Part shown: in pieces, positions 1 to 57,374 of the stretch
Layout of the letters: each line of letters opens with the position of its first letter
How positions within the stretch are numbered: the stretch's first letter is position 1
Virus record (IMG/VR): IMGVR_UViG_3300006805_000034
Coordinates: 1-57,374 of that record
Direction: 5' to 3' (one strand)
Source: a virus
Lineage: Duplodnaviria; Caudoviricetes
DNA length: 57,374 nucleotides
The notes under the pieces: generated by a model
What the model saw: only the letters and a program-made list of their open reading frames with translations
Told to the model about the DNA's origin: nothing
The model's database searches: none
Translations under genes and position numbers: made by a program

Positions 1-827
1 AGCTGCGGGGCTGGGGCTGGGTCTCTGCCTACCTGGTGCACCACTACGCGAACAAGCATTCCCTGAAGCGGGCTCAGAACTGCTGGGCGGCGGTGCGGGT
101 GTTTTTGGACTTCCGGCAGATCGTGGACCCGGCCCAGGTGACGCACGCGCATGGCCATGACTACGTGAGCTTTCGCACTAGTCCGCCGGCGAAGACGCTG
201 CGGAAGCGATCGAAGAACAACGCGCTGACCGAAATTAAAATCTGGGGCGGTATTATGCAGCACGCGGTGCGCTGCGGGATGATCGGCGCGAACCCGCTGT
301 ACCGGCTGGGGATCAAGCGTGACAAGGCGAAGGTGAAACCGGAGATCACACGGGCGGAGCAGGCGCAGATTGAGGCGGCGCTGGCGGATGAACCGGGCTG
401 GATGGCGGACTCCTGGATGGTGGCGATGAAGCAGGGGAGCCGCAGGAGCCAGGCGCAGATCCCGATGAAGGACATCTGCGAGGCGCAGATGATGGTGACG
501 CTGCCGGAGCAGAAGGGCAGGCAGCACTCGATGCCGCTGCATCCGGATCTGCTGCCGCTGGTGAAGCGACGTCGCGAAGAGGGGGCAACCTACCTGGTGG
601 AGTACCCGGCGCAGATCACGGGGGCGTGGAGCAAGTTTTTTGCCAAGATCGGGCTGCCGCACCTGTGCTACCACTGCACGCGCGTGACGGTGATCACGCG
701 CTTGCTGAGGGCGGGCTACACGCCGGCGCTGGTGATGGCATGGGTGGGTCATAGCTCGGAGAGTGTGAACATGATTTATCGAAGGCTGAAGGCACCGGAC
801 GTGGCGCAGCTCGGGGATGTGCTGTGA
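1..827 (+). CDS. int: Tyrosine recombinase/phage integrase, 5' end outside window
   Basis: Catalytic set in order: GSRRSQ (R), EQKG (K), YHCTR (HxxR), VGHSS (H), MIY (Y). Confidence 0.88.
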   Translation, partial: LRGWGWVSAYLVHHYANKHSLKRAQNCWAAVRVFLDFRQIVDPAQVTHAHGHDYVSFRTSPPAKTLRKRSKNNALTEIKIWGGIMQHAVRCGMIGANPLYRLGIKRDKAKVKPEITRAEQAQIEAALADEPGWMADSWMVAMKQGSRRSQAQIPMKDICEAQMMVTLPEQKGRQHSMPLHPDLLPLVKRRREEGATYLVEYPAQITGAWSKFFAKIGLPHLCYHCTRVTVITRLLRAGYTPALVMAWVGHSSESVNMIYRRLKAPDVAQLGDVL

Positions 828-831
828 GGGC

Positions 832-1059
832 TCAATCATAGAAACCTTGGACCAGTAGGTAAACGGCGAGTAAAATGCCAGCGCATGCGCTTGTAATGAA
901 GGCTAACGAGGTGGGAAGTTTCCACCAATAGCTGGAGCTATCTGCGTTCCAACCAATGGGAAGGACAACGTTCCAAAAATAGGAAAAGAGGAAGGGGCTG
1001 CTAATGATGAGAAGGAGTCCGCCGAGAATGGAGAAAAGTCTGATGAGGGGGGGAAACAT
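832..1059 (-). CDS. Small two-TM membrane protein
   Basis: ATG 1059 (MFPPLIRLFSILGG); two hydrophobic helices; visibly more AT-rich than neighbours. Confidence 0.6.
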   Translation of the reverse strand: MFPPLIRLFSILGGLLLIISSPFLFSYFWNVVLPIGWNADSSSYWWKLPTSLAFITSACAGILLAVYLLVQGFYD

Positions 1060-1204
1060 GGGGCATGGGTGTGCTGTGAGAGGGAAGAGTGGGAACCGGA
1101 AGCTGGTAAAAGATGGGCGGTAAAAGATGGGATCACCGCGCTTGAGAAATGCTGAAGGTATGGGCCATGATGGTAAAATGATGAAGGGTAAAATGATGGG
1201 ATGA

Positions 1205-1435
1205 TTACTGGGCGCGGGGCAGGGCGGGCTTTTGGACGGTGCGTTTGGAGGAAGAGAAAGAGGGGTTGGCTTTGAGCCAGGCGAGGGCGTCGGTGATGGT
1301 GGCGCGATTGCCGGGCATGGGAAAGCCGCAGTGGCGCATGGCGGTGATGAAGCCTTTGCTGACATGCAGGGCCGCGCCGAGCTGGCCGCAATTCAGGAGG
1401 GTGACGGCGGGGTCGATGGTGGGAGCGTGGGACAT
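1205..1435 (-). CDS. Excisionase-like small winged-HTH protein
   Basis: LLNCGQLGAALHVSKGFITAMR...ALAWLK pattern typical of Xis/AlpA-like proteins; near the integrase. Confidence 0.55.
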   Translation of the reverse strand: MSHAPTIDPAVTLLNCGQLGAALHVSKGFITAMRHCGFPMPGNRATITDALAWLKANPSFSSSKRTVQKPALPRAQ

Positions 1436-1499
1436 GGAGCGAAGGACGGTTTGGTTTTTGGCAAGGGAATGAAGGAGCAAGGGAATGGGCGGAATTAGA

Positions 1500-1877
1500 T
1501 CAGAGTCCGACAAGAAAGCGGGGCGGGGTGGACAAAGGGGCGCTGGGGCGATGCCAGAGGTGGAGGCAGCCGCTGTGATTGTTCACGTACTGGGACTGCG
1601 GCGGATGGAACTGCACCACGCACTGATCAGGGTCCCAGAACAGGTCTTTGACCCGGCACATCTCCGGCCACGAAGGGCATTTGCTGGGGCTGTCTGGCAG
1701 GCTGACGCTGACGTGCTCCCAGCCCTCTGTCATGGGCTCTTCTGCGCCCGAGGCAATGATGGCCAGTCGGCGGCCTTCAGCCTGGCGGCCGGGAATGAGG
1801 AAGGCACCAAAGGGAGAGCCGCTGGGCGCGCGGGGTAAGCCGGGTGGATGGTGACGAAATTCTTCGGGAAATTTCAT
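1500..1877 (-). CDS. Conserved phage hypothetical protein
   Basis: MKFPEEF start; WEHVSVS...CPSWPEMCRVKDLFW...QFHPP..YVNNH..CLHLW is a motif set I recognise from many phage hypotheticals. Confidence 0.75.
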   Translation of the reverse strand: MKFPEEFRHHPPGLPRAPSGSPFGAFLIPGRQAEGRRLAIIASGAEEPMTEGWEHVSVSLPDSPSKCPSWPEMCRVKDLFWDPDQCVVQFHPPQSQYVNNHSGCLHLWHRPSAPLSTPPRFLVGL

Positions 1878-1972
1878 GGGTGGTAAAGAAGGAGGTGGAG
1901 GTGGTAGCTGATCCAGGCGGAACCAAGGACGAGAAGGGACAGGCAGAGGATTTCGCCGGCGGTGAATTTCAT
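1874..1972 (-). CDS. 32-aa single-TM peptide
   Basis: MKFTAGEILCLSLLVLGSAW; ATGA-type overlaps with both neighbours. Confidence 0.45.
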   Translation of the reverse strand: MKFTAGEILCLSLLVLGSAWISYHLHLLLYHP

Positions 1973-2375
1973 GGCTGAGTGGGAGGAAAGGCGTGGTGCT
2001 CGACGCCATCGAGCAGGTGGCCGGCGCGGGCGGTGCCGAGGCGGAGCATGAGGGTGTCGTCGGGGTGCTTGTGGCCTTTGTAGGACTTGGCGAGACTGCC
2101 CTCCGCCCCGTGTTTGAGGTTGTCCACGCTGATCCACTCGCCCCACTGCTTGATTGCCAGGATGCCTTGTTTTCAGCGGCGAGTTTTTCGCGCAGGACGG
2201 TGTAGGTGCAGCCGGTTGGGAATGTGGTGCTAAACCATCTTTTGCCTTCTGAGCAGGCGTTTTTATCTGCCAAGAACGCGGCGGTGATGGGGAGTTCCCG
2301 CAGGTGTTCGGGAATGACGGCGGTGAGGCCGGGCTGGCAGTGGATGGTGGGTGGCGTGGTGGTATTTGTGTTCAT
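1969..2375 (-). pseudogene. Phage hypothetical gene with a frame break near 2160-2175
   Basis: The N-part (..DKNACSEGKRWF..ENKASW) and the C-part (GILAIKQWGEW..PTQP*) look protein-like in different frames. Confidence 0.4.
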
Positions 2376-2399
2376 CGGGGAGATGGGGGGATGGGATGA

Positions 2400-2621
2400 T
2401 TATCGGGCGTAGAAGTCGTGTTCGAGGTGGTGGTGAATGAAGCGGGGAGCGCTGAAACGGGCGCTGGCGTGGGGGCAGTAGCGGTAACGGGAGTCATCGG
2501 TGTCGCCGTGGAATTCGAGGCAGTCGCAAGGAATGTTCCAGGGCTCGCCATCGAAGGGCCCGCCGAGCAGCACGACGACCTGCGTGGCGTTGAACGGGGG
2601 CTGGGCGTGGAGGTCGTTCAT
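2400..2621 (-). CDS. Hypothetical protein
   Basis: LLGGPFDG motif common in small phage proteins; operon context. Confidence 0.55.
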   Translation of the reverse strand: MNDLHAQPPFNATQVVVLLGGPFDGEPWNIPCDCLEFHGDTDDSRYRYCPHASARFSAPRFIHHHLEHDFYAR

Positions 2622-2785
2622 GGCGGCGGATGAAGGGATGAGGATTGGCCGCAAAAAGGCGCAAAAATTCGGAAGCAGAACCGCTTATAAGCGGTGAGGA
2701 AGGGCAAGGTTTGGGACCAGAACCGGAGTCTGTTTTTTGTGAGTTTTTGCGTGTTTTGCGGCCATGAATGGGATGAGTCTTGGGA

Positions 2786-3040
2786 TCAGGCGGTGAGGTA
2801 CCAGCCATAGAGGGCGGCCCAGAAGAGGAGGGTGGAGAGGAAGAGTCTGCGCATGCCGCGGGCGGCTTCTTGGGCATCGGCCAACTGGGCGAGGCGGGCG
2901 GCTTCGGGGGTGGGGTCCTGTGCGGCGCTCTCCGGCGGTGAGATACGGGCAGGGCTGAGGCTGCTGCGCAGGCTGGGGAGGGAGCGGCGGAGATCGATCA
3001 TGCGGGTGTCGGCGGGCGGCAGGTAGGCGATGGTCTTCAT
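2786..3040 (-). CDS. Hypothetical protein with C-terminal TM
   Basis: ORF ending LFLSTLLFWAALYGWYLTA; start overlaps the upstream stop. Confidence 0.5.
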   Translation of the reverse strand: MKTIAYLPPADTRMIDLRRSLPSLRSSLSPARISPPESAAQDPTPEAARLAQLADAQEAARGMRRLFLSTLLFWAALYGWYLTA

Positions 3041-3282
3041 GGGATGGTGGGGCGGTGGGATCGAGGACGAGTGGGATGGCCGCTGCGCGGCGAGAGGGTG
3101 GCGTGGAGGAGGATGTGGTCCTGGGCTTTGGCGGCGGCGGCTTCGAGGGTGGCGCGGGGGCTGCGGCCGGTGGGGACGGTGACGGTGATGAAACGCGGGG
3201 CGCGGATCTTGACGCGAACGCGAGTGGTGGTGGGTGATCTCATGGGACGAAGGACGGTTTTAATTTTCGCAAGGGAATGCAC
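3037..3282 (-). CDS. Hypothetical protein
   Basis: Tight operon packing; start could instead be 3243. Confidence 0.4.
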   Translation of the reverse strand: MHSLAKIKTVLRPMRSPTTTRVRVKIRAPRFITVTVPTGRSPRATLEAAAAKAQDHILLHATLSPRSGHPTRPRSHRPTIP

Positions 3283-3285
3283 GGA

Positions 3286-3495
3286 TCAGAGGTCGAGCTG
3301 GCGGGCTTCGTCGAGGGTGGGCACGTTGAGGCGGTCGAGGAGGTTGCTGATGTGCTGGTGGATGGATTGATAGCTGATGCCCAATGCGGCGGCGGCTTGC
3401 TTGCGGGTGAGATTGGTGTTTTTGAAGAGGGAGAGGACTTCCTGCTGGCGCTTGGTGAGCGGGAGGCGGGCGGCGCGGCGGATGGGGAGTTGCAT
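3286..3495 (-). CDS. LuxR/GerE-type HTH regulator
   Basis: LTKRQQEVL...RKQAAAALGISYQSIHQHISNLLDRLNV. Confidence 0.8.
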   Translation of the reverse strand: MQLPIRRAARLPLTKRQQEVLSLFKNTNLTRKQAAAALGISYQSIHQHISNLLDRLNVPTLDEARQLDL

Positions 3496-3564
3496 GGGAA
3501 GAGGGGAAGGGGAATGACGAAAGGCCGGAGGAAGGCAAAAAGATGGGCGGTAAAAAATGGGGAA

Positions 3565-3804
3565 TTAAGCGGCGGAGGCTTTGTAAAGATCCAAGAGGTA
3601 ACCTGGTGACAGTCCGGGATTCCGCCCTTCATCGAGCTTGGACTTTTCTTGCGGACCGTAGTGATAGATCAAAGGATCATTGATGTGAGGGCAGCAGCGA
3701 GCGCCTCCGATGTAGAACTTCACGTGGCAGGTTACACATTCGTAGTATCCGTAGGAAACGGTGATTGTGGGATCGAATGCGATGGTGATTGACGGCGTGG
3801 ACAT
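3565..3804 (-). CDS. Hypothetical Cys-rich protein
   Basis: CVTC...CCPH; bounded by family-I repeats. Confidence 0.55.
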   Translation of the reverse strand: MSTPSITIAFDPTITVSYGYYECVTCHVKFYIGGARCCPHINDPLIYHYGPQEKSKLDEGRNPGLSPGYLLDLYKASAA

Positions 3805-3836
3805 GGGGAGTCGGAGGCTGGTAAAAAATGGGATGA

Positions 3837-4085
3837 CTATTGAGGGCCGGAACGGTAGTGGGTGTCCCAGGCGGAGCCGGTGGGGGCTTCGAGGGCGGTG
3901 ATGTGGCCGAGGGTTTCGAGTTCGTAGAGATGCTGCTGCACTTCTTGGGAGGGGAGATTGCAGTGCATGGAGATGTCGTCGGGATCAAAGCCGCCGACGG
4001 AGGAGGCGACGTAGCCGCGCACGAGCTTTTGCAGGGCGGTGAGAACGGCGGCTTGGTCGGTGGTGAGGGAGGTGTTTGTACTCAT
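3837..4085 (-). CDS. Small winged-helix protein
   Basis: ISMHCNLPSQEVQQHLYELETLGHI resembles a wHTH. Confidence 0.55.
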   Translation of the reverse strand: MSTNTSLTTDQAAVLTALQKLVRGYVASSVGGFDPDDISMHCNLPSQEVQQHLYELETLGHITALEAPTGSAWDTHYRSGPQ

Positions 4086-4149
4086 GGGGTGGATGGAGTG
4101 GGAACTGGAGGCTGGTAAAAAATGGGCGGTGAAAAATGCTGGATAGTCT

Positions 4150-4461
4150 TCAAAAGACTTTGTGGGCGAGAAGGTAGTCCACGGCTTGCTGTACGGTGAG
4201 AATCTGCTCGGCGTCGGCGTCGGGGATGCTGATGCCGAACTCGGTTTCGGTGGCCATGATGATTTCGAGGTGATCGAGGGAGTCGGCTCCGAGATGCGGG
4301 GTGGAGACTGATCCGGCAGGCACGGTGCGGGGCATGAAGTGGGCTGCGGGGATGACTTCAGCGGGGTCCACGTGGAGGAGTTCCACGAGAATGGCGGTGA
4401 GCTTGGCGAGGATTTCCGGGCCGGTGAGCTTGGGCAGAGTGTTGTTGGGGGTGTGAGGCAT
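4150..4461 (-). CDS. acpP: Acyl carrier protein
   Basis: [41 protein letters not shown]; intact DSL phosphopantetheine serine. Confidence 0.9.
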
Positions 4462-4564
4462 GGGAGGGGGAATGGAAGGCAAAAAAATGAAGCGGTGAAA
4501 AATGCCGGAGGGGGAGCGGTTGGAGTGGGAGTTGACTGAGACTCAGTGAGGGGCAGGGTGGGGG

Positions 4565-4915
4565 ATGACTACGGGAAAACTAGGAAACTGGATATTGGGA
4601 GCTTTGGCGGCTGCCGCGTTTGTTTATGTGGGGCTGATGTCCATGTGTGAGCCGGTAAAACCGAGAGTTGAGGCTGGTGAATTGGCCAATGCAAAGTTGA
4701 TGATCATGGCGTTGTGCTATCGGGTGCAGACTGAACATGATGTGAATTTGACCTATGAGGATTACAGGCGGGACGGAGGGGATGAAGATATGATCCGGCT
4801 GGCGCGGCAGATGCTTGAACTCAAAAGGGAAGGTGAGTTTGAGGGCTTCGTGAGGTATGTGGCGGATTCAAACAGAAACAGATGCGGACCTGTGCCCAAA
4901 AAGGTGAGTCAATAA
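4565..4915 (+). CDS. Membrane-anchored hypothetical protein (moron-like)
   Basis: N-terminal hydrophobic segment; opposite strand to flanking genes. Confidence 0.55.
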   Translation: MTTGKLGNWILGALAAAAFVYVGLMSMCEPVKPRVEAGELANAKLMIMALCYRVQTEHDVNLTYEDYRRDGGDEDMIRLARQMLELKREGEFEGFVRYVADSNRNRCGPVPKKVSQ

Positions 4916-4916
4916 A

Positions 4917-5141
4917 TCAAGCGGCGCGCTGAGTGGGGGGGTGAGCGGCTTGCTCGGCCTGCTTGGCACCGACTTCGAGTGCGTGTTCGAAGCTGCTGGT
5001 GACACTGCGCATGCCGGCGTCCTCAACGACGCTGGGCTCGGCGGTGAAGCGGAAGAACTGCTGGAGACTGCGAAACAAGAGTGCAGCCTGAGCTTCGCAG
5101 CCGGTTGGCACAGGGATGGATGGCAGGGTGATGGTGGTCAT
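4917..5141 (-). CDS. Hypothetical protein at the cro-like position
   Basis: First gene divergent from the repressor; no clear HTH seen. Confidence 0.5.
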   Translation of the reverse strand: MTTITLPSIPVPTGCEAQAALLFRSLQQFFRFTAEPSVVEDAGMRSVTSSFEHALEVGAKQAEQAAHPPTQRAA

Positions 5142-5261
5142 GGTGTATTAAGTGTCGTTGAATGACTGACATATGTCACAAAAAGAAATATATTGCAAGT
5201 ATCATGTTGCATTATTTTTCTTTTTGTGTCAGTGTATGACACTTATCCGATTGATTCCATA
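5142..5261. promoter_or_regulatory. Divergent immunity region with operator-like palindromes
   Basis: AT-rich; TGACATATGTCA at 5167-5178; GTGTCA-N5-TGACAC at 5226-5242. Confidence 0.6.
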
Positions 5262-5798
5262 ATGACCCCCTTTTCCAAAAAACTTGATTCTTTATTAGCT
5301 GTCCGTGGGACAGCAGCCAGGCTGGCGGAGTTTTCCGGCGTACCTGCCTCTCATTTGTCCAAGCTGTGCAAGGGGGTACTGCCGACGCCGGAAATGTTGA
5401 ACAAGCTTTTGCCTTTTTTTGAAGCGGCGGATGCGGACGGGCTTGTGGTGGAGTATTTGCTGCTTCACCGCCCAGCAAATGCACGGAATGTGCGTATTTT
5501 GGTGAGTGAAAGTGACCCACTGCAGGACCGCCTGGAAAAAGCGATTGCTTACTTGGACCCGCAAACGAGGGAATCTCTGGCCTGCATTGTCGAAGCAGTG
5601 AATCGTTCTCCTGAAAAGGGATCTGCGGCCATGCGCGGCGTGGGCGGTTTGTTCAATGCCCAAAACACGATGCCGTTGCATCGCAGCCGCATGGAATTGT
5701 TGCCTGCGGTTCTTTCCTCTGAGGACACGAACGCGCCGCCGGTGGCGGAGGTGCGGCAGGAGGTGGTGTATGAGAAGCCTTTACCCAAGAAAAAGTGA
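5262..5798 (+). CDS. CI-like XRE-family HTH repressor
   Basis: TAARLAEFSGVPASHLSKLCKGVLPTPEML HTH; divergent layout; no S24 peptidase motif visible. Confidence 0.7.
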   Translation: MTPFSKKLDSLLAVRGTAARLAEFSGVPASHLSKLCKGVLPTPEMLNKLLPFFEAADADGLVVEYLLLHRPANARNVRILVSESDPLQDRLEKAIAYLDPQTRESLACIVEAVNRSPEKGSAAMRGVGGLFNAQNTMPLHRSRMELLPAVLSSEDTNAPPVAEVRQEVVYEKPLPKKK

Positions 5799-6091
5799 TG
5801 AATGACGCTGCTTTGACTTCTCTTGAACCGGAGCCGGCTAAAGCCGGGACTACACTACTGGGAGCCGGAGTGGCGCTGGAGCCTTGGCTGCGGCTGTGCG
5901 CGGGGAATGGGGAGTTGCTGGCGAATTATGATCGGCTGCGGGGCACGAACCTGGGTGGCCGGGGGACGCCCATTGATCGGATGATTGATGAGGCGACGGG
6001 AAAGCTGGAAGAGGAGGCGCTGGGGTTCTTTGACTGGTGCCGGGAGATGTTTGAGCGGCTGCAGTGGGAGGCGGCGGCGGCGGATGGATAG
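5798..6091 (+). CDS. Hypothetical protein with in-frame REP-A
   Basis: ORF carries EPAKAGTTLL. Confidence 0.6.
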   Translation: MNDAALTSLEPEPAKAGTTLLGAGVALEPWLRLCAGNGELLANYDRLRGTNLGGRGTPIDRMIDEATGKLEEEALGFFDWCREMFERLQWEAAAADG

Positions 6092-6183
6092 TCATCCCAG
6101 ATGGAGGAAGATTTTTGAACCACGGAAGACACGAAAGACACGGAAATTTGAACCACTGACTGGGAACAACTGAACACTGACTT

Positions 6184-7128
6184 ATGAAAACACCCGATTA
6201 CGAACACCTTGCGAGAATTCACCAAAATGCTGCTTCAGCGGCGCACGATGGAGAAACTGCCATTACTCCATGGGAACTCGTGGAGGGTGGGGTGCAGAAA
6301 GCCCGGATTGATGGGATGCAGGCTGCGATTGAGGAGTATGAGCGTCTGCGGATGGAGCAGGCTGCGGAGGGGATGCCGAGTGTGGAGGATTGTGTCAGGC
6401 TGTGGCATGAATGCCCTGGGATCAATGCAGGAGTGGCGGCTGTCCGAGCCCTCATTATTTCTGCGTTTGCGCGAAAGATGGGGGCTGACAACACAGGCAA
6501 CTGGGCTGCTGCGGCAGCCCAAGATTTGACGGCAGCAAAGCAAGAGATTGCTAATCTGACTGCCAGGTTTGAAGCCTGCGACCAAGCCCGGAAGAACGCC
6601 TGTGATGACCGAGATGCCGCCCGGGCGAAGCTGGAAAAAGCGGGACATTTAGCGTGGGGGTGGAGAGCCTTGCACGGGGGTCCGGAGACGAGATCGGTGC
6701 TGAACGGCTGCGCGGATGGACTGGAAAGAATTCTAAAAGCGGGGGCTGCGGTGGAGGAGTCCGAACAGAGGAAGGCAAAAAAATGTTTGGAAACTGCTTT
6801 GCAGGTGGAACGGCAGTTGCGTGAGGTTGCGGAGGGGCGGCTGGCGGAGATTGCGAAGCTGCCGGCGAAGTGGAATAACACGCCATGTGGCAGTGGACTA
6901 GCCGGTCAGATATACCGAGAGCAACTTAGCGAGTGCGCCAAGGAACTTAGGGGCATCATCAATTCAGAACTGGCCGCCGAGGAAGTGAGCCGGGCGGAGT
7001 TTGAGGCGGAATGGAGGGTCTATTGCCCTGGTGATGATTTTACCGTCGATGAAAAAGTCGCTGCCTGGCACATGTGGCAGGCACGCGCCGCCAAGGAGGA
7101 GCGGAAGCCGGAACACGCTGAAGCGTGA
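6184..7128 (+). CDS. Hypothetical coiled-coil protein
   Basis: 314-aa ORF; stop codon lies inside a REP-B copy. Confidence 0.7.
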   Translation: MKTPDYEHLARIHQNAASAAHDGETAITPWELVEGGVQKARIDGMQAAIEEYERLRMEQAAEGMPSVEDCVRLWHECPGINAGVAAVRALIISAFARKMGADNTGNWAAAAAQDLTAAKQEIANLTARFEACDQARKNACDDRDAARAKLEKAGHLAWGWRALHGGPETRSVLNGCADGLERILKAGAAVEESEQRKAKKCLETALQVERQLREVAEGRLAEIAKLPAKWNNTPCGSGLAGQIYREQLSECAKELRGIINSELAAEEVSRAEFEAEWRVYCPGDDFTVDEKVAAWHMWQARAAKEERKPEHAEA

Positions 7129-7182
7129 ACAACGAACGATTAGTCACCCCATTTTTTAACTCAGCATTCCCCGATGATGATT

Positions 7183-8004
7183 ATGAATACGAACACGAAC
7201 ACCAATACACCCAGCAGAACACAGACAGTGACGATGGAGCGGTCCGGCTTGGGCCGAGACCGAGATTTGAGTCAGAGCCAGAGCCGGAACCAGAGCCCGC
7301 TGCAAGGAGGTGATGGGGACGCTCGACCAGAACCGCCTAAAGGCGGGACTGCACTGCTAGGAACCGGAGGACGGAACACGCTCAAGCGTGAACAACGTAC
7401 GGAGGAAGCGGGCAGGAGTGCTCGCGCTCCTCTCATGCAAGGGCGGGGGAGTTTGCAGCCGAAGTGTCCGGTGGGGGTGATGGAGGGTCGGCTGTGTGGC
7501 TGGGTGGACCTGGGGACGCAGCGGGTGCGCTTTGGCAGTGGTGCTGCTGCCGGCGCTGCTGACGCCGGCGCGGGGAAAGGGCTGCGGAAGGTGATGCTGA
7601 CGTTCTGTGTGCGGGGCGCGGCAGGGGAGTCGTGGCGGGTGAGCCGGGAGTTTACGCTGTCCGGCGGGCCGCGCAGTGCGCTGCGGGCGCTGCTGGAGGC
7701 CTGGCGTGGGCAGCCGTATGCGAGTGATGAGGAGGCGTGGCAGGCGGTGCGCAAGCCACTGCGGGTGCTGGAGCGGCAGGGGCTGGTGAGGATCAGCGAA
7801 CGGGCGGGCAAGGACGGTCGGCTGTGGCCGCAGGTGGAGGGGGTGTGGCCGATGCTGAAGGGAGCGCAGGCGCTGCCGCTGCGCTGGCCACCGGTGTATT
7901 TTACGCTGGAGGCACTGTGCCGGGAGACGTTTCAGGGGCTGCTGCCGTGGGTGCAGGCGAAGGTGCGGGCGAGTGAGGAGTGGGGGAGGTTGGCCGCAAA
8001 GTGA
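7183..8004 (+). CDS. Phage replication-associated (NGO0469-like, possibly ssDNA-binding) protein with repeat-derived N-terminus
   Basis: VDLGTQ...KVMLTF...SREFTLS...LRALLEAWRG; roughly the first 85 aa include translated REP A/B/C/D. Confidence 0.6.
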   Translation: MNTNTNTNTPSRTQTVTMERSGLGRDRDLSQSQSRNQSPLQGGDGDARPEPPKGGTALLGTGGRNTLKREQRTEEAGRSARAPLMQGRGSLQPKCPVGVMEGRLCGWVDLGTQRVRFGSGAAAGAADAGAGKGLRKVMLTFCVRGAAGESWRVSREFTLSGGPRSALRALLEAWRGQPYASDEEAWQAVRKPLRVLERQGLVRISERAGKDGRLWPQVEGVWPMLKGAQALPLRWPPVYFTLEALCRETFQGLLPWVQAKVRASEEWGRLAAK

Positions 8005-8129
8005 CGCAAAGAGGCGCAAAAAACCGGAGACTGAAATTGCACCGCAGAGATTGGAAAACCGCAGAGTTCAGAAGGCTGGTAAAAGATGGGCGGTGAAAAA
8101 TGAAGACTGAGAATTGAGAGGATTTTTTT

Positions 8130-8513
8130 ATGTGTGACTGTGAAATGCCTTCGTGCTGCACCGAGACGACGCCTACGGCGCGCAAGCGGCATCGATGCTG
8201 CGAATGCCGGGGATGGATTGAGGCCGGTGAGAGGTACCAGTTGATCACTGGGGTGTGGGACGGGCGAGGTGCCAGCTACAAGAGCTGCCGGCAGTGCGCG
8301 GCGTTGCGAGACCGGGTGAAGAAGCTGACGGGCTGCTGCGTTGGCTTGGGCGGGCTGCGCGAAGAGCTGGGGGATTTCGATGAGCCTGAGGGAAACACCG
8401 AGAAGCAAAGGGAGATTTGGGCGGAGCACAACGCCATCCGCATTCGGCGTGGGGCGGTGATTTCGCCGGCTTACAAGGAAGAGGAGAATGAGCTGCCGGA
8501 AATGATTTTTTAA
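8130..8513 (+). CDS. Zinc-finger hypothetical protein
   Basis: TARKRHRCCECRGWIEAGERY...CRQC. Confidence 0.75.
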   Translation: MCDCEMPSCCTETTPTARKRHRCCECRGWIEAGERYQLITGVWDGRGASYKSCRQCAALRDRVKKLTGCCVGLGGLREELGDFDEPEGNTEKQREIWAEHNAIRIRRGAVISPAYKEEENELPEMIF

Positions 8514-8544
8514 CCACTGACTGGGCACGAGCAGGACGGATCAG

Positions 8545-8710
8545 AACCGGAACCGCCTGAAGGCGGAACTACACTACGAAGAGCCGGAGGCGGACACGCT
8601 TAAGCGTGAACAACTTACGGGGGACCGGAGCCGGTTAAAAACCGGCGCTCCCAGTGGGGAATCCGGACACGCTGCTGCGAAGCCGCGAAGCGAACCGTGA
8701 ACAACATACG
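8545..8710 (-). repeat. Intergenic REP cluster A-B-C-extended B
   Basis: Hairpins at 8553, 8594, 8628, 8667. Confidence 0.85.
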
Positions 8711-9280
8711 TTATCTGAGGTAGCCGAGGCGGCGGAGGAGTTCGAGCTGCTGGACTTCGAGGAGGGCGTTGAAGATTTGGAGCTCTTGCTCTTGCAGTTG
8801 CTGCTGGTAGCGGAGGCGGGCCTGCTCGATGCGGCGGGCGTTGGCGGCGTTGCGGGGGTCGGCGGCTTGATCGGCGGCGATGGCGGCGCGGGCGGCTTGC
8901 TCGCTAGCAAGGTAGGCGGTGTTGGCGCGGGCCTCGGCCTCGACGATCTGGAGGCGCTGGAGGTAGTCGGCACGCTGCTGGGCCTGGGCGGCGGCTGCGG
9001 CGGCTTGTTGCTGGGCAACGCGAGCGCGTTCTTCGGCAAGGGCGGCTTTTTCTTTTGGCGTGGCAACGCCAAGCTTGGCGCGTGAGGCGGCGTCTAGGTT
9101 GGCAACGGGCTCCCACCAACTGGTACTGTAGATGTCAGTGACATAGGCCATGGTGCCGTCGGCGCTGAGTTTGTGAACAAAACCGCGAAAGTGAGCGCCG
9201 TTGATGGCAAAATCATCGGCAGCAGGCAAGTGGGTGAGGCAGATGAGGGAGAGCAGTAGGCAAGTGAAGGAGGCTTTCAT
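8711..9280 (-). CDS. Secreted hypothetical protein
   Basis: Signal peptide MKASFTCLLLSLICLTHLPA; A/Q-rich coiled coil; opposite strand to neighbours. Confidence 0.65.
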   Translation of the reverse strand: MKASFTCLLLSLICLTHLPAADDFAINGAHFRGFVHKLSADGTMAYVTDIYSTSWWEPVANLDAASRAKLGVATPKEKAALAEERARVAQQQAAAAAAQAQQRADYLQRLQIVEAEARANTAYLASEQAARAAIAADQAADPRNAANARRIEQARLRYQQQLQEQELQIFNALLEVQQLELLRRLGYLR

Positions 9281-9358
9281 GGGGGAAGCTTAGGCATGGG
9301 GCGGAAAAGTCAAGGGGAGGACGGAAGCGGTTTTGTAATGGGTGAGTGGGGAGCCGGA

Positions 9359-9444
9359 ACACGCTGCTGCGTGAACAACGTGTCGCCGGAACCGCCTGAA
9401 GCCGGGACTGCAATACTTCCGGAACACGCTGAAGCGTGAACAAC
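9359..9444 (-). repeat. REP cluster B-A-B
   Basis: Copies at 9359, 9392, 9424. Confidence 0.85.
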
Positions 9445-9461
9445 GTACATTGAACAACGTA

Positions 9462-9479
9462 CGGCGTGGACATGCGTTG
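9462..9479 (+). promoter_or_regulatory. Late-promoter motif CGGCGNRGNNATGCGTTG, copy 1 of 6
   Basis: Also at 12201, 31370, 34221, 39340, 42370, each before a morphogenesis block. Confidence 0.7.
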
Positions 9480-9510
9480 ACGGGGGCTGGGGCTGGGGTG
9501 ACTGCTGGGC

Positions 9511-10290
9511 ATGGCAGACCGAGCCAGTAGAAGACATCCCGAGGCTGCGGCCCGTGGTGCCGGAAAGACTAAACCGACAGTCCGCCGCAAGGCCGCAGTG
9601 AAGACGATGAAGACAGCCACCGGGCGGAAGCCTGACGTGGCTGAAGGTGTGATTAAGAAAGTTGAAGGTTTCAATTTGAAGGTTTCAAGTTCTGGGAAGG
9701 TTGAGGCGGAGGGGATGGGCCGCAAAAAGGCGCAAAACGGCGCAAAAAAGCCGGAGAAGAGAAAGGTGAAGAAACAGACCCGAGTGGAAGAGAAAGAGTG
9801 GCAGGAGTCTGACCCTTTGCCCAATGCGCAGCATGAGATGTTTGCCAAAGCCATGGCTTACGGGGCTTACTCTCAAACGGCGTGCTATTTGATGGCTTAC
9901 GAAGAAGTGGAACGCTCCACGGCACGGGTGAATGCTTCACGATTGCTGACTTATGCTGATGTTTCAGCCCGGATTGAGTGGCTGAAACGGGAGTCGGTGA
10001 AATTGTTTACCGTGAACAAGGCGGAGATCATGCGGGATTTGTATGTGGGCTGGCGCACGCCGGTGGGGCACATTGATCTGGAGAGCCCGCTGGCCCAGGA
10101 GGTGAGCTACGATGCGGAGACGGGAGCGATCACCAAAGTGAAGATGCCCGGCAAGACGGACATGCTCAAAATCCTGCTGCAGATGGAGGGCATTGAAAAG
10201 CCCGCCAATGATCCGCTGGAAAAGGCGGTGGATGCGATGGCGGACATGATCCGCATGATCCGCGAGAAGCGAGGGCCGGAAACGCCATGA
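9511..10290 (+). CDS. terS: Terminase small subunit
   Basis: QHEMFAK...QTACYLMAY...ARVNASRLL...VSARIEWLK; directly upstream of terL. Confidence 0.8.
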   Translation: MADRASRRHPEAAARGAGKTKPTVRRKAAVKTMKTATGRKPDVAEGVIKKVEGFNLKVSSSGKVEAEGMGRKKAQNGAKKPEKRKVKKQTRVEEKEWQESDPLPNAQHEMFAKAMAYGAYSQTACYLMAYEEVERSTARVNASRLLTYADVSARIEWLKRESVKLFTVNKAEIMRDLYVGWRTPVGHIDLESPLAQEVSYDAETGAITKVKMPGKTDMLKILLQMEGIEKPANDPLEKAVDAMADMIRMIREKRGPETP

Positions 10291-12043
10291 GTGTGCGGAA
10301 GATGACAGCGGAAGAGAAGCAGGTGGCGGCGCAACTTGCGGACCCGTGGTGGAGGCTGCGGAACTTGTACATGATCCGGCCCGAGGGCGGCGGACTGCCC
10401 CGACCTTTCGAGCCGCGAGCCGAGCAGGAGATGATTACAAGCACCTGCTGGAGACGTCGCATGAACCGGCGTTCATCGTCAAATCCCGCCGTCTGGGCTT
10501 CAGCACGGCGCTGGGGGTGTTTGCGGTGGATCTGGCGGCGTGGACGGCGGGGCAGCAGTGCATGCTGGTGGACATGACGCAGCCGGACGCGCACAAGAAG
10601 ATGCGCGAGATCATCCGCTACGCGTATGACGCGCTGCCAGCACCGATCCGCAGCCACCTGAGCACGCCGAAGCGGGAAGACAGCCAGCTTTCCATCCGGG
10701 CTGCCGGGCATGATGAGCAGCTGGACAGCCACATCTACGCCGGCATGAATGCGCGTGGCGGTGACTGCTCCCTGCTATGGGTGTCTGAGTGGGGCAAATT
10801 TCAGAACGATGCGAATCACCGCACGCGCAGCCAGGAAATCAGCGCCGGTGCGTGGAACACGGCGCGCAAGGGGCGGCGCGTGGTGGAGACGACGTGGCAG
10901 GGCGGGCGCAATGGCGAGCTGTGGGAGCTGATCAAGCCGGTGCTGGAGAAGAATGTGAACGCCGAGGGCAAGGTGTACTTTTTTCCGTGGCATGCGGACC
11001 CTACGTGTGTGTCGCTTACGGGCATGATCACCGCCGATGTGGAGGAGTATTTCAAGGACATCGAAGAGCAGCTGGGGAAAGAATTCAGCGAGCAGCAAAA
11101 GAAATGGTGGGCCATCAAAAAGACCGAGCAGCGCGGGCACATGAAGACGGAGTTTCCGAGCACGCTGGATGAAGCGCTGAGCAGTCCGGGGCTGCAGCCG
11201 AGGTTCAGCGTGGAGGCGATGGAGTGGATGGAGCGGATGATGATGAAGCCGGAGAGTGTCAGGCATGGCTACATCAAGCACGACAAGAACACGCGGGCGG
11301 CGCAGTTCATCCCGACCAAGCCGGACGATGAAACCGCGTGGTTTCGAGAAATAGAAAAACCGAGGGCTGGGTGTAGTTACGTCATTCCTATCGACTTCTG
11401 CACAGCCAAGCAGGTGGTGTCTGGAGATCCGGACTTTCACGCGCTGCCGGTGTTGCGGGCGGCGTATCAGGATGAGGGCGGCACGATCCACCCGATCCGC
11501 GTGGCGGGAGCGATTAGCATCGACAACCGGACGGTGCTGAAGACGTTTTGTTCACAGATCGCCGCTATTCAGGACTACTATGGCGGAGCTATCGTAGTGC
11601 CTGAGACGAACAACATGGGCGGCATCATTGATTTGATGCGGGCCGCCGGCGTGACCAACCTTTATGAAAGGCAGCTCAATCCAGACAGCAAAGCGGACCA
11701 GCGGATGCGCAAAGAGCCGGGCTGGGAGACGACGGCCAACACGAAGCCGGTGCTGATTGCCAGCCTGGAAGAGGTGATCGATGCGCAGGGTTTGATCGTA
11801 GACTGCCCGCGAATTTTGTCGGAGTTGCAGATGTTCCAGAATACCAACCAGGCGGCGAGTGGATTCCACGATGACTGGGTGATGGCGCTGGCGATCGGCG
11901 TGCACAACATTCGATTTGCGACGCGGTATGTGACGCGGATTCCGATGATTGAGCGGGCGGAGGGGGATCACCGGCCCAAGGGAGACTGGGGAACGGGAGG
12001 GAAGTCGTGGGGTGGTGGGGGAAAAGATGAGGCTTGGGGGTAG
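10287..12043 (+). CDS. terL: Terminase large subunit, apparent 1-nt deletion near 10436
   Basis: WRLRNLYMI..FEPRAEQ in one frame; IVKSRRLGFST, LLWVSEWG and HDDWVMALAI in the -1 frame; 585 aa if joined. Confidence 0.88.
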
Positions 12044-12045
12044 GG

Positions 12046-12190
12046 GCTGGATGCTGGATGCTGGATGCTGGAACCGGAGGTGGACAGGATTGACAGAATT
12101 CCAGCATTTCAGGATTGGGAACGGAGTCGGAGCCGGCTGAAGCCGGGACTACAATACCCGGAAGCCGGAACACGCTGAAGCGTGAACAAC
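12046..12190 (+). repeat. Repeat cluster: GCTGGAT heptamers, family G, REP-A, REP-B
   Basis: Direct reading between terL and the next operon. Confidence 0.85.
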
Positions 12191-12269
12191 GTACGGGATG
12201 CGGCGGAGAAATGCGTTGTTGAGGGGTGGGTGGGGGTGTTGAATGGTGGGGAACTTTTTTTTACCTGAT

Positions 12270-12629
12270 ATGAGTCCCATTTACTCCAGCAACGGCGGCC
12301 TTTGGGCGGTGAATCAAGAGCGTGCCAAGGCGCAGGCGGCTGCGGATGCCGGGGTGGACCTGGCCACGGCGGAAGACACGCAGGCAGCGGGTGCAGCAGC
12401 GGCCAGTCGCTGGAACAATGCGGCGCTGGCGGGGGCGCGACGGCGAGCGGGTGGCAGCACGTACCGGAACCGAGGCACGACGCTGAGCACGGCTCCGAGC
12501 ATGCTGGACAGGTCCAACATTGATGCCGTGGCGGCAGCGCGGCGAAAGAAGGCCAAGGCGGACACTGACATGGCGTATCAGGACCAACGCGTGCAGGTGA
12601 GGCTTGGAGCCCCGATCCGGCTTTGGTAG
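12270..12629 (+). CDS. Putative internal virion protein
   Basis: Ala-rich; first gene after late motif copy 2. Confidence 0.55.
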   Translation: MSPIYSSNGGLWAVNQERAKAQAAADAGVDLATAEDTQAAGAAAASRWNNAALAGARRRAGGSTYRNRGTTLSTAPSMLDRSNIDAVAAARRKKAKADTDMAYQDQRVQVRLGAPIRLW

Positions 12630-12677
12630 TTTTGTCATTCCGAACAGTCATCCCAGAACCTTCATTCTCATCACGTT

Positions 12678-13292
12678 ATGCAGACCAACCTCGCTCAAGC
12701 ACGCCGCAACTACTACGGAGGCGGAGGTGCTGACGATGCGCCGCGCATTGATGGCCGGGTGAAGCGCAAGACGATGATGGGAGGTGCGAGCCAGGGGCCG
12801 ATCAGTATGCGGTTGAATCGCAGTGAAACGATGGAAAACGAGGCAGAGGCTGAGATGATGCGTGCTGAGGAGCGCGGTCGAGCCCGTGCGCAGGCTGGTC
12901 AAGGGCAGGGACAGGGGCAAGGGATGCGCCCTGGATTTCAAGCCGGGTACGATGTGCCGGTGGGAGGCGCGAGCAAGCCGGGCGGCATGCTGATTCCGGG
13001 TACATCGGCAGGATCGAGCATTTGGGTGACGAATGATGATCCGCGTGTCAAAAAGCCTGAGAAGAAGGAACTCTCGGCTGAAGACCTGGCCAAGATGGAA
13101 GCCCGCCGGAGAAAGGGGCAGCAAGGCATGGAGTTTTCACGCCGGCGCGCTGCCTTGGAGCGATCGGTGGCGCAAAGCACGGGGGGCGGCCAGATGAACT
13201 GGCGCATGCCTTCCCAGCAGAACAAGGTCGGAGAGCTGGCTGAACTGCGCGACAGTGGCCGCGACATTTGGTTTGGTGACGAAAAGTTCTGA
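12678..13292 (+). CDS. Putative internal virion protein
   Basis: G/Q/M-rich 204-aa ORF upstream of the giant gene. Confidence 0.6.
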   Translation: MQTNLAQARRNYYGGGGADDAPRIDGRVKRKTMMGGASQGPISMRLNRSETMENEAEAEMMRAEERGRARAQAGQGQGQGQGMRPGFQAGYDVPVGGASKPGGMLIPGTSAGSSIWVTNDDPRVKKPEKKELSAEDLAKMEARRRKGQQGMEFSRRRAALERSVAQSTGGGQMNWRMPSQQNKVGELAELRDSGRDIWFGDEKF

Positions 13293-13698
13293 CGCACTGC
13301 CTGAGACATTTATTTGCAGAGAAACCCAGCACACACATACCCGATGAACAACAACGCGCTTAGTTATCCCCGTAATGAACCATCAGTAGGCACCATAAAT
13401 CCCTCCTGCCGTCCCATGCCCCAACCTGCGCAGGGTGAGGTGGAATCGCATCTGGTGGAACTGCATTCTTGCACGGAGGACCTGGCCAAGAATCTGGCGA
13501 GTTTGTTTGAGCGTTTGCAGCCGGTGACGCGCCCAGCAAATGGTGGAGAGTGCGGTGATACCGGAAAATGTCCTGAGCCCGTGAAATGCGCGCTGTCAGA
13601 ACAGATCCAGAGAGTGACCTTTATGGTGCGCCATTTGAACAGCAAGGTGGACGACCAGAAGCTGTATCTGGCGATCTGACGCACTGCCTGAGACATTT
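13288..13698 (+). repeat. 24-bp perfect direct repeat flanking one gene
   Basis: TCTGACGCACTGCCTGAGACATTT at 13288-13311 and 13675-13698. Confidence 0.95.
13344..13679 (+). CDS. Hypothetical protein, cassette-like
   Basis: Helical ORF exactly between the 24-bp repeats. Confidence 0.7.
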   Translation: MNNNALSYPRNEPSVGTINPSCRPMPQPAQGEVESHLVELHSCTEDLAKNLASLFERLQPVTRPANGGECGDTGKCPEPVKCALSEQIQRVTFMVRHLNSKVDDQKLYLAI

Positions 13699-13796
13699 CA
13701 AGCGCGGGCAGTCGCTTCACTGCTGAACCTGGAGGCAGGCCGGAGCCGCTGGCAGGGCTGATTTTTCAAACCCTGATTTCCCACGACGCTGATTTT

Positions 13797-16700
13797 ATGC
13801 CTGCTGATCTGAACTACCTGCTCCAAGCCCGCCGCAATCGCTACGCCCAACCTGCCGGAGGAGCGCGTGCGAGCAGCCCTGAAGACCCTCGGGCTGCGGT
13901 GGAGGAGGAGGCGTTTCAGGCGGAGTCCAAACGGCTGGCGCTGGCGGCGAAGGAGCAGGAGGCAGCGGCTGAAGAGGCGGCCAAGGCCTATGAAAAAGGG
14001 CGCAGGGATGCTGACAAGGAAGCGTTGCGGGCGCGCAACAACGAGATGGAAGCCAAGGCCCGGCGCGAGAAACGGCCGATCTACACGGATGCCGACGGCG
14101 TGATCCAGAGCCAGTACACGGATGACGAGTGGCAGGCACAGAAACAGCGCAAGGCCAAGAATGACCAGTTGCGCACGCGGTATTTCAAGGAGCAGCGCCC
14201 GTGGGTGGAAGATGCCGACGGCAACCTGGTGACGCGGCACACGGATGAGCAGTGGCAGGCGATGCAGGCGGAAAAAGTGGCCAAAGAAAAGGCTAAGGTG
14301 ATCGACGACCAAGCGAAGGACTGGCGCGAGCAGAAGGGCGCGGCGCTGACGGCGGTGGATGACCAGACAGCGCAGGTGATGCGTGGGCTGGATCTGGACG
14401 GGCAGGACCTGGGGCTGAGGCACAAGGCCAAGCTGGACACGGTCAAGAAGGCGAATGCGCAGATCAAGCTGCTGGAGCAGGAGATCGAGAACGGCGAGAC
14501 CGAAGCGGGTCAGATTCTGGATGGAGCGGCGATTGCCAAGCGCACGGCGGCACGCCAGGCGCTGGTGGGGGAGCGTGACAAGGTGCAGGCGGAGGCGGAC
14601 GAGGCGGAGGCCAAGCTGCGGGCGCATGAGGTGCGCAAGCTGGAGTACAGTCGGGCCAACAACGAGGTGCAGGGCTGGCTGCAGAGGGAGAAGCATGGGC
14701 TCAAGACGGCGCTGCCGCCGGTGGTGATGGGGGTGAAGGGGAGGGAAGAACCGGCTAAAGCCGGGACTACACTACCCGGAGGCCGGAACCAGAGCCAGAG
14801 CCCGTTGCAAACTGGCGCTCCCAGCCCGGAAACCGGAGGCCGGAACACGCTGAAGCGTGAACAACGTACGCCGGAGGAGGCGGTGCGCAGGGCGGTGATG
14901 GAGGGGCGGATTTCGGCGCTGGCGGAGGATGATTCTTTGTCGGACGAAGAGAGGGCGGTGAAGCTGACGCGGCTGATGTTGCAGCGGGATGATCCGGCGG
15001 CGTATGAGACGCAGGTGCTGCAGGAGTTTGAAAGTCTGGATCCAGAACAACTCAATGCGACGCTGGACGGGCATTTGCAGGATTTCGAGATGCGCAAGCA
15101 GGACTGGCAGTCGCGCCGGGATGCGCTGCGGGAGCAGACCCAGGCAGTGAATGCCGAGGTGGATGGCGTGCTGGCGCGCAATGCGCAGCGGCTGCAGCAG
15201 CCGCACAAGGCGGCGGACTTGATTGAGTACACCACGGCGGACGGTGGGAAAGTGAGTGTGTTCAAGGATCTGGCGCCGCAACTCGAGCAGGCGCAGGAAA
15301 AGGCGGGCACGTTTGAGAAGCAGAATCAAGCGCAGATGGACCAGATCAACGCCGAGGGCGGGGAACTGGAGCGGGCGGCGAAACTCATTCACGCCGGCGG
15401 AGGTGTGTTCCAAAAAAAGCAGGAAGGGGCCCGCGTGGCCGCCAAGGCTGAACGGCAGAAGGTCTATGAGCAGCTCAATGCCATCCCTGGCGCGAAGCTG
15501 GGCGATGAACTGGCGGCGGTGGATGCCGCGGTGGAAAAGCACCAGGGCGGGGATGATGTGAGCCTGCAGGAGTGGGCGGCGAAGGAGCGGGAGAAGATTG
15601 CGGCGAAGGCGGAAGATGTGCAGAAGAAAGTGGGACCGGCGGTGCAGGAAGCCTATGCGGCGGCCAGTGCCAAGATGCCGGCGGGTGTGGACCTGAACGG
15701 GGAACTGGACCGTGATCCGCTGGGGCTAGAAGGCCCGGCATCCGAGGCAGGAGTGACCAAGCTGCTGGAAAAGATGGGGCTGCCATCGTCGAAAGAGAAC
15801 CGTCAAATGGCGGTCAAGATGCTGCGAGATGCGGCGGTGTTGGACTGGAGTCGAGGAGACACCAGCGCTCCGGTACGTACGGACAGTGCGGGTCGGGTGC
15901 TGGTGAATCCTGAGCGCTGGACGGATGGCGAGGCGTATGCCGAAGCCGTGGCCGGGGCGGGCGCGAGTGAGGCGGAGAAGGCCAAGGCGCTGAAGATGCA
16001 GCCGGAACTCAAGGCGCAGGCGATCAAGCTGAAGCTGGACACGCTGCGGCCGCTGGGGGTGTTTCGCGAGTGGGAAGAGGCCGAGGTGCCACCAACGCGC
16101 GAGGAGAAGATGCAGGCGCGGGCCAATGGCACGCAGGCGGTGCCGCGCAAGCTGCATGAAGGTTTGAGTGATGAGGAGAAACTGAAGCTGTTTGAGAAAG
16201 AAAACAGCGGGGTGTTCAGCACCGGAGCGTGGAAGGTGCGCTGGAATCAGGCCTTGCTTGGGGCCGTGCAGGGAGTGATCGGGCTGGCGCAGAGTGCCAC
16301 GGGGATTGCCGCACCGTTCAGCGATACAGCGCTGGATCTGAATCGGAGGTTTGGCCAGGACGCGGCGCAATTGGGCGCGGCCAGTCAGGCGCTGCCGACC
16401 GGGCAGTGGGTGAATCAAGGAGCGAGCATGCTGGTGAGCAGTGCGCCGTCGCTGGCAGTGGGGGGCGCGGTGGGCGCGGCCACCCGAAGCGAAATGCTGG
16501 CGCTGCAAGGCGCGGCGGCGGGTGCTGGACTGCAAACGTTTGGACAGGTGTACGGCGATGCGGTGCAGGGCTCCATGCAGAACAAGGGCATGACCAAGGA
16601 CGAGGCGCGCCAGGCGGCGCTGGTGCCGGCGCTGGCGAGCGGGGTGTCAACCTATGCGTTGACAGCGGCGGGCGGCACGAACGGCATGGAAAGCGCGCTG

Positions 16701-19700
16701 CGTCAGGAAGGGTTCAAACAAGGGCTGAAGCAATGGCTGACAACGGTGGGCAAGGGCGCGCTGAAGGAAGGCGTGCTGGAAGAGGGGCCGGATCAGTTGA
16801 TTCAGGGCGTGATTGCCCGGCACAGCTATGACCCGACGAAGAGCTGGGCGAGCATTTGGGAAGAGACGGCGACGGCGGTGATCGGCGGGGCGCTGATGGG
16901 TGGGGCGTTTGAGATGATGTCGGGCGGTGGAGGTACGTCTCAAAATGGCAAAGGAATGGAGGAGCAAGGGAATGGGGGAACTGGACAGGCTGTGGGGCCG
17001 GAACCAGTCGTCACCCCAGTGGCGGAAACTGAGCCGGTTGTGGCTCGCCCGGAACCGGCTGAAGCCGGGACTACACTACTGCCGGAAACCGGACCGGACA
17101 CGCTTAAGCGTGAACAACGAACAAAAGAGGCGGAGGCGGAGCTGGCGGGGTTTGCGCCGGAGGGGATGTCGGCGGCTGCGGTGGCGGCCACGAAGGCGAA
17201 GGCGGAGGTGCTGCTGCGCATGGCGCAGGGGGAAACGCTGGCTGATTTTAACGATGAAGAGCTGCGTCAGGTGGGGCTGAATCGAGACGGGACGCCGGGG
17301 CATTATGAGTCGGTGCCGGTGGACAAAAAGAATCCGCAGGCGGGACGCACGAGCGTGTGGAAGAAGGGTGTGCGAGCGGATGGGTTTCAGCCGGTGGTGG
17401 TGGAGGACGGGGAACTGATCATAACGCAGCGTCAGATTGACAACCTGGGCGTGCGGTTGCCGGCGGTGGCGGCGCGGATCGGGAAAAGCGAGGTGGAGCG
17501 GAGGCGAGAGATTGCGGGGAAGGGGGCGCTGATTTCTGGCAAAGGAATGAAGGATCAAGGGAATGCCGGAACCGGAGTGGAGGGCCGCAAAGAAGCGCAA
17601 GAACCGGAGAAAAAAGGGTCAGAGGCCGGAGGTGGACAGGATGGACAGGATTCCAGAATTTCAGGATTGAGGACGGAACTCGCGGCGGCGGCGGCTGCCG
17701 AGTCTAGCCCCGTGGTGGCTAGCCCGGAACCGGCTCAAGCCGGGACTACACTCCTGCCGGAGGACGGAACCGGAGCGGACAGGAGTGTCCGCGCTCCTGT
17801 TGAAGCGGTGGGGTTTGATCCGGCGGTGGAGCGGCGGGTGGATGAGATTGGGGCGGAGCTGGCGGGCCGTGGACTGAGCGGGGAGCAGGCGCTGAGGGCG
17901 GCGCGTGGGGTGGTGGGGCGCATGGGCGTCATGGGGCCGAAGTATGAGGTGCAGATGATCGACCCGGCGTTTGAGGAGGCGATGAAAGCGGAGGGATTTC
18001 AGCGGGATCCGGCCAAGATGTCGCGGTGGATGGCGCGTGGGCAGTTCAAGGCGGAGACGCGGGGGGAAAAGCCGGTGATGCGGAAGGCGGAGGGTGCTAA
18101 GAGTGGACCTGGGGTGGCTAGCCCGGAACCGGCTGAAGCCGGGACTACAATACCCGGAGGCCAGAGCCAGTTGCAAACTGGCGCTCCCAGTACGGAGGCG
18201 GGCAAGAGTGCCCGCGCTCCGCTCATTGAGCGCGGTGACTGGAAGCAGGCGAAGGGGGAAGTGATTGGGGTGATGCAGGGACGTGCGAAGGGGCTGCCGG
18301 AGGCGGGGAAGAAGGCGGCGGGGGACAAGATCAAGGCGGTGGTGAAGCGGTTCAACAAGCTGGAGGAGCTCATTGACACAAAGTTTGGACGTCTGTTTGA
18401 GGGCGTGCGGATTGTGCCGAATGGGAGTTCAGGCGGCGGTGGGCTGGCAGCGCAGGTGACGGGCTACGATGCGCAGGGCCGTGCCACGGGTGTGGAGCTG
18501 GTGGTGGATGCGGCGACGTTTGCGGAAGCGGGCGGCGTGACGGATTCTGAACTCGAGCGTGCGCTGAATGAGGAGTGGCAGCACCGCGCGGACCTGATGG
18601 TGATGAGCCGGAGCGAGGCTATTGCTTTGGCGCGGGACATTCATGCGGCGCAGCCGGGGGTGTTTAACTCGGCGTGGAAGCAGTACTTTGCGGTGTATAT
18701 CAACGCGGGAAGCAAGCCAGCCAAGCCGCCGGTGGAACTGACCGATGACGAGGCTTACATGATGTATTTTGAGGCCAGCCGCATGATCCGCCAAGGGACG
18801 TTCACCAGTGAGAATGCGGCGATTCGTGACGTGGGGCTGCTGCAACGCATGTACCTGATGCTGAGCCGGTACGTGAATTTTGTGAAGCGCGAGATGAAGA
18901 AGCTGCCGCAGGATCTGCGCGAGCTGTGGGAGGACAAGCTGACAGCAGCGGAAGCGGTGATGCGCAAGACGAAGGAGGCGGGGATTCGGTTGCAGAAGGA
19001 AGGCTTGGATGACGTGGAGCCGCCGGAGGGATTGCCGCAAAAAGGCGCAAAAACTCGCAAAAAAGAGGAAGTTAATGAGGATGAGGAAGCCATGGCGATG
19101 GCGGCGGATGCTGAGATGGATGTGCGGCCCGAGCGGAAGGGGGCGCTGCGGAATCCGGGTGAGAATGCAATTCGGGGCATGGCGGCCATTCCTGACCCGG
19201 ACAACGGCAAGGAAAACGTGGTGGTGTGGATCAATCGCTACCATGGACGCATCACGCGGCCGTCCAAGGGCTGGCTGGAACGCATGGCGCAGGACGGCAA
19301 GGACCGCTCAAAAATTGGCGACTGGGATGACATTCGGCAGGCGGAGATCCCGAGCTTTTATGCGGGGCTGGTGTTCAAGAACGGCAACGGCAGCACGCTG
19401 GACCAAGCACTGCAGGAGCTGCATGGCCTGGGGTATTTCCCCGGCGTGGCCGCTGAGGATGTGACCGGCGAGATGCTGGCCCGCAAGATCAAGGACGTGA
19501 TCCAACGCTACCAGGGCAAGAAGCAGGGCGGCGCCACAACGGTGCAGGATGAGGAGCAGGCGCATTTTGAGCGGATGGAGAAGCAGCGGGTGGAGTTTGA
19601 GCGCAGCACGTCCAAGGGGCCGATCTACGTCAAGCCGCATGAGATGCAGCCCGGTGACGTGATGATGGTGAAGGCCGATGATGGCAAGATGCACCGAGTG

Positions 19701-21494
19701 GAGGTGCTGCGACTGGACAGTGAGCCTGTGGCTGCGGGTGACGAGTTTGATCCGGATGCGAATCCGGCGCAGTTCATGGGCCCGGATGGGCCGATGGAGA
19801 TCCGGAGTGTGACGCTCAGGGACGGCACGACGTTTGGCGTGCAGACGATCGACGGTCAGCAGGGGCTGTACGTGGATGCCTTCAGCGTGCGCCAGGAAGG
19901 CGACTTTTACGCCGGGCTGAGCGATGCGGTGCAGAATCGCACGATCGACGATGCGGACGCGGTGCTGCGGGTGATGCAGCACGAGGGCATGGATGCCACG
20001 ACGCCGTTTTCGCAGATCGTGCTGGCGATTCAGCAGAACCTGCGGGTGCCGATGCGGCGCGCGCAGAAGATGCTGGCGCAGGTGATGGACACAGATGCCA
20101 ACGCCACGGTGTGGACGAATGGAGAACTCAAGGAAGCGCTGGAGAGTCCGCTGGGGAGTCCTAAGAAACAGGCTGGGCCGGGATTGTTTGGGGAGGATGA
20201 GATGAACTTTCTGGGGGACCGGAACACGCTGGGGCTGTTTGAGCAGGCAGGGCGTAAAGAAGCGCAGGTTTCTGGCAAAGGAATGAAGGAGCAAGGGAAT
20301 GCCGGAACCGGAGTGGGGACCACGGATGGCACGACTAGAACGGATCAGAAGACGAAGGCCGGCGGTGGACAGGATTTACAGAATTCCATCATTACAGGAT
20401 TGCCGAAAAGCGCTGAACGACCCAGTTTTGCGCAGGTGCGTGATGCGATTGTGGCACAGACCCCGGAGAAACGAGGCTTGTCAGTGGATGATTACATTGA
20501 TGACAATTTGGAGCGGACTTATCCGGCTCCTGGAACTCGATTTAAAGTCAATGGTAAGACCTACCATTGGACCATCACCCCAGGAACCAAGCTGCGTGGC
20601 AGCAGCATGGCTTTCAGCAATCCGTGGATGAGTGTTTTTGAAGGGGAGCGCAATTTCTTGGTCAAAATTCCTTTTGCCCCCGAACTCACGGCGTCACATC
20701 TGCGCAAAGCAGTGAGGGCAATTCACGAGGATGCTTATCCCGCCAAAGAGTTCACCCTGGAAGCGAGCACGGCGCAGGAGCTCAAGGCCGAGGCGGAGAG
20801 GAAGGTGCTGCGGGAGAATCTGCTGGCGCGGGCGGAGAAGCCGCTGGTGGGGACGCTGGGGGACATCGGGCAGACGCAGATGTTTGGGGGCGGGGATTTG
20901 TTTGCGCAGCCGAAGAAAACAACCGATACTCAAAACCAAGATGCACCAGCTACCTCCGGAAGTTTGGAACCAGATCGCCCGCGAGGCACCGCTGGCGACA
21001 CCGGCCGCACGCGCGGCCTTCAACCTGCCGCCCCAGAAGCAGGAGGCAATGCTCAACCAGTGGGCCCAGAGCGAGCAGAAAGCCAAGACGCCGGCGTGGG
21101 CGGTGGTGCCACTGCAGGAGGTGCTGCCCCTGCTGGCGGAACAGCCGGCGCTGAGCCAGTTCAAGGACAAGCATCCCGAGTTCCTGGACGCCCTGCCCGA
21201 GGTGAACAGCCCGCAGGAGGCGGCGCAATTGATGAGCCGAGAGCGGCAGTGGAGTCCGGCGCAGAGCTCGACCTTTCTCCAGTTGCTCCAGAGCGGCCAG
21301 CCGTTGACACGGTGGCAGCAGAGCGCGAGGTTACTGCACGCGACCGCCAGCTAGAGCAGGCCAAAGTTCAGGTAGAACCCAAAGAATGGGATCGGATGAA
21401 AGTGGCTGATGAGAGAGAGCATCGCCAAGAGTTTGCCGATGCTGCTGCCGCAGCAGCAGGACGATGTGCTGAAAACGGAGCGCCGCTTTTTTGA
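13797..21494 (+). CDS. Giant polyvalent internal virion protein, N-terminal half
   Basis: 2565-aa ORF: coiled coils, G/A-rich ejection-protein-like region, zincin-like LNEEWQH; probably joins the next ORF at 21411-21420. Confidence 0.8.
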   Translation: MPADLNYLLQARRNRYAQPAGGARASSPEDPRAAVEEEAFQAESKRLALAAKEQEAAAEEAAKAYEKGRRDADKEALRARNNEMEAKARREKRPIYTDADGVIQSQYTDDEWQAQKQRKAKNDQLRTRYFKEQRPWVEDADGNLVTRHTDEQWQAMQAEKVAKEKAKVIDDQAKDWREQKGAALTAVDDQTAQVMRGLDLDGQDLGLRHKAKLDTVKKANAQIKLLEQEIENGETEAGQILDGAAIAKRTAARQALVGERDKVQAEADEAEAKLRAHEVRKLEYSRANNEVQGWLQREKHGLKTALPPVVMGVKGREEPAKAGTTLPGGRNQSQSPLQTGAPSPETGGRNTLKREQRTPEEAVRRAVMEGRISALAEDDSLSDEERAVKLTRLMLQRDDPAAYETQVLQEFESLDPEQLNATLDGHLQDFEMRKQDWQSRRDALREQTQAVNAEVDGVLARNAQRLQQPHKAADLIEYTTADGGKVSVFKDLAPQLEQAQEKAGTFEKQNQAQMDQINAEGGELERAAKLIHAGGGVFQKKQEGARVAAKAERQKVYEQLNAIPGAKLGDELAAVDAAVEKHQGGDDVSLQEWAAKEREKIAAKAEDVQKKVGPAVQEAYAAASAKMPAGVDLNGELDRDPLGLEGPASEAGVTKLLEKMGLPSSKENRQMAVKMLRDAAVLDWSRGDTSAPVRTDSAGRVLVNPERWTDGEAYAEAVAGAGASEAEKAKALKMQPELKAQAIKLKLDTLRPLGVFREWEEAEVPPTREEKMQARANGTQAVPRKLHEGLSDEEKLKLFEKENSGVFSTGAWKVRWNQALLGAVQGVIGLAQSATGIAAPFSDTALDLNRRFGQDAAQLGAASQALPTGQWVNQGASMLVSSAPSLAVGGAVGAATRSEMLALQGAAAGAGLQTFGQVYGDAVQGSMQNKGMTKDEARQAALVPALASGVSTYALTAAGGTNGMESALRQEGFKQGLKQWLTTVGKGALKEGVLEEGPDQLIQGVIARHSYDPTKSWASIWEETATAVIGGALMGGAFEMMSGGGGTSQNGKGMEEQGNGGTGQAVGPEPVVTPVAETEPVVARPEPAEAGTTLLPETGPDTLKREQRTKEAEAELAGFAPEGMSAAAVAATKAKAEVLLRMAQGETLADFNDEELRQVGLNRDGTPGHYESVPVDKKNPQAGRTSVWKKGVRADGFQPVVVEDGELIITQRQIDNLGVRLPAVAARIGKSEVERRREIAGKGALISGKGMKDQGNAGTGVEGRKEAQEPEKKGSEAGGGQDGQDSRISGLRTELAAAAAAESSPVVASPEPAQAGTTLLPEDGTGADRSVRAPVEAVGFDPAVERRVDEIGAELAGRGLSGEQALRAARGVVGRMGVMGPKYEVQMIDPAFEEAMKAEGFQRDPAKMSRWMARGQFKAETRGEKPVMRKAEGAKSGPGVASPEPAEAGTTIPGGQSQLQTGAPSTEAGKSARAPLIERGDWKQAKGEVIGVMQGRAKGLPEAGKKAAGDKIKAVVKRFNKLEELIDTKFGRLFEGVRIVPNGSSGGGGLAAQVTGYDAQGRATGVELVVDAATFAEAGGVTDSELERALNEEWQHRADLMVMSRSEAIALARDIHAAQPGVFNSAWKQYFAVYINAGSKPAKPPVELTDDEAYMMYFEASRMIRQGTFTSENAAIRDVGLLQRMYLMLSRYVNFVKREMKKLPQDLRELWEDKLTAAEAVMRKTKEAGIRLQKEGLDDVEPPEGLPQKGAKTRKKEEVNEDEEAMAMAADAEMDVRPERKGALRNPGENAIRGMAAIPDPDNGKENVVVWINRYHGRITRPSKGWLERMAQDGKDRSKIGDWDDIRQAEIPSFYAGLVFKNGNGSTLDQALQELHGLGYFPGVAAEDVTGEMLARKIKDVIQRYQGKKQGGATTVQDEEQAHFERMEKQRVEFERSTSKGPIYVKPHEMQPGDVMMVKADDGKMHRVEVLRLDSEPVAAGDEFDPDANPAQFMGPDGPMEIRSVTLRDGTTFGVQTIDGQQGLYVDAFSVRQEGDFYAGLSDAVQNRTIDDADAVLRVMQHEGMDATTPFSQIVLAIQQNLRVPMRRAQKMLAQVMDTDANATVWTNGELKEALESPLGSPKKQAGPGLFGEDEMNFLGDRNTLGLFEQAGRKEAQVSGKGMKEQGNAGTGVGTTDGTTRTDQKTKAGGGQDLQNSIITGLPKSAERPSFAQVRDAIVAQTPEKRGLSVDDYIDDNLERTYPAPGTRFKVNGKTYHWTITPGTKLRGSSMAFSNPWMSVFEGERNFLVKIPFAPELTASHLRKAVRAIHEDAYPAKEFTLEASTAQELKAEAERKVLRENLLARAEKPLVGTLGDIGQTQMFGGGDLFAQPKKTTDTQNQDAPATSGSLEPDRPRGTAGDTGRTRGLQPAAPEAGGNAQPVGPERAESQDAGVGGGATAGGAAPAGGTAGAEPVQGQASRVPGRPARGEQPAGGGAIDEPRAAVESGAELDLSPVAPERPAVDTVAAEREVTARDRQLEQAKVQVEPKEWDRMKVADEREHRQEFADAAAAAAGRCAENGAPLF
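20941..21354 (+). CDS. Nested out-of-frame gene, 137 aa, unknown function
   Basis: A-rich leader then ATG; G/C-ending codons in this frame; the host frame is a low-complexity linker. Confidence 0.65.
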   Translation: MHQLPPEVWNQIAREAPLATPAARAAFNLPPQKQEAMLNQWAQSEQKAKTPAWAVVPLQEVLPLLAEQPALSQFKDKHPEFLDALPEVNSPQEAAQLMSRERQWSPAQSSTFLQLLQSGQPLTRWQQSARLLHATAS

Positions 21495-24400
21495 GCAGAC
21501 ACCCACGGAAACCGACCCGAAAAGAGGGGTGATGTTTACCAACGGCACGGGCACGGGCAAAACCTTTACCGGGCTGGGCATCATCAAACGGTTTGAGATG
21601 ATGGGCAAAGGCCGCGTATTGATCGTGGTGCCGAGCCAGCAGAAAGTCACCGACTGGAAGAACGAAGGCGCGCGGGTGATGGTCAAGGTGAACCCGCTGA
21701 ACGACACCAATGACGTGGGAGAGGATGTGGTGGCGACGACCTACGCCAATCTGCGCGACAACTGGAAGCTTCAAAGCGAGCCGTGGGACCTGGTGGTGTA
21801 CGATGAAAGCCACTACCTTTCCAGCAATGCCCAGGGCAACGAAGGAGCCAACATACGCGCGCATGAACTGGCCACTAACAAGCCCGGATGGAACCAGATG
21901 GAGAAATGGACGCAGGCAGTGCTGGGACCGCGCCCCAGTCGCCGGGAAGATGAAGCCGCAGCCAAGCGCTACGACAACGCCGCCGAGCAGGCCAGCAAGC
22001 AGATTCAGTACCTAGCCGACACCGCCCCGGACACCAAGGCCGTGTTTTTGAGCGCGACGCCTTTCGCGTATCACAAAAACCTCAAATACGCCGACGGCTT
22101 TCTTTACTCGGCCCCGCCGCGCTCGGACAGCAGCGCCTACAACACGCCGCAGGGCTTTGAGCGCTATTTGGTGGAGAATTTTGGGTACACGATGCGGACC
22201 AACCGCCTCAACTCGCCACCGCCTGAAGTGGACACGGGATTGATGGAACGCGAGTGGGCGGAGCGCCAGTTTCAGCAGGGCAGCATGAGCGGACGCATGA
22301 TTGACGTGCCGTATGATTACAGCCGTGAATTTGTGCTGCTGAACTCGGAAACGGGCCGCCTGCTGGATGAAGGATTCCGCAGTTTGTCGGGATGGGACCC
22401 CGACACGCGGGACCGCTGGCCGGAGCTGACAAGTGCCTTCAACAGCTACTGGCGCAGCAGCAGCAGCGGGTACACAAAGATGATGCAGTTCATGGAGTCC
22501 ATCAAAGTGGCGGACGCCATTGAGCGCATGCAGCAGCACCTTGACATGGGGCGCAAGATTGTGCTGTTCCATTCCTACAACAACGCCGATCCGCTGCACC
22601 CGTTCCAGTTGAGCTATCTGGCACCGGCTTACCGCAATGATCCTGCCGAGCAGATCGGGGAACGGCAGATGCTGGAGCAGCAGACCCGCGACTGGATGTC
22701 GGCGCACCCCAAACTGGTGCAGATGAATTTCCGACGTTTGCAAAATCCTCGTGCCCTAGTGGCGCAGGAGTTTGGGGACCGGGTGAAATTCTTCAACGGG
22801 GAAGTGGGCAAGAAAGACCGCGCAGCGGCGATCACGCAGTTTAACGACGACAACAGCGGCGTGGACATCTTCATGGTGCAGACCGATGCCGGCAAGGAAG
22901 GTATCAGCCTGCATGATACCACGGGCAAAAAGCAGCGCGTGCTGATGAACGCCAGCCTGCCGGTGAAACCGACTGATGCCATCCAGGAGGAAGGGCGCAT
23001 TTACCGCATCGGCGTGCTTTCGAATGCCATCCAGGAGTATCTGGTGCTGCACACCAACATGGAGCGCAGCGCCTTCGGCAGCAAGATCAGCCAGCGCACG
23101 GGCACCGTGGAAAACATGGCCTTAGGCCAGATGGCGCGCACGCTGACGGATTCCTTTAAATCCGGCTATCTGAACGCGCACGGCGAAGATCCGAGCCGGG
23201 AGCAGGGGCTTGGCGGCAAGGAGCAGGACAAGGCCGAGCTGCTGGGGGACGACTTCACCCGCGCCAAATCCTATTACTTTGGACGCATGAAGAAAACCAG
23301 CCGCAACAAGGCGGCTGAAGGGCAGGACTATTTTGCCACCCCGGAGCCGCTGGGGCTGGTGATGGTGCGCATGCTGGGAGCCAAGCCGGGCATGGACCTG
23401 CTGGAGCCGAGTGCCGGGCACGGAGCCATTGGGCGGTGGTTTCCTGACACCACGGCCAACAAGTTCATCGAGCCGAGTCGTACGCTGGCGGATGAACTGC
23501 GCATCAAGGTGGCGTCTGGGAAGGTGGAAGTGCAGCCTTTCGAGGATCTGCACATCATGAACAAATTCGACGGCGTGGCGATGAACCCGCCGTTTGGCAC
23601 GGCGGGCAAGCTGGCCATTGAGCACCTGGCCAAGGCCAGCAGGCACCTGCGCCAGGGCGGGCGCATGGTGGCCATCATTCCCGAAGGGCCGGCGATGCAG
23701 AAGCGCTTTGATGCCTGGCTGGAGGGCGAAGGGGCTGACATGCACCTGCGCGCATCCTACGGGTTGCCGACAGTAACATTTGAACGGGCGGGCACGAGCG
23801 TGAAAACGCGGTTGGTGGTGCTGGATAAAGCCGACCTGTGGACGGTGAGGCATGAGCCTGAAACAGGGACGTATGCCGCCTATGACAGTTTTGGCGAAAA
23901 GCGCCGGTCATACAAAGGTGGGGAGAAAACGTTGCGGGATCTGGCGGAAACCAATCCTGAGTTTATTGGCTGGCAGGATCAGGCGAATTTCCAAAATCGC
24001 AGCCCCCGCGAGATTGAGGCCGAGAACGTGAAGGAATTCTTTGACGAGATCGAGAACCTTGAAGCACCGCCGCGCATCGTCAAAACGGTGGCGACGGGGG
24101 CTTTGGATTCGGAAACTACATGGACGCCGCCTTATCCAGGTGCGCCCAATCCCAGCATTGCCGAGGCAATGCAAAACATGCAGCAGCAAAACCAAAGAGT
24201 GCCGAGCATGGCCCCTGCGGCACCCGTAGTCACCCCAGCCGCCGCTGCTTCCAATCCTTACGAGTCCGCGCAGACGCTGCACGCGAAAAAGGGCGTGATG
24301 ACCTACGTGGCCAAGATGTCGCGCCGCTTGAGTGATGCCACCTACCAGAGCGAGAAGAACCGCGCCAAGAAGTTTGGCGGGTACTACTCCGCCTTCAAAG

Positions 24401-27400
24401 GCAGCGGAGCCATTCCAGGATTCCAGTTTGAAAGTGCTGACAAACGCGATGCGTTCGTGGGTGGGTACACAGAGTCGGCACCTTTGAGCAGCCCGAGGAA
24501 GCAGATGCCGATTTTGAAGACGATTGAGAAGGTGCAGGAGTGGTCTCAAGCGGAGAACAAGAAAGAGGTGCTGGATCAACTGCCGGAGGATTTGCAGGCG
24601 AAGATCGAAGCGGATGAGCGCTGGCAGTGGCTGGAGAAGCATGATGCGAGCGAGGAGTTTGCGCCGTGGTATCCAGAGCCCTACCGGACGGCAAGTCGGG
24701 TGTATGCCGACCTTTCAGCGCGTCAGGCGGCAGATGAAGAGCTGACGGCCGCTGAAGACAAGGCGATGGACAAGGCGCATGACAAGCTGCTGGCCTGGGA
24801 GATGGCCGGCGGCCCGTGGAATCATGTGCTGGCGACGTATGAGCCGGAGATTGAGGCGCGGATGAAAGAAGTGATTGCGCAGATTGAGGCGACGGGGCGC
24901 TGGGAATGGGACAAGCGGGAGAGGGCGTTTGTGGCGACGGATGAGGACAATGAGCAGGTGCTGTACAGTCCGAGGAAGCAGGGGGGTGCCAAGACGGAGA
25001 AAGAAGTGTTTGATCACCGGCTGGCGGTGGCAAAGGCGGAGATTGAGAAGGACATGAGCGAGGGCGTGGTGCCGCGTGGAGTGCGTTCTTTTGCGGAACT
25101 GCATGACTCGGTGGATGCCAATGAGTACGTGAATGACAAGGAGCGGCCCGACCGGATGATTGGCCCGATGGGCACGGCGCAGGGCTGGCGTGCTCAGGAG
25201 TATGTGAATTTTACCAATAAGTTGATTGAGGCGCTGGATGAGTGGCTGAAACAAGGGGGTGCGGCCGGAAGCCAGAACACGCTAAAGCGTGAACAACGTA
25301 CGGGGATTGATGAGGCGGCGCATGAGGCGGCGACGTCGCCGAGGAATGATTTGGCGGAGCCGACGGCGGCGCAGAAGGAGGCGGGGAATTATGCCATGGG
25401 GCATGCTGTCATTGGTGGGCATGAGATTTCGATTGAGAATCCGGCGGGGTCGAGGCGCAGGCCGGAGTGGCCGGTGCTGAGGGATCACTATGGGTACCTG
25501 AAGGGCACGAAGGGGCAGGACGGGGACCAGGTGGACTTGTTTGTGAAGCCGGGGACGCCGGCGGACTATGCGGGGCCGGTGCATGTGGTGCGGCAGAATG
25601 TGGTGGAGGGGGGAGATGATGCTGGATCCTTGATGCTGGATGCTGGATCCAGAACCGGAGCCGGAGCGGGCAAGAGTGCCCGCGCTCCACTGAGGGCGAC
25701 GGGGAAGCTGGATGAGTACAAGGTGATGCTGGGGTATCCGACGGCGGCGGAGGCGCGGGCGGCGTATCTGCGCAACTACACGCCCGGCTGGCCGGGGCTG
25801 GCGAAGCTGACGACGCACACGATGCCGGAGTTTGAGGTGATCAAGCGGAGCGTGTTTGGCGGCGATGCGGGGGCGAGGGCGACGGACAAGGCGCTTGCGA
25901 GCGCCCAGAAGCAGGGGCAGGGTGGAGGCATGGCCAATCCCGACAAGGCCGATCAATCTCAAGCCATCCAACCCGCTTTGTTTGCCCGGCTCAAGGGTTC
26001 AAAGACGTTGTATCCTGTTCGTGACTTGGATGATGTGGCCAAAAAAGCCTCATGGATGAAGGTGAGATACCAATCCCGCCCGATAGTCGAGATTGTGACC
26101 AGCGATGGGATTGTGCGAGGGGTGAGTGATGAACAAGGTGTTATTCGTGAACCGAATGGCACCGTGATCTGGAACCCGTTTGATGATGAAAATACCGACC
26201 TGCTGGCGGCACCCCGCAAGCAGGGGAAGGCGCTGGAGATGATGGCGAAGGCGGACTGGGGGCGGATTGACAAGGCTCTTACGGGGCGGCTGGCGCAGGC
26301 GGTGACGGATGCGGCGCAGTGGATCAAGAAGCAGGCGCTGCCGGGTGAGGCGCAGGTGAACCCCGTGGATGCGGCGCTGGAGCTGCTGGCGGGGTGGAGG
26401 GTGGAAGGGCAGGCGGCTATGGGCGGGGTGAAACTGAAGCCAGACCAGAGGCAGGAGCTCATGGCTCAGACCCGGCGGCAGATGCGCCGGGCGTGGAACT
26501 ATGCGCAGCGGCAACTGGTGCCGGATGCCTCCCTGCCGGCGGATGTGCTGGCCAAAAAGCGCGAGATGACGATGAACCAGGGGCTGAGCAATGAGGTGGC
26601 GCTGGACATCGGCAAACGGGCGCTGGCGGGCAAACCGAAGCTGTCCGACCTGGTGGTGGGTGAGGCGCAGCAGAATCCAGAGATCCGGCGCAAGATGTTC
26701 CTGGCGATGAACCCGCGAATTGACAGCGGAGTGACGATGGACAGCCTCAATCCCGAAGAGCGGCGGGTGGCGGAGGCTTTACTGAAGCTGCGCGACGACC
26801 TGGGAAAACGCATGGTGAAGGCGGGACGGATCGGACTGCAGACGTATGAAGCGATGCGGGAGGGCACGAGCCACTACTATGACCATGACGTGAAGCGGGA
26901 GAAATCCCTGCTGCGGCAGATGAGTCTGGGGCTGCGCAACTTGTTTGCCCAGACGGCCACGGCGTATCACATCGTGGACACGCAGACGAAGCAGCCGGAT
27001 GGCAGTCCGGCGCTGGTGATGCACCCTGGAAGCCGGAACCGGCCGACGTATCGCTTTGAGACGCAGGAGCAGATGCGCGGGTGGTACGAGGAGTTCATCA
27101 AGGACCAGATTTTGCAGGCGGCGGAGAAGGGCAACGCCGGGCGCTACCCGTGGATGACGCAGGCGGACAAGGCGGCGCTGATGGGCGTGACGCGGGACAG
27201 CCTGAACAATCCGGGCCGGATGAGCGCCGAGCAGCGCGCGGTGGTGTCGCGCCTGCAGGAGCAGCTCCGGGCCCGCTTTGAGAAGCGGATGCCGCTGAGC
27301 TACGACGAGCACAGCAAGGCGGGGCTGATTGAAGACCCGTTTTACTCGGTGGCCCGACAGATCGCCGAGATGGGGCATGACGTGGCGACTGCGGAGTTTT

Positions 27401-29232
27401 TCAACTACATCGATTCCGTGCCGGACTACGTGCGGGATGCACCCACGATCGGCTACACGGAGATGCCTGACACGGCCAAACTGGGAGCGCTGGCCGGGAA
27501 GTACGTGCGGGATGACGTGGCGGCCGAGGTGCAGCAACTGACCGAGCTGCCAGGGCTGGGCATGAAATTCTATGATGCGCTGCTGGGGCTGTTCAAAACC
27601 GGCAAGACGGTGCTCAACCCCGGAAGCCACGGGCGCAACATCGTGGGCAACATCGCCTTTGCGCATCTGGCGGGGAGCAATCCGCTGAACCCCGGCAATG
27701 CCACGTACTACGCCGAGGCGCTGCGCGTGCTGCGGGACGGCGGCGAGGCCTACCGGGAGATGTATGAGAACGGCGTGCTGGGCGGCGACTTCCTGACCGG
27801 GGAAGTGAAGCGCAGCCTGCGGCAGCTGGTGCCGGATGCGGACACGGTGCTGCGGGAGGCCGAGAACGGCAACATGACTTGGCTGTACGGGCCCAAGGAG
27901 CACATGGCGCGGCGCTGGCAGGGCTTGCTGAAAACGCCCGGGAAGGCACTGGACATTGCAGCCACGGCCTGGCGGCTGGAGGATGACATTTACAAAGCAG
28001 CGGCCTACCTCAAGGCGAAGGGCATGGGCATGACCAGCAAAGAAGCAGCGGAGCACGTGCGCGAGTGGTTCCCCTACTACGACAAGGGGACGAGCGGCAC
28101 GCTCAAGGCGCTGGGACGCTTTGCCTTCCCGTTCCTGAGCTTCAAGCGGGAGAGTTTCCGCATTCTGAAAAACGGGCTGACGAAGAAGCCGCTGGCAACG
28201 ATCGCCACGCTGGCGCTGCCGAGGCTGCTGACGCAGATCGCGCTGACGACGGCCGAGATGCGCCTGCTGATGTGGACGCTGGGCCTGGGGCTCAAGGACG
28301 AGCGAGACAAGGAAGACGTGATGAAGGCGCTGAAGGGTCGGGCCGGACGCCTGCTGAGCCCGATTGCGGGGGATTCAAGCCTCTTCAGCATTTTGCTGCC
28401 GTGGCGGGATGACAACGGGGGACTGCAGCAGTGGGACCTGAGCAACACGCATCCCTTTGGCGACTGGCTGGCCACGCGCATCGAGGACGCCGAGAGCAAG
28501 GAGCCGTGGCTGGCACGGCAGGCGCGTGAGATGCTGACGGGATCGCCGTTGTTGGGGCTGCTGACAGAGACTGCCTTCAATAAGGATGGATTCACCGGGC
28601 GGCGGATTTATGAGGATGACATGAGCAGCGGCGAAGCCACCGGCAAGCTAGTGGAACATGCGTTTACGGAACTGGCACCACCGATCACGCCCACGGTATC
28701 GCTACCGAACGGCGTGAAGCTGGAGGGCACGAGCGCGCGCACGATCCGGAAAGCCTTTGAGCAGAGCCCGAGCAAGCTGGCCCCGGCGCGGAATCCGACG
28801 CAGGCGCTGATCCGCACGCTGGTGGGGCTGGATGTGCGGCCCGCGGACCCGAACCTGTATGAGGACGTGGCGAAGTATCGGGAGAAGAACAAGCTGCCGG
28901 CGGTGCCGCGGGGGCAGCAGTTCCCGAGCGATGCCGTGGGCCGTGCGCGGGCGGAGCTGTACCGCCTTCTCATTCATCCGGAGGTGGATGTGCCGGCGGT
29001 GAAGGCGCAACTGGAGGTGCTGACGAAGCACGGGGCGAAGATCCCGAGCGTGCAGGATTTGTTTAAGGATCGGCAGCCGCAGGATGTGATGAGGCTGAAG
29101 AAGCACCAGGCGCGCTGGATGAACCAACTGCCGCCGGAGGCGCGGCGGGTGCTGGAGGCGGCGCAGGCGCAGCAGAGTGGGGCGAAGCCGAAGGCGCTGG
29201 ATGCGATGGCGAAGGCGCGGGCGGGTGGGTGA
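21409..29232 (+). CDS. Giant polyvalent DarB-like protein, C-terminal half: SF2 helicase, N6-adenine MTase, PPase-like domain
   Basis: NGTGTGKT, YDESH, LSATP, EGISLHD..QEEGRIYR; DYFATP, LEPSAGHG, NPPF; AQKEAGNY..HYGY..DGDQVD..DEYKVMLG. Confidence 0.88.
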   Translation: MRESIAKSLPMLLPQQQDDVLKTERRFFEQTPTETDPKRGVMFTNGTGTGKTFTGLGIIKRFEMMGKGRVLIVVPSQQKVTDWKNEGARVMVKVNPLNDTNDVGEDVVATTYANLRDNWKLQSEPWDLVVYDESHYLSSNAQGNEGANIRAHELATNKPGWNQMEKWTQAVLGPRPSRREDEAAAKRYDNAAEQASKQIQYLADTAPDTKAVFLSATPFAYHKNLKYADGFLYSAPPRSDSSAYNTPQGFERYLVENFGYTMRTNRLNSPPPEVDTGLMEREWAERQFQQGSMSGRMIDVPYDYSREFVLLNSETGRLLDEGFRSLSGWDPDTRDRWPELTSAFNSYWRSSSSGYTKMMQFMESIKVADAIERMQQHLDMGRKIVLFHSYNNADPLHPFQLSYLAPAYRNDPAEQIGERQMLEQQTRDWMSAHPKLVQMNFRRLQNPRALVAQEFGDRVKFFNGEVGKKDRAAAITQFNDDNSGVDIFMVQTDAGKEGISLHDTTGKKQRVLMNASLPVKPTDAIQEEGRIYRIGVLSNAIQEYLVLHTNMERSAFGSKISQRTGTVENMALGQMARTLTDSFKSGYLNAHGEDPSREQGLGGKEQDKAELLGDDFTRAKSYYFGRMKKTSRNKAAEGQDYFATPEPLGLVMVRMLGAKPGMDLLEPSAGHGAIGRWFPDTTANKFIEPSRTLADELRIKVASGKVEVQPFEDLHIMNKFDGVAMNPPFGTAGKLAIEHLAKASRHLRQGGRMVAIIPEGPAMQKRFDAWLEGEGADMHLRASYGLPTVTFERAGTSVKTRLVVLDKADLWTVRHEPETGTYAAYDSFGEKRRSYKGGEKTLRDLAETNPEFIGWQDQANFQNRSPREIEAENVKEFFDEIENLEAPPRIVKTVATGALDSETTWTPPYPGAPNPSIAEAMQNMQQQNQRVPSMAPAAPVVTPAAAASNPYESAQTLHAKKGVMTYVAKMSRRLSDATYQSEKNRAKKFGGYYSAFKGSGAIPGFQFESADKRDAFVGGYTESAPLSSPRKQMPILKTIEKVQEWSQAENKKEVLDQLPEDLQAKIEADERWQWLEKHDASEEFAPWYPEPYRTASRVYADLSARQAADEELTAAEDKAMDKAHDKLLAWEMAGGPWNHVLATYEPEIEARMKEVIAQIEATGRWEWDKRERAFVATDEDNEQVLYSPRKQGGAKTEKEVFDHRLAVAKAEIEKDMSEGVVPRGVRSFAELHDSVDANEYVNDKERPDRMIGPMGTAQGWRAQEYVNFTNKLIEALDEWLKQGGAAGSQNTLKREQRTGIDEAAHEAATSPRNDLAEPTAAQKEAGNYAMGHAVIGGHEISIENPAGSRRRPEWPVLRDHYGYLKGTKGQDGDQVDLFVKPGTPADYAGPVHVVRQNVVEGGDDAGSLMLDAGSRTGAGAGKSARAPLRATGKLDEYKVMLGYPTAAEARAAYLRNYTPGWPGLAKLTTHTMPEFEVIKRSVFGGDAGARATDKALASAQKQGQGGGMANPDKADQSQAIQPALFARLKGSKTLYPVRDLDDVAKKASWMKVRYQSRPIVEIVTSDGIVRGVSDEQGVIREPNGTVIWNPFDDENTDLLAAPRKQGKALEMMAKADWGRIDKALTGRLAQAVTDAAQWIKKQALPGEAQVNPVDAALELLAGWRVEGQAAMGGVKLKPDQRQELMAQTRRQMRRAWNYAQRQLVPDASLPADVLAKKREMTMNQGLSNEVALDIGKRALAGKPKLSDLVVGEAQQNPEIRRKMFLAMNPRIDSGVTMDSLNPEERRVAEALLKLRDDLGKRMVKAGRIGLQTYEAMREGTSHYYDHDVKREKSLLRQMSLGLRNLFAQTATAYHIVDTQTKQPDGSPALVMHPGSRNRPTYRFETQEQMRGWYEEFIKDQILQAAEKGNAGRYPWMTQADKAALMGVTRDSLNNPGRMSAEQRAVVSRLQEQLRARFEKRMPLSYDEHSKAGLIEDPFYSVARQIAEMGHDVATAEFFNYIDSVPDYVRDAPTIGYTEMPDTAKLGALAGKYVRDDVAAEVQQLTELPGLGMKFYDALLGLFKTGKTVLNPGSHGRNIVGNIAFAHLAGSNPLNPGNATYYAEALRVLRDGGEAYREMYENGVLGGDFLTGEVKRSLRQLVPDADTVLREAENGNMTWLYGPKEHMARRWQGLLKTPGKALDIAATAWRLEDDIYKAAAYLKAKGMGMTSKEAAEHVREWFPYYDKGTSGTLKALGRFAFPFLSFKRESFRILKNGLTKKPLATIATLALPRLLTQIALTTAEMRLLMWTLGLGLKDERDKEDVMKALKGRAGRLLSPIAGDSSLFSILLPWRDDNGGLQQWDLSNTHPFGDWLATRIEDAESKEPWLARQAREMLTGSPLLGLLTETAFNKDGFTGRRIYEDDMSSGEATGKLVEHAFTELAPPITPTVSLPNGVKLEGTSARTIRKAFEQSPSKLAPARNPTQALIRTLVGLDVRPADPNLYEDVAKYREKNKLPAVPRGQQFPSDAVGRARAELYRLLIHPEVDVPAVKAQLEVLTKHGAKIPSVQDLFKDRQPQDVMRLKKHQARWMNQLPPEARRVLEAAQAQQSGAKPKALDAMAKARAGG

Positions 29233-29297
29233 GGGGACGCTGGGCCGAGTGGAGCGAATCAGTTTGGCAAAGGAATGAAGGAGCAAAGGAATAACCC

Positions 29298-29735
29298 ATG
29301 ACTCAAAAGACTCAAAGCTTCGCCATCGGAACTCGTTGCCGTCGCAAGAATCCGTTTATTCTATATCACTGGTCGCCACGGTGCAGGAGGGAATCAATCC
29401 TGCGCAACGGGCTTGTTGTTGGCAGTAAACACGCAATTCACTCAAATGGCTGGAGAGCTACCTATCTCTGCTTCTCGGACAGTCCTTCGTTTGGGTGGGC
29501 TTATAGCGCCGACACCAGCAAAACAAAAGGCGAATGGGACCTGTGGATGGTTTGGAGTACTGGGCTGAGCAGTCTATTTTACCGCTCTGATCATCATGGC
29601 CAGATGCCAGCCGAATACCGAACCAAGCACAACGTTGCCAAGAAGAATCTTTGGCTTGTGGGTTCTAGATCAAGGGCGAAGGGGAAGGGGAAGGGGAAGG
29701 GCCGAGCGGCGCGAATCCATTTGGCAAAGGAATGA
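29298..29735 (+). CDS. Hypothetical protein, possible ADP-ribosyltransferase-like fold
   Basis: LYHWSP...ESILRNGL...YLCFS resembles ART/KptA N-terminal motifs; AT-richer; flanked by a 51-bp direct repeat. Confidence 0.45.
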   Translation: MTQKTQSFAIGTRCRRKNPFILYHWSPRCRRESILRNGLVVGSKHAIHSNGWRATYLCFSDSPSFGWAYSADTSKTKGEWDLWMVWSTGLSSLFYRSDHHGQMPAEYRTKHNVAKKNLWLVGSRSRAKGKGKGKGRAARIHLAKE

Positions 29736-29913
29736 AGGAGCAAGGGAATGGACGGAACCGGAGGTGGACAGGATTGACGAGGCGATTCTCGTCCTCGCCC
29801 TGCGGGCTCCTTGCAGTCGTCTGTCTCGCTACCGCTCGGCTCACAGAATTACAGCATTTCAGGATTGGGGATGGAGCCGGAGACGGACACGCTGAAGCGT
29901 GAACAACGTACGG

Positions 29914-29946
29914 AAAACGCCACCGGGGGTGAGCCGGTGGCGTTTT
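29914..29946. terminator. Bidirectional intrinsic terminator
   Basis: AAAACGCCACCGG-loop-CCGGTGGCGTTTT between convergent units. Confidence 0.8.
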
Positions 29947-29949
29947 GGT

Positions 29950-30105
29950 TTATCTCTTCGGCCTTGACTTGCGGGCGACTTTATCGAGCCAGCCTTGGAA
30001 CTGGGCCAGGGTGCCCCGCATGCGATAGCGGAAACCGGCTGGCTGTCTGAGTTGTTTGGCCTGCTCGCCTGCCTGTGCAAGCTGCTGATGGAGGAGAAGT
30101 TTCAT
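29950..30105 (-). CDS. 51-aa hypothetical protein
   Basis: MKLLLHQQLAQ...RPKR*, ends just before the terminator. Confidence 0.4.
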   Translation of the reverse strand: MKLLLHQQLAQAGEQAKQLRQPAGFRYRMRGTLAQFQGWLDKVARKSRPKR

Positions 30106-30171
30106 GGGCGTGGACTTCCCCAGGGTGGCAGACGGGCGGGAGTGCCTGTGCTGGACGGGCTGGGGAAAGGG

Positions 30172-30492
30172 TCAACGCTTTCGCAAAGGAAAGGTGAAGG
30201 TGATAGGCGCGACGCTTCGGGGGGCGGGCGCTCGACTTAGCGCGAAAACAGCAAGCTCAACGGTGTGCATGTTGTCGCCGTAAACGTCCCAAAAATACTC
30301 CATCTTTGGGCCGTTGCTGTATCGCAGGAATGCCGGATATTCCGGGTCGTTATTGCAACGAACCCGTACTTCAGGCTTCGTGTCTGGCCTTGGATGTGGC
30401 GGCATGTAGTCTGGCACAATTTCGCAGTTTTTGTGCCATGGTTGGTCAAGTAGCAGTGCGAGAAGCTTTTCAAGATTGATCTCGGCTTTCAT
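30172..30492 (-). CDS. Hypothetical protein
   Basis: MKAEINLEKLL start with ATGA coupling. Confidence 0.6.
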   Translation of the reverse strand: MKAEINLEKLLALLLDQPWHKNCEIVPDYMPPHPRPDTKPEVRVRCNNDPEYPAFLRYSNGPKMEYFWDVYGDNMHTVELAVFALSRAPAPRSVAPITFTFPLRKR

Positions 30493-30593
30493 TTGCGCAG
30501 CAGGGTGAAGAGGAGGATGAGCAGGCCGGTGAGGAGTCCGGCGTAGAGTCCGCCTAGGGTGGCGGGAGGGAGATCGGGGGAGAGGAGGATCAT
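30489..30593 (-). CDS. 34-aa single-TM peptide
   Basis: MILLSPDLPPATLGGLYAGLLTGLLILLFTLLRK. Confidence 0.45.
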   Translation of the reverse strand: MILLSPDLPPATLGGLYAGLLTGLLILLFTLLRK

Positions 30594-30601
30594 GGGGTAG
30601 A

Positions 30602-30988
30602 TCACGTAAGATGCAGTGAGCGAGCGTCATCAATCGCAACCCGTGCTGCCGATGGGCTTCCTTCCCAGTCGTGGCGCAGAATCCATTCGGTGACGTGTTT
30701 AGCCGTGATTGTGTCGGGCGCGGGCTTTGCTGGCTTGATTGAATTGCATAGACTGCTGACCAAATAGGCAGGCATCAGTTTGGAACAAAGGACGTAGTAA
30801 ATCCCACGTTCAACCCATGCAGAGACCACCGTCCAGCCAATATGCTCGGACGTGAAACTCTGGCCGATTTGATAAAAGCGGCTGAATGGATACGGCGTCT
30901 CCGTTCGGAACTGTTCAAAAGTGGCCACGTCAAAGTAGAGTGCGGATATTGGCGGTGCTTGATCGGGCGGCGTTTCAGTGGCGCTCAT
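30602..30988 (-). CDS. Hypothetical protein
   Basis: 128-aa ORF coupled to the upstream gene. Confidence 0.6.
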   Translation of the reverse strand: MSATETPPDQAPPISALYFDVATFEQFRTETPYPFSRFYQIGQSFTSEHIGWTVVSAWVERGIYYVLCSKLMPAYLVSSLCNSIKPAKPAPDTITAKHVTEWILRHDWEGSPSAARVAIDDARSLHLT

Positions 30989-31254
30989 AGCTTTGAGGGC
31001 GGCGTTTTCTTCAGCAACTGCCGGAGGCGTTCGCGCAGGCGATCTTCGCGGGTGTAGGTGCCGTATTTGGAGGCGATGCGCTGGCCGATGGCAATCAGGC
31101 GATAGCCATCGTCAAAATTGCGGTTGTTGTCCTCGCGTGAAATGTGTTCGGCGATGCTGCCGTTGGAGCGGCGCAAAGACCGGCCCAGGCGGATCATCCA
31201 AGCAGCGGCATGCCGGTGGGAGGTGAAGGACTCGGGGCAGGTGGGGAGGGACAT
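30985..31254 (-). CDS. Hypothetical protein
   Basis: First gene after a TTGACC promoter at 31292-31287. Confidence 0.55.
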   Translation of the reverse strand: MSLPTCPESFTSHRHAAAWMIRLGRSLRRSNGSIAEHISREDNNRNFDDGYRLIAIGQRIASKYGTYTREDRLRERLRQLLKKTPPSKL

Positions 31255-31270
31255 CGGTGAGTCATTTCAG

Positions 31271-31292
31271 CACGAAAACGCTTTCGGGTCAA
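31271..31292 (-). promoter_or_regulatory. -35 element plus ACGAAA-N4-TTTCGT operator
   Basis: TTGACCCGAAAGCGTTTTCGTG is 20/22 identical to 47196-47217. Confidence 0.6.
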
Positions 31293-31422
31293 GGGTGAAG
31301 ATTCATCCCAGACAAGCGGACAACCAGACACGCTGAAGCGTAAACAACGTACGGGGACAACGTACGTGGCGGCGGAGGCATGCGTTGACGGTGGCTGGGT
31401 AGTCACCCCATAATGCGGGGTT

Positions 31423-33768
31423 ATGCCTGATGACCGCCGCGTGATGTTTGAGACGACCCTGCCCATCGACCGGGACATGGAAACGCGCATGGTGGAGTAT
31501 TTTTACAATCTGGCGCTGAAGATCCACCAGGACATGGGCTACGCGGGATCGCCGGGGGATTACGGCTTTGACACGTGGCTGTGGAAACGGCTTTCGTGGA
31601 TGAACCGCTACCACAACGATTTCAGGGATCGGCTGTGGCTGCCGCCGGAGCGGGACGGGGTGCTGTTTCGGATGTGCAACAAGTCGCTGAACATGCCCAA
31701 GCAGTTTGTGGGCGGGTATCACGCAGCGCTGACCAGCAGTCTGGACGGCACGGCGTTCATTGAGGTGCGCGGCGAAGGCGGTGAGGATGAGAATCCGGCG
31801 CTGCCGCTGTTCCAGCGCTACCTGCGGGCCAAGGCGGAACGTTTGATGCTGGGGCGGCTGCTGAAAAACGAGAGCGTGCTGATGTGCCTGAACATTGGCC
31901 AAAGTGTGTGCCAGGTGGTGCAGAAGCGCGAGCTGCGCACTGATCCGCGGCAGGTGCGCTGCGTGCGCGACCTGCGCCAGGAGGGAGATGTGCCGCTGAA
32001 AGACAGCACGGGCAAGCTGGTGACAGAACTGGACGAATGGATACCCAACCCAGCGAATCCGCGCCAGAGCATCCTCAAGCGAGACACGCGCGTGTTTGTG
32101 GAGTATCCCGAGGGCACGGTGCCGCATGCGCCGACGGAGCTGACGGCGCGCACGTACACCGTGGATCATGTGATCAAGAATCACCAAGGCGCGGCAATTG
32201 AGTTCATTCACCCGGGCGATTTCCTGTGGCAAATCAACAAGCCGAGCCTCGATGCCAGCGATTTGGTGGGGCACTTCACCATGATGGCGGTCGATGACCT
32301 GTTTGACTGCTTTGACCGCAGCCGCATGACCGAAGCCGGGAAAAAGTTTGAGAAGCGATACAGCACTGCCGCGCAGTCGGGCAATCAGGGAGACCCGACC
32401 AACCAGGAGATGCCGATGCCGAACATGGGGGAATCCCCGGACAGCACCAACGTGGTGATCGATCCCGGCGCGCTGGCACCGCGCAAGTTTCTGTTCTTGT
32501 ATTCAAGGTATGACTGGAACAAGGACAATCGGAGAGAGCGCGTGTTTTGCGTCATTGACTGGGAGACGCGCCAGCCGGTGGCGTATGACCCCACGAGCCT
32601 CGTACTGGAAAGCGACGTGCGGCTGCACCCGTATTTCATGCCGGTGATCGGCAAGGTGAACTTCCGCGCCTATGGCGAGGGCTTGTACGAGCAGCACGAC
32701 GACCTGAGCCAGTATGTGGATGCCTGCTGGTGTCGCATCCAAATCGAGCAGCAATCGAGCGGCAAGATCACGGCGTTTGATCCCAATGCCCTGGAACAGA
32801 CCTGGGCGGGTGGCAGCCTGAAACTGCGGGGCCCGACGCTGTGGCGGAAGCGCAACCCGGCGCAGAGCATCAACGAAATCATCGACGTCAAGGTGGTGCC
32901 GGCGGAGACGGCGGAGCTGCGCGAGAACATGGCGGTGGGCATGCAGACGATGACCAGTCGCGGCGGCGGCATGACGGTGGACCAGGCCGAAAGCAGCGGG
33001 CTGGGGGCGGCGAACACGCTGGGCGGGCTGCAACTGCTGGAGCGCCAGCGGGGGAGAGCGCAGAACAGCACGGCGCAGGACCTGAAGGACAGTCACCAGG
33101 ATCTGCTGCGGGTGTGGGCGCAGGTGGAACGCGACTGCTTTGACATGGAGTTTGCCAAGGAACTGTTTGGGGATTTGCTGGTGGACGTGGAGGTCGCACC
33201 GCCTGGTCCGCAGCAAACGATGGAGACCGCGCAGCCGGAAGCTGCGGGCGAAGTCATCACCCCCGACGGCATGCCGGTAGAAGAACCGGCCGCGATGGGG
33301 CTGCAGAAGATGCAGGTGCCGGCGGCGCAGGTGCTGCAGCAGTTCTTGAAGACGGTGAAGCCGGATTCGCTGGCCAACATGGTCAACATCGTGCTCACGG
33401 ACAGCACCGAGAGCGAAGAGATCGCTCAGACGGAAAACCGGAAAAAGATCATTCTGGACTTCCTGCAACTGGGCAGCGCCGAGGCGATGCAGGCGACGGC
33501 GGCGGAGTTCACTGACCTGCTCAAGCGCAACGGCAGCAAGGATGCGGAGAAGACCATTGCGCAGGCGATCAAGGCGCAGAATCAGAAGGAAAAGCAGGCG
33601 CAGCAGAAGGCGATACAGCAGCAGGCGCAGCAGCAGCCGGGCGGGCTGAATGCCGCGCCGGGAGGACCGGCACAGCAGGACCCGACGAGCGAAGCGCCGA
33701 TGACGGGGCGACCGGAGAGCATGCAGGAGTTTAATCCGGGGCCGTGGCCGGTGGAGCCGATGGTGTGA
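31423..33768 (+). CDS. Portal protein
   Basis: 781 aa, Q/P-rich tail, YGEG motif; late motif plus TTGACG/CATAAT just upstream. Confidence 0.7.
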   Translation: MPDDRRVMFETTLPIDRDMETRMVEYFYNLALKIHQDMGYAGSPGDYGFDTWLWKRLSWMNRYHNDFRDRLWLPPERDGVLFRMCNKSLNMPKQFVGGYHAALTSSLDGTAFIEVRGEGGEDENPALPLFQRYLRAKAERLMLGRLLKNESVLMCLNIGQSVCQVVQKRELRTDPRQVRCVRDLRQEGDVPLKDSTGKLVTELDEWIPNPANPRQSILKRDTRVFVEYPEGTVPHAPTELTARTYTVDHVIKNHQGAAIEFIHPGDFLWQINKPSLDASDLVGHFTMMAVDDLFDCFDRSRMTEAGKKFEKRYSTAAQSGNQGDPTNQEMPMPNMGESPDSTNVVIDPGALAPRKFLFLYSRYDWNKDNRRERVFCVIDWETRQPVAYDPTSLVLESDVRLHPYFMPVIGKVNFRAYGEGLYEQHDDLSQYVDACWCRIQIEQQSSGKITAFDPNALEQTWAGGSLKLRGPTLWRKRNPAQSINEIIDVKVVPAETAELRENMAVGMQTMTSRGGGMTVDQAESSGLGAANTLGGLQLLERQRGRAQNSTAQDLKDSHQDLLRVWAQVERDCFDMEFAKELFGDLLVDVEVAPPGPQQTMETAQPEAAGEVITPDGMPVEEPAAMGLQKMQVPAAQVLQQFLKTVKPDSLANMVNIVLTDSTESEEIAQTENRKKIILDFLQLGSAEAMQATAAEFTDLLKRNGSKDAEKTIAQAIKAQNQKEKQAQQKAIQQQAQQQPGGLNAAPGGPAQQDPTSEAPMTGRPESMQEFNPGPWPVEPMV

Positions 33769-33869
33769 GGGAATCCAGAATTTTTGCAAGGGAATGAAGG
33801 AGCAAGGGAATGGTCAGAACCGGATTAAGGCAAAAAAATGGGCGGTAAAAGATGAACTGATTTAAAATT

Positions 33870-34217
33870 ATGAGCGCGATCAATCCTTTGAATCCGGTAT
33901 TCCCGAAGACTGCAGACGGGGGGGCGGCAGCGCCTTTTTTGCCGGCGGTGCAGGCCTTGGACAAGGCGCAACGGCGGGCTTCGATGTTTGCGCAACTGGG
34001 GGCGGACCCGCTGTTTCAGGCGGAGTTTGTGGATGGGTTTTTGAAGGAGGCTGAAGAGCAGGCGCTGGCCGATGTGGCGACGGCGACGATTGAGGATCTG
34101 GCACGCGCGCGTGACCAGTGGGTGAACACCAAGGACCTGCGGAAACGATTGTGTGACGAGATGGCGGATGCGCCGGCGCAGATCAAACGGCTGCAAAGCC
34201 CGGCGGCGACGACGTGA
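33870..34217 (+). CDS. Small post-portal hypothetical protein
   Basis: Helical 115-aa ORF after the portal. Confidence 0.65.
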   Translation: MSAINPLNPVFPKTADGGAAAPFLPAVQALDKAQRRASMFAQLGADPLFQAEFVDGFLKEAEEQALADVATATIEDLARARDQWVNTKDLRKRLCDEMADAPAQIKRLQSPAATT

Positions 34218-34274
34218 TCCCGGCGGAGCCATGCGTTGCGTTTTCCGAAGAATCATCCCATACATGGTGCCGCT

Positions 34275-34574
34275 ATGCCCGCCTCCGCCAATATCACCAC
34301 TTCGGGCGTCATTGCCTTCACGCTGCCGCCAGGCGCGTGGGGCGTGAGGATCGCCAATGAAAGTGGCACGTTGATCCGGCGATTGCTCGGCGCGGCACCC
34401 AGCACGAGCGGGACCGACTTGGGACTGCCACTGGCAGCAGGAGCGAGTGAAAACATTTTATTTCAAACCGCTTTAAGACAGCCGCTGGCGGTGGGGGCCA
34501 TCCATGCCGGGAGCGGCACCCAAACACTGACTTACGAAGTCATTACCCAACCAACTGCGGCCATTTCCAACTGA
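34275..34574 (+). CDS. Virion protein paralogous to the tail-fibre N-terminal domain
   Basis: MPASANITTSGVIAFTLP versus MPTSANITTAGVIAFTLP. Confidence 0.75.
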   Translation: MPASANITTSGVIAFTLPPGAWGVRIANESGTLIRRLLGAAPSTSGTDLGLPLAAGASENILFQTALRQPLAVGAIHAGSGTQTLTYEVITQPTAAISN

Positions 34575-34578
34575 CGTC

Positions 34579-35943
34579 ATGCCCACCTCCGCCAACATCA
34601 CCACCGCCGGCGTCATTGCTTTCACCCTGCCCGTGGGAACGTGGGGAGTGAGAGTGATCAATGAAAGCGACACGTTGATTCGTCGGCTTTTGGGACAACC
34701 CGCGACGACCTCTGGTACCAGTTTGGGGCTGCCGCTGGCGGCGGGGGCGGGGGAAACCCTGGTGTTTAGGCAGCCGCTTAAGCAGGACGTGGACTACTGC
34801 GCCATCCATGCCGGCACCGGCGACAAAACCCTGACGTACGAAATCATCACGCAACCGACCCAGGGCGGCACGGGCCCCAGTTCCAGCGCAGGAGGCAGCG
34901 GGGCGAGCAATGCGTTGCTTTTGGCGGGTGGAACGGCTTCTACGCTGGGATCGCTCACAGCGGCCACGGCGGCCACTGGCGGGCTGTTTTATGGCACGCA
35001 GGGAGGCGCAGACCGCAAGTTCACGCTGACGGCAGCCGGCGCGGCGCTGGTGGAAGCGGCCAGTGCGTCCGCGCAACGGACTGCTCTGAATTGTCCTGGG
35101 CTTGCGTCTGCCAACATCTTCTCCGTGTCCGGCGCGGCATCGACACCGGCGCTCTCACTGACGGGAACGCCTTTCACGGGCGGGACGGCGACCACGACGA
35201 AGCCGCTGTTCTCCATTGAGCCGACTGGGACGACGAGCACGGGCTGGTCGACCTCTGGGACGATGCTGGGGGTGAATGCGGCGAGTGGGTTTGCGGGGAA
35301 TTTGGTGGACATTCAGAAGAATGGTGTGTCGCGGCTTAGCATCCCAACCACAGGGTATGTTAACTTTACGACGCCAACCACGACAAACTCAGGTTTGTTT
35401 CTTACCACCAATGGGTGGGCCAACGGGCACAGTGTAGGCATTACGTTTGGTGATACAACGTTGTTCAATGCCATTATTTGCCCGTTTGCGGCCCCTATGA
35501 GTGTGGATCACTATTATGGCGTAACGACGGTTGGTATTTCACCAGGTGGTAAGCTGGGCTTTAACACGGCATCAGCAAATTCAATTGCTTTTGGCACGTC
35601 TGCGGATGCACTGCTCATTCGTAAAGCCGCTGCAAGTTTTGGCTTTGGCATCGCATCCGCAACACCCATCACCCAGACCTTTGGCGGAGCTGATGGCAGC
35701 GGAACTAACATCACGGGTGGCACACTAAATATTGGCACTCGCGGCACCGGCACGGGCACGGGAGGCAGGATCAACCTGCAATTTCATGCGGCTGGATCGT
35801 CAGGTAGCACTCTCGGAACTTTAGTGGACGTGCTTTCGATTGTGGGCGTTGGCCGCGTCCGCATCACCGGCATACCCACTTCTGCCGCTGGGCTTTCAAC
35901 GGGTGATATTTACAGCAACGCGGGAATCCTCACCATTGTTTAA
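34579..35943 (+). CDS. Tail fibre/receptor-binding protein
   Basis: G/T/S-rich; AQRTAL motif; C-terminal PTSAAGLSTGDIYSNAGILTI; AT-richer distal part. Confidence 0.75.
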   Translation: MPTSANITTAGVIAFTLPVGTWGVRVINESDTLIRRLLGQPATTSGTSLGLPLAAGAGETLVFRQPLKQDVDYCAIHAGTGDKTLTYEIITQPTQGGTGPSSSAGGSGASNALLLAGGTASTLGSLTAATAATGGLFYGTQGGADRKFTLTAAGAALVEAASASAQRTALNCPGLASANIFSVSGAASTPALSLTGTPFTGGTATTTKPLFSIEPTGTTSTGWSTSGTMLGVNAASGFAGNLVDIQKNGVSRLSIPTTGYVNFTTPTTTNSGLFLTTNGWANGHSVGITFGDTTLFNAIICPFAAPMSVDHYYGVTTVGISPGGKLGFNTASANSIAFGTSADALLIRKAAASFGFGIASATPITQTFGGADGSGTNITGGTLNIGTRGTGTGTGGRINLQFHAAGSSGSTLGTLVDVLSIVGVGRVRITGIPTSAAGLSTGDIYSNAGILTIV

Positions 35944-35947
35944 CGCC

Positions 35948-36226
35948 ATGAACATCACACTGACTCAAGAACAACTTGCCGGGCTTGTTTATGGCACGGC
36001 AAAACGCAATGAGGCCAACCCTAATGCTCCCGCAATGTCGGTAGAGCAGTTTGCTATTGACCTGCTTGGCGTGCAGGCTGCCACTTTCGCGGCAGAAAAA
36101 GACGCTGAGGAGCTGGCCGCCATGGCTGCCAATGAGCAACTAATGGCGTTGGGTCGCGCAGTGATGGAGCAGCCGGAAAAGCTACCCGCTGTGGTGGTGG
36201 CGGTGACGGGCATCCTCGAATCTTGA
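35948..36226 (+). CDS. Hypothetical protein, possible fibre chaperone
   Basis: Directly follows the fibre gene. Confidence 0.55.
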   Translation: MNITLTQEQLAGLVYGTAKRNEANPNAPAMSVEQFAIDLLGVQAATFAAEKDAEELAAMAANEQLMALGRAVMEQPEKLPAVVVAVTGILES

Positions 36227-36231
36227 ATTTT

Positions 36232-36534
36232 ATGCACACACTCAAACTGACAAACGGGCTTTGCCTGCTGATCCATAACCTGCTGTTTGTCCCTGAGACG
36301 TTCAAGACGCCGAGTGAGGTGCTGACGGCGGGCCTGCTGGTGGAGCAACTGAACTGCCCGGTGGTGACTGCACAACAAGCAGATGATCCCGCTTGGAATG
36401 GTGCTAACCTGCCTGATTTAAAACTCAGTGAAAAACAGCGGGACCTGTTAAAATTGGCGGTGGAAAAACATGTGGCAAAGCTGCCCCCAAATGGCACAAC
36501 GGTGTCACTGCTGAAGCAACTCGGGTTTGAGTAA
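36232..36534 (+). CDS. Hypothetical protein
   Basis: TTATG start; operon packing. Confidence 0.6.
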   Translation: MHTLKLTNGLCLLIHNLLFVPETFKTPSEVLTAGLLVEQLNCPVVTAQQADDPAWNGANLPDLKLSEKQRDLLKLAVEKHVAKLPPNGTTVSLLKQLGFE

Positions 36535-36546
36535 CTGCCCCCCCCG

Positions 36547-36939
36547 ATGAAATTCCAGATTGATCCTTCGCAGTTTGAAATGCCGGTGTCGCTGGCGACT
36601 TCCATTGTTGGGGCGGGATTGAGCGCGTTGGGACTCGTTGCGGCGACGCTGGCGGGATGGTGGGCAAAGTTTGCGACGATCGACCCGCAGGAGCTGGCGA
36701 TTCAGCCGCTGCATGTGGTGCTGATTGGTTTTATCATTGCCCTGGCGGCGTTCATTGTGCTGATTCTGCGGGCGGTGTGGGGCAAGGGCATTGAGACGGT
36801 GAACCGCTTCAGTGATGCGCTGAACAATCAGGCGGCGCAGATAGCGCAATTGATCGAGCTGCAGACGAAGCGGGTGGAGAAATTGGAGACGCTGAGTTTT
36901 GACGCGCTGAGGGAGGCGGCGGAAACCAGAACACGCTGA
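36547..36939 (+). CDS. Holin-like two-TM protein
   Basis: Two TM segments then a coiled coil; upstream of the endolysin; stop lies in REP-B. Confidence 0.55.
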   Translation: MKFQIDPSQFEMPVSLATSIVGAGLSALGLVAATLAGWWAKFATIDPQELAIQPLHVVLIGFIIALAAFIVLILRAVWGKGIETVNRFSDALNNQAAQIAQLIELQTKRVEKLETLSFDALREAAETRTR

Positions 36940-37008
36940 AGCGTGAACAACAAACCCGGAACCGGAACCGCCTGAAGGCGGGACTACAATACGAAGAGAC
37001 TGAAACTT

Positions 37009-37209
37009 ATGAAACGGACTTGCTACATTGCGATCAATATGATTCGGACGAATCCGGGGGAAGCGGATGGGTGGACGGATCGGTTTGTGACGTTGATCAA
37101 CACGCGGCTGCCTGATGGGGTGGTGAAGGACCACAGTGATGATGCGCAGGGGCATTCGACCTGGCTGCAGCGTGGGGTGCGGTTTGAGGGGCTGATGCAG
37201 GCTATTTAA
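37009..37209 (+). pseudogene. Internally deleted paralog of the 37929 hydrolase
   Basis: N-terminal ~38 aa joined to the C-terminal ~28 aa of 37929..38609. Confidence 0.8.
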
Positions 37210-37238
37210 AAACATGATCAGGAGGACCAGCAGACTTT

Positions 37239-37784
37239 ATGAATAACATACCTGCAAATTATGCATGGCTGAGTGCCCAAGGGATCTTGCCGAAAACTAT
37301 CCAGGAGGGACTAAAGCTGCTGGGTGTGGCTGAGGTAGTGGGCAAGGGGAGTAACCGGACGATCCTTGACTGGAGGGATGAGCTGAATCTGGCCGGGGTG
37401 AAGATTGCGGGGTTTTCTGACGATGACATTCCGTGGTGCGGTCTGTTTGCGGCGATTGTGGCGCATCGTGCCGGGAAAGTGGTGGTGAAGGAGCCGCTGT
37501 GGGCGCGCAACTGGGTGCAGTTTGGGGTGGCGGCTGGGGCTGCGGCTCTGGGGGATTGTCTTGTGTTTGTGAGGCAGGGCGGCGGGCATGTGGGGTGGTA
37601 TGTGGCCGAGGATGACACGGCCTACCATGTGCTGGGAGGTAACCAGGGTAACCGAGTGAGCATTACCCGGATTGCTAAGGCGCGCTGCATTGCGGTGAGG
37701 AGGCCGGTGTACCGTGTGCCGCCGGGGAGTGTGAGGCCGTATCTGGTCCTGGCGGCGGGGGTGCTTTCCGCGAATGAGAGTTGA
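37239..37784 (+). CDS. Endolysin, TIGR02594/NlpC-P60(CHAP)-like peptidase
   Basis: DDIPWCGLF, ARNW, GGHVGW, VLGGNQ. Confidence 0.85.
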   Translation: MNNIPANYAWLSAQGILPKTIQEGLKLLGVAEVVGKGSNRTILDWRDELNLAGVKIAGFSDDDIPWCGLFAAIVAHRAGKVVVKEPLWARNWVQFGVAAGAAALGDCLVFVRQGGGHVGWYVAEDDTAYHVLGGNQGNRVSITRIAKARCIAVRRPVYRVPPGSVRPYLVLAAGVLSANES

Positions 37785-37792
37785 ACCCGGAA

Positions 37793-37914
37793 CCGGCTAA
37801 AGCCGGGACTACATTACGAAGAATCCAGAACCCAGAACACGCTGCTGCGCAGCCCCTGAAAGGGAACCGTAAACAACGAACAAAGAACCAGAGCCGGTTA
37901 AAAACCGGCGCTCC
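37793..37914 (-). repeat. REP cluster A-extended B-C
   Basis: Copies at 37793, 37837, 37891. Confidence 0.85.
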
Positions 37915-37928
37915 CAGTACGGAAACTT

Positions 37929-38609
37929 ATGAAACGCACGGTTTACATTGCGATCAATGGCATTCGGACCAATCCAGGGGATGCGGAAGGGTGGACGGAT
38001 CGGTTTGTGACGTGGGTGAATACAGTACTGCCGGATGGGGTGTATGGGGAGAAGTTTGAGTATTACACCTCCGCGCTGCTGCGTGGATTCCGGCAAAGAC
38101 TGCGAGCAAAACAGATCGCAAAGATGGTGGGGTATTACACGCGGGCGGGCTATCGCGTGGTGCTGGTGGGTCACAGCAATGGGTGCGACTTGATCGCGCG
38201 AGTGCTGCACTTGGCAAAACCGGAATCCGACGAACTGCCAGCCGACCTCAAAAAAGACTTAAAGATCGACTGCGCGCATTTGATATCGCCGGCGGCGGAT
38301 GAAGAGAGTTTTGCCGACGCTGTCCGCAACAAGCTGGTGAGGTGCATCCACATCTACGGCAGCAAGAACGACGGCGCGCTGAGATTTGCCCAGGTGACCC
38401 GCCCGCTGATCGGCTGGCTGGGCCTGGGCTATGGATCGATGGGACTGCGAGGTCGAGAGTTTGCGGCGATGTTTCCCGATGTGGTGCAGGATCACAGTGA
38501 TGACTCGCACGGACATTCGACGTGGATGCAACGTGGGCCAAACTTTGAGGAGATGATGCTGGCTATTTCTGCGCACGATTTTGCCGACCAAAAAACTTTG
38601 ACCCTATGA
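37929..38609 (+). CDS. Alpha/beta hydrolase
   Basis: VVLVGHSNG nucleophile elbow, SKND, C-terminal GHS. Confidence 0.8.
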   Translation: MKRTVYIAINGIRTNPGDAEGWTDRFVTWVNTVLPDGVYGEKFEYYTSALLRGFRQRLRAKQIAKMVGYYTRAGYRVVLVGHSNGCDLIARVLHLAKPESDELPADLKKDLKIDCAHLISPAADEESFADAVRNKLVRCIHIYGSKNDGALRFAQVTRPLIGWLGLGYGSMGLRGREFAAMFPDVVQDHSDDSHGHSTWMQRGPNFEEMMLAISAHDFADQKTLTL

Positions 38610-38704
38610 GCACCCTGGAAATCGTCGCTCGCATTGTTCTGGCCATCGTCAGCATGGTTGGGATCGTGGTGGGTATTTTCTGGATGGTGCGGCCACGGAA
38701 ATAA
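38606..38704 (+). CDS. 32-aa single-TM peptide
   Basis: MSTLEIVARIVLAIVSMVGIVVGIFWMVRPRK; ATGA overlap. Confidence 0.5.
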   Translation: MSTLEIVARIVLAIVSMVGIVVGIFWMVRPRK

Positions 38705-38729
38705 CCAATGACTTCGGAATCACAATATT

Positions 38730-39347
38730 ATGGCTTTCATTCTCTCCGACGCGCCTTCCATCGTCCGCTGTTTGGTGCGGGCCGAGTTCACTCAAAACCT
38801 CAAGAAAGACCACGGGAAGTACCTGCAAGCGCACATCTTGGGCATTCGCTGCCAGGAAGCCGCAAGCCTCCAGTTTCAGGTACGGTTCGATGAGCCGGCG
38901 CTGGCTGGGGCGATGTTTTGCTTGCCAATCCAAGCGCTGTGCTGGAAGCCGTGCGACATGCCCAATGTTGAACTGATTCAGCCGTGGGACACGTTCAGCA
39001 GTCATTTCACGGTGCATGAGTTTGGCTTGTGGAAACGAGGGAATGCGCAGCTTTTGAATGTAAGGGGCGACGCAAAGTACCCCGAGCGGCTGCCAGCGCG
39101 GTATCTCTGGACGCTTGACTTTGAAGGCAACGCACTGGCCAATGACTTCGAGCAGCACAAGCAACTCCATTTTATTCAGGTAGAAGAAGGCTGGTTTGCA
39201 GCCGTGCCCAATAATCGGGTGCTGAGTGTAGATTCAGCTTTTGCGAGTCCCTGCGAAACGCTGCCCCGGTTTGAATCGCTGGAGCATCTTTTTTGCGCTG
39301 AGTGCCGGATCGGTGAACCGGAACTACTGACAGAGACGGCGGCGTAG
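38730..39347 (+). CDS. Conserved phage hypothetical protein
   Basis: LPIQAL..QPWDTFS..YLWTLD..QHKQLH..PNNRV motif series seen in many phages. Confidence 0.7.
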   Translation: MAFILSDAPSIVRCLVRAEFTQNLKKDHGKYLQAHILGIRCQEAASLQFQVRFDEPALAGAMFCLPIQALCWKPCDMPNVELIQPWDTFSSHFTVHEFGLWKRGNAQLLNVRGDAKYPERLPARYLWTLDFEGNALANDFEQHKQLHFIQVEEGWFAAVPNNRVLSVDSAFASPCETLPRFESLEHLFCAECRIGEPELLTETAA

Positions 39348-39400
39348 AAATGCGTTGCGGCGGATGCGGTAGGCCTGAATAATCATCCCATACCCGATTT

Positions 39401-40572
39401 ATGAGCGACATCACTTACGCTGAGCAGCCGACTGACGAACTTCCGGACTTGTCCGGCATGAGTGATGCTGAACTACTGGCGCAACTGAGCACGGCACCGG
39501 CTGCGCCTGCTGCTGTTGCTGCTCCGGCTCCGCAAGTGACGCCTGAACCGGCCCCCGCACCTGCCGAGGTGGCAGCAGTGGTTGAACCCGTGGCAGCGCC
39601 CGAATTGGTGACTGCGACAGAGCCAGCGCCGGCGCTTGAACCGGCGAGCCATCGAGATCCGAGCAAGGCCAATCATTGGCGCATTCAAGCAAACAATGCC
39701 GTGGAGCAGCAGGCGTTCGAACTGCGCAAGCAAGACTCAACATTGACTTTGGCTGAAGCACTGGAGCGCTCGCATCAAATGCTGGGGCTGCCCTCCCCCT
39801 TCCAGACGGCGGCACCTGCGGCTGAACCGGCCAAGCCGGCGCAGGAAGCGGCACCTGCCGAGGTGGTGGCTGATCCGCTGGCCAAGATTCAGGAAGAGAT
39901 CGCCAGCCTCCTTGAACAAAAAAGGGGCTGAACAAAGTCATCGATGCCGATGAGGTCGAAACGCTCAATGAGCGTCTGGCCGACCTGCGCGAGGAACGCG
40001 TGCGAATGGAGTCGCGCCAGTTTTTCCAGCAGCAGCAACAAGAAATGCAGACGGCGCAGATCCTGAACGATTTGGAGCAGCAGGTGCAGGCAGCGTTTCC
40101 AGATCTGGCGAATAAGCAGCACCCCCTGACGCTGGCCTACGAGGCCGAGCTCAAGCAACTCTGCGCCACAGCACCGGACCACGTGCTGCAGGACCCGCAG
40201 ATGGAGATCAAACTGGCCGAGCGCATTGCGCAGCGGTTTGAAACCGAATTTCAGATGCCCGTCAAACGGACATCGAAGCCGGCGGCTTCCGCCCCGGCTG
40301 CCAAGACACCCACCGTCACGCAGCCAGCGCCAGCGCCGGCCGTGGCAGCCCATGCTGCGGCCGTACGGCCCAGCAGTGCCGCCGCGCCCGTCGTCAGCAC
40401 GTCGGCCAGCGCGAGCCCTGTCATGGGCATCGCCCCGCAAAATCCCAAGGATGCGTTTGAGGCCCTACTGGCCTCCGGCCAACCGCTGGGAGATGATGCG
40501 GATGCGCTGCTGCTCGCCGCCCGATTCGGCACGGCCCCTGCGCCTGCTGGGACGAGGTTTCGCGCTGCCTAA
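39401..40572 (+). CDS. Capsid scaffolding protein, frameshift at A6G4 (39918-39927)
   Basis: A/P/E-rich, upstream of the capsid; the -1 frame continues GLNKVIDADEVETLNERL into ORF 40000..40572; 390 aa if joined. Confidence 0.7.
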
Positions 40573-40789
40573 CCTACCGGGCACCTCCTGACAGAGCCGA
40601 CATACACCCGCCACGACTGCGGGTGATCTCACGCAATTCAATCAACGCCTAATCCCGGCTTGGCCGTGGTGAGCCGCGCCCTGATGCGCCCAGCCCACCC
40701 GTGCCCACCGGGACAAGGCACACGCAGACACCAACACCCACGGGGCGGGTCATGCCCCGACGCAAGCAACACCCATACCACCAACGATT

Positions 40790-42355
40790 ATGCCAGACGT
40801 ACCCTACATGTCGCCGCGCGATACCGCGGCCCTTATCACCGCCAACGGAGCCAACTACCAGGAACAAGCCTGGGAGCGCGTGGCGATCAAAAACGCCATG
40901 CCTCGCCATCCCTTCGGGGCCATGGCGCGCGGTTCCAGCAACCTCAACAAGCGACTGCCCAATGCGGCGATCATCACCACGACCACGCTGGCCTCCGGCA
41001 TCTACGGACAGGTGGCCAACTTCCGCGTGCGCGCCCCCGGCGGCGGCTTTGGTGTGCAAGGCTCCGGAGGTTTCCGCACCGGCAAAGGCGTGCAGGTGAA
41101 GGACAAAATGTACACCCTCACCACGGGCGTGCAGTGGCACGGCTACAACTACAACAACATCTCCACCGCGCAGACGCTGATCGGTGTGGGCTCCATCGAC
41201 ACCGAAGTGCGCGGCTACCTGCAGGACTTTTTCGGCTGGCTGATGGGCACCCACTGCGAAGCCGAGCTGGTGGCAGCCGCCACGGCCAAGGCCAGCACCA
41301 ACGTGCGCTACGCCAACAACAAGAGCACCTTGGACGAACTGACCAGCGCCGACACGCTGGCGATCGATGACGTCAACCGCCTGAAAAACAATCAGGTGAC
41401 CAACAGCAGCATGCCCTTCAGCATGCGCGCCGACGACAACTACAACGACATCCTGGAGTACCTCCTGATGGCGCCGCAGTTTGCCATGCAGGAACTGACC
41501 ACGAGCAGCACCTGGACCAACTTCCTCAAGGATGCCGGCGTGCGTGGTGACCAGAACTACCTGTTTGGCGGTGGACTGCCCCGCTGGAACGGCACGCGCA
41601 TGTTTGAGTGGCAGATGCAGACCAGCCTCAACGACGCGCCGAGCGGCAGCTTTGCCGCGCCGTACGCCTTCCTGGGCGCTGCAATCGCTGCCGGCACGGC
41701 GGTGTTCAGCATCAAGGGCGGTGGTAACAGCGCCAACAACAAGGCGGCGCTCAATGCCCCGTACTTCTTCGCTTTCAAGGGCGCACGCTGGAAGGCCTTC
41801 GAACAGACGAAGATCGAAGCTGAAACGACCAACACGAAGTATGCGATCGCCTACAACGCCACGAACGGCAAGTGGGCCTTTGCCAGCTACAAGGTCATCC
41901 CCACGGGTGACCTGGACGACAACGGCGGCACCACGGCCGACAGCAACACCATCACCGTCTTCCAATTCCTCAGTGCCACCAACAGCGGCGCGGCGGCCAA
42001 GACGACGGTGGGCAGCGTGGTGTGGGACACCGGCATCTGGAGCGGCAAGACCTGCGAGTGGAGCGATCTGCCTGTGGGCAGCAAAATCTTTGCCGCCAAC
42101 GCCAAAGGCCAGCCTTACAACCTGGTGTACATGCTGGGCCGCGAGTCGATGCTTAGCGGCTTTGGTCGTGTGACCGCCGACGGCGGCACCGGCTTCGGCC
42201 AGCGCACCGAGGAATACCAGAATGCCAGGACATTCGTCGAACTGGGCATGAACCTCAGTTATGGGGCCAACGCTATTCCAAACGTGGACGGTGTGCCGGC
42301 CTTCACGGTCATGCATGTGGCGGTCAATCCGGACGGACTGCCCACGATTGTCTGA
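40790..42355 (+). CDS. Major capsid protein (DUF4043/N4-like HK97 fold probable)
   Basis: 521 aa, strongly biased codons, NYLFGGGLPRWNG motif; follows the scaffold and precedes a terminator. Confidence 0.75.
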   Translation: MPDVPYMSPRDTAALITANGANYQEQAWERVAIKNAMPRHPFGAMARGSSNLNKRLPNAAIITTTTLASGIYGQVANFRVRAPGGGFGVQGSGGFRTGKGVQVKDKMYTLTTGVQWHGYNYNNISTAQTLIGVGSIDTEVRGYLQDFFGWLMGTHCEAELVAAATAKASTNVRYANNKSTLDELTSADTLAIDDVNRLKNNQVTNSSMPFSMRADDNYNDILEYLLMAPQFAMQELTTSSTWTNFLKDAGVRGDQNYLFGGGLPRWNGTRMFEWQMQTSLNDAPSGSFAAPYAFLGAAIAAGTAVFSIKGGGNSANNKAALNAPYFFAFKGARWKAFEQTKIEAETTNTKYAIAYNATNGKWAFASYKVIPTGDLDDNGGTTADSNTITVFQFLSATNSGAAAKTTVGSVVWDTGIWSGKTCEWSDLPVGSKIFAANAKGQPYNLVYMLGRESMLSGFGRVTADGGTGFGQRTEEYQNARTFVELGMNLSYGANAIPNVDGVPAFTVMHVAVNPDGLPTIV

Positions 42356-42390
42356 GTAGTCATCCCATGCGGCGCAGAAATGCGTTGTTG

Positions 42391-42429
42391 AGCGGCGCAG
42401 GCGGGGCAACCTGTCTGCGCCGCTTCTTT
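42391..42429 (+). terminator. Intrinsic terminator after the capsid gene
   Basis: AGCGGCGCAGGCGGG-GCAA-CCTGTCTGCGCCGCT then TCTTT. Confidence 0.7.
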
Positions 42430-42461
42430 GCTGGCTATTTCACCTTCAACCCCGATTTGCC

Positions 42462-43181
42462 ATGTGGATTTTACGCTACCTCATCCTCGCCACGCGCCAG
42501 CGCTGCAACGCTTTGCTGGACCGGCGCACGCGCATGAATTTTGATCCGCTGCATGGCTGTCCGATGCATGTCTGCGCCGACAAGGCGGAGTGGGATCGGC
42601 GTGGGAGGGAGCAGGTGGCGCAACTGGAGAGTGAACTGCGTCAGGACATCGAGGCTTATCACACGAAGACGGGGGAGAGGCGGGTGATTGCTGGGGAGAC
42701 GATTGAGGTACGGCCCGTGATTGATGGGGGCTTGCGGGAAGTTTGCCCGGAACCGGCTGAAGCCGGGACTACAATACCCGGAGACCAGAGCCAGTTGCAA
42801 ACTGGCGCTCCCAGTACGGAGACGGAGCCCGGAGACCAGAACACGCTCAAGCGTGAACAATGTACGGAAGAAACAATTTTGCCGGAGACTGCGCCCGAGA
42901 CGGAGGCGGTGCCGGCGCATACGGGGGACGCGCTGGTTTCATCGGGAGTTGAGGCGAAAGCCGAGGCTGAGCCTGGCGCGGAACCCACCTTTTTGGGAGA
43001 AGCGGGGCAGGGGGACGCTCGCCCAGAACCGGCTAAAGCCGGGACTACACTACTGCCGGAGGCCGGTGGCCAGAACCAGAGCCCGTCTGATCTGCTGGAA
43101 GTGCCTGAGCCGACACCCCCAACCCCTGAGCCTACTCCCAAGGCCAAGACCAAATCCGCAGGGAAGGCGGGGAAGAAGTAA
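42462..43181 (+). CDS. Hypothetical protein with four in-frame REP copies
   Basis: A 42753, C 42788, B 42841, A 43029. Confidence 0.65.
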   Translation: MWILRYLILATRQRCNALLDRRTRMNFDPLHGCPMHVCADKAEWDRRGREQVAQLESELRQDIEAYHTKTGERRVIAGETIEVRPVIDGGLREVCPEPAEAGTTIPGDQSQLQTGAPSTETEPGDQNTLKREQCTEETILPETAPETEAVPAHTGDALVSSGVEAKAEAEPGAEPTFLGEAGQGDARPEPAKAGTTLLPEAGGQNQSPSDLLEVPEPTPPTPEPTPKAKTKSAGKAGKK

Positions 43182-43184
43182 GCC

Positions 43185-44039
43185 ATGGGAAGCGCTGCTG
43201 ACATCCGTGATTTTTTGCTGCCGGATCTGGGAAAGAAGATCGGGGCGACACTGACGACGACGGAGACGGCGCGAATGGTGCATGACATCAACAGCGCGCT
43301 GCACACCCTGCTGGGACAGCAACTGGCGGATGACCGCAGTGCGCTGGTGCGTGCGCCGTTGGCTGTGACGCTGGACGTGACGAGCGGAAGTACGGCGATC
43401 ACTTTTAGCGGGTTTGCGAGTTGGATGCTGGGCTGCACGATCAAAATCGGTTCCACGTGGAACCGTTTGCAGAAGCTGAGCAGTGATCCCAGTCTTGAAC
43501 AGCCGTGGCTGGGAGAGACGACGGCAGGCATTGCGGCCACGGTGTACCAGGACTGCGTGAATCTGGATTATGCCCTGGAAAGCGTGCTGGAGCCCGTGAG
43601 GCTGGGCGGTGCCCGAATCTTTCCGGTGCCCAACAAGCAGGTGCTGGATTCCACGCGCTTCACGCGTAACGCGAGCGGTGATTTGGTGGAGGCCTCGCCG
43701 CAGTACTACCTCATCGAAGACAGCCTGAGTTACTTGCAGGTGCCGGCGACGCGGTTTCAGTTCGACACGCTGCCCACCACGCAGCAGGCGCTGCAGTTTT
43801 CGGCTGCGCTGCGGGCACCGCAGATCACGGGCCTCGACGACACGCGCACGTTTTTGCTGCCGGGCGGTCGGGACGTGGAAATCCTGCACCCCGTGGTGCG
43901 GTTTTTGTTTCGCACGTTCCCGCAGTTCATCGGAGATGTGGGCGAGGTGAGGGCAGATTACACACAGGCCAGGCAGCAGTGGAGTATGTACTCCAACAAA
44001 GGGCCGCAACCGGGGACGCTGGAGATTTATGGGGTGTGA
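43185..44039 (+). CDS. Head-tail adaptor-like protein
   Basis: Position after the capsid; DINSAL helix and PQYY motif typical of adaptors. Confidence 0.55.
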   Translation: MGSAADIRDFLLPDLGKKIGATLTTTETARMVHDINSALHTLLGQQLADDRSALVRAPLAVTLDVTSGSTAITFSGFASWMLGCTIKIGSTWNRLQKLSSDPSLEQPWLGETTAGIAATVYQDCVNLDYALESVLEPVRLGGARIFPVPNKQVLDSTRFTRNASGDLVEASPQYYLIEDSLSYLQVPATRFQFDTLPTTQQALQFSAALRAPQITGLDDTRTFLLPGGRDVEILHPVVRFLFRTFPQFIGDVGEVRADYTQARQQWSMYSNKGPQPGTLEIYGV

Positions 44040-44224
44040 GATTCCAGAAGAAGATGGCCGCAAAGAGGCGCAAAAACCGGAGGAAAAAACCAGAGGGGAA
44101 GTCTGTGGCCTGAGCCGCAAGGGGGATATTGAGTGCGCTGAGGCGGAGTCGGGGAATGCTAGGGGGCAAGCTGTGCCTGGATTTTGTCCGAGAGTGATTT
44201 GTTGAACTGAAGCCTGAACCGGAG

Positions 44225-44337
44225 CCGCCTGAAGGCGGGACTACACTGCGAAGAAACTGAACCCAGAACCAGAGCCGGTTAAAAACCGGCGCTCCTAGTC
44301 AAGAAACTGAACCCAGACACGCTGAAGCGTGAACAAC
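44225..44337 (-). repeat. REP cluster A-C-B
   Basis: Copies at 44225, 44272, 44317. Confidence 0.85.
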
Positions 44338-44347
44338 GTACGATTTT

Positions 44348-47071
44348 ATGAATCCGTCCCGCACTTTTTCGGTTCCTGCATTTCAGCCGATCGACTCGCT
44401 GGCGGAGACTACGCAGCTGGGGGCGAAGCTTTTGACGGCGCGCAATTTGATTTTGCGGCCGCAGGGAGGATTCAAGGGCGGGCCGACGTATGGGCGGCTG
44501 TGGGCCATTGGCAACTCGCTGACGATCTATGCCACGATTGTGGCGCTGGGGCTGAATGACGGTCACAAAACTGTGGCGCTGCGGGTGGCGCGGCAGGGGA
44601 AGAATTTTCTGCTGTTTTACAATCTGCCGGCGCGGCAGTGCCGGGGCTTTTTTTACCTGGGAGACGACGGCACGTACACCAGTGGCAGCTACGACTTCAC
44701 GGCGGGGACTCCCACGTGGGAGATTTTGGGGACCGGCTATGACAACACGGCGAGCTGGTACGGCACGCGGTTTTTCACGGCCATCTACCTTGGCAACGGG
44801 GTGGATGATAACCACATCGCGCAACTGAGCCGGACGGGCACGGTGGGCAAATGGCGCAAGGCGGGCAGCAACGTGGCACCCACGGCCCCAGTGATCAGTC
44901 TGACGACGCCGGCGACGACCAGCAACACGCAGGCCTACTGGAACGTTACGGGCCGGGCAGGCGGTGTGGTGCTGACCTTCACGGCCCGCGCGGCGCTGTT
45001 TCCGGGTCTGAGCGGGAACAACAAGATCAAAGTCAAGATCCAGCAGAGCGGCGCGGGACAGGCGCTGCTGAGCAGTCTGAGCGGGCAGGGGACCACGGCC
45101 GACCCGTATTTCTACACGCTCACAGCGGGCACGGCGGCCCTGACCAACAGCAACAGCGCCATCACCAGCTTTGTGAATGCCGACAGCAAGGCGATCACCC
45201 TGCTGCAGGCGAGCACGGCCACGCCGGACAGCACGGTGGACCTGGGCAGCTACGGGCCCACGAATCTGGCCAACGGCGCGGGCAGCGGGATCAGCAGCGG
45301 GTTCACGAACCGCACGGTGACCTTTTACGCCCGTTACTGGGACCCCGGCACCGACCTGCTGGGCTACGAGGGCATATCAAGTGCGCTGAGCAATGAGCTG
45401 GCCATCACCGCCGGGAGCTACAACGACGTGCGGGTGCTGGTGCCTGTGGACAGCACGGCGGAGGGCGGACGCTTCCCCTTTATCCGGCTGTACATGCAGT
45501 ACGGCGAGGTGCCGGAAGAAACGTATTTGCTGGTGGACCCGGACAATCCCGTACCCAACGGACTGGTGGGCACCTTCACGCGCTACGCCTCCACAAGCGA
45601 GATCGTGCTGGCGAGCAGCGAGTGGGCGGCAGGCGACAAGCTGAGACTGACGACCACGGGCGGGCTGCCCAGCGGGCTACTGACCGGCACCGACTACTAC
45701 TTGCAGACCGGCACGGCTACCGGGCGCTGGTATTTGGCGCTGACCTCTGACGGCACGCCGGTGACGATTTCCAGCAATGGCACCGGCACGCAGACCGCCA
45801 CGCTGACGGCGAAGACGGTGCAAATCGGCACGAACACACCGATCCGCACGGCGGCCGATGGCGGCGAGATGTTTGAGGACCAGTATCGACCCCTACCGCA
45901 CCAGCACCACGCCATGGCCAGCGCGCAGGTGTATCGCGGAGCCGTGACGCAGTATCCGCAGCGGTTGTACCCCAGCAAGCCGGCGACGTTTGACGAGCTG
46001 GCCCCCGAAGGCGTGAGCCTGGCCGAGCTCAGCGTCATCGACCTGCAGACCACCACGGGAAGCCCTGGAAGCACGGACATCACGGCGCTGATCAGCACGC
46101 AGAGCCGCCTGGACATTCACACGCGGGGAGGGCTGATCATTTTGGACACGACCAATCCGACCGATCCGATTTCCCAGTATTCACCCCAGAGCGGCGCGGG
46201 CTGCGTGAACGGCACAAGCTTTGCGCTGCTGGAAGGGAAGTCGCTGTACTACCTCGGGGCCGACCTGCAACTGCGCAGCATGAGTGCGCAGCGCATCGGC
46301 AACGACTTTGCCACCATGCTGGCGCAGACCGACTTTGTGGCGCGTGCCGCCAACTCCTACCTGAGGGCTAGGGTTGACATTGACGCGCTGGCGCGCACGC
46401 CGCAGCGAGGGTGCCTGTTTGTCGATCGGCAGAGCCAGCACCTGTGGTTTACCTTGCCCGTGCTGGATGGCAGCCTGAACATGTTTGGCTTTGATCTGGC
46501 CAACAACGGCATTGTGGGGCCGTTTGACTACCCGCGCATCTACGCCCAGGCCCCGATGGAGAGCGAGCGGGCGGAGATGGTGTTTGCCGACGAGAGCGGC
46601 AATCTGTTTGTATGGGACACGGCCACCCAGAACGATGCTGGCGACGTCTTTGACGCCAGCAGCGCGTTCACGCCGCACAGTCCGAGTGATCCGGTGCCGG
46701 TGCAGTATGCGGGCTACGGCTACGTGGATCTGGGCGGCGTGCGTTACTACCAGGCGAATACGACGGTGCTGGAGACGGGCTACATCGATCTGGCGGGGGC
46801 AGACACGCGCAAGGCGCTGATTGCGTTGCTGTGGCGGACGGTGAAGAACAGTCGGGCCATTCTGATTGTGACGGTGACGACGCTGAACCAGGAGACGGAG
46901 ACGCTGAGCTTCAGCCAGGACGAATTTTATCCCGAGGTGGAGCACCGTTTGAACTGCCTGCTGGGGAATACGACGAGCTTCAAGCTGGCGTTCAACGTGC
47001 TGGGAGCGGAGCAGAAACCGTGGATTGTGCGGGATATTTCGGCGCTGTGGAAGGGGCAGGGGAAGGTGTGA
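44348..47071 (+). CDS. Tail nozzle/stabilisation-like protein
   Basis: 907 aa beta-rich; ARNLIL..GGFK N-terminus; LETGYID C-terminal motif; LPSGLLTGTDYY insert. Confidence 0.6.
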   Translation: MNPSRTFSVPAFQPIDSLAETTQLGAKLLTARNLILRPQGGFKGGPTYGRLWAIGNSLTIYATIVALGLNDGHKTVALRVARQGKNFLLFYNLPARQCRGFFYLGDDGTYTSGSYDFTAGTPTWEILGTGYDNTASWYGTRFFTAIYLGNGVDDNHIAQLSRTGTVGKWRKAGSNVAPTAPVISLTTPATTSNTQAYWNVTGRAGGVVLTFTARAALFPGLSGNNKIKVKIQQSGAGQALLSSLSGQGTTADPYFYTLTAGTAALTNSNSAITSFVNADSKAITLLQASTATPDSTVDLGSYGPTNLANGAGSGISSGFTNRTVTFYARYWDPGTDLLGYEGISSALSNELAITAGSYNDVRVLVPVDSTAEGGRFPFIRLYMQYGEVPEETYLLVDPDNPVPNGLVGTFTRYASTSEIVLASSEWAAGDKLRLTTTGGLPSGLLTGTDYYLQTGTATGRWYLALTSDGTPVTISSNGTGTQTATLTAKTVQIGTNTPIRTAADGGEMFEDQYRPLPHQHHAMASAQVYRGAVTQYPQRLYPSKPATFDELAPEGVSLAELSVIDLQTTTGSPGSTDITALISTQSRLDIHTRGGLIILDTTNPTDPISQYSPQSGAGCVNGTSFALLEGKSLYYLGADLQLRSMSAQRIGNDFATMLAQTDFVARAANSYLRARVDIDALARTPQRGCLFVDRQSQHLWFTLPVLDGSLNMFGFDLANNGIVGPFDYPRIYAQAPMESERAEMVFADESGNLFVWDTATQNDAGDVFDASSAFTPHSPSDPVPVQYAGYGYVDLGGVRYYQANTTVLETGYIDLAGADTRKALIALLWRTVKNSRAILIVTVTTLNQETETLSFSQDEFYPEVEHRLNCLLGNTTSFKLAFNVLGAEQKPWIVRDISALWKGQGKV

Positions 47072-47195
47072 GGAATGGATGGCCTCAAAAAGGCGCAAGA
47101 ACCGGAGAAAAAACCGGAGCCGGATTTTTTGACAGGATTGACAAGATTCCAGAATTTCAGGATTCCAGAAGTGTGTCTGGGATGAATAATGGGCG

Positions 47196-47217
47196 TTGAC
47201 ACGAAAGGGTTTTCGTG
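47196..47217 (+). promoter_or_regulatory. TTGACA -35 with CACGAAA-N4-TTTCGTG operator
   Basis: Perfect 7-bp inverted repeat overlapping the -35. Confidence 0.65.
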
Positions 47218-47236
47218 GAGAGTGAGGGACCCGATT

Positions 47237-48289
47237 ATGAATGATGAAACCACCCCGAAGATTGTGCCGTTTGAAACGCAGGCAGCAGCCATTGAGAATC
47301 TGAACTTGCAGGGATGCCGGAGTGGCAATGGGTTAGATCCGTGCGCGCTGGCGGTGGGATTGCTGACGACCCATGAGTGGAGTGGACCTTGGCTGACGTG
47401 CTACATGCTGCGGAGGTTTGGCTGGCCGAACATCGGCAGCGATGATTGGAAAGAACTGATGACATGGGTACTGACGACTCCGATTGATGGACTGTTTTTG
47501 ACCGTGACGCCTTACATGGGGAATGATCGTGATGAGGTAAAAACGGATCAGCAGGGGAAGATTCGAGGAACGTGTGCCTTGCATTTTGGCTACTTGCACA
47601 CCCCGGAAGTGGGCGAGGAGCGACTGAATTACTACGCCCCTGCCTGCCGCGAAACCATGGAGGCGCGGAAAGCCGTGGTGCAGCAGTGGTGGCTGGAAAC
47701 CGGGAACAAGCGGTTTTGCTGGGCTGGATGCACCGCCGAAGAAAAGGAAACATGTGTGCTGGAACACCACCCGGAAGGCAAGGTGCTGTGGGGCATTTAT
47801 GCGCGGAGTGAATCGCTTACCACCGGCATCCAGAACAAAGAGGGGACGATGACTGAGGCAGAACGCGAACTCTATTTTTCAGCCCCATTGCATCCTAATG
47901 TGCTGGGGTGGATGACGCAGCATCTGGGACTGGTGATTGACACTCTTGACCTGACGCACGACGATGATTTGTTTGTGCCGGCGAAGATCGGGCTGGATGT
48001 GGCGAACTGGCCGCAGGTGGACTGGAAGCGCGTGAACGAGGAAACGAAACAGCATGAGGCTGAATTTCTGGAGCCGTGCCGTGAGGCGCTGAGGGCGACC
48101 CTGCGCGATCTGCTGCGTCCGGTGTATGTGCGGGATGTGGGATTCAATGCGCTGGGCCGCAGTGATGAGTATGACGATGAGGACGCGCTGGCGCAGCCTT
48201 TGCCCAAAGTGGCGCAGTCTTTTGCTGGGGCGGGCTACACGCCGGAAGGCTGGTTTGAGATGCAATCCAGCCCTGAAAACAATCCTTAA
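47237..48289 (+). CDS. Hypothetical moron protein
   Basis: 350 aa with its own promoter; no motif recognised. Confidence 0.7.
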   Translation: MNDETTPKIVPFETQAAAIENLNLQGCRSGNGLDPCALAVGLLTTHEWSGPWLTCYMLRRFGWPNIGSDDWKELMTWVLTTPIDGLFLTVTPYMGNDRDEVKTDQQGKIRGTCALHFGYLHTPEVGEERLNYYAPACRETMEARKAVVQQWWLETGNKRFCWAGCTAEEKETCVLEHHPEGKVLWGIYARSESLTTGIQNKEGTMTEAERELYFSAPLHPNVLGWMTQHLGLVIDTLDLTHDDDLFVPAKIGLDVANWPQVDWKRVNEETKQHEAEFLEPCREALRATLRDLLRPVYVRDVGFNALGRSDEYDDEDALAQPLPKVAQSFAGAGYTPEGWFEMQSSPENNP

Positions 48290-48302
48290 TCTGCTGACAC
48301 CC

Positions 48303-48518
48303 ATGCCCAAACCCATTCCAACATCCAAACATCCGGCCGCTGTGGCGCTGGGCAAGCTCGGCAAAGGGCGGCGCAAGACGATGACGCCGGCGGCGGTGGA
48401 AGCCCGGCGGCAGACGGCACGAACGCGCCGGAAGGTGGCGAAGCCGTTGACTGACGAGGAGGTGCAACTGCCTGCGGGGCCGCTGGGTGCGGGGGTGACG
48501 GATGAGGATGTGGATTGA
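48303..48518 (+). CDS. Small basic KxPAAVALG-family protein, probable DNA binding
   Basis: KHPAAVALGKLGKG..MT...RRQTAR. Confidence 0.65.
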   Translation: MPKPIPTSKHPAAVALGKLGKGRRKTMTPAAVEARRQTARTRRKVAKPLTDEEVQLPAGPLGAGVTDEDVD

Positions 48519-48589
48519 ACAATCCGAGTAATCACCCCAGACAACCGAACCTGCGGGCAGGAGTGCCCGCGCTCCCTTTTAACTGATTT

Positions 48590-50308
48590 ATGGTACACCT
48601 AACCACCAACACCAAGGATCCGCTCGGCTTGCCGGCGGGTGAACGCCATCTCTTCGACACGACACAGGGAGGGCATTACATGGTGGCTGGCTATGGAGGG
48701 AATGTGACGCCGGCGGAGTTTGGGCCGTTCAATCCGTACGAGGCCATCACCAACGCCAGCGTGCTGATCATCCGCAGCGGGGGGATGGGAGACGTGCTGT
48801 TTTGCATGCCGGCGCTGGCGGCGCTGCGGAAGCGTTTTCCAGTCCTGCGCCTGACGTTTGCCTGCCTGCCGGTGTATCATGCGATGCTGACGCACCCAGA
48901 CCTGGAAGGGCTGGAGGTGATCGCGCATCCGGTGAAATCGGCCACGGCAGCTGAATTTACGCATGTGGTGCCGCTGGAGGAAGTGATCGAGTCCGACCAG
49001 GAGCACGATGCGGTGACGATCTTTGCCCGGGCGCTGGGGCTGACTCTCAGCAAGGACGAATGGATGCCGCGGCTGCGGGTGCCGAGTGACGCGATCCTGG
49101 CGGCGCAGGCGGAATTCCCCAAGGCGCAGGGGCAGGTGTTTTTTGGCATTCAACTGCGGGCGAGCCACCAATGCCGGACGTGGCCGGTGCAGTTCATCAT
49201 GGGGGCGGCGCAGGCGCTCTTAAATCGCCACGCGAACGCCGTGGTGTTCATGTTTGGCCTGAAGCAGGACTGGGAAGGATTTGAGAATGTGCAGCATGCG
49301 CGGGTGGTGTGGCTGCCGGAGCAGGACCTGACCCTGACCGAAACGCTGGCGGTGATGACGCTGATGGACGGATTCATCGCCCCGGACTCGGGCCTGCTGC
49401 ACTGCGCGGGCGCGCTAGGGCTGCCGGCGGTGGGATTGTTCGGGCCCTACCAGTGGCAGAAGCGGACGCCGTATTTTCCGACGGTGCACGGGCTCAACGG
49501 TCAGGCCCCCTGCGCGCCGTGCCATCACCCGGCACGCACGAGCGCCTTTCCGCCGGGCATGCCCTGTGCCAAGCACGGCGCGTGCGTGGCACTGGGAAGT
49601 CTGACGCCGGACCGGGTGGTGACGCGGCTGCTCAAGACGATGAGCGAGTGCGCGGCGGCGAATGGCAGCGTGAAACCGGCGGAGCGCCGCCACTACATGG
49701 TGCAGAGCTTGTTTGGGCCGGTGCAGGCCAAGGGGGATGTGCATCCCGACCTGCCGAGGGCGGGGGAGTATCACCTGGGGAACTTTGGGCACGGGGCGGC
49801 GACGATCGAGGAGGCGCAGATGCTGCATGCGCTGGTGCTGGCGCTCAAGCCGAAGGTGTGCGTGGAAACCGGCACGGAAACCGGCTGGACGGCGGCCTAC
49901 ATCGCTGCCGCGCTGGAAGCCAACGGGGGCGGACACCTGACCACGCTGGAGATCAACCCGCAGATGCGCGAGCTGGCGGCGGAGCACCTGACGCACTGGG
50001 ATCTGGCGCACCGGGTGACGATCAGCGGGGAGAGTAGTCTGGAGTGGCTGAAAAACTACGCGGGGCGCGCGATTGACTTTGCGCTGCTGGACACGCACAT
50101 CCCGATGCGTGCCGAGGAACTGGCGCTGCTGCTGCCGCACCTGAGCGATACCGCGCTGGTGTGCGTGCATGACACGAGCCCGGAGCACCCGATGCGCGGC
50201 GAGACGGACCTGCTGGCGCAACTGCGGGCCAGCGGAATGAGCGTGGTGCACGTGGCGACGCCGCGGGGAATGACGATCATGCAGAGGCGGAGCTCGGATT
50301 CTTTTTAA
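48590..50308 (+). CDS. GT9 glycosyltransferase fused to a class I SAM methyltransferase
   Basis: RSGGMGDVL, PDSGLLHCAGALG..GLFGP; then CVETGTETGWT and VCVHD. Confidence 0.88.
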   Translation: MVHLTTNTKDPLGLPAGERHLFDTTQGGHYMVAGYGGNVTPAEFGPFNPYEAITNASVLIIRSGGMGDVLFCMPALAALRKRFPVLRLTFACLPVYHAMLTHPDLEGLEVIAHPVKSATAAEFTHVVPLEEVIESDQEHDAVTIFARALGLTLSKDEWMPRLRVPSDAILAAQAEFPKAQGQVFFGIQLRASHQCRTWPVQFIMGAAQALLNRHANAVVFMFGLKQDWEGFENVQHARVVWLPEQDLTLTETLAVMTLMDGFIAPDSGLLHCAGALGLPAVGLFGPYQWQKRTPYFPTVHGLNGQAPCAPCHHPARTSAFPPGMPCAKHGACVALGSLTPDRVVTRLLKTMSECAAANGSVKPAERRHYMVQSLFGPVQAKGDVHPDLPRAGEYHLGNFGHGAATIEEAQMLHALVLALKPKVCVETGTETGWTAAYIAAALEANGGGHLTTLEINPQMRELAAEHLTHWDLAHRVTISGESSLEWLKNYAGRAIDFALLDTHIPMRAEELALLLPHLSDTALVCVHDTSPEHPMRGETDLLAQLRASGMSVVHVATPRGMTIMQRRSSDSF

Positions 50309-50344
50309 CCACGGAATACACGGAATACACGGAAACCGGAGAAT

Positions 50345-50935
50345 ATGGAACTGATCAAAACACGGCAGGAACTGGCGCTGAATCTTTTCAAAGGCACGGG
50401 CGTGGAGCTCGGGGTGGCCCGGGGAGAGTTTTCGGAGGAGATTTTGAGGCAGCAAAGGCTGATCATTCCGTTGGGCTTGGAAAAAGTTTCTGAGGGTCTT
50501 TTTCGATGGGAAGGCACCGGACCTGTGATGTTGCCCACCGCTTTGGATTGCGTCCAGAAACTGTATTCCATTGACCGCTGGACGGAAAAACACCATTCCA
50601 TTTACGAGTATCAATTGGCGCTGCTGCGGTTGCAGAAGTTTGGAGCGAGATCGCTGGTGCTGCGTGCGACGTTTGAAGAAGCGCTGGTGCTGTTTGAGGA
50701 TGGCGGCCTGGACTTTGTGTACGTGGATGGCTACGCGCACACGGGGCAGGAAGGCGGGAAGACGCTGGAGGACTGGTGGCCGAAGATCAAGCCGGGCGGG
50801 GTGCTGGCCGGGCATGACTATGATGCGCTGTTTCAGCCGACGATCGATGCCGTGGACGCCTTTGTGGCGCGGCACGGGCTGGAGCTGCACCTGACCGAGG
50901 AGGAGAATCTGCGGAGTTGGTGGGTGGTGAAGTGA
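50345..50935 (+). CDS. Class I SAM methyltransferase (Methyltransf_24-like)
   Basis: GVELGVARG, DFVYVDGYAH, KPGGVLAGHDY. Confidence 0.88.
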   Translation: MELIKTRQELALNLFKGTGVELGVARGEFSEEILRQQRLIIPLGLEKVSEGLFRWEGTGPVMLPTALDCVQKLYSIDRWTEKHHSIYEYQLALLRLQKFGARSLVLRATFEEALVLFEDGGLDFVYVDGYAHTGQEGGKTLEDWWPKIKPGGVLAGHDYDALFQPTIDAVDAFVARHGLELHLTEEENLRSWWVVK

Positions 50936-51008
50936 GGTTTGATTTTTGGCAAAGGAATGAAGGAGTAAAGGAATGACTGAAACACTGAACTGAAGAATCC
51001 CGACAACT

Positions 51009-51647
51009 ATGACCTTCCCCGAACTCAACAACCTGCATGCCGGACGTCCGGCGGTGATCGTTGGCAAAGGGCCGAGTCTGGATGCGTGGCTGGCTGCGGG
51101 ATGTCCGCAGCCGGAGGGGGCGGTGAGGATTGGCGTGAACCAGGTGGCGGTGGTGGTGCCGGAGGTGGTGTACTCGGTGTCGGGCGATGCGCAGATGGAC
51201 AGTCCGGAGCATCTGGCGCTGCCGACGCAGTGGCTGCGGGCGGTGCCGTATGAGACGCGCGAGGGGAGGCTGACCTATGGCCAGCGTTTGCCAGACAAGG
51301 TGATCCGTTTTCACTGCTATCCGGCGGTGCCGGAGTTTGCCACGGCCTGCCTGAACAGCTCACGGGACGAGGTGGCGGCCCTGACCTGGCTGCATGGAGC
51401 GATGAGCAGCGCGGACCCGGCGGTGCATCTGGCGTGGTACCTGGGCTGCACGGAGGTGCTGCTGGTGGGGATCGACGGTGGGAGCGTGCGGGCGCAAGTG
51501 ATGGAAGAGCAGGGGGACCGATCCGGGCCGCCGAGCTATGACAAGCTGCGGCAGTGCGTGAGAGAAGGGGCCCAGCGGTTGTTTCCGTTTCGGTGGAGGC
51601 ACTGGGAGCCGGGGGTGGCTACGGTCCCGGAATTTGGACAGGATTGA
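51009..51647 (+). CDS. Maf/MptE-like or sialyltransferase-like Rossmann protein
   Basis: AVIVGKGPSL, IGVN, AVHLAWYLGCTEVLLVGID. Confidence 0.7.
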   Translation: MTFPELNNLHAGRPAVIVGKGPSLDAWLAAGCPQPEGAVRIGVNQVAVVVPEVVYSVSGDAQMDSPEHLALPTQWLRAVPYETREGRLTYGQRLPDKVIRFHCYPAVPEFATACLNSSRDEVAALTWLHGAMSSADPAVHLAWYLGCTEVLLVGIDGGSVRAQVMEEQGDRSGPPSYDKLRQCVREGAQRLFPFRWRHWEPGVATVPEFGQD

Positions 51648-51698
51648 CAGGATTACAGCATTTAAGAAACTGAGAGTGCCGTTTTGAGCCCGGACTGG

Positions 51699-52079
51699 CT
51701 ATGCCTGAACTTTGAGAGCCTTGAACTCGCGCAGGATCTGCTGGAGTTCATCGAGTTCGAAGCCTTTTTTGCTGGTAAAGTGCAGTCTTGTCACGCCATC
51801 CGGATGGGTGAAGATGCGCCAGCGGCGGGAGGCGGGCAGAATGAGCTCGACACGGGCCTTGGGGCCTTTGGGACGAGGGGAACGACCTGCGGCACGATTG
51901 CGGGCAAGCTGCTTGGCGCGGCGTGGAACCAGTTTTTTCTGATACTTTTCAAACTGTTGCTGCAGGTGCTCGGCGCGGTGCTTGGCTTCGTAGCGGCGCT
52001 CGGCCTCTATCTGTTTCTCGGTGCGTTTGCGGGCGGGCTGTTTCTTGGCGGTGGGCTTTTTCTTGGGAGTGGCGGCCAT
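51699..52079 (-). CDS. Basic hypothetical protein
   Basis: MAATPKKK start; promoter and operator at 52095-52115. Confidence 0.6.
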   Translation of the reverse strand: MAATPKKKPTAKKQPARKRTEKQIEAERRYEAKHRAEHLQQQFEKYQKKLVPRRAKQLARNRAAGRSPRPKGPKARVELILPASRRWRIFTHPDGVTRLHFTSKKGFELDELQQILREFKALKVQA

Positions 52080-52111
52080 GGGGTGACTACTGAATGACGA
52101 AAGCGATTTCG

Positions 52112-52672
52112 TCAACTCAGAGGATGAAAGGCCGGCGGTGTGAGGAACACGGGCCGGCGGTGGATGCGTGGGGATTTGCAGGGGCGTGGAGTCTTGGCTT
52201 TGGTCTTGGGCTTGAGAACTGGAAACGGCGGCAGGGTGAGAGGGGGGCAGTCGGACAGGTAGGTGCGGAGGGCGGACATGGCGGACTCGGCGCCGTGGCA
52301 GAGGATGCAGTTGTAGCCGGAGGCCAGCAGCGCGGCACGCCACCAGTCCTGCATGGGGCTGGGGCGACCGAGGGTGCGGCGCTTGAGCTCGATGTAGAGT
52401 CCGGCATGGGTGCGGCTGCGAACGGGCAGGCAAAGATCCGGCACGCCTTCCTTGAGGCCTTCCGCTTTGAGCTTGCGGGCGCGGATGGCGGCGACGGGGA
52501 GTTTTTTGCCGGAGTTGAGGGTTTTGGTTTCGGAGCCGAAGAACGCGCCGTTGGGGACGGCGTAGAGGAGATTGAGAGCGGGCCATTTGCCGGTGTTCAT
52601 GGAGGCCCAGGTGATGACGGCGCACTGCTCGGCGTGCTCGGTGGGCTCAACTGGAAGTGATTTGCGAGGCAT
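52112..52672 (-). CDS. VRR-NUC domain nuclease
   Basis: EHAEQ, AVPNG, GVPDL, LYIELK, SPMQ..W. Confidence 0.88.
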   Translation of the reverse strand: MPRKSLPVEPTEHAEQCAVITWASMNTGKWPALNLLYAVPNGAFFGSETKTLNSGKKLPVAAIRARKLKAEGLKEGVPDLCLPVRSRTHAGLYIELKRRTLGRPSPMQDWWRAALLASGYNCILCHGAESAMSALRTYLSDCPPLTLPPFPVLKPKTKAKTPRPCKSPRIHRRPVFLTPPAFHPLS

Positions 52673-52701
52673 GGGAGATGTGAGTGGCTTACCGGAACAC
52701 G

Positions 52702-53121
52702 CTAAAGCGTGAACAACGTACGGGGATCAGGCGAGAGGCAGCACGGGGGACGCGAGGAATGGGGCGAGGCGTTTGGGTGTTGCTGCCAGGGGAGGGGAAT
52801 GGTGGGAGTGTGGGGATGGATGATGTGCTGGCCGAGGGCGGCATCAAACCAGCCTTCGAAGACGATGATGCCGCGCCAGCGAAAGAGCTTGTGAGCGAGG
52901 CCGCGGTGCTGGCTGTAGTGAGGGATGAGCCAGTGACCGTGATTGCGCAGGGTTTCCGGGGTGGGCATGCCGCATTCCTGGGACTCCAACCAGGGGCGCA
53001 GGGTGGTTTCCCAGTGCGTGTCACACTGGAATGCGATCTGGGCAGCGAGGGTGGGAAGGGTGTCGAGTCCGCCGGGCTCAAAGTGGGAGAACCGGAGGCT
53101 GGTCTGGGTGGGGAAGTTCAT
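52702..53121 (-). CDS. Hypothetical protein
   Basis: 139-aa ORF in the leftward operon. Confidence 0.55.
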   Translation of the reverse strand: MNFPTQTSLRFSHFEPGGLDTLPTLAAQIAFQCDTHWETTLRPWLESQECGMPTPETLRNHGHWLIPHYSQHRGLAHKLFRWRGIIVFEGWFDAALGQHIIHPHTPTIPLPWQQHPNASPHSSRPPCCLSPDPRTLFTL

Positions 53122-53164
53122 GGAGGCTGGTAAAAGATTTTAGAAGGCAGTAATAAATCTTATT

Positions 53165-53665
53165 TTACAGAAGGACGAGGCGTCCAAGGTCTTGGCATGT
53201 GGACAGTTTTTGGTGGGCGGCAGATCCATAAGCAATGAGGCAAGAAGGTCCTCCGCTGTTGTGCCCGTTGGGTGCTGGACTGCCGTCGGGACGGTGAAAA
53301 GTAAGCCGTCCTTTAATGAAAAGAATACTTGTGGCAAAGGGCCAGACATGTTCAAAAAAAGCGCGGGTGTCTGTGCGTGCAAAGACCAAGGCAATGCCAT
53401 TGCGGTGCAACGCCATGCGGCCAAGCCACATGCCAAGGCTGCGGCCATAAGGAGGATTACACCAAGTGAACCCCTGCCAGAGATGGAGTAGTCCGTTGTC
53501 GGTTTCTGTGATCATCTTGGCAGCGGTGGGCCATGGCTGGGGATCGCAGGCGCAGGGATCAAGATCAAACGGGCCGAGACGATCAAGAATCCATTTGGGT
53601 GTGATCCATGAATCGGTTGTGATACCAGTCCGTCGGGTGTTGTTGGGAGGAGCAATTGAACTCAT
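53165..53665 (-). CDS. Phage DNA N6-adenine methyltransferase
   Basis: WITP, FDLDPCA, WCNPPY, ARTDT, KGRLTF. Confidence 0.88.
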   Translation of the reverse strand: MSSIAPPNNTRRTGITTDSWITPKWILDRLGPFDLDPCACDPQPWPTAAKMITETDNGLLHLWQGFTWCNPPYGRSLGMWLGRMALHRNGIALVFARTDTRAFFEHVWPFATSILFIKGRLTFHRPDGSPAPNGHNSGGPSCLIAYGSAAHQKLSTCQDLGRLVLL

Positions 53666-53687
53666 GGGGTGACTATTGGGAAAAAGG

Positions 53688-53945
53688 TCATGCTTTGGCC
53701 CCCTCCGCACGGGCAAAGGCTACGAGATTGCGCACGGCCTGCTGTCCGCGCTCGGTGATGGTGTAGAAGGGCTGGCGGTGGTTGCCGCTGCTGGTGCTGG
53801 TGGCGAAGCCGGCGGATTCCAGGGCGGCCATGTGGGTGAAGGTGAGACCGACAATGGCCATGCGCTGGCACTGGCCGCGCCCGCCGGGATAGCGATTGAG
53901 CTTCAAGAGGGCTTCAAGGGAGAGATCGCAGAGGTTTTCAATCAT
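53688..53945 (-). CDS. Small winged-helix-like protein
   Basis: LESAGF..YTITERGQQAV. Confidence 0.55.
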   Translation of the reverse strand: MIENLCDLSLEALLKLNRYPGGRGQCQRMAIVGLTFTHMAALESAGFATSTSSGNHRQPFYTITERGQQAVRNLVAFARAEGAKA

Positions 53946-54682
53946 GGGAGGAGGTGAATTGAGGTGGGAGCTTTGGTGACGGGAAGGAGTGGCTGCGGGG
54001 TGAGGGCGGGCCAGGGCAGGGAGGCATCCAGCAGCCAGGCGCGCACGGCGGGCTGGGTGGTGAGGTGAAGATTGGTCCCGATGGCGGAGGTGTGAACGGT
54101 GGCGGTGATGATACCGAGAGTGAGGAGTTCATTGAGCGTCGGGATCATGGCGGAGCCGCGCATTTCGTCGGCCCGGCTCCAGGGGAGGGTTTCGGCGCAC
54201 TGGCGGGAGCGTAACAGCCCATGGGGACGGGCGGCATGGATGATGGTGGAGAGATGGCAGCCGGTGAGACCCGTGGCATACAAAGCCTGCAAGCGATGCA
54301 GCAGGGTGTGAGCCTGCGCGGCACCGAGGGGCGGGGTGGTGACAGCCAATTGATGGTCTAACGCGCTGAGAGGGCACAGGCTAGCAAGAAAGGCAGGCGG
54401 GGTGTAGTAGCGCCGCCAGGACTGGGGGCCGCGAGGCTTGGGGCCGTGATCCTCCTGAAGGCTGATGCCGTGGCGCTCCCAGGGTCGATTCAGCCGCATG
54501 GAGATGCGCTGGCTGGGGGTCAGATTCGCGGTGCTGAGGCCTTTCTCGCCTTTGCGGGCGATACGCAGCAGCAGGAGCAGGGTTTTGACGGAGATGCGCC
54601 AGGCTTTGCAGGTGTGTAGCACGGCAATGTAGTGGGCGAGGTGAACGTCGGTGGTGGCGGTGGGAACGGTGGGAGTCGTCAT
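53942..54682 (-). CDS. Hypothetical protein
   Basis: 246-aa ORF coupled to neighbours. Confidence 0.55.
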   Translation of the reverse strand: MTTPTVPTATTDVHLAHYIAVLHTCKAWRISVKTLLLLLRIARKGEKGLSTANLTPSQRISMRLNRPWERHGISLQEDHGPKPRGPQSWRRYYTPPAFLASLCPLSALDHQLAVTTPPLGAAQAHTLLHRLQALYATGLTGCHLSTIIHAARPHGLLRSRQCAETLPWSRADEMRGSAMIPTLNELLTLGIITATVHTSAIGTNLHLTTQPAVRAWLLDASLPWPALTPQPLLPVTKAPTSIHLLP

Positions 54683-54706
54683 GGAGGCAGTGGGTGTGGG
54701 GTGGTA

Positions 54707-55543
54707 TCAGGGCTTGGAGGTGATGTGATGGAAACCGCAGAGAGGGCAGGGGTAGGCGCGGAGGAAGTTGGGCGCGTTGTGCCGGTAGCGGCGGGGCTGG
54801 GCGCCGTACTGCCTTTCATGGCTGGCAGCCTGGGTGCTGCCTTTGAGCCGTTCATTGATGGCGGTTTGCGCGTCCTTGAGATTGGCGTAGCAGTGCTTGG
54901 TGCAGCGCTGGGTGCCATCGGCCTCGACCCGCACCAGGGGAGAGGCCACACCGCCGGTGGCACGCCATTGGCGGAGGTGATCGGACACTTGGGCGCGGGT
55001 GGCGAGATCGGCCCCGTGACCGAGGGCACGCTGCTGCCCGACTTCATGGAGCTCGTAGTGCGGCAGTTCGCCGTAATGGCGCTGGAACCAGCGGCGCTGC
55101 AGTCCGAGGGCTCCGAGAGCGAAGGCGTGCAGACAATCCTCATAGCCGGGCAGGGTGTGCAGAGTGGACATGGACGCCCACGGCCATTGCTGCGTGGGGG
55201 CGCAGGGGTCCAGCGGCGAGACGAAGATGATGGCAGGCGCGAGCGGCAAGTTGGTGGGCAGAGGAAAGCGGGTGAGGTAGTCCGCCACGGGCTGCCAGTG
55301 GGGCCAGGACTGCGCCCAGGGCTGGGCATTGACCCACTGCAGGTAGGCTGGCGGGACGGCGTGGAGATGCTTGCGGGTGTGCTCGCCCACGGGCATGAAA
55401 TCGTGAGGCATGAGGACACGCTGGTGACCGGGGCGGAAGTAGGGGACTTCGGCGGCGGCAGGGAGCTGGGTGGGATCGGGCGGCGGGAGACGCCAGAAGC
55501 GTTCGCGGTTGCGTTGTTCGTTGGAGGTGGACCAGGCGGACAT
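54707..55543 (-). CDS. Multidomain hypothetical (DUF3820-like, DUF4031-like, Zn ribbon)
   Basis: MPVGEH..VPPAYLQW; LHAFA..LGLQRRWFQ..HYEL; YPCPLCGFHHITS. Confidence 0.65.
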   Translation of the reverse strand: MSAWSTSNEQRNRERFWRLPPPDPTQLPAAAEVPYFRPGHQRVLMPHDFMPVGEHTRKHLHAVPPAYLQWVNAQPWAQSWPHWQPVADYLTRFPLPTNLPLAPAIIFVSPLDPCAPTQQWPWASMSTLHTLPGYEDCLHAFALGALGLQRRWFQRHYGELPHYELHEVGQQRALGHGADLATRAQVSDHLRQWRATGGVASPLVRVEADGTQRCTKHCYANLKDAQTAINERLKGSTQAASHERQYGAQPRRYRHNAPNFLRAYPCPLCGFHHITSKP

Positions 55544-55563
55544 GAGGGTTTAAAGTTGCAGGT

Positions 55564-57374
55564 TTAAAGTTTTAAGTTGTCGGAGCCGGAACACGCTGAA
55601 GCGTGAACAACGAGCGCGGACTGGATGCGCTGGGCGATCCAGCGGGCGCAGGGGACGGCCCAGGAGTTGCCGAGGGCTTTGTAGCGGGGGCCGTCCGGGC
55701 TGTGGGCGCACTGGGTGGCGGTGAGCTCGTCCATGCCGAGATCCCTGAGGTAGGCGATGGTTTGGGCGAGGTCGGCGGCTTTGCGCAGGCGGCCGCCTTT
55801 GGAGGGGAGGAGGGTGTAGCCGATGAGGAAGCCTTGCAAAATTTCGCATTCTTCGGGGGTGAGGCGTCGGACGCGCCAGAGGCTTGAGACTGGATGCTGG
55901 ATGCTGGATTCCAGAGGCTGGCTGATAAGGGTGTTGCTGCTGTTTTGGATGGCGGAGCCGGTGCCTTCGCGGATGGTGCCGGCGGTGTCGGTGGGGGTGA
56001 CGACTTCACGCGTGCCTTCACGCGTGCCTTCACGCGTGCCGTGGAGCGTGTAGGCGACGTGTGGGGAGCCGTCGCCGGCTTTGCAAGCGTCTGCTTTAAG
56101 CACTGCGACATCGCTGGGAGCGCCCCCTGTTTTGTTGTCGCAAGTGTAGTAGCGAGGCTCGAAGCTGATGGCTTCCTGGACAGCCACACACGGGGCGGCG
56201 TCACCTTTCCCGCTCTGCCCGCTCTGCGCTTGGAGCGCGTTGACGACATCGCCGGTGTTGCCGCGGCCATTGCGGGCGATGCGGGGCTGGAAAGCGATGG
56301 GGGCAGAGTCAGGAACGGGGTCAGAGACCCCGGCACCTTGGACTGGGAACGCGACGGCGGTGGGATTGTGGGACTGGAGGACGGGTGACAGGTCTTCAGT
56401 GCCAGCGCGCAGGGTGGGGGCGAGATCAGCCGTGGCGTCGGCTCCGTGGTCTTTGGCGGAGAAAGCCACGCAGTGGGGCTTCATGGTGTCGAGGGCTCCC
56501 ACGACTTCACCGAACACCAGCGGCGGGCGGTCGTAGCCGCGGCCATCATCGCCACGCATGCGGGCGGAGAAAGCGATGGGTAATTCGTCCAGACCACCTG
56601 AAGGCGGGACTACACTACTTGGAATGGGGACGAGCGGGGTGCCGCGTCCGGTGCCGTCTTCGCTGGCGTCGAAACCTTCGGCGCGTAACGAATGCGTTAC
56701 ATCGACGAGAAGCGTCTGCCTCTCGTCCAGCGTCGTGTTCGGCCCCTTGTGCATGCGGAGGGTGAGGCAGTTGGCGAGATGGGGGATGAGTTTGGATTCT
56801 TGGCTCTCGTTGTCGGCGTGGTAATTCGTTGTGAGAGGGGCGCAGATTTCAGGGATGGCTTTTGCGGCCGTGGCTACGATGTGATTGGCGCGGGCGTGTT
56901 CGACATCGCTGCCGCCGTCGGTGCTGCGGAGTGTGAGGCAGTTGGCGAGGTGGGGAATGAGGAGGTTTTGCTCGGCGTCTTGGGAGGTGGCAGATCCGGC
57001 GGCTTTGCCGTTGGCGGAGAGAGTGCCGGCAAGGTCTGCGACGATGGTCTGCGGCTGGGTGGGGGCAGTGGTGACGCGGAGGCGGGCTAGTCCGTCATCG
57101 GTCCAGTAGCCTGCGCCGGTTTCGGCGGCGCAGCAGGCTACGACTGGGTCTTGTCCGCGTGTTTCTCCGGTTCTTTCGACTCCTCCGCCACCGCCTTTAG
57201 CGCGTGCGCTAAGGGTGGGGGCAGTTGTTTGCCCCGTTTCTCGGCGCGGCGGAGTATCCCGGCGCAGGCCAGTGAACTCAAATAGAACCGCTGCGGGATC
57301 GAATGCGGGATCAGCACTTGCGACAACGAACACACGCTTGCGTCGTTGGGCCAGTCCGAAATATTGGGCATCGA
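55564..57374 (-). CDS. DNA cytosine-C5 methyltransferase, 5' end outside window
   Basis: DAQYFGLAQRRKRVF at the edge, VRRLTPEECEILQGF, RYKALGNS; long variable region. Confidence 0.9.
   Translation of the reverse strand, partial: DAQYFGLAQRRKRVFVVASADPAFDPAAVLFEFTGLRRDTPPRRETGQTTAPTLSARAKGGGGGVERTGETRGQDPVVACCAAETGAGYWTDDGLARLRVTTAPTQPQTIVADLAGTLSANGKAAGSATSQDAEQNLLIPHLANCLTLRSTDGGSDVEHARANHIVATAAKAIPEICAPLTTNYHADNESQESKLIPHLANCLTLRMHKGPNTTLDERQTLLVDVTHSLRAEGFDASEDGTGRGTPLVPIPSSVVPPSGGLDELPIAFSARMRGDDGRGYDRPPLVFGEVVGALDTMKPHCVAFSAKDHGADATADLAPTLRAGTEDLSPVLQSHNPTAVAFPVQGAGVSDPVPDSAPIAFQPRIARNGRGNTGDVVNALQAQSGQSGKGDAAPCVAVQEAISFEPRYYTCDNKTGGAPSDVAVLKADACKAGDGSPHVAYTLHGTREGTREGTREVVTPTDTAGTIREGTGSAIQNSSNTLISQPLESSIQHPVSSLWRVRRLTPEECEILQGFLIGYTLLPSKGGRLRKAADLAQTIAYLRDLGMDELTATQCAHSPDGPRYKALGNSWAVPCARWIAQRIQSALVVHASACSGSDNLKL
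57138..57374 (-). CDS. Out-of-frame nested ORF, M.EcoHK31I beta-like, partial
   Basis: WPNDASVCSLSQVL..FYLS..CAGILRRAEKRGKQLP. Confidence 0.7.
   Translation of the reverse strand, partial: SMPNISDWPNDASVCSLSQVLIPHSIPQRFYLSSLACAGILRRAEKRGKQLPPPLAHALKAVAEESKEPEKHADKTQS

What the first reader, a model, noticed from the sequence alone, without database searches (positions are those of the whole stretch)
5834..56613. Four REP-like hairpin families, about 44 copies, all on one strand of a phage
Seen: on the minus strand each family reads as a 4-nt foot, 2 nt, then a short hairpin. A = GTAG-TC-CCGGCT-TT-AGCCGG and CCGCCT variants (15: 5834, 7333, 8553, 9392, 12133, 14751, 17055, 17730, 18129, 36968, 37793, 42753, 43029, 44225, 56594). 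B = GTTG-TT-CACGCT-TC-AGCGTG (18: 7113, 7376, 8594, 8667, 9359, 9424, 12170, 14845, 17098, 25277, 29887, 31328, 36931, 37837, 42841, 44317, 52697, 55591). C = GGAG-CG-CC(G/A)GTT..AAC(C/T)GG (6: 8628, 14798, 18164, 37891, 42788, 44272). D = GGAG-CG-CGG(G/A)CAC..TG(C/T)CCG (5: 7408, 17775, 18198, 25666, 48553). Stems covary (CCGGCT/AGCCGG versus CCGCCT/AGGCGG). I found no copy in the opposite orientation, even inside minus-strand genes. Established: foot-plus-hairpin is the REP layout recognised by RAYT (TnpA-REP) HUH nucleases, and REPs usually occur as inverted pairs (REPINs/BIMEs). Inference: head-to-tail mixed-family singlets with strict polarity point to an ssDNA, replication-strand-linked insertion process acting on the phage, with the enzyme supplied in trans; no RAYT gene is visible here.
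Basis: partly seen in the sequence, partly recalled or inferred. Interest (0 to 1): 0.88.

Follow-up and report, generated by a model that had tools for sequence, protein, structure and literature searches.

The report
One-way host REP hairpins in phage
A 57-kb phage of freshwater Verrucomicrobia carries 44 copies of small hairpin repeats that its hosts also carry, all pointing one way, and that direction follows the DNA's strand asymmetry rather than its genes, which may show how such repeats spread.

Summary
There are 15 A, 18 B, 6 C and 5 D copies, all in one orientation and none reversed; shuffled sequence gives 0.

The elements are REP-class repeats shared with Verrucomicrobiaceae genomes. 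There B, A and D occur on both strands, often as inverted pairs. Y1/RAYT-like genes are common in that family: 53 of 61 genomes. The phage has none.

The new result is that orientation follows GC skew, not transcription. In other phage contigs, 93 of 101 unpaired copies agree with local skew. Of 52 copies lying next to homology-supported genes, 26 are antisense and 26 sense, yet 51 agree with skew. The strand reading hairpin-then-CTAC/CAAC is the G-rich one.

Twelve copies sit in frame inside two giant ORFs. Comparison with a relative shows an empty site and turnover within arrays.

A direct RAYT link was found only for family D and D-like repeats. It was not found for A, B or C in 49 RAYT loci.

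Whether the polarity comes from biased insertion or from strand-specific purging is unresolved. This is a new variant of a known kind. Interest 0.72.

The parts
5829..5860 (-). Single A element (hairpin 5834-5847, foot to 5854).
   Evidence: An A stands at the matching site in relative G001.
7109..7139 (-). Single B element. The stop codon of ORF 6184-7128 lies in its 3' stem.
7328..7430 (-). Head-to-tail array A-B-D.
   Evidence: G001 has A-C-E at the same site.
8548..8705 (-). Array A-B-C-B. The last B is a long-loop variant (8668-8705).
9355..9462 (-). Array B-A-B upstream of the small terminase gene. It is absent from G001 (123 nt against 8 nt): an empty site.
12128..12196 (-). Array A-B between the large terminase gene (stop at 12043) and ORF 12243.
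   Evidence: G001 has unrelated sequence here.
14746..14871 (-). Array A-C-B, in frame inside the giant ORF 13797-21494.
   Evidence: G001 has only A here.
17050..17124 (-). Array A-B, in frame inside the giant ORF.
   Evidence: G001 has A-C-E.
17725..17797 (-). Array A-D, in frame inside the giant ORF.
   Evidence: G001 has A-E.
18124..18220 (-). Array A-C-D, in frame inside the giant ORF.
   Evidence: G001 has A-C-E. G005 lacks C here.
25273..25303 (-). Single B, in frame inside the giant ORF 21409-29232.
   Evidence: G001 has an A at this site. Contigs of runs X1 and X2 carry a 12-nt duplication of the foot here.
25662..25688 (-). Single D, in frame inside the giant ORF 21409-29232.
   Evidence: Not in G001.
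29884..29913 (-). Single B, directly followed by a 13-bp-stem hairpin with a T run (29914-29946) that looks like a terminator.
31325..31354 (-). Single B (foot variant AAACAAC) upstream of ORF 31423.
36927..36994 (-). Array B-A. The stop codon of the coding ORF 36547-36939 is the TGA in the B loop.
   Evidence: G001 keeps the A only.
37788..37914 (-). Array A-B(long-loop variant)-C.
42748..42867 (-). Array A-C-B, in an open frame of ORF 42360-43181.
   Evidence: G001 has A-B.
43024..43055 (-). Single A in the same ORF.
   Evidence: conserved in G001.
44220..44343 (-). Array A-C-B just upstream of ORF 44348.
   Evidence: G001 has A-C.
48553..48575 (-). Single D upstream of ORF 48590.
   Evidence: Not in G001.
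52693..52723 (-). Single B.
   Evidence: Not in G001.
55587..55617 (-). Single B, 49 nt upstream of the start of the minus-strand gene 54707-55543.
56594..56614 (-). Single A with a decayed stem (CCACCT/AGGCGG). The copy at the matching site in G001 is also decayed.

Best explanation
The four families are REP-class repeats: a short hairpin with a conserved foot. They belong to the repeat stock of the phage's Verrucomicrobiaceae hosts and have colonised this phage and many other phages of that host group.

Their direction is set by the strand asymmetry of the DNA, not by the genes. The strand that reads hairpin, 2 nt, then CTAC/CAAC/CTCC (the 'iREP' reading) is always the G-rich strand. The strand that reads foot-first (5'-GTAG-hairpin) is the C-rich strand.

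Most likely mechanism (inferred, not shown). During replication the G-rich strand spends more time single-stranded. Host Y1 HUH enzymes (RAYT/TnpA-REP type), acting in trans, place single monomers into that strand. New units land next to the foot of resident units, which would build head-to-tail arrays of mixed families at a few hot spots. A lone iREP-form copy has no foot-first partner on the same strand, so it could not be cut out again, and copies would pile up.

Inside genes only copies that keep the frame open survive. There they are translated as short linkers between conserved blocks of the giant proteins.
For: Shown.
1. All 44 copies share one orientation against 0 expected by chance.
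2. The same sequences are multi-copy in host-family genomes on both strands. B forward/reverse counts are 58/51, 10/9, 20/24, 12/8 and 61/77 in five genomes. A is 5/5 in G007. D is 7/6, 10/14, 9/7 and 2/1. C occurs in 26 of 145 genomes.
3. In bacterial loci 87 B copies sit in inverted pairs. In G006 the pairs have a constant 37-40 nt spacing with the feet outward.
4. Host link through the phage itself: large-terminase relatives occur in 27 of 145 genomes of that family.
5. Y1_Tnp genes occur in 53 of 61 genomes of that family and are flanked by REPs of the same build. The window has none.
6. Family D: an exact D dimer lies 11 nt from a Y1-like ORF with an HVH motif in G007. D-like repeats lie on both sides of Y1_Tnp domains in G007 and G006.
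7. Skew versus transcription. In the window, minus-strand genes at 1500-2375, 4150-4482 and 53942-55543 lie in DNA whose skew stays +0.28 to +0.37.
8. In phage G012 all PHROG-supported genes are on one strand, but the skew flips at 13.65 kb and element orientation flips with it.
9. In other viral contigs 93 of 101 unpaired copies agree with local skew, and 79 of 82 where |skew| exceeds 0.1.
10. Of 52 copies within 3 kb of homology-supported genes, 26 are antisense and 26 sense, and 51 agree with skew (with PHROG checks).
11. Turnover. One site is empty in relative G001. Only 1 of 13 B copies and 0 of 5 D copies have a same-family counterpart in G001, against 11 of 13 A copies (my tally). Yet 13 of 16 B copies are identical over 19 fixed positions.
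12. Density, from my arithmetic (stringencies differ). B is about 0.31 per kb in the phage against 0.015-0.022 per kb in the richest hosts. A is about 0.26 per kb against 0.0014 per kb.

From a paper (passages seen, PMC3333891). E. coli TnpA-REP binds the GTAG-bearing REP but cuts on both sides of the inverted copy (iREP), one cut lying within CTAC. IS200/IS605 excision and insertion favour the lagging-strand template.
Against: 1. No A, B or C copy was found beside any of 49 RAYT loci (20, 29). None lies within 4 kb of the Y1 hits in G006, or within 23 kb of them for A in G007. G010 has 138 B copies but only one Y1 hit, and that hit has no flanking REP.
2. The Y1-like ORF next to the exact D dimer scores only at Pfam's cut-off (23 bits). 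I saw no tyrosine after its HVH motif, so it may be decayed.
3. No clean single-element empty site was found, so the inserted unit and its target are not defined.
4. Arrays have a conserved order: A is first in 10 of 12, and C is never alone. That fits composite units, or inheritance of whole arrays, as well as it fits serial insertion. An A-D tandem also exists in a host genome.
5. That GC skew marks the single-stranded strand is inferred. By simple analogy with IS608, the foot-first strand would be expected on the lagging-strand template, which is the opposite of what is seen unless the iREP form is the strand that moves.
6. The same 20-mer of B occurs in assemblies labelled as other phyla, which is unusual for REPs.
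7. Bacterial single copies follow skew only weakly: 57 against 36.
Confidence: 0.55

Rival explanations
1. Strand-specific purging rather than biased insertion. Copies enter in either orientation or as inverted pairs. A foot-first (GTAG-hairpin) copy on the strand that is single-stranded during phage replication recruits host RAYT, which cuts that strand. Only genomes with iREP-form copies on that strand survive.
For: The same data on orientation and skew fit this reading. Inverted pairs are absent from the window (0 of 44). They are rare in other phage contigs: 14 of 115 copies, all in 4 loci with weak skew. In vitro, a functional REP on circular single-stranded DNA causes cuts at many C|T sites over more than 400 nt (passage seen in PMC3333891).
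Against: Host chromosomes tolerate foot-first copies on both strands and many inverted pairs. Purging alone does not explain the much higher density in the phage than in hosts, nor head-to-tail arrays at hot spots. None of the 17 copies without a counterpart in G001 (12 B, 5 D) is in the 'wrong' orientation.
Confidence: 0.2
2. Polar signals kept by selection for a function that depends on fork direction. Examples would be Chi-like sites that stop an end-processing nuclease, or translocase-orienting sites. Such sites are co-oriented with replication in bacteria.
For: Orientation tracks GC skew and flips where the skew flips. Density in phages is far above that in hosts. A B copy with a conserved upstream TGTCAAA context recurs in about 13 loci of the 35-kb phage group, the loci that hold the copy next to the skew switch.
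Against: In host genomes about half of the B copies are inverted pairs, and single copies follow skew only 57 to 36. From recall, Chi and KOPS are short and not palindromic, and no hairpin-type site is known. Four or five unrelated hairpin families would have to serve the same role. Copies decay at some sites (56594).
Confidence: 0.08
3. RNA-level elements of the phage's own transcripts, such as stabilising or processing hairpins or terminators, that are co-oriented with the genes.
For: In the window nearly all copies are sense to the + strand genes and many sit at gene ends. Some supply stop codons. REPs are thought to act in mRNA in bacteria (PMC3733652, passages seen).
Against: In other phages the same families are antisense to homology-supported genes as often as sense (26 against 26). 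There is no T run after the hairpins. Rfam gives no match at gathering thresholds. Twelve copies lie inside long ORFs.
Confidence: 0.05
4. Binding sites of a phage-encoded protein, comparable to mycobacteriophage stoperators.
For: They are many, asymmetric, one-way sites spread over a phage genome.
Against: The same sequences occur in unrelated phage groups (57-62 kb and 35 kb, with different terminase families) and in hundreds of host chromosomal sites. Orientation does not follow transcription.
Confidence: 0.03

Closest known systems
REP / BIME / REPIN elements with their RAYT (TnpA-REP) Y1 HUH enzymes. Sources: E. coli and Pseudomonas work; GTAG-tagged repeats of Di Nocera et al. 2013, PMC3733652; Ton-Hoang et al. 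2012, PMC3333891.
   Same: A 20-40 nt hairpin with a conserved tetranucleotide 5' of the foot (family A has GTAG itself). Several families per genome. Multi-copy and mostly extragenic in bacteria. Inverted dimers with the feet outward. Head-to-tail dimers, copies inside ORFs and copies that supply stop codons are all described (passages seen). Verrucomicrobia are named there as carriers of GTAG repeats.
   Different: Here they sit in a phage, at 14- to about 185-fold the host density. They occur only as monomers and head-to-tail arrays of mixed families. They have strict polarity that follows GC skew. The feet of B (GTTG) and of C and D (GGAG) differ from GTAG. A flanking RAYT was seen only for D and D-like copies. 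My searches of the held library listed no paper whose title or abstract start describes REP arrays in phage genomes or REP polarity tied to strand asymmetry. I read passages of only four of the listed papers.
IS200/IS605 single-strand transposition (IS608, ISDra2).
   Same: Hairpin ends recognised by a Y1 HUH enzyme. Action on single-stranded DNA at the fork. An orientation bias linked to replication direction (stated in the introduction of PMC3333891; the primary paper is recalled, not seen).
   Different: The elements here carry no gene. They are 20-40 nt long. The target and the inserted unit are undefined. The strand relation may be the reverse of the IS608 rule.
Rickettsia palindromic elements (RPE) inserted in frame in genes. 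RPE-1 is mentioned in PMC3733652; the rest is recalled.
   Same: Palindromic repeats that persist inside protein-coding genes in frame and are translated.
   Different: RPEs are 100-150 bp and chromosomal. Here 20-40 nt units form arrays between conserved blocks of giant phage ORFs, and the arrays differ between relatives while the frame stays open.
Mycobacteriophage stoperators and start-associated sequences (recalled, not seen).
   Same: Dozens of short asymmetric sites, one-way, across a phage genome.
   Different: Those follow transcription and are specific to a phage cluster. These follow GC skew and are shared with host chromosomes.

Membership tests
REP / REPIN (RAYT-associated repeats) | Short imperfect palindrome with a conserved tetranucleotide (GTAG or a variant) just 5' of the hairpin foot. 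| tested here: met
   A reads GTAG-TC-CCGGCT..AGCCGG. B reads GTTG-TT-CACGCT..AGCGTG. C and D read GGAG-CG-hairpin. The stems keep pairing in two forms.
REP / REPIN (RAYT-associated repeats) | Many copies in bacterial chromosomes, mostly between genes. | tested here: met
   B has 19-138 copies in each of five genomes. A has 10 in G007. D has 3-24 in four of five genomes. C occurs in 26 of 145 genomes. The examples read lie just after stop codons or between genes. A genome-wide intergenic fraction was not measured.
REP / REPIN (RAYT-associated repeats) | Organisation as inverted pairs (BIME/REPIN). | tested here: inconclusive
   Met in bacteria: 87 of 180 B copies in the loci read, with constant spacing in G006. 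Not met in the window (0 of 44) or in G001 (0).
REP / REPIN (RAYT-associated repeats) | Copies of the same family flank a RAYT gene (REPtron). | tested here: inconclusive
   D: an exact dimer lies on one side of a weak Y1-like ORF in G007 (L273), and D-like repeats lie on both sides of Y1_Tnp in G007 (L272) and G006 (L222). A, B and C: none in 49 RAYT loci.
REP / REPIN (RAYT-associated repeats) | Binding and cutting by the cognate RAYT on single-stranded DNA. | not testable with these tools
   Needs purified enzyme and oligonucleotides.
IS200/IS605-like single-strand mobility | Orientation bias linked to the direction of replication. | tested here: met
   Orientation follows GC skew: 93 of 101 copies and 51 of 52, with flips in G011-G013. 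That skew equals replication direction is inferred.
IS200/IS605-like single-strand mobility | Insertion next to a fixed short target, without duplication. | tested here: inconclusive
   Units are preceded by CC(G/A)GA(A/G) and end in (G)TAC(GG). The only clean empty site holds three units, so the borders are not resolved.
Intrinsic terminators | GC-rich hairpin followed by a T run. | tested here: not met
   No T run follows any A-D hairpin. A separate terminator-like hairpin stands at 29914-29946.
Stoperator-type phage repressor sites | Orientation fixed relative to transcription, and specific to one phage lineage. | tested here: not met
   26 antisense against 26 sense. Shared with hosts and with unrelated phages.
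Known RNA families (Rfam 15) | A match at the family's gathering score. | tested here: not met
   0 matches in the window. No tRNA or tmRNA.

The most novel reading that the evidence does not exclude
Phage genomes act as one-way traps that record how REPs move. Host RAYT enzymes cut out the inverted (iREP) monomer and join it into whichever phage strand is single-stranded at the fork. Lone iREP copies cannot leave again, so they accumulate, seed arrays at their own feet, and are even built into giant phage proteins as linkers. Phages would then also be the vehicles that carry identical REP families between distant bacterial lineages.
Probability: 0.3. Interest if true: 0.85.

Novelty: new variant of a known kind. 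Interest (0 to 1): 0.72.

Why it matters
How REPs spread is still open. [quoted passage not shown]

In bacterial chromosomes REPs are mostly inverted pairs, so any strand rule is hidden. In these phages they are monomers with a strict strand rule. There are relatives that differ in copy content and hosts that can be cultured. That turns the question into testable ones: which strand and which unit move, and whether the fork is the site of entry.

The finding also shows that host repeat families can reach very high density in phage genomes and be translated inside giant phage genes. Finally, it points to a strikingly strong GC skew in Verrucomicrobia phages that does not depend on transcription and needs its own explanation.

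Tried and rejected
1. Rfam at gathering thresholds and a tRNA scan of the window found nothing.

2. A megablast of 9000-21000 against GenBank phages found no match.

3. My first coding-strand predictor, based on codon-position GC, failed on known window genes. I dropped it and replaced it with homology-supported genes.

4. RAYT flanks. 20 loci from five genomes and 29 loci from the family held no A-D copy. The 'GGAGCGC' strings seen there are chance matches. A tblastn of RAYT ORFs against all loci found only a RAYT in L176 with other REPs of its own and a B pair nearby but outside them. The single Y1 hit of G010 has no flanking repeat.

5. Family E. It is present in G001 (4 copies) and G005 (1 copy), not in the window. 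It shares a 13-nt hairpin core with REPs that flank RAYTs in three host genomes. The foot and loop orientations do not match simply, so I do not count this as a RAYT link.

6. Single-element sites compared with G001 gave replaced or rearranged sequence, not clean empty sites.

7. Sequencing runs. No RNA holder was listed. The four runs laid are contigs only. Those of X1 and X2 belong to a relative, and several of the pieces listed begin or end at or near repeat arrays (for example at 7374, 12168, 18152, 18168 and 25277). No joint marks a clean excision. Nothing follows from this about expression or about rare variants.

8. VIPR guide arrays (bioRxiv 10.64898/2026.10.15.759431, passages seen) have GGYNN 5-nt repeats plus a 40-nt tail. 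That is not the build seen here, so I rejected the idea.

9. Integron attC sites and T5-type nick sites were considered from recall only. The core motifs do not fit attC. Nicks cannot be tested here.

10. Literature searches listed no paper whose title or abstract start describes REPs in phage genomes with strand polarity; of the listed papers I read passages of only four. The library lacks most subscription journals, and supplementary files were not opened, so REP tables in the supplements of PMC3733652 may bear on Verrucomicrobia families.

11. Not used: structure prediction, fold search, complex prediction, the protein atlas and the large protein searches. No open question here depended on them.

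Full report
**What the window is.** The window is a whole IMG/VR virus record of 57,374 bases, rated 93% complete and linear. It has 61.1% G+C, and its + strand holds 20,878 G against 14,168 C.

It encodes small and large terminase subunits at 9511-10290 and 10346-12043. There is a weak integrase match at the left end, 26.7 bits against a cut-off of 27.1. It also has two giant ORFs.
- ORF 13797-21494 (2,565 aa) has no PHROG or Pfam match.
- ORF 21409-29232 (2,607 aa) has helicase, methyltransferase-like and other domains of the DarB-like giant proteins.

No Y1_Tnp (RAYT/IS200-type) gene is present in any frame.

**The observation.** A regex scan of both strands gives A 15, B 18, C 6 and D 5 copies in one orientation and none in the other. 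With up to 2 mismatches the tool finds 16 B and 15 A matches, all on the + strand, against 0.00 expected in 100 shuffles.

On the + strand it reads hairpin, 2 nt, then CTAC, CAAC or CTCC. As single-stranded DNA, A and B fold into 5-bp stems with 4-nt loops (about -5 kcal/mol), C into a 7-bp stem, and D into a long imperfect hairpin of -14.8 kcal/mol.

Family A has two fully paired stem forms: 9 and 4 copies in the window, 34 and 31 in other viral loci, and 5 and 8 in bacterial loci. Mismatched hybrids are rare.

The 44 copies lie at 23 sites, and 12 of these are head-to-tail arrays of two to four units from different families. A is the first unit in 10 of the 12 arrays, and C is never alone.

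**They are host repeats.** The exact B pattern occurs in 41 stretches of IMG/VR contigs and the A pattern in 22. Most of these are Verrucomicrobiota (Prosthecobacter, Brevifollis, Verrucomicrobiaceae). Some assemblies are labelled Hydrogenedentota, Kiritimatiellae and others.

In five such genomes B is found on both strands in near-equal numbers: 58/51, 10/9, 20/24, 12/8 and 61/77. A is 5/5 in G007. D is 7/6, 10/14, 9/7 and 2/1 in four of the five. With the corrected pattern, C occurs in 26 of 145 genomes of the same family.

In bacteria about half of the B copies are inverted pairs with the feet outward, and the examples I read lie between genes or directly after stop codons. In G006 the spacing is a constant 37-40 nt. 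This is the REP/BIME/REPIN layout.

Large-terminase relatives of the phage occur in 27 of 145 genomes of that family, the best at 53% identity. So the host is very probably a member of it.

**RAYT link.** Y1_Tnp genes of RAYT size are frequent there: 11, 21, 19, 15 and 1 matches in the five genomes, and 53 of 61 family genomes at E <= 1e-15. Many are flanked by inverted composite repeats built as (A/G)TAGCC plus a hairpin, which is the same build as family A.

However, none of the 49 RAYT loci I read carries an A, B, C or D copy. Coordinates in G006 and G007 show no adjacency for A or B.

Only the GGAG-footed class could be tied to such genes.
- In G007, a dimer made of the very D sequences found in the window lies 11 nt from a Y1-like ORF with an HVH motif. 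That ORF scores only 23 bits, at Pfam's cut-off, and may be decayed.
- D-like repeats lie on both sides of Y1_Tnp domains in G007 and G006.

**What sets the polarity.** In the window the test is weak, because most genes share the + strand. Still, minus-strand genes at 1500-2375, 4150-4482 and 53942-55543 are supported by Pfam matches and by third-position substitution patterns against a relative. GC skew there stays +0.28 to +0.37. So skew in this phage is a property of the strand, not of transcription.

Other phages give the decisive contrast.
- In the complete 35.5-kb phage G012, the helicase/methylase, ParB-like, integrase, tape-measure, major head, protease, portal and terminase genes are all on one strand. 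Yet cumulative skew turns at 13.65 kb. The three copies in the negative-skew arm point one way, and the copy in the positive-skew arm points the other.
- In L025, L043 and L068 the copies are antisense to PHROG-supported genes but agree with skew.
- Over all 115 copies in the other viral loci, 14 sit in inverted pairs in four loci. Of the 101 others, 93 agree with the skew of the flanking 1.5 kb, as do 79 of the 82 where |skew| exceeds 0.1. By locus the count is 44 against 4.
- For the 52 copies with a homology-supported gene within 3 kb on one strand only, 26 are antisense and 26 sense, and 51 agree with skew. The remaining 63 copies had no such gene nearby and were left out of that table.

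These loci are not phylogenetically independent, so the p-values printed overstate the evidence. The rule is that the iREP reading lies on the G-rich strand. Bacterial single copies show the same tendency only weakly: 57 against 36, though 11 of 11 agree where |skew| exceeds 0.1, and some of those contigs look like phage DNA.

**Turnover.** G001 is a complete 61.9-kb relative. It is colinear with the window at 69-98% nucleotide identity across alignment blocks, mostly 75-92%. It has its own set of elements, all in the same orientation: A 11-12, C 3-5, B 1, D 0, plus four copies of a fifth family E.

Of the 23 window sites, 19 have colinear anchors in G001.
- The B-A-B array at 9355-9462 is simply absent: 123 nt against 8 nt.
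- Five further sites hold none of families A-E in G001.
- Most others hold an array of different make-up, for example A-B-D against A-C-E, A-B against A-C-E, and B against A.

By my tally, 11 of 13 A copies have an A at the matching site. Only 1 of 13 B copies and 0 of 5 D copies do. Yet 13 of 16 B copies are identical over the 19 fixed positions. So A is old in this lineage, while B and D were gained or exchanged recently, always in the same direction.

**Copies inside genes.** Twelve copies lie inside the two giant ORFs. Four more lie in ORF 42360-43181 and three in the open frame 7144-8004. B has only one frame without a stop, and A always uses the same one of its two open frames.

The first giant ORF is truly coding. 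Substitutions against G001 fall on third positions along its whole length. The frame stays open in G001 (4,553 aa) and in G005 (3,363 aa), even though the arrays differ. The arrays sit exactly between the conserved blocks. They are therefore read through as linker peptides, or at least must keep the frame.

At three sites the stop codon of the upstream ORF lies within a B copy. REPs that supply stop codons and REPs inside genes are described for bacteria (PMC3733652, passages seen).

**Mechanism.**
- Shown: host origin, monomer state, polarity with skew, turnover, and high density. From my arithmetic (stringencies differ), B is about 0.31 per kb against 0.015-0.022 per kb in the richest hosts, and A about 0.26 against 0.0014 per kb.
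- Inferred: skew marks the strand that is single-stranded longest, and host Y1 enzymes act on it.

Passages of PMC3333891 state that TnpA-REP needs the GTAG-bearing REP for binding but cuts on both sides of the inverted copy, once within CTAC. They also state that IS200/IS605 elements use the lagging-strand template. An excised iREP monomer joined into the exposed strand would give exactly what is seen: monomers only, the iREP reading on the G-rich strand, new units next to resident feet, and no way out.

The main rival is purging of foot-first copies from the exposed strand, and it fits the polarity equally well. A Chi-like polar function cannot be excluded. RNA-level or repressor-site explanations do not fit the sense/antisense data.

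**Limits.**
- No RAYT was tied to A, B or C.
- No clean single-unit empty site was found.
- Replication direction is unknown.
- The viral loci are related to one another.
- The conserved order within arrays is unexplained.

**Verdict.** The elements are a new variant of a known kind, REP-class repeats in a new setting and with a new rule. They give a practical handle on the open question of how REPs move.

Noticed in passing
L272 (G007:C4:2940500-2945000) 923-2755 minus; L222 (G006:C5) 433-2523 minus: In two host-family genomes a Y1_Tnp (RAYT-like) domain flanked by D-like repeats sits in frame inside a GT4 glycosyltransferase ORF, between its N-terminal and C-terminal domains (611 and 697 aa open frames). 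Similar ORFs hit in L080 and L117.
   Followed up: partly
Window 1-57374; G011-G013 (L229-L234): The window's GC skew is positive in 27 of 28 2-kb windows and reaches +0.37, whatever the gene strand. Three 35-kb phages (G011, G012, G013) switch the sign of the skew: at about 13.7 kb, next to the integrase gene, in G012 and G011, and at about 28.1 kb in G013, while all supported genes of G012 stay on one strand.
   Followed up: partly
L281 (G076:C12:270000-278000) 3253-3709 and 4438-5098: In a host-family genome, family C is part of 169-170-nt tandem repeat units (2.7 and 3.9 copies) lying in stretches that none of the six ORFs of at least 250 aa covers, all in one orientation. Another contig shows about 184-nt spacing.
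   Followed up: partly
Window 13797-29232; G001: There are two adjacent giant ORFs (2,565 and 2,607 aa). In G001 the open frame that holds the matches to the first giant ORF is 4,553 aa long. The first has no known family. The second has helicase, methyltransferase-like and InPase (PF18823) domains.
   Followed up: partly
Window 29914-29946: A 13-bp-stem hairpin followed by TTTT directly after a B copy looks like a true intrinsic terminator.
   Followed up: no
L010, L011, L013, L016, L024, L026, L028-L030, L033, L041, L043, L044: In the 35-kb phage group one B copy has a conserved upstream context: TGTCAAA, then 6-10 nt, then GGA. These loci include those that hold the copy just beside the skew switch.
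   Followed up: no
Window 9437-9462 and 25290: The foot of B (GAACAACGTAC...) is duplicated in the copy at 9425. A 12-nt duplication of the same foot is present at 25290 in contigs of runs X1 and X2.
   Followed up: no
Window 56007-56038: A tandem 12-nt repeat CACGCGTGCCTT (about 3 copies) lies in the right-end region that shows no codon periodicity.
   Followed up: no
Window 4150-4482 minus; 48590-51647 plus: The phage carries an acyl-carrier-like gene (PP-binding) and a block with glycosyltransferase family 9 and methyltransferase domains.
   Followed up: no
L073, L083, L084, L088, L081 and others: The identical 20-mer of B occurs in assemblies labelled Hydrogenedentota, Kiritimatiellae, Nitrospirales and Alkalihalobacterium. 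This may reflect wrong binning, phage DNA in the bins, or real spread across phyla.
   Followed up: no
L274 (G007:C4:1617800-1619300) 735-785: An A copy and a D copy stand head to tail in the same orientation in a host chromosome, so mixed arrays are not confined to phages.
   Followed up: no

Follow-up and report, generated by a model that had tools for sequence, protein, structure and literature searches.

In phiX174, gene E is overprinted within D, and genes K and B within A. The locus described here resembles overprinting of this type in that one stretch of DNA is read as two proteins, one predicted to be ordered and the other disordered. It differs in that the large, known gene gives the apparently derived, disordered reading and the small, unannotated gene looks ancestral, and in that the genome, that of a dsDNA phage of 57 kb, is not under any obvious pressure to be small. 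The Rz/Rz1 spanin genes of lambda-like phages, mentioned as an embedded class in the available text on phage JC1 (PMC9144972), offer a second likeness: a complete gene inside another, in the +1 frame of the same strand and with its own start, both products belonging late in infection. However, Rz1 carries a signal sequence and the lipobox cysteine of a lipoprotein, whereas the nested family looks like a soluble eight-helix protein without cysteine (0.0% in 47 aligned members). Moreover, the host reading here is no functional domain but a disordered linker, in a protein whose length runs from 3,300 to more than 5,000 aa, and nearly all of the constraint falls on the nested frame. An Rz1-type o-spanin was rejected on the missing cysteine and on the position of the gene, in the virion module and not in a lysis module.

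Two further systems concern the host gene. The P1 Dar accessory proteins Hdf, DarA, DdrA, DdrB and Ulx are needed for the incorporation of DarB into the capsid (Piya et al. 2017, as cited in the available text of PMC9144972). They are small proteins serving a giant helicase-methylase virion protein, and may be a functional analogy for the nested product; their genes are separate, not nested, and the likeness is one of role, into which sequence and fold do not enter. The giant gene itself, of the virion/antirestriction-type polyvalent class (with "DarB-like", "PLxRFG" and "LPD38" annotations), belongs with the polyvalent proteins of Iyer et al. 2017 (PMC5512222): its product combines several domains, helicase and methylase modules among them, is associated with the virion and bears LPD-type annotation. 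The accessible text of that paper contains none of the terms "overlapping", "frameshift" and "alternative frame". The nested gene is not described in the openly accessible article text covered on such giant phage proteins, on polyvalent proteins or on Skulduggery.

The nested reading frame and its relatives

The window, i.e. the whole 57,374-nucleotide stretch analysed (IMG/VR record IMGVR_UViG_3300006805_000034), carries the overlap near the end of the first of two giant ORFs (Table 1). The first-pass annotation had placed there a 137-aa ORF in the +1 frame of the giant gene, and its coordinates, frame, ATG and TAG (21352-21354) are all confirmed; the protein opens with MHQLPPEVWNQIA. The position just before a helicase-MTase module also stands, the ORF adjoining the upstream side of this module of ORF2, with the ResIII/Helicase_C match and the NPPF motif directly downstream. 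The giant frame is indeed open over the nested ORF and rich in G/A/P/R/E/D (G 16.6%, A 14.3%, R 9.9%, D 8.9%, W 0%), and the third frame is closed across it, in the window as in all 69 tallied loci. In all relatives ORF2 is fused in frame to ORF1, and the giant gene is split in the window only, at a candidate frame break. Contigs of two runs, not of an identical strain, have 106 letters between 21326 and 21434 against the 107 of the window, and the contigs of the identical strain leave 21346-21413 uncovered.

Table 1. Features of the overlap and of the surrounding giant ORFs, in window coordinates
Feature	Position	Strand	Remarks
Giant ORF1, host gene of the overlap, 2565 aa	13797..21494	+	No Pfam domain at E <= 0.001
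A/C-rich leader without Shine-Dalgarno (SD) motif	20915..20940	+	Clade of the window (window, L005, L060-L062) without SD-like motif
Giant-frame linker over the nested gene	20940..21353	+	138 codons; predicted disordered; open; sequence not conserved
Nested small gene (putative)	20941..21354	+	+1 frame of giant ORF1; 137 codons + TAG; homologs, purifying selection, AlphaFold2 fold
ATG of the nested gene	20941..20943	+	Spans giant-frame codons GAT and GCA; ATG at the aligned family start in 69/69 loci
Candidate frame break splitting the giant gene	21405..21420	+	GA dinucleotide run 21411-21419; relatives continuous there
Giant ORF2, 2607 aa	21409..29232	+	Helicase, NPPF motif, InPase domain
ORF2 helicase (ResIII/Helicase_C)	residues 18-535, nt 21460-23013	+	Domain match
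ORF2 NPPF methylase-type motif	residue 726, nt 23584-23595	+	Sequence motif
ORF2 InPase domain	residues 1321-1402	+	Domain match

The embedded architecture, one ORF enclosed completely by a longer same-strand ORF in a different frame, was found in the window and in 71 of 71 related loci, each with a homologous ORF of 120-142 aa in the +1 frame of an open giant frame. Among these loci are those of six cultured phages and of a plasmid from Comamonas, along with contigs from IMG/VR and from metagenomes; the main tally covers 69 loci with 55 distinct proteins, and L074 and L075, which are also nested, complete the 71. The tBLASTn check suggested in the first-pass annotation places the homologs out of frame in giant polyvalent-type genes of phages and plasmid: the ORF lies in the +1 frame of the annotated giant CDS in all six cultured phages (Skulduggery, Parlo, ZX1, Ruegeria 45A6, Vibrio 1.232.O and Vibrio D274), and likewise in the Comamonas plasmid. 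None of these seven annotated records (six of phages and that of the plasmid) lists the nested gene. In every one of the 69 tallied loci the open giant frame extends over the ORF and 100 codons to either side. The nested proteins of the window and L005 are 68% identical, and the giant-protein sequence upstream is not conserved between the two. At the nucleotide level, blastn of window positions 19500-23000 against phages gave no match, and the small protein of L035, from a gut-like subgroup, had no tblastn match among cultured phages.

The candidate frame break close by lays the assembly open to suspicion, but the idea that two compensating sequencing frameshifts disguise a part of the giant protein as a separate frame has practically no chance of being right and is rejected, since the same two-frame layout recurs in 71 of 71 independent loci, including the complete genomes of six cultured phages. 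The proposal had been said to fall if homologs were lacking, if start and stop were not conserved, or if such frameshifts were present; in fact homologs exist, conservation extends to both start and stop, and frameshifts of that kind are excluded.

Selection and codon usage in the two frames

Both frames had been proposed to be under selection, and this is borne out, with a different kind of selection on each. Nei-Gojobori dN/dS in seven clades ranges from 0.14 to 0.37 in the small frame and from 0.51 to 2.56 in the giant frame, values that are mutually confounded between overlapping frames and are to be read as a signature, not as rates. The pairs of values (small versus giant) are 0.28 versus 1.87 in G1 (28 sequence pairs), 0.28 versus 2.26 in the window's own clade (6 pairs), 0.14 versus 2.15 in G2 (21 pairs), 0.30 versus 1.86 in G3, 0.27 versus 1.31 in G4 and 0.32 versus 2.56 in G6; G5 (3 pairs), with 0.37 versus 0.51, shows a weak contrast between the frames. 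A sliding scan of G1 in 16 windows of 150 nt gives a similar picture: the most variable phase is the third position of the giant frame in 13 windows and that of the small frame in exactly three, those covering the overlap. When the small protein was kept and its synonymous codons were drawn from the usage of the giant gene, the giant frame was open in only 0-15% of trials (median 2%; 18 loci). Its openness in 71 of 71 loci, against this median of about 2%, indicates that the giant frame is selected to stay open. These comparisons indicate that selection acts on the protein sequence in the small frame and, in the giant frame, only on the absence of a stop.

Structure prediction separates the two readings in the same way. 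The small protein (47 sequences) is predicted by AlphaFold2 with a pLDDT of 94 and a pTM of 0.85 as a fold of eight helices, in agreement with the helical protein first proposed, whereas the control on the giant frame of the same DNA (37 sequences) reaches a pLDDT of 50.9 and a pTM of 0.12. The alignment of the giant-frame linker has no invariant column. The giant frame is predicted to read the overlap as a disordered linker without sequence constraint.

Codon usage also favors the small frame. Its G+C content at codon positions 1/2/3 is 0.69/0.45/0.86, compared with 0.63-0.69/0.44-0.45/0.75-0.79 in the giant genes of the phage, and the value of 0.86 at the third position upholds the earlier observation that the nested ORF uses codons like the real genes of this phage. 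Inside the overlap, the giant frame has a shifted pattern (0.87/0.69/0.46). Of 20 loci compared, 19 have a small frame that matches the codon usage of the genome more closely than the giant frame does in the overlap, and the window agrees with them.

The length of the ORF alone is not exceptional in a G+C-rich giant gene. ORF1 and ORF2 contain another 10 stop-to-stop stretches off frame that run to 100 codons or more (211 codons in one case), and when the amino acids of the giant frame were kept and synonymous codons permuted, the share of trials that left the small frame open differed between loci (0.3-100%), openness by chance being frequent given the amino acids of the linker. These figures speak for a chance open frame whose conservation is a by-product of selection on the giant frame. 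This explanation is hardly credible and is rejected, because purifying selection sits on the small frame, the wrong one for such a by-product, the small frame is 23-34% identical to distant loci and the giant frame 9-27%, and the pLDDT values (94 versus 51) point the same way. The conserved start, stop and frame relation, the purifying selection at the protein level and the confidently predicted fold together indicate that the nested ORF exceeds what chance would give.

Probable initiation at the internal ATG

The start of the small protein is well delimited. Among the best 150 profile matches, the alignment begins at residue 1-3 of the called protein in 135. An alternative ATG at 20731, in the same frame, would give a protein of 207 aa, but its first 70 residues are Arg-rich and without counterpart in relatives, which argues for 20941 as the family start. 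As to initiation signals, an SD-like 5-mer is present at -18 to -4 in 36 of 69 loci, compared with a background of 8%; these loci belong to clades other than that of the window, where none was found. The missing motif at the nested start of the window corresponds to the norm of this genome, since an SD motif is present in only about 4 of the 22 long ORFs of the phage. The nested ORF has its own start in the sense that the ATG is kept throughout the tally and that an SD-like 5-mer accompanies it in about half of the loci.

A programmed +1 ribosomal frameshift would instead yield a truncated isoform, in which the N-terminal giant modules end in the nested domain and no free small protein is made. 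A shifted ribosome could enter the small frame in the window and L005, where no stop interrupts that frame over the 70-102 codons before the ATG. However, the ATG immediately follows a stop codon in 14 of 69 loci, and in 35 of 69 a stop occurs no more than 10 codons before it. All 69 loci have the ATG, SD-like motifs show an enrichment of about six-fold, and conservation starts exactly at Met1. We therefore regard a frameshift fusion product as very improbable and reject it; an extension of the lambda G/GT type was likewise rejected on the stop directly before the ATG (14/69) and the kept ATG (69/69).

The nested ORF is very probably a real, translated gene. The small protein would be made by independent internal initiation at the conserved ATG, from the late mRNA of the giant gene. 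An SD motif would serve this start in most clades, and the clade of the window would do without one, like the rest of the phage. The giant polypeptide would be translated straight through the overlap, as the openness of its frame suggests. The sequencing runs listed as carrying this stretch include no RNA run.

The small protein and its possible role and origin

The nested ORF is predicted to encode a conserved all-alpha protein of about 130 aa, of an unnamed family. A profile search among 1.84 billion representatives retrieved 611 clusters (counted at 50% identity) at E <= 1e-3 and 456 at E <= 1e-10, and 120 of the best 150 matches are 105-152 aa long. A precomputed Pfam domain is present in none of 88 family proteins, and the small protein matches nothing at cut-offs in Pfam (including the LPD families of polyvalent proteins), PHROGs, NCBIfam and PADLOC. 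A profile search of PDB sequences gave a best E of only 0.27, Foldseek with the predicted fold against PDB and BFVD gave nothing at E <= 1e-3, and the ESM Atlas had no usable match. A wide VIA-align search reached a best Z of 4.4, with none of at least 5; the matches at Z 3.5-4.4 include HD-domain and transcription-factor helical domains, which we regard as common helical arrangements. No longer homologs representing fused forms were found, which is weak evidence. A metagenomic protein, P0105, does fuse the small domain in frame to a giant-protein domain, "GARSF...RPYLKSWY" (BLASTP E = 3e-14). The C-termini of P0027 and P0163 had been likened by eye to this domain and were rejected without BLASTP support, only P0105 matching; a search of IMG/VR for the loci of two longer proteins, P0105 and P0150, found neither.

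The nested gene had been proposed to travel with the adjacent enzyme domain, and it does: tblastn of the helicase module (E <= 1e-4) retrieved exactly the eight phage records with the nested gene, and the N-terminal parts of the giant proteins differ among these carriers. The conserved arrangement is nevertheless no proof of functional coupling, because overlapping frames are hard to separate and co-occurrence is expected from adjacency inside one gene. The further suggestion of a chaperone or inhibitor that silences this enzyme finds no fold or family match indicating a function, and stays a conjecture.

The small protein could also be an independent effector, active in anti-defence or host takeover, that has no physical contact with the giant protein and is simply caught in the overlap. 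Acidity is common among small phage inhibitors, and the family is mostly acidic too (median pI 4.87, median net charge -5). Nesting could persist by an evolutionary ratchet alone, and the prediction of a complex between the small protein and ORF2 residues 1-620 gave helicase binding no support, with a score of 0.00 that counts neither way. A DNA mimic of the Ocr/ArdA type is conceivable in this connection: the matches listed by Foldseek and VIA-align contain no such fold, which does not speak against one, and net charges from -19 to +6 give the family no uniform DNA-mimic character. Against an independent effector are also the strict confinement to one helicase-cassette lineage in the collections searched, the fact that the gene never stands alone among the 71 loci, and the in-frame fusion in P0105. 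We consider an independent effector rather unlikely, although it is the rival that survives best.

A functional partnership with the giant protein, suggested by the genomic arrangement, is somewhat better placed, at a little under even odds. As such a partner, the small protein would work with the helicase-methylase cassette that always lies downstream, most likely as a dedicated accessory factor that handles or regulates the cassette in the producer cell, or in packaging and ejection, and nesting would make the small gene and the cassette inseparable by recombination.

The better fit of the small frame to codon usage suggests that the small gene is the older reading. A codon-usage rule for telling the older frame of an overlap is reportedly due to Pavesi and others, and by this criterion the linker would have been overprinted on the small gene, possibly when upstream modules were joined to the helicase-methylase cassette. 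A bolder version, which we offer tentatively and think rather unlikely as a whole, is that the giant protein was built by reading through the older gene off-frame, the linker of about 130 residues being its "shadow", and that the small protein is an obligatory partner of the cassette, either a folding or packaging chaperone or an antidote silencing the enzyme until ejection, representing a new family and fold in hundreds of phage lineages. The preferred reading, comprising a nested coding gene, a linker constrained only to stay open, an internal start, an older small frame and a cassette-linked function, has in our estimate a probability of about 0.6.

The overlap appears to be an unusually clean case of natural dual coding, in which constraint on sequence is confined to one frame and the other has only to remain free of stops, and it may be useful for testing methods of overlapping-gene detection and theories of overprinting and disorder. 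Standard annotation misses the nested gene, as the seven records fetched illustrate, and its recognition adds an unannotated, widespread family to the phage proteins studied for antirestriction and DNA ejection. Should the small protein prove to control the injected helicase-methylase or to act as its chaperone, this would account for the way in which giant enzymes of this kind stay harmless, or fit for packaging, inside the producer cell.

The nested frame and its distribution

The window, an IMG/VR virus record estimated to be 93% complete (57,374 bases) with a G+C content of about 60%, carries two giant polyvalent-protein ORFs, which are fused in one frame in relatives, and a small ORF nested in the +1 frame of ORF1. 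Across the nested ORF the giant frame stays open and is rich in G, A, P, R, E and D; the third frame contains many stops. Split by codon position (1/2/3), the G+C content is 0.69/0.45/0.86 for the small frame and 0.63-0.69/0.44-0.45/0.75-0.79 for the giant genes; within the overlap, the giant frame displays a shifted pattern of 0.87/0.69/0.46. The coordinates, open G/A/P/R/E linker frame and genome-like codon usage described in the first-pass annotation are thus borne out.

Features of the window and of its giant ORFs
Feature	Position	Strand	Remarks
Giant ORF1	13797-21494	+	2565 aa
Giant ORF2	21409-29232	+	2607 aa; frame next to that of ORF1
Nested ORF	ATG 20941 to TAG 21352-21354	+	+1 frame of ORF1
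ResIII/Helicase_C helicase	ORF2 residues 18-535	+	start of ORF2
NPPF motif	ORF2 residue 726	+	sequence of motif IV in N6-adenine methylases
Inorganic-pyrophosphatase-like InPase domain	ORF2 residues 1321-1402		PF18823 (E = 4e-29); past helicase and methylase

No Pfam family matches ORF1 at E <= 0.001. A short linker motif, PEPA(E/Q)AGTT(L/I), is repeated in ORF1 about four times with a similar Gly/Gln-rich stretch after each copy, and SGKGMK(D/E)QGNAGTG about three times; these repeats are possible sites of polyprotein processing or docking.

The length of the nested ORF is not by itself evidence for a gene, and the case depends on comparison with relatives. Off frame, ORF1 and ORF2 together hold 10 more stop-to-stop stretches of 100 codons or longer, one of which spans 211 codons. 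Permuting synonymous codons with the linker amino acids fixed left the +1 frame free of stops in anything from 0.3% to 100% of trials, according to the locus. Further long open stretches in the other frames of ORF1 (137-211 codons) lie at 16196-16831, 18961-19464, 19751-20164 and 20642-21154; stretch 19009-19464 has no counterpart in the related locus L005.

A tblastn search of 50,697 phage records with the 137-aa protein retrieved six records of four phages, and a second family member as query added two Vibrio phages. In all six cultured phages, and in a 57.7-kb circular “plasmid” of Comamonas thiooxydans, the match lies at +1 offset inside one annotated giant CDS (frames checked by translation). 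These CDSs are named “DarB-like antirestriction”, “PLxRFG protein”, “N-6 adenine-specific DNA methylase”, “LPD38 domain-containing protein” or “hypothetical”, and no separate feature is annotated at the nested ORF in any of these records. The Comamonas replicon (NZ_CP083940.1), whose giant gene is annotated as the LPD38 domain-containing protein, looks from its size and content less like a plasmid than like a phage-plasmid or circularised phage genome.

Further loci came from IMG/VR (55), metagenomes (3), MAG contigs (4) and a later scan (2 new). The tally of 69 loci holds 55 distinct proteins of 120-142 aa (median 129). All 69 have an ATG at the aligned family start, a giant frame open over the nested ORF plus 100 codons on either side, and a stop inside the third frame; L074 and L075 are likewise nested, giving 71/71 loci. 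Of the first 59 loci, 55 keep the giant frame open from end to end; this frame begins within L020 and L031 and ends within L050 and L058, always far from the overlap. The exact start is ambiguous in a divergent gut-like subgroup (L024, L035-L058), which has three ATGs in a span of eight codons; gene callers place it 5 codons upstream of the one used here. Hosts include Pseudomonas, Serratia, Klebsiella, Vibrio, Ruegeria and Comamonas, in addition to MAGs labelled Polaromonas, Methylomonas and Tepidisphaeraceae and the gut-like clade.

The giant gene of the window is split into overlapping ORF1 and ORF2 where the frame changes by one base (21405-21420), at a run of GA dinucleotides (about 21411-21419). 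This break is seen in the window only: all related loci whose DNA reaches the junction, three of them at 75-81% protein identity, are continuous from the ORF1 frame into the helicase. Between 21326 and 21434, contigs of two runs have 106 letters against 107 in the window, and an identical-strain run has no contig there. Possible causes of the split are a genuine mutation, slippage at the repeat or misassembly; it lies downstream of the nested gene and leaves the finding unaffected.

Translation start and selection on the two frames

The ATG start is conserved, as is a ribosome-binding motif in most clades. An SD-like 5-mer occurs at -18 to -4 in 36/69 loci, compared with 8% of 47,348 background positions, and an SD-like 4-mer in 43/69 compared with 24%. 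The window's own clade has no SD-like motif ahead of the nested ATG. As only about 4 of 22 long plus-strand ORF starts of its phage have one, this absence reflects a habit of the genome and not a defect of the nested gene. Many ORF starts of the window are preceded by T-rich or A/C-rich sequence (e.g. GATTTT), and the host of this phage appears to initiate largely without SD pairing. Entry by frameshifting from the giant frame is excluded in lineages with an in-frame stop at or near the ATG, which lies directly before it in 14/69 loci and within 10 codons in 35/69.

Both frames are under selection, as the first-pass annotation had proposed, the small one for its protein and the giant one for continuity. 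Nei-Gojobori dN/dS across the overlap separates them in the clades analyzed, with the exception of G5, where the separation is not clear.

dN/dS across the overlap, by clade of related loci and reading frame
Clade	Pairs	Small	Giant	Third
G1	28	0.28	1.87	1.05
Window and L060-L062	6	0.28	2.26	1.61
G2	21	0.14	2.15	1.21
G3	10	0.30	1.86	0.93
G4	6	0.27	1.31	1.27
G5	3	0.37	0.51	1.19
G6	1	0.32	2.56	1.12

A nucleotide alignment of eight G1 loci was scanned in 150-nt windows. In 13 of the 16, variability is highest at the third codon position of the giant frame; it is highest at that of the small frame in exactly three (2400-2850), those over the overlap (2501-2890). Distant loci are 23-34% identical to the window in the small frame versus 9-27% in the giant frame, in which no aligned column is invariant or nearly so. 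With the small protein fixed and synonymous codons drawn from the usage of the giant gene, the giant frame escaped stops in a median of 2% of trials (range 0-15%; 18 loci). Permuting the nested ORF's own codons left the giant frame stop-free in 1.5-55%, which fits a codon choice already avoiding giant-frame stops, given that third-position G+C of the small ORF exceeds that of its flanks in 21/21 cases.

The genome's synonymous usage is better fitted by the small frame than by the giant frame in 19/20 loci and in the window. Codon usage serves in the overprinting literature to tell the older of two overlapping frames, and by this criterion the small frame seems the older of the two.

The small protein and its shadow

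AlphaFold2 with an alignment of 47 nested proteins predicts eight helices for the small frame (mean pLDDT 94, pTM 0.85), rich in A, L, Q and E. The giant-frame reading of the same DNA, with 37 sequences of the same loci, gives pLDDT 50.9 and pTM 0.12 with a terminal helix only; its composition (G 16.6%, A 14.3%, R 9.9%, D 8.9%, W 0%, M 0.2%, Y 0.4%) is that of a disordered linker.

Searching 1.84 billion representatives with a profile of the 47-sequence alignment retrieved 611 proteins at E <= 1e-3, of which 456 reach E <= 1e-10 and 51 reach E <= 1e-30. Among the 150 best matches, 135 begin at residue 1-3 of the called protein and 120 are 105-152 aa long. No Pfam domain is found on 88 family proteins in a 5.8-billion set, whose sole name is “hypothetical protein”, nor in ten longer matches inspected. 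The nested protein matches no Pfam, PHROG, NCBIfam or PADLOC family and no PDB sequence, and its fold has no match in PDB or BFVD (best VIA-align Z 4.4). In the metagenomic protein P0105 (328 aa), one of these ten longer matches, the nested-protein domain precedes in frame a GARSF...RPYLKSWY domain of giant proteins (BLASTP E = 3e-14), which in Skulduggery-like giant proteins lies just upstream of the overlap. This fusion may be a Rosetta-stone sign of interaction, or may result from an artefactual indel.

Association with the helicase-methylase cassette

A tblastn search of all phage records with the helicase module (ORF2 residues 1-620, E <= 1e-4) retrieved exactly the 8 nested-gene records, in agreement with the proposal that the gene travels with this domain. 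Upstream parts of the giant proteins vary by clade, for example a PL.GT.GDIGQ..M.GGGDLF motif ahead of the overlap in the window's clade and the GARSF domain in Skulduggery-like phages, L031 and L074. For a control stretch of the window's ORF1 located 1.5 kb upstream, no frame of L005 holds a counterpart, although the nested proteins of the two are 68% identical. The co-occurrence and the differing upstream parts indicate that the conserved unit is the nested gene plus the helicase-methylase cassette. The suggested position just before the helicase holds in the window but is not universal, as locus L020 has an extra giant-frame stretch of about 300 aa in between (2885-3800). In L031 the giant gene is interrupted: its upstream part stops at 1499, and the portion with the helicase, nested gene included, restarts near 1813; a 163-aa ORF, ferritin/Dps-like by eye, lies at this interruption (1490-1981).

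The closest architecture is Rz1 within Rz, and nested +1 genes are already known in phages. The present case differs in the family, which is unnamed and has no fold match, in the host gene, which encodes a giant polyvalent protein, in the direction of the asymmetry, as the famous large gene carries the unconstrained reading, and in its breadth across hosts. No description of this nested gene was found in the open-access main texts searched.

Giant polyvalent proteins of related podophages are reported as virion-associated by proteomics of JC1 (PMC9144972) and have been proposed as packaged ejection proteins (phi24B preprint 10.64898/2026.04.10.717836), and P1 DarB needs several small helpers (as cited in PMC9144972). 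We propose internal initiation by ribosomes at the nested ATG of the giant gene's late transcript, which would yield a free product of about 15 kDa. Translation of the giant polypeptide would continue across the overlap, with the shadow sequence serving as a flexible tether from the upstream modules to the helicase-methylase cassette. The small protein may act on or with this cassette, and by analogy we favour an accessory role in the folding, packaging or control of the enzyme.
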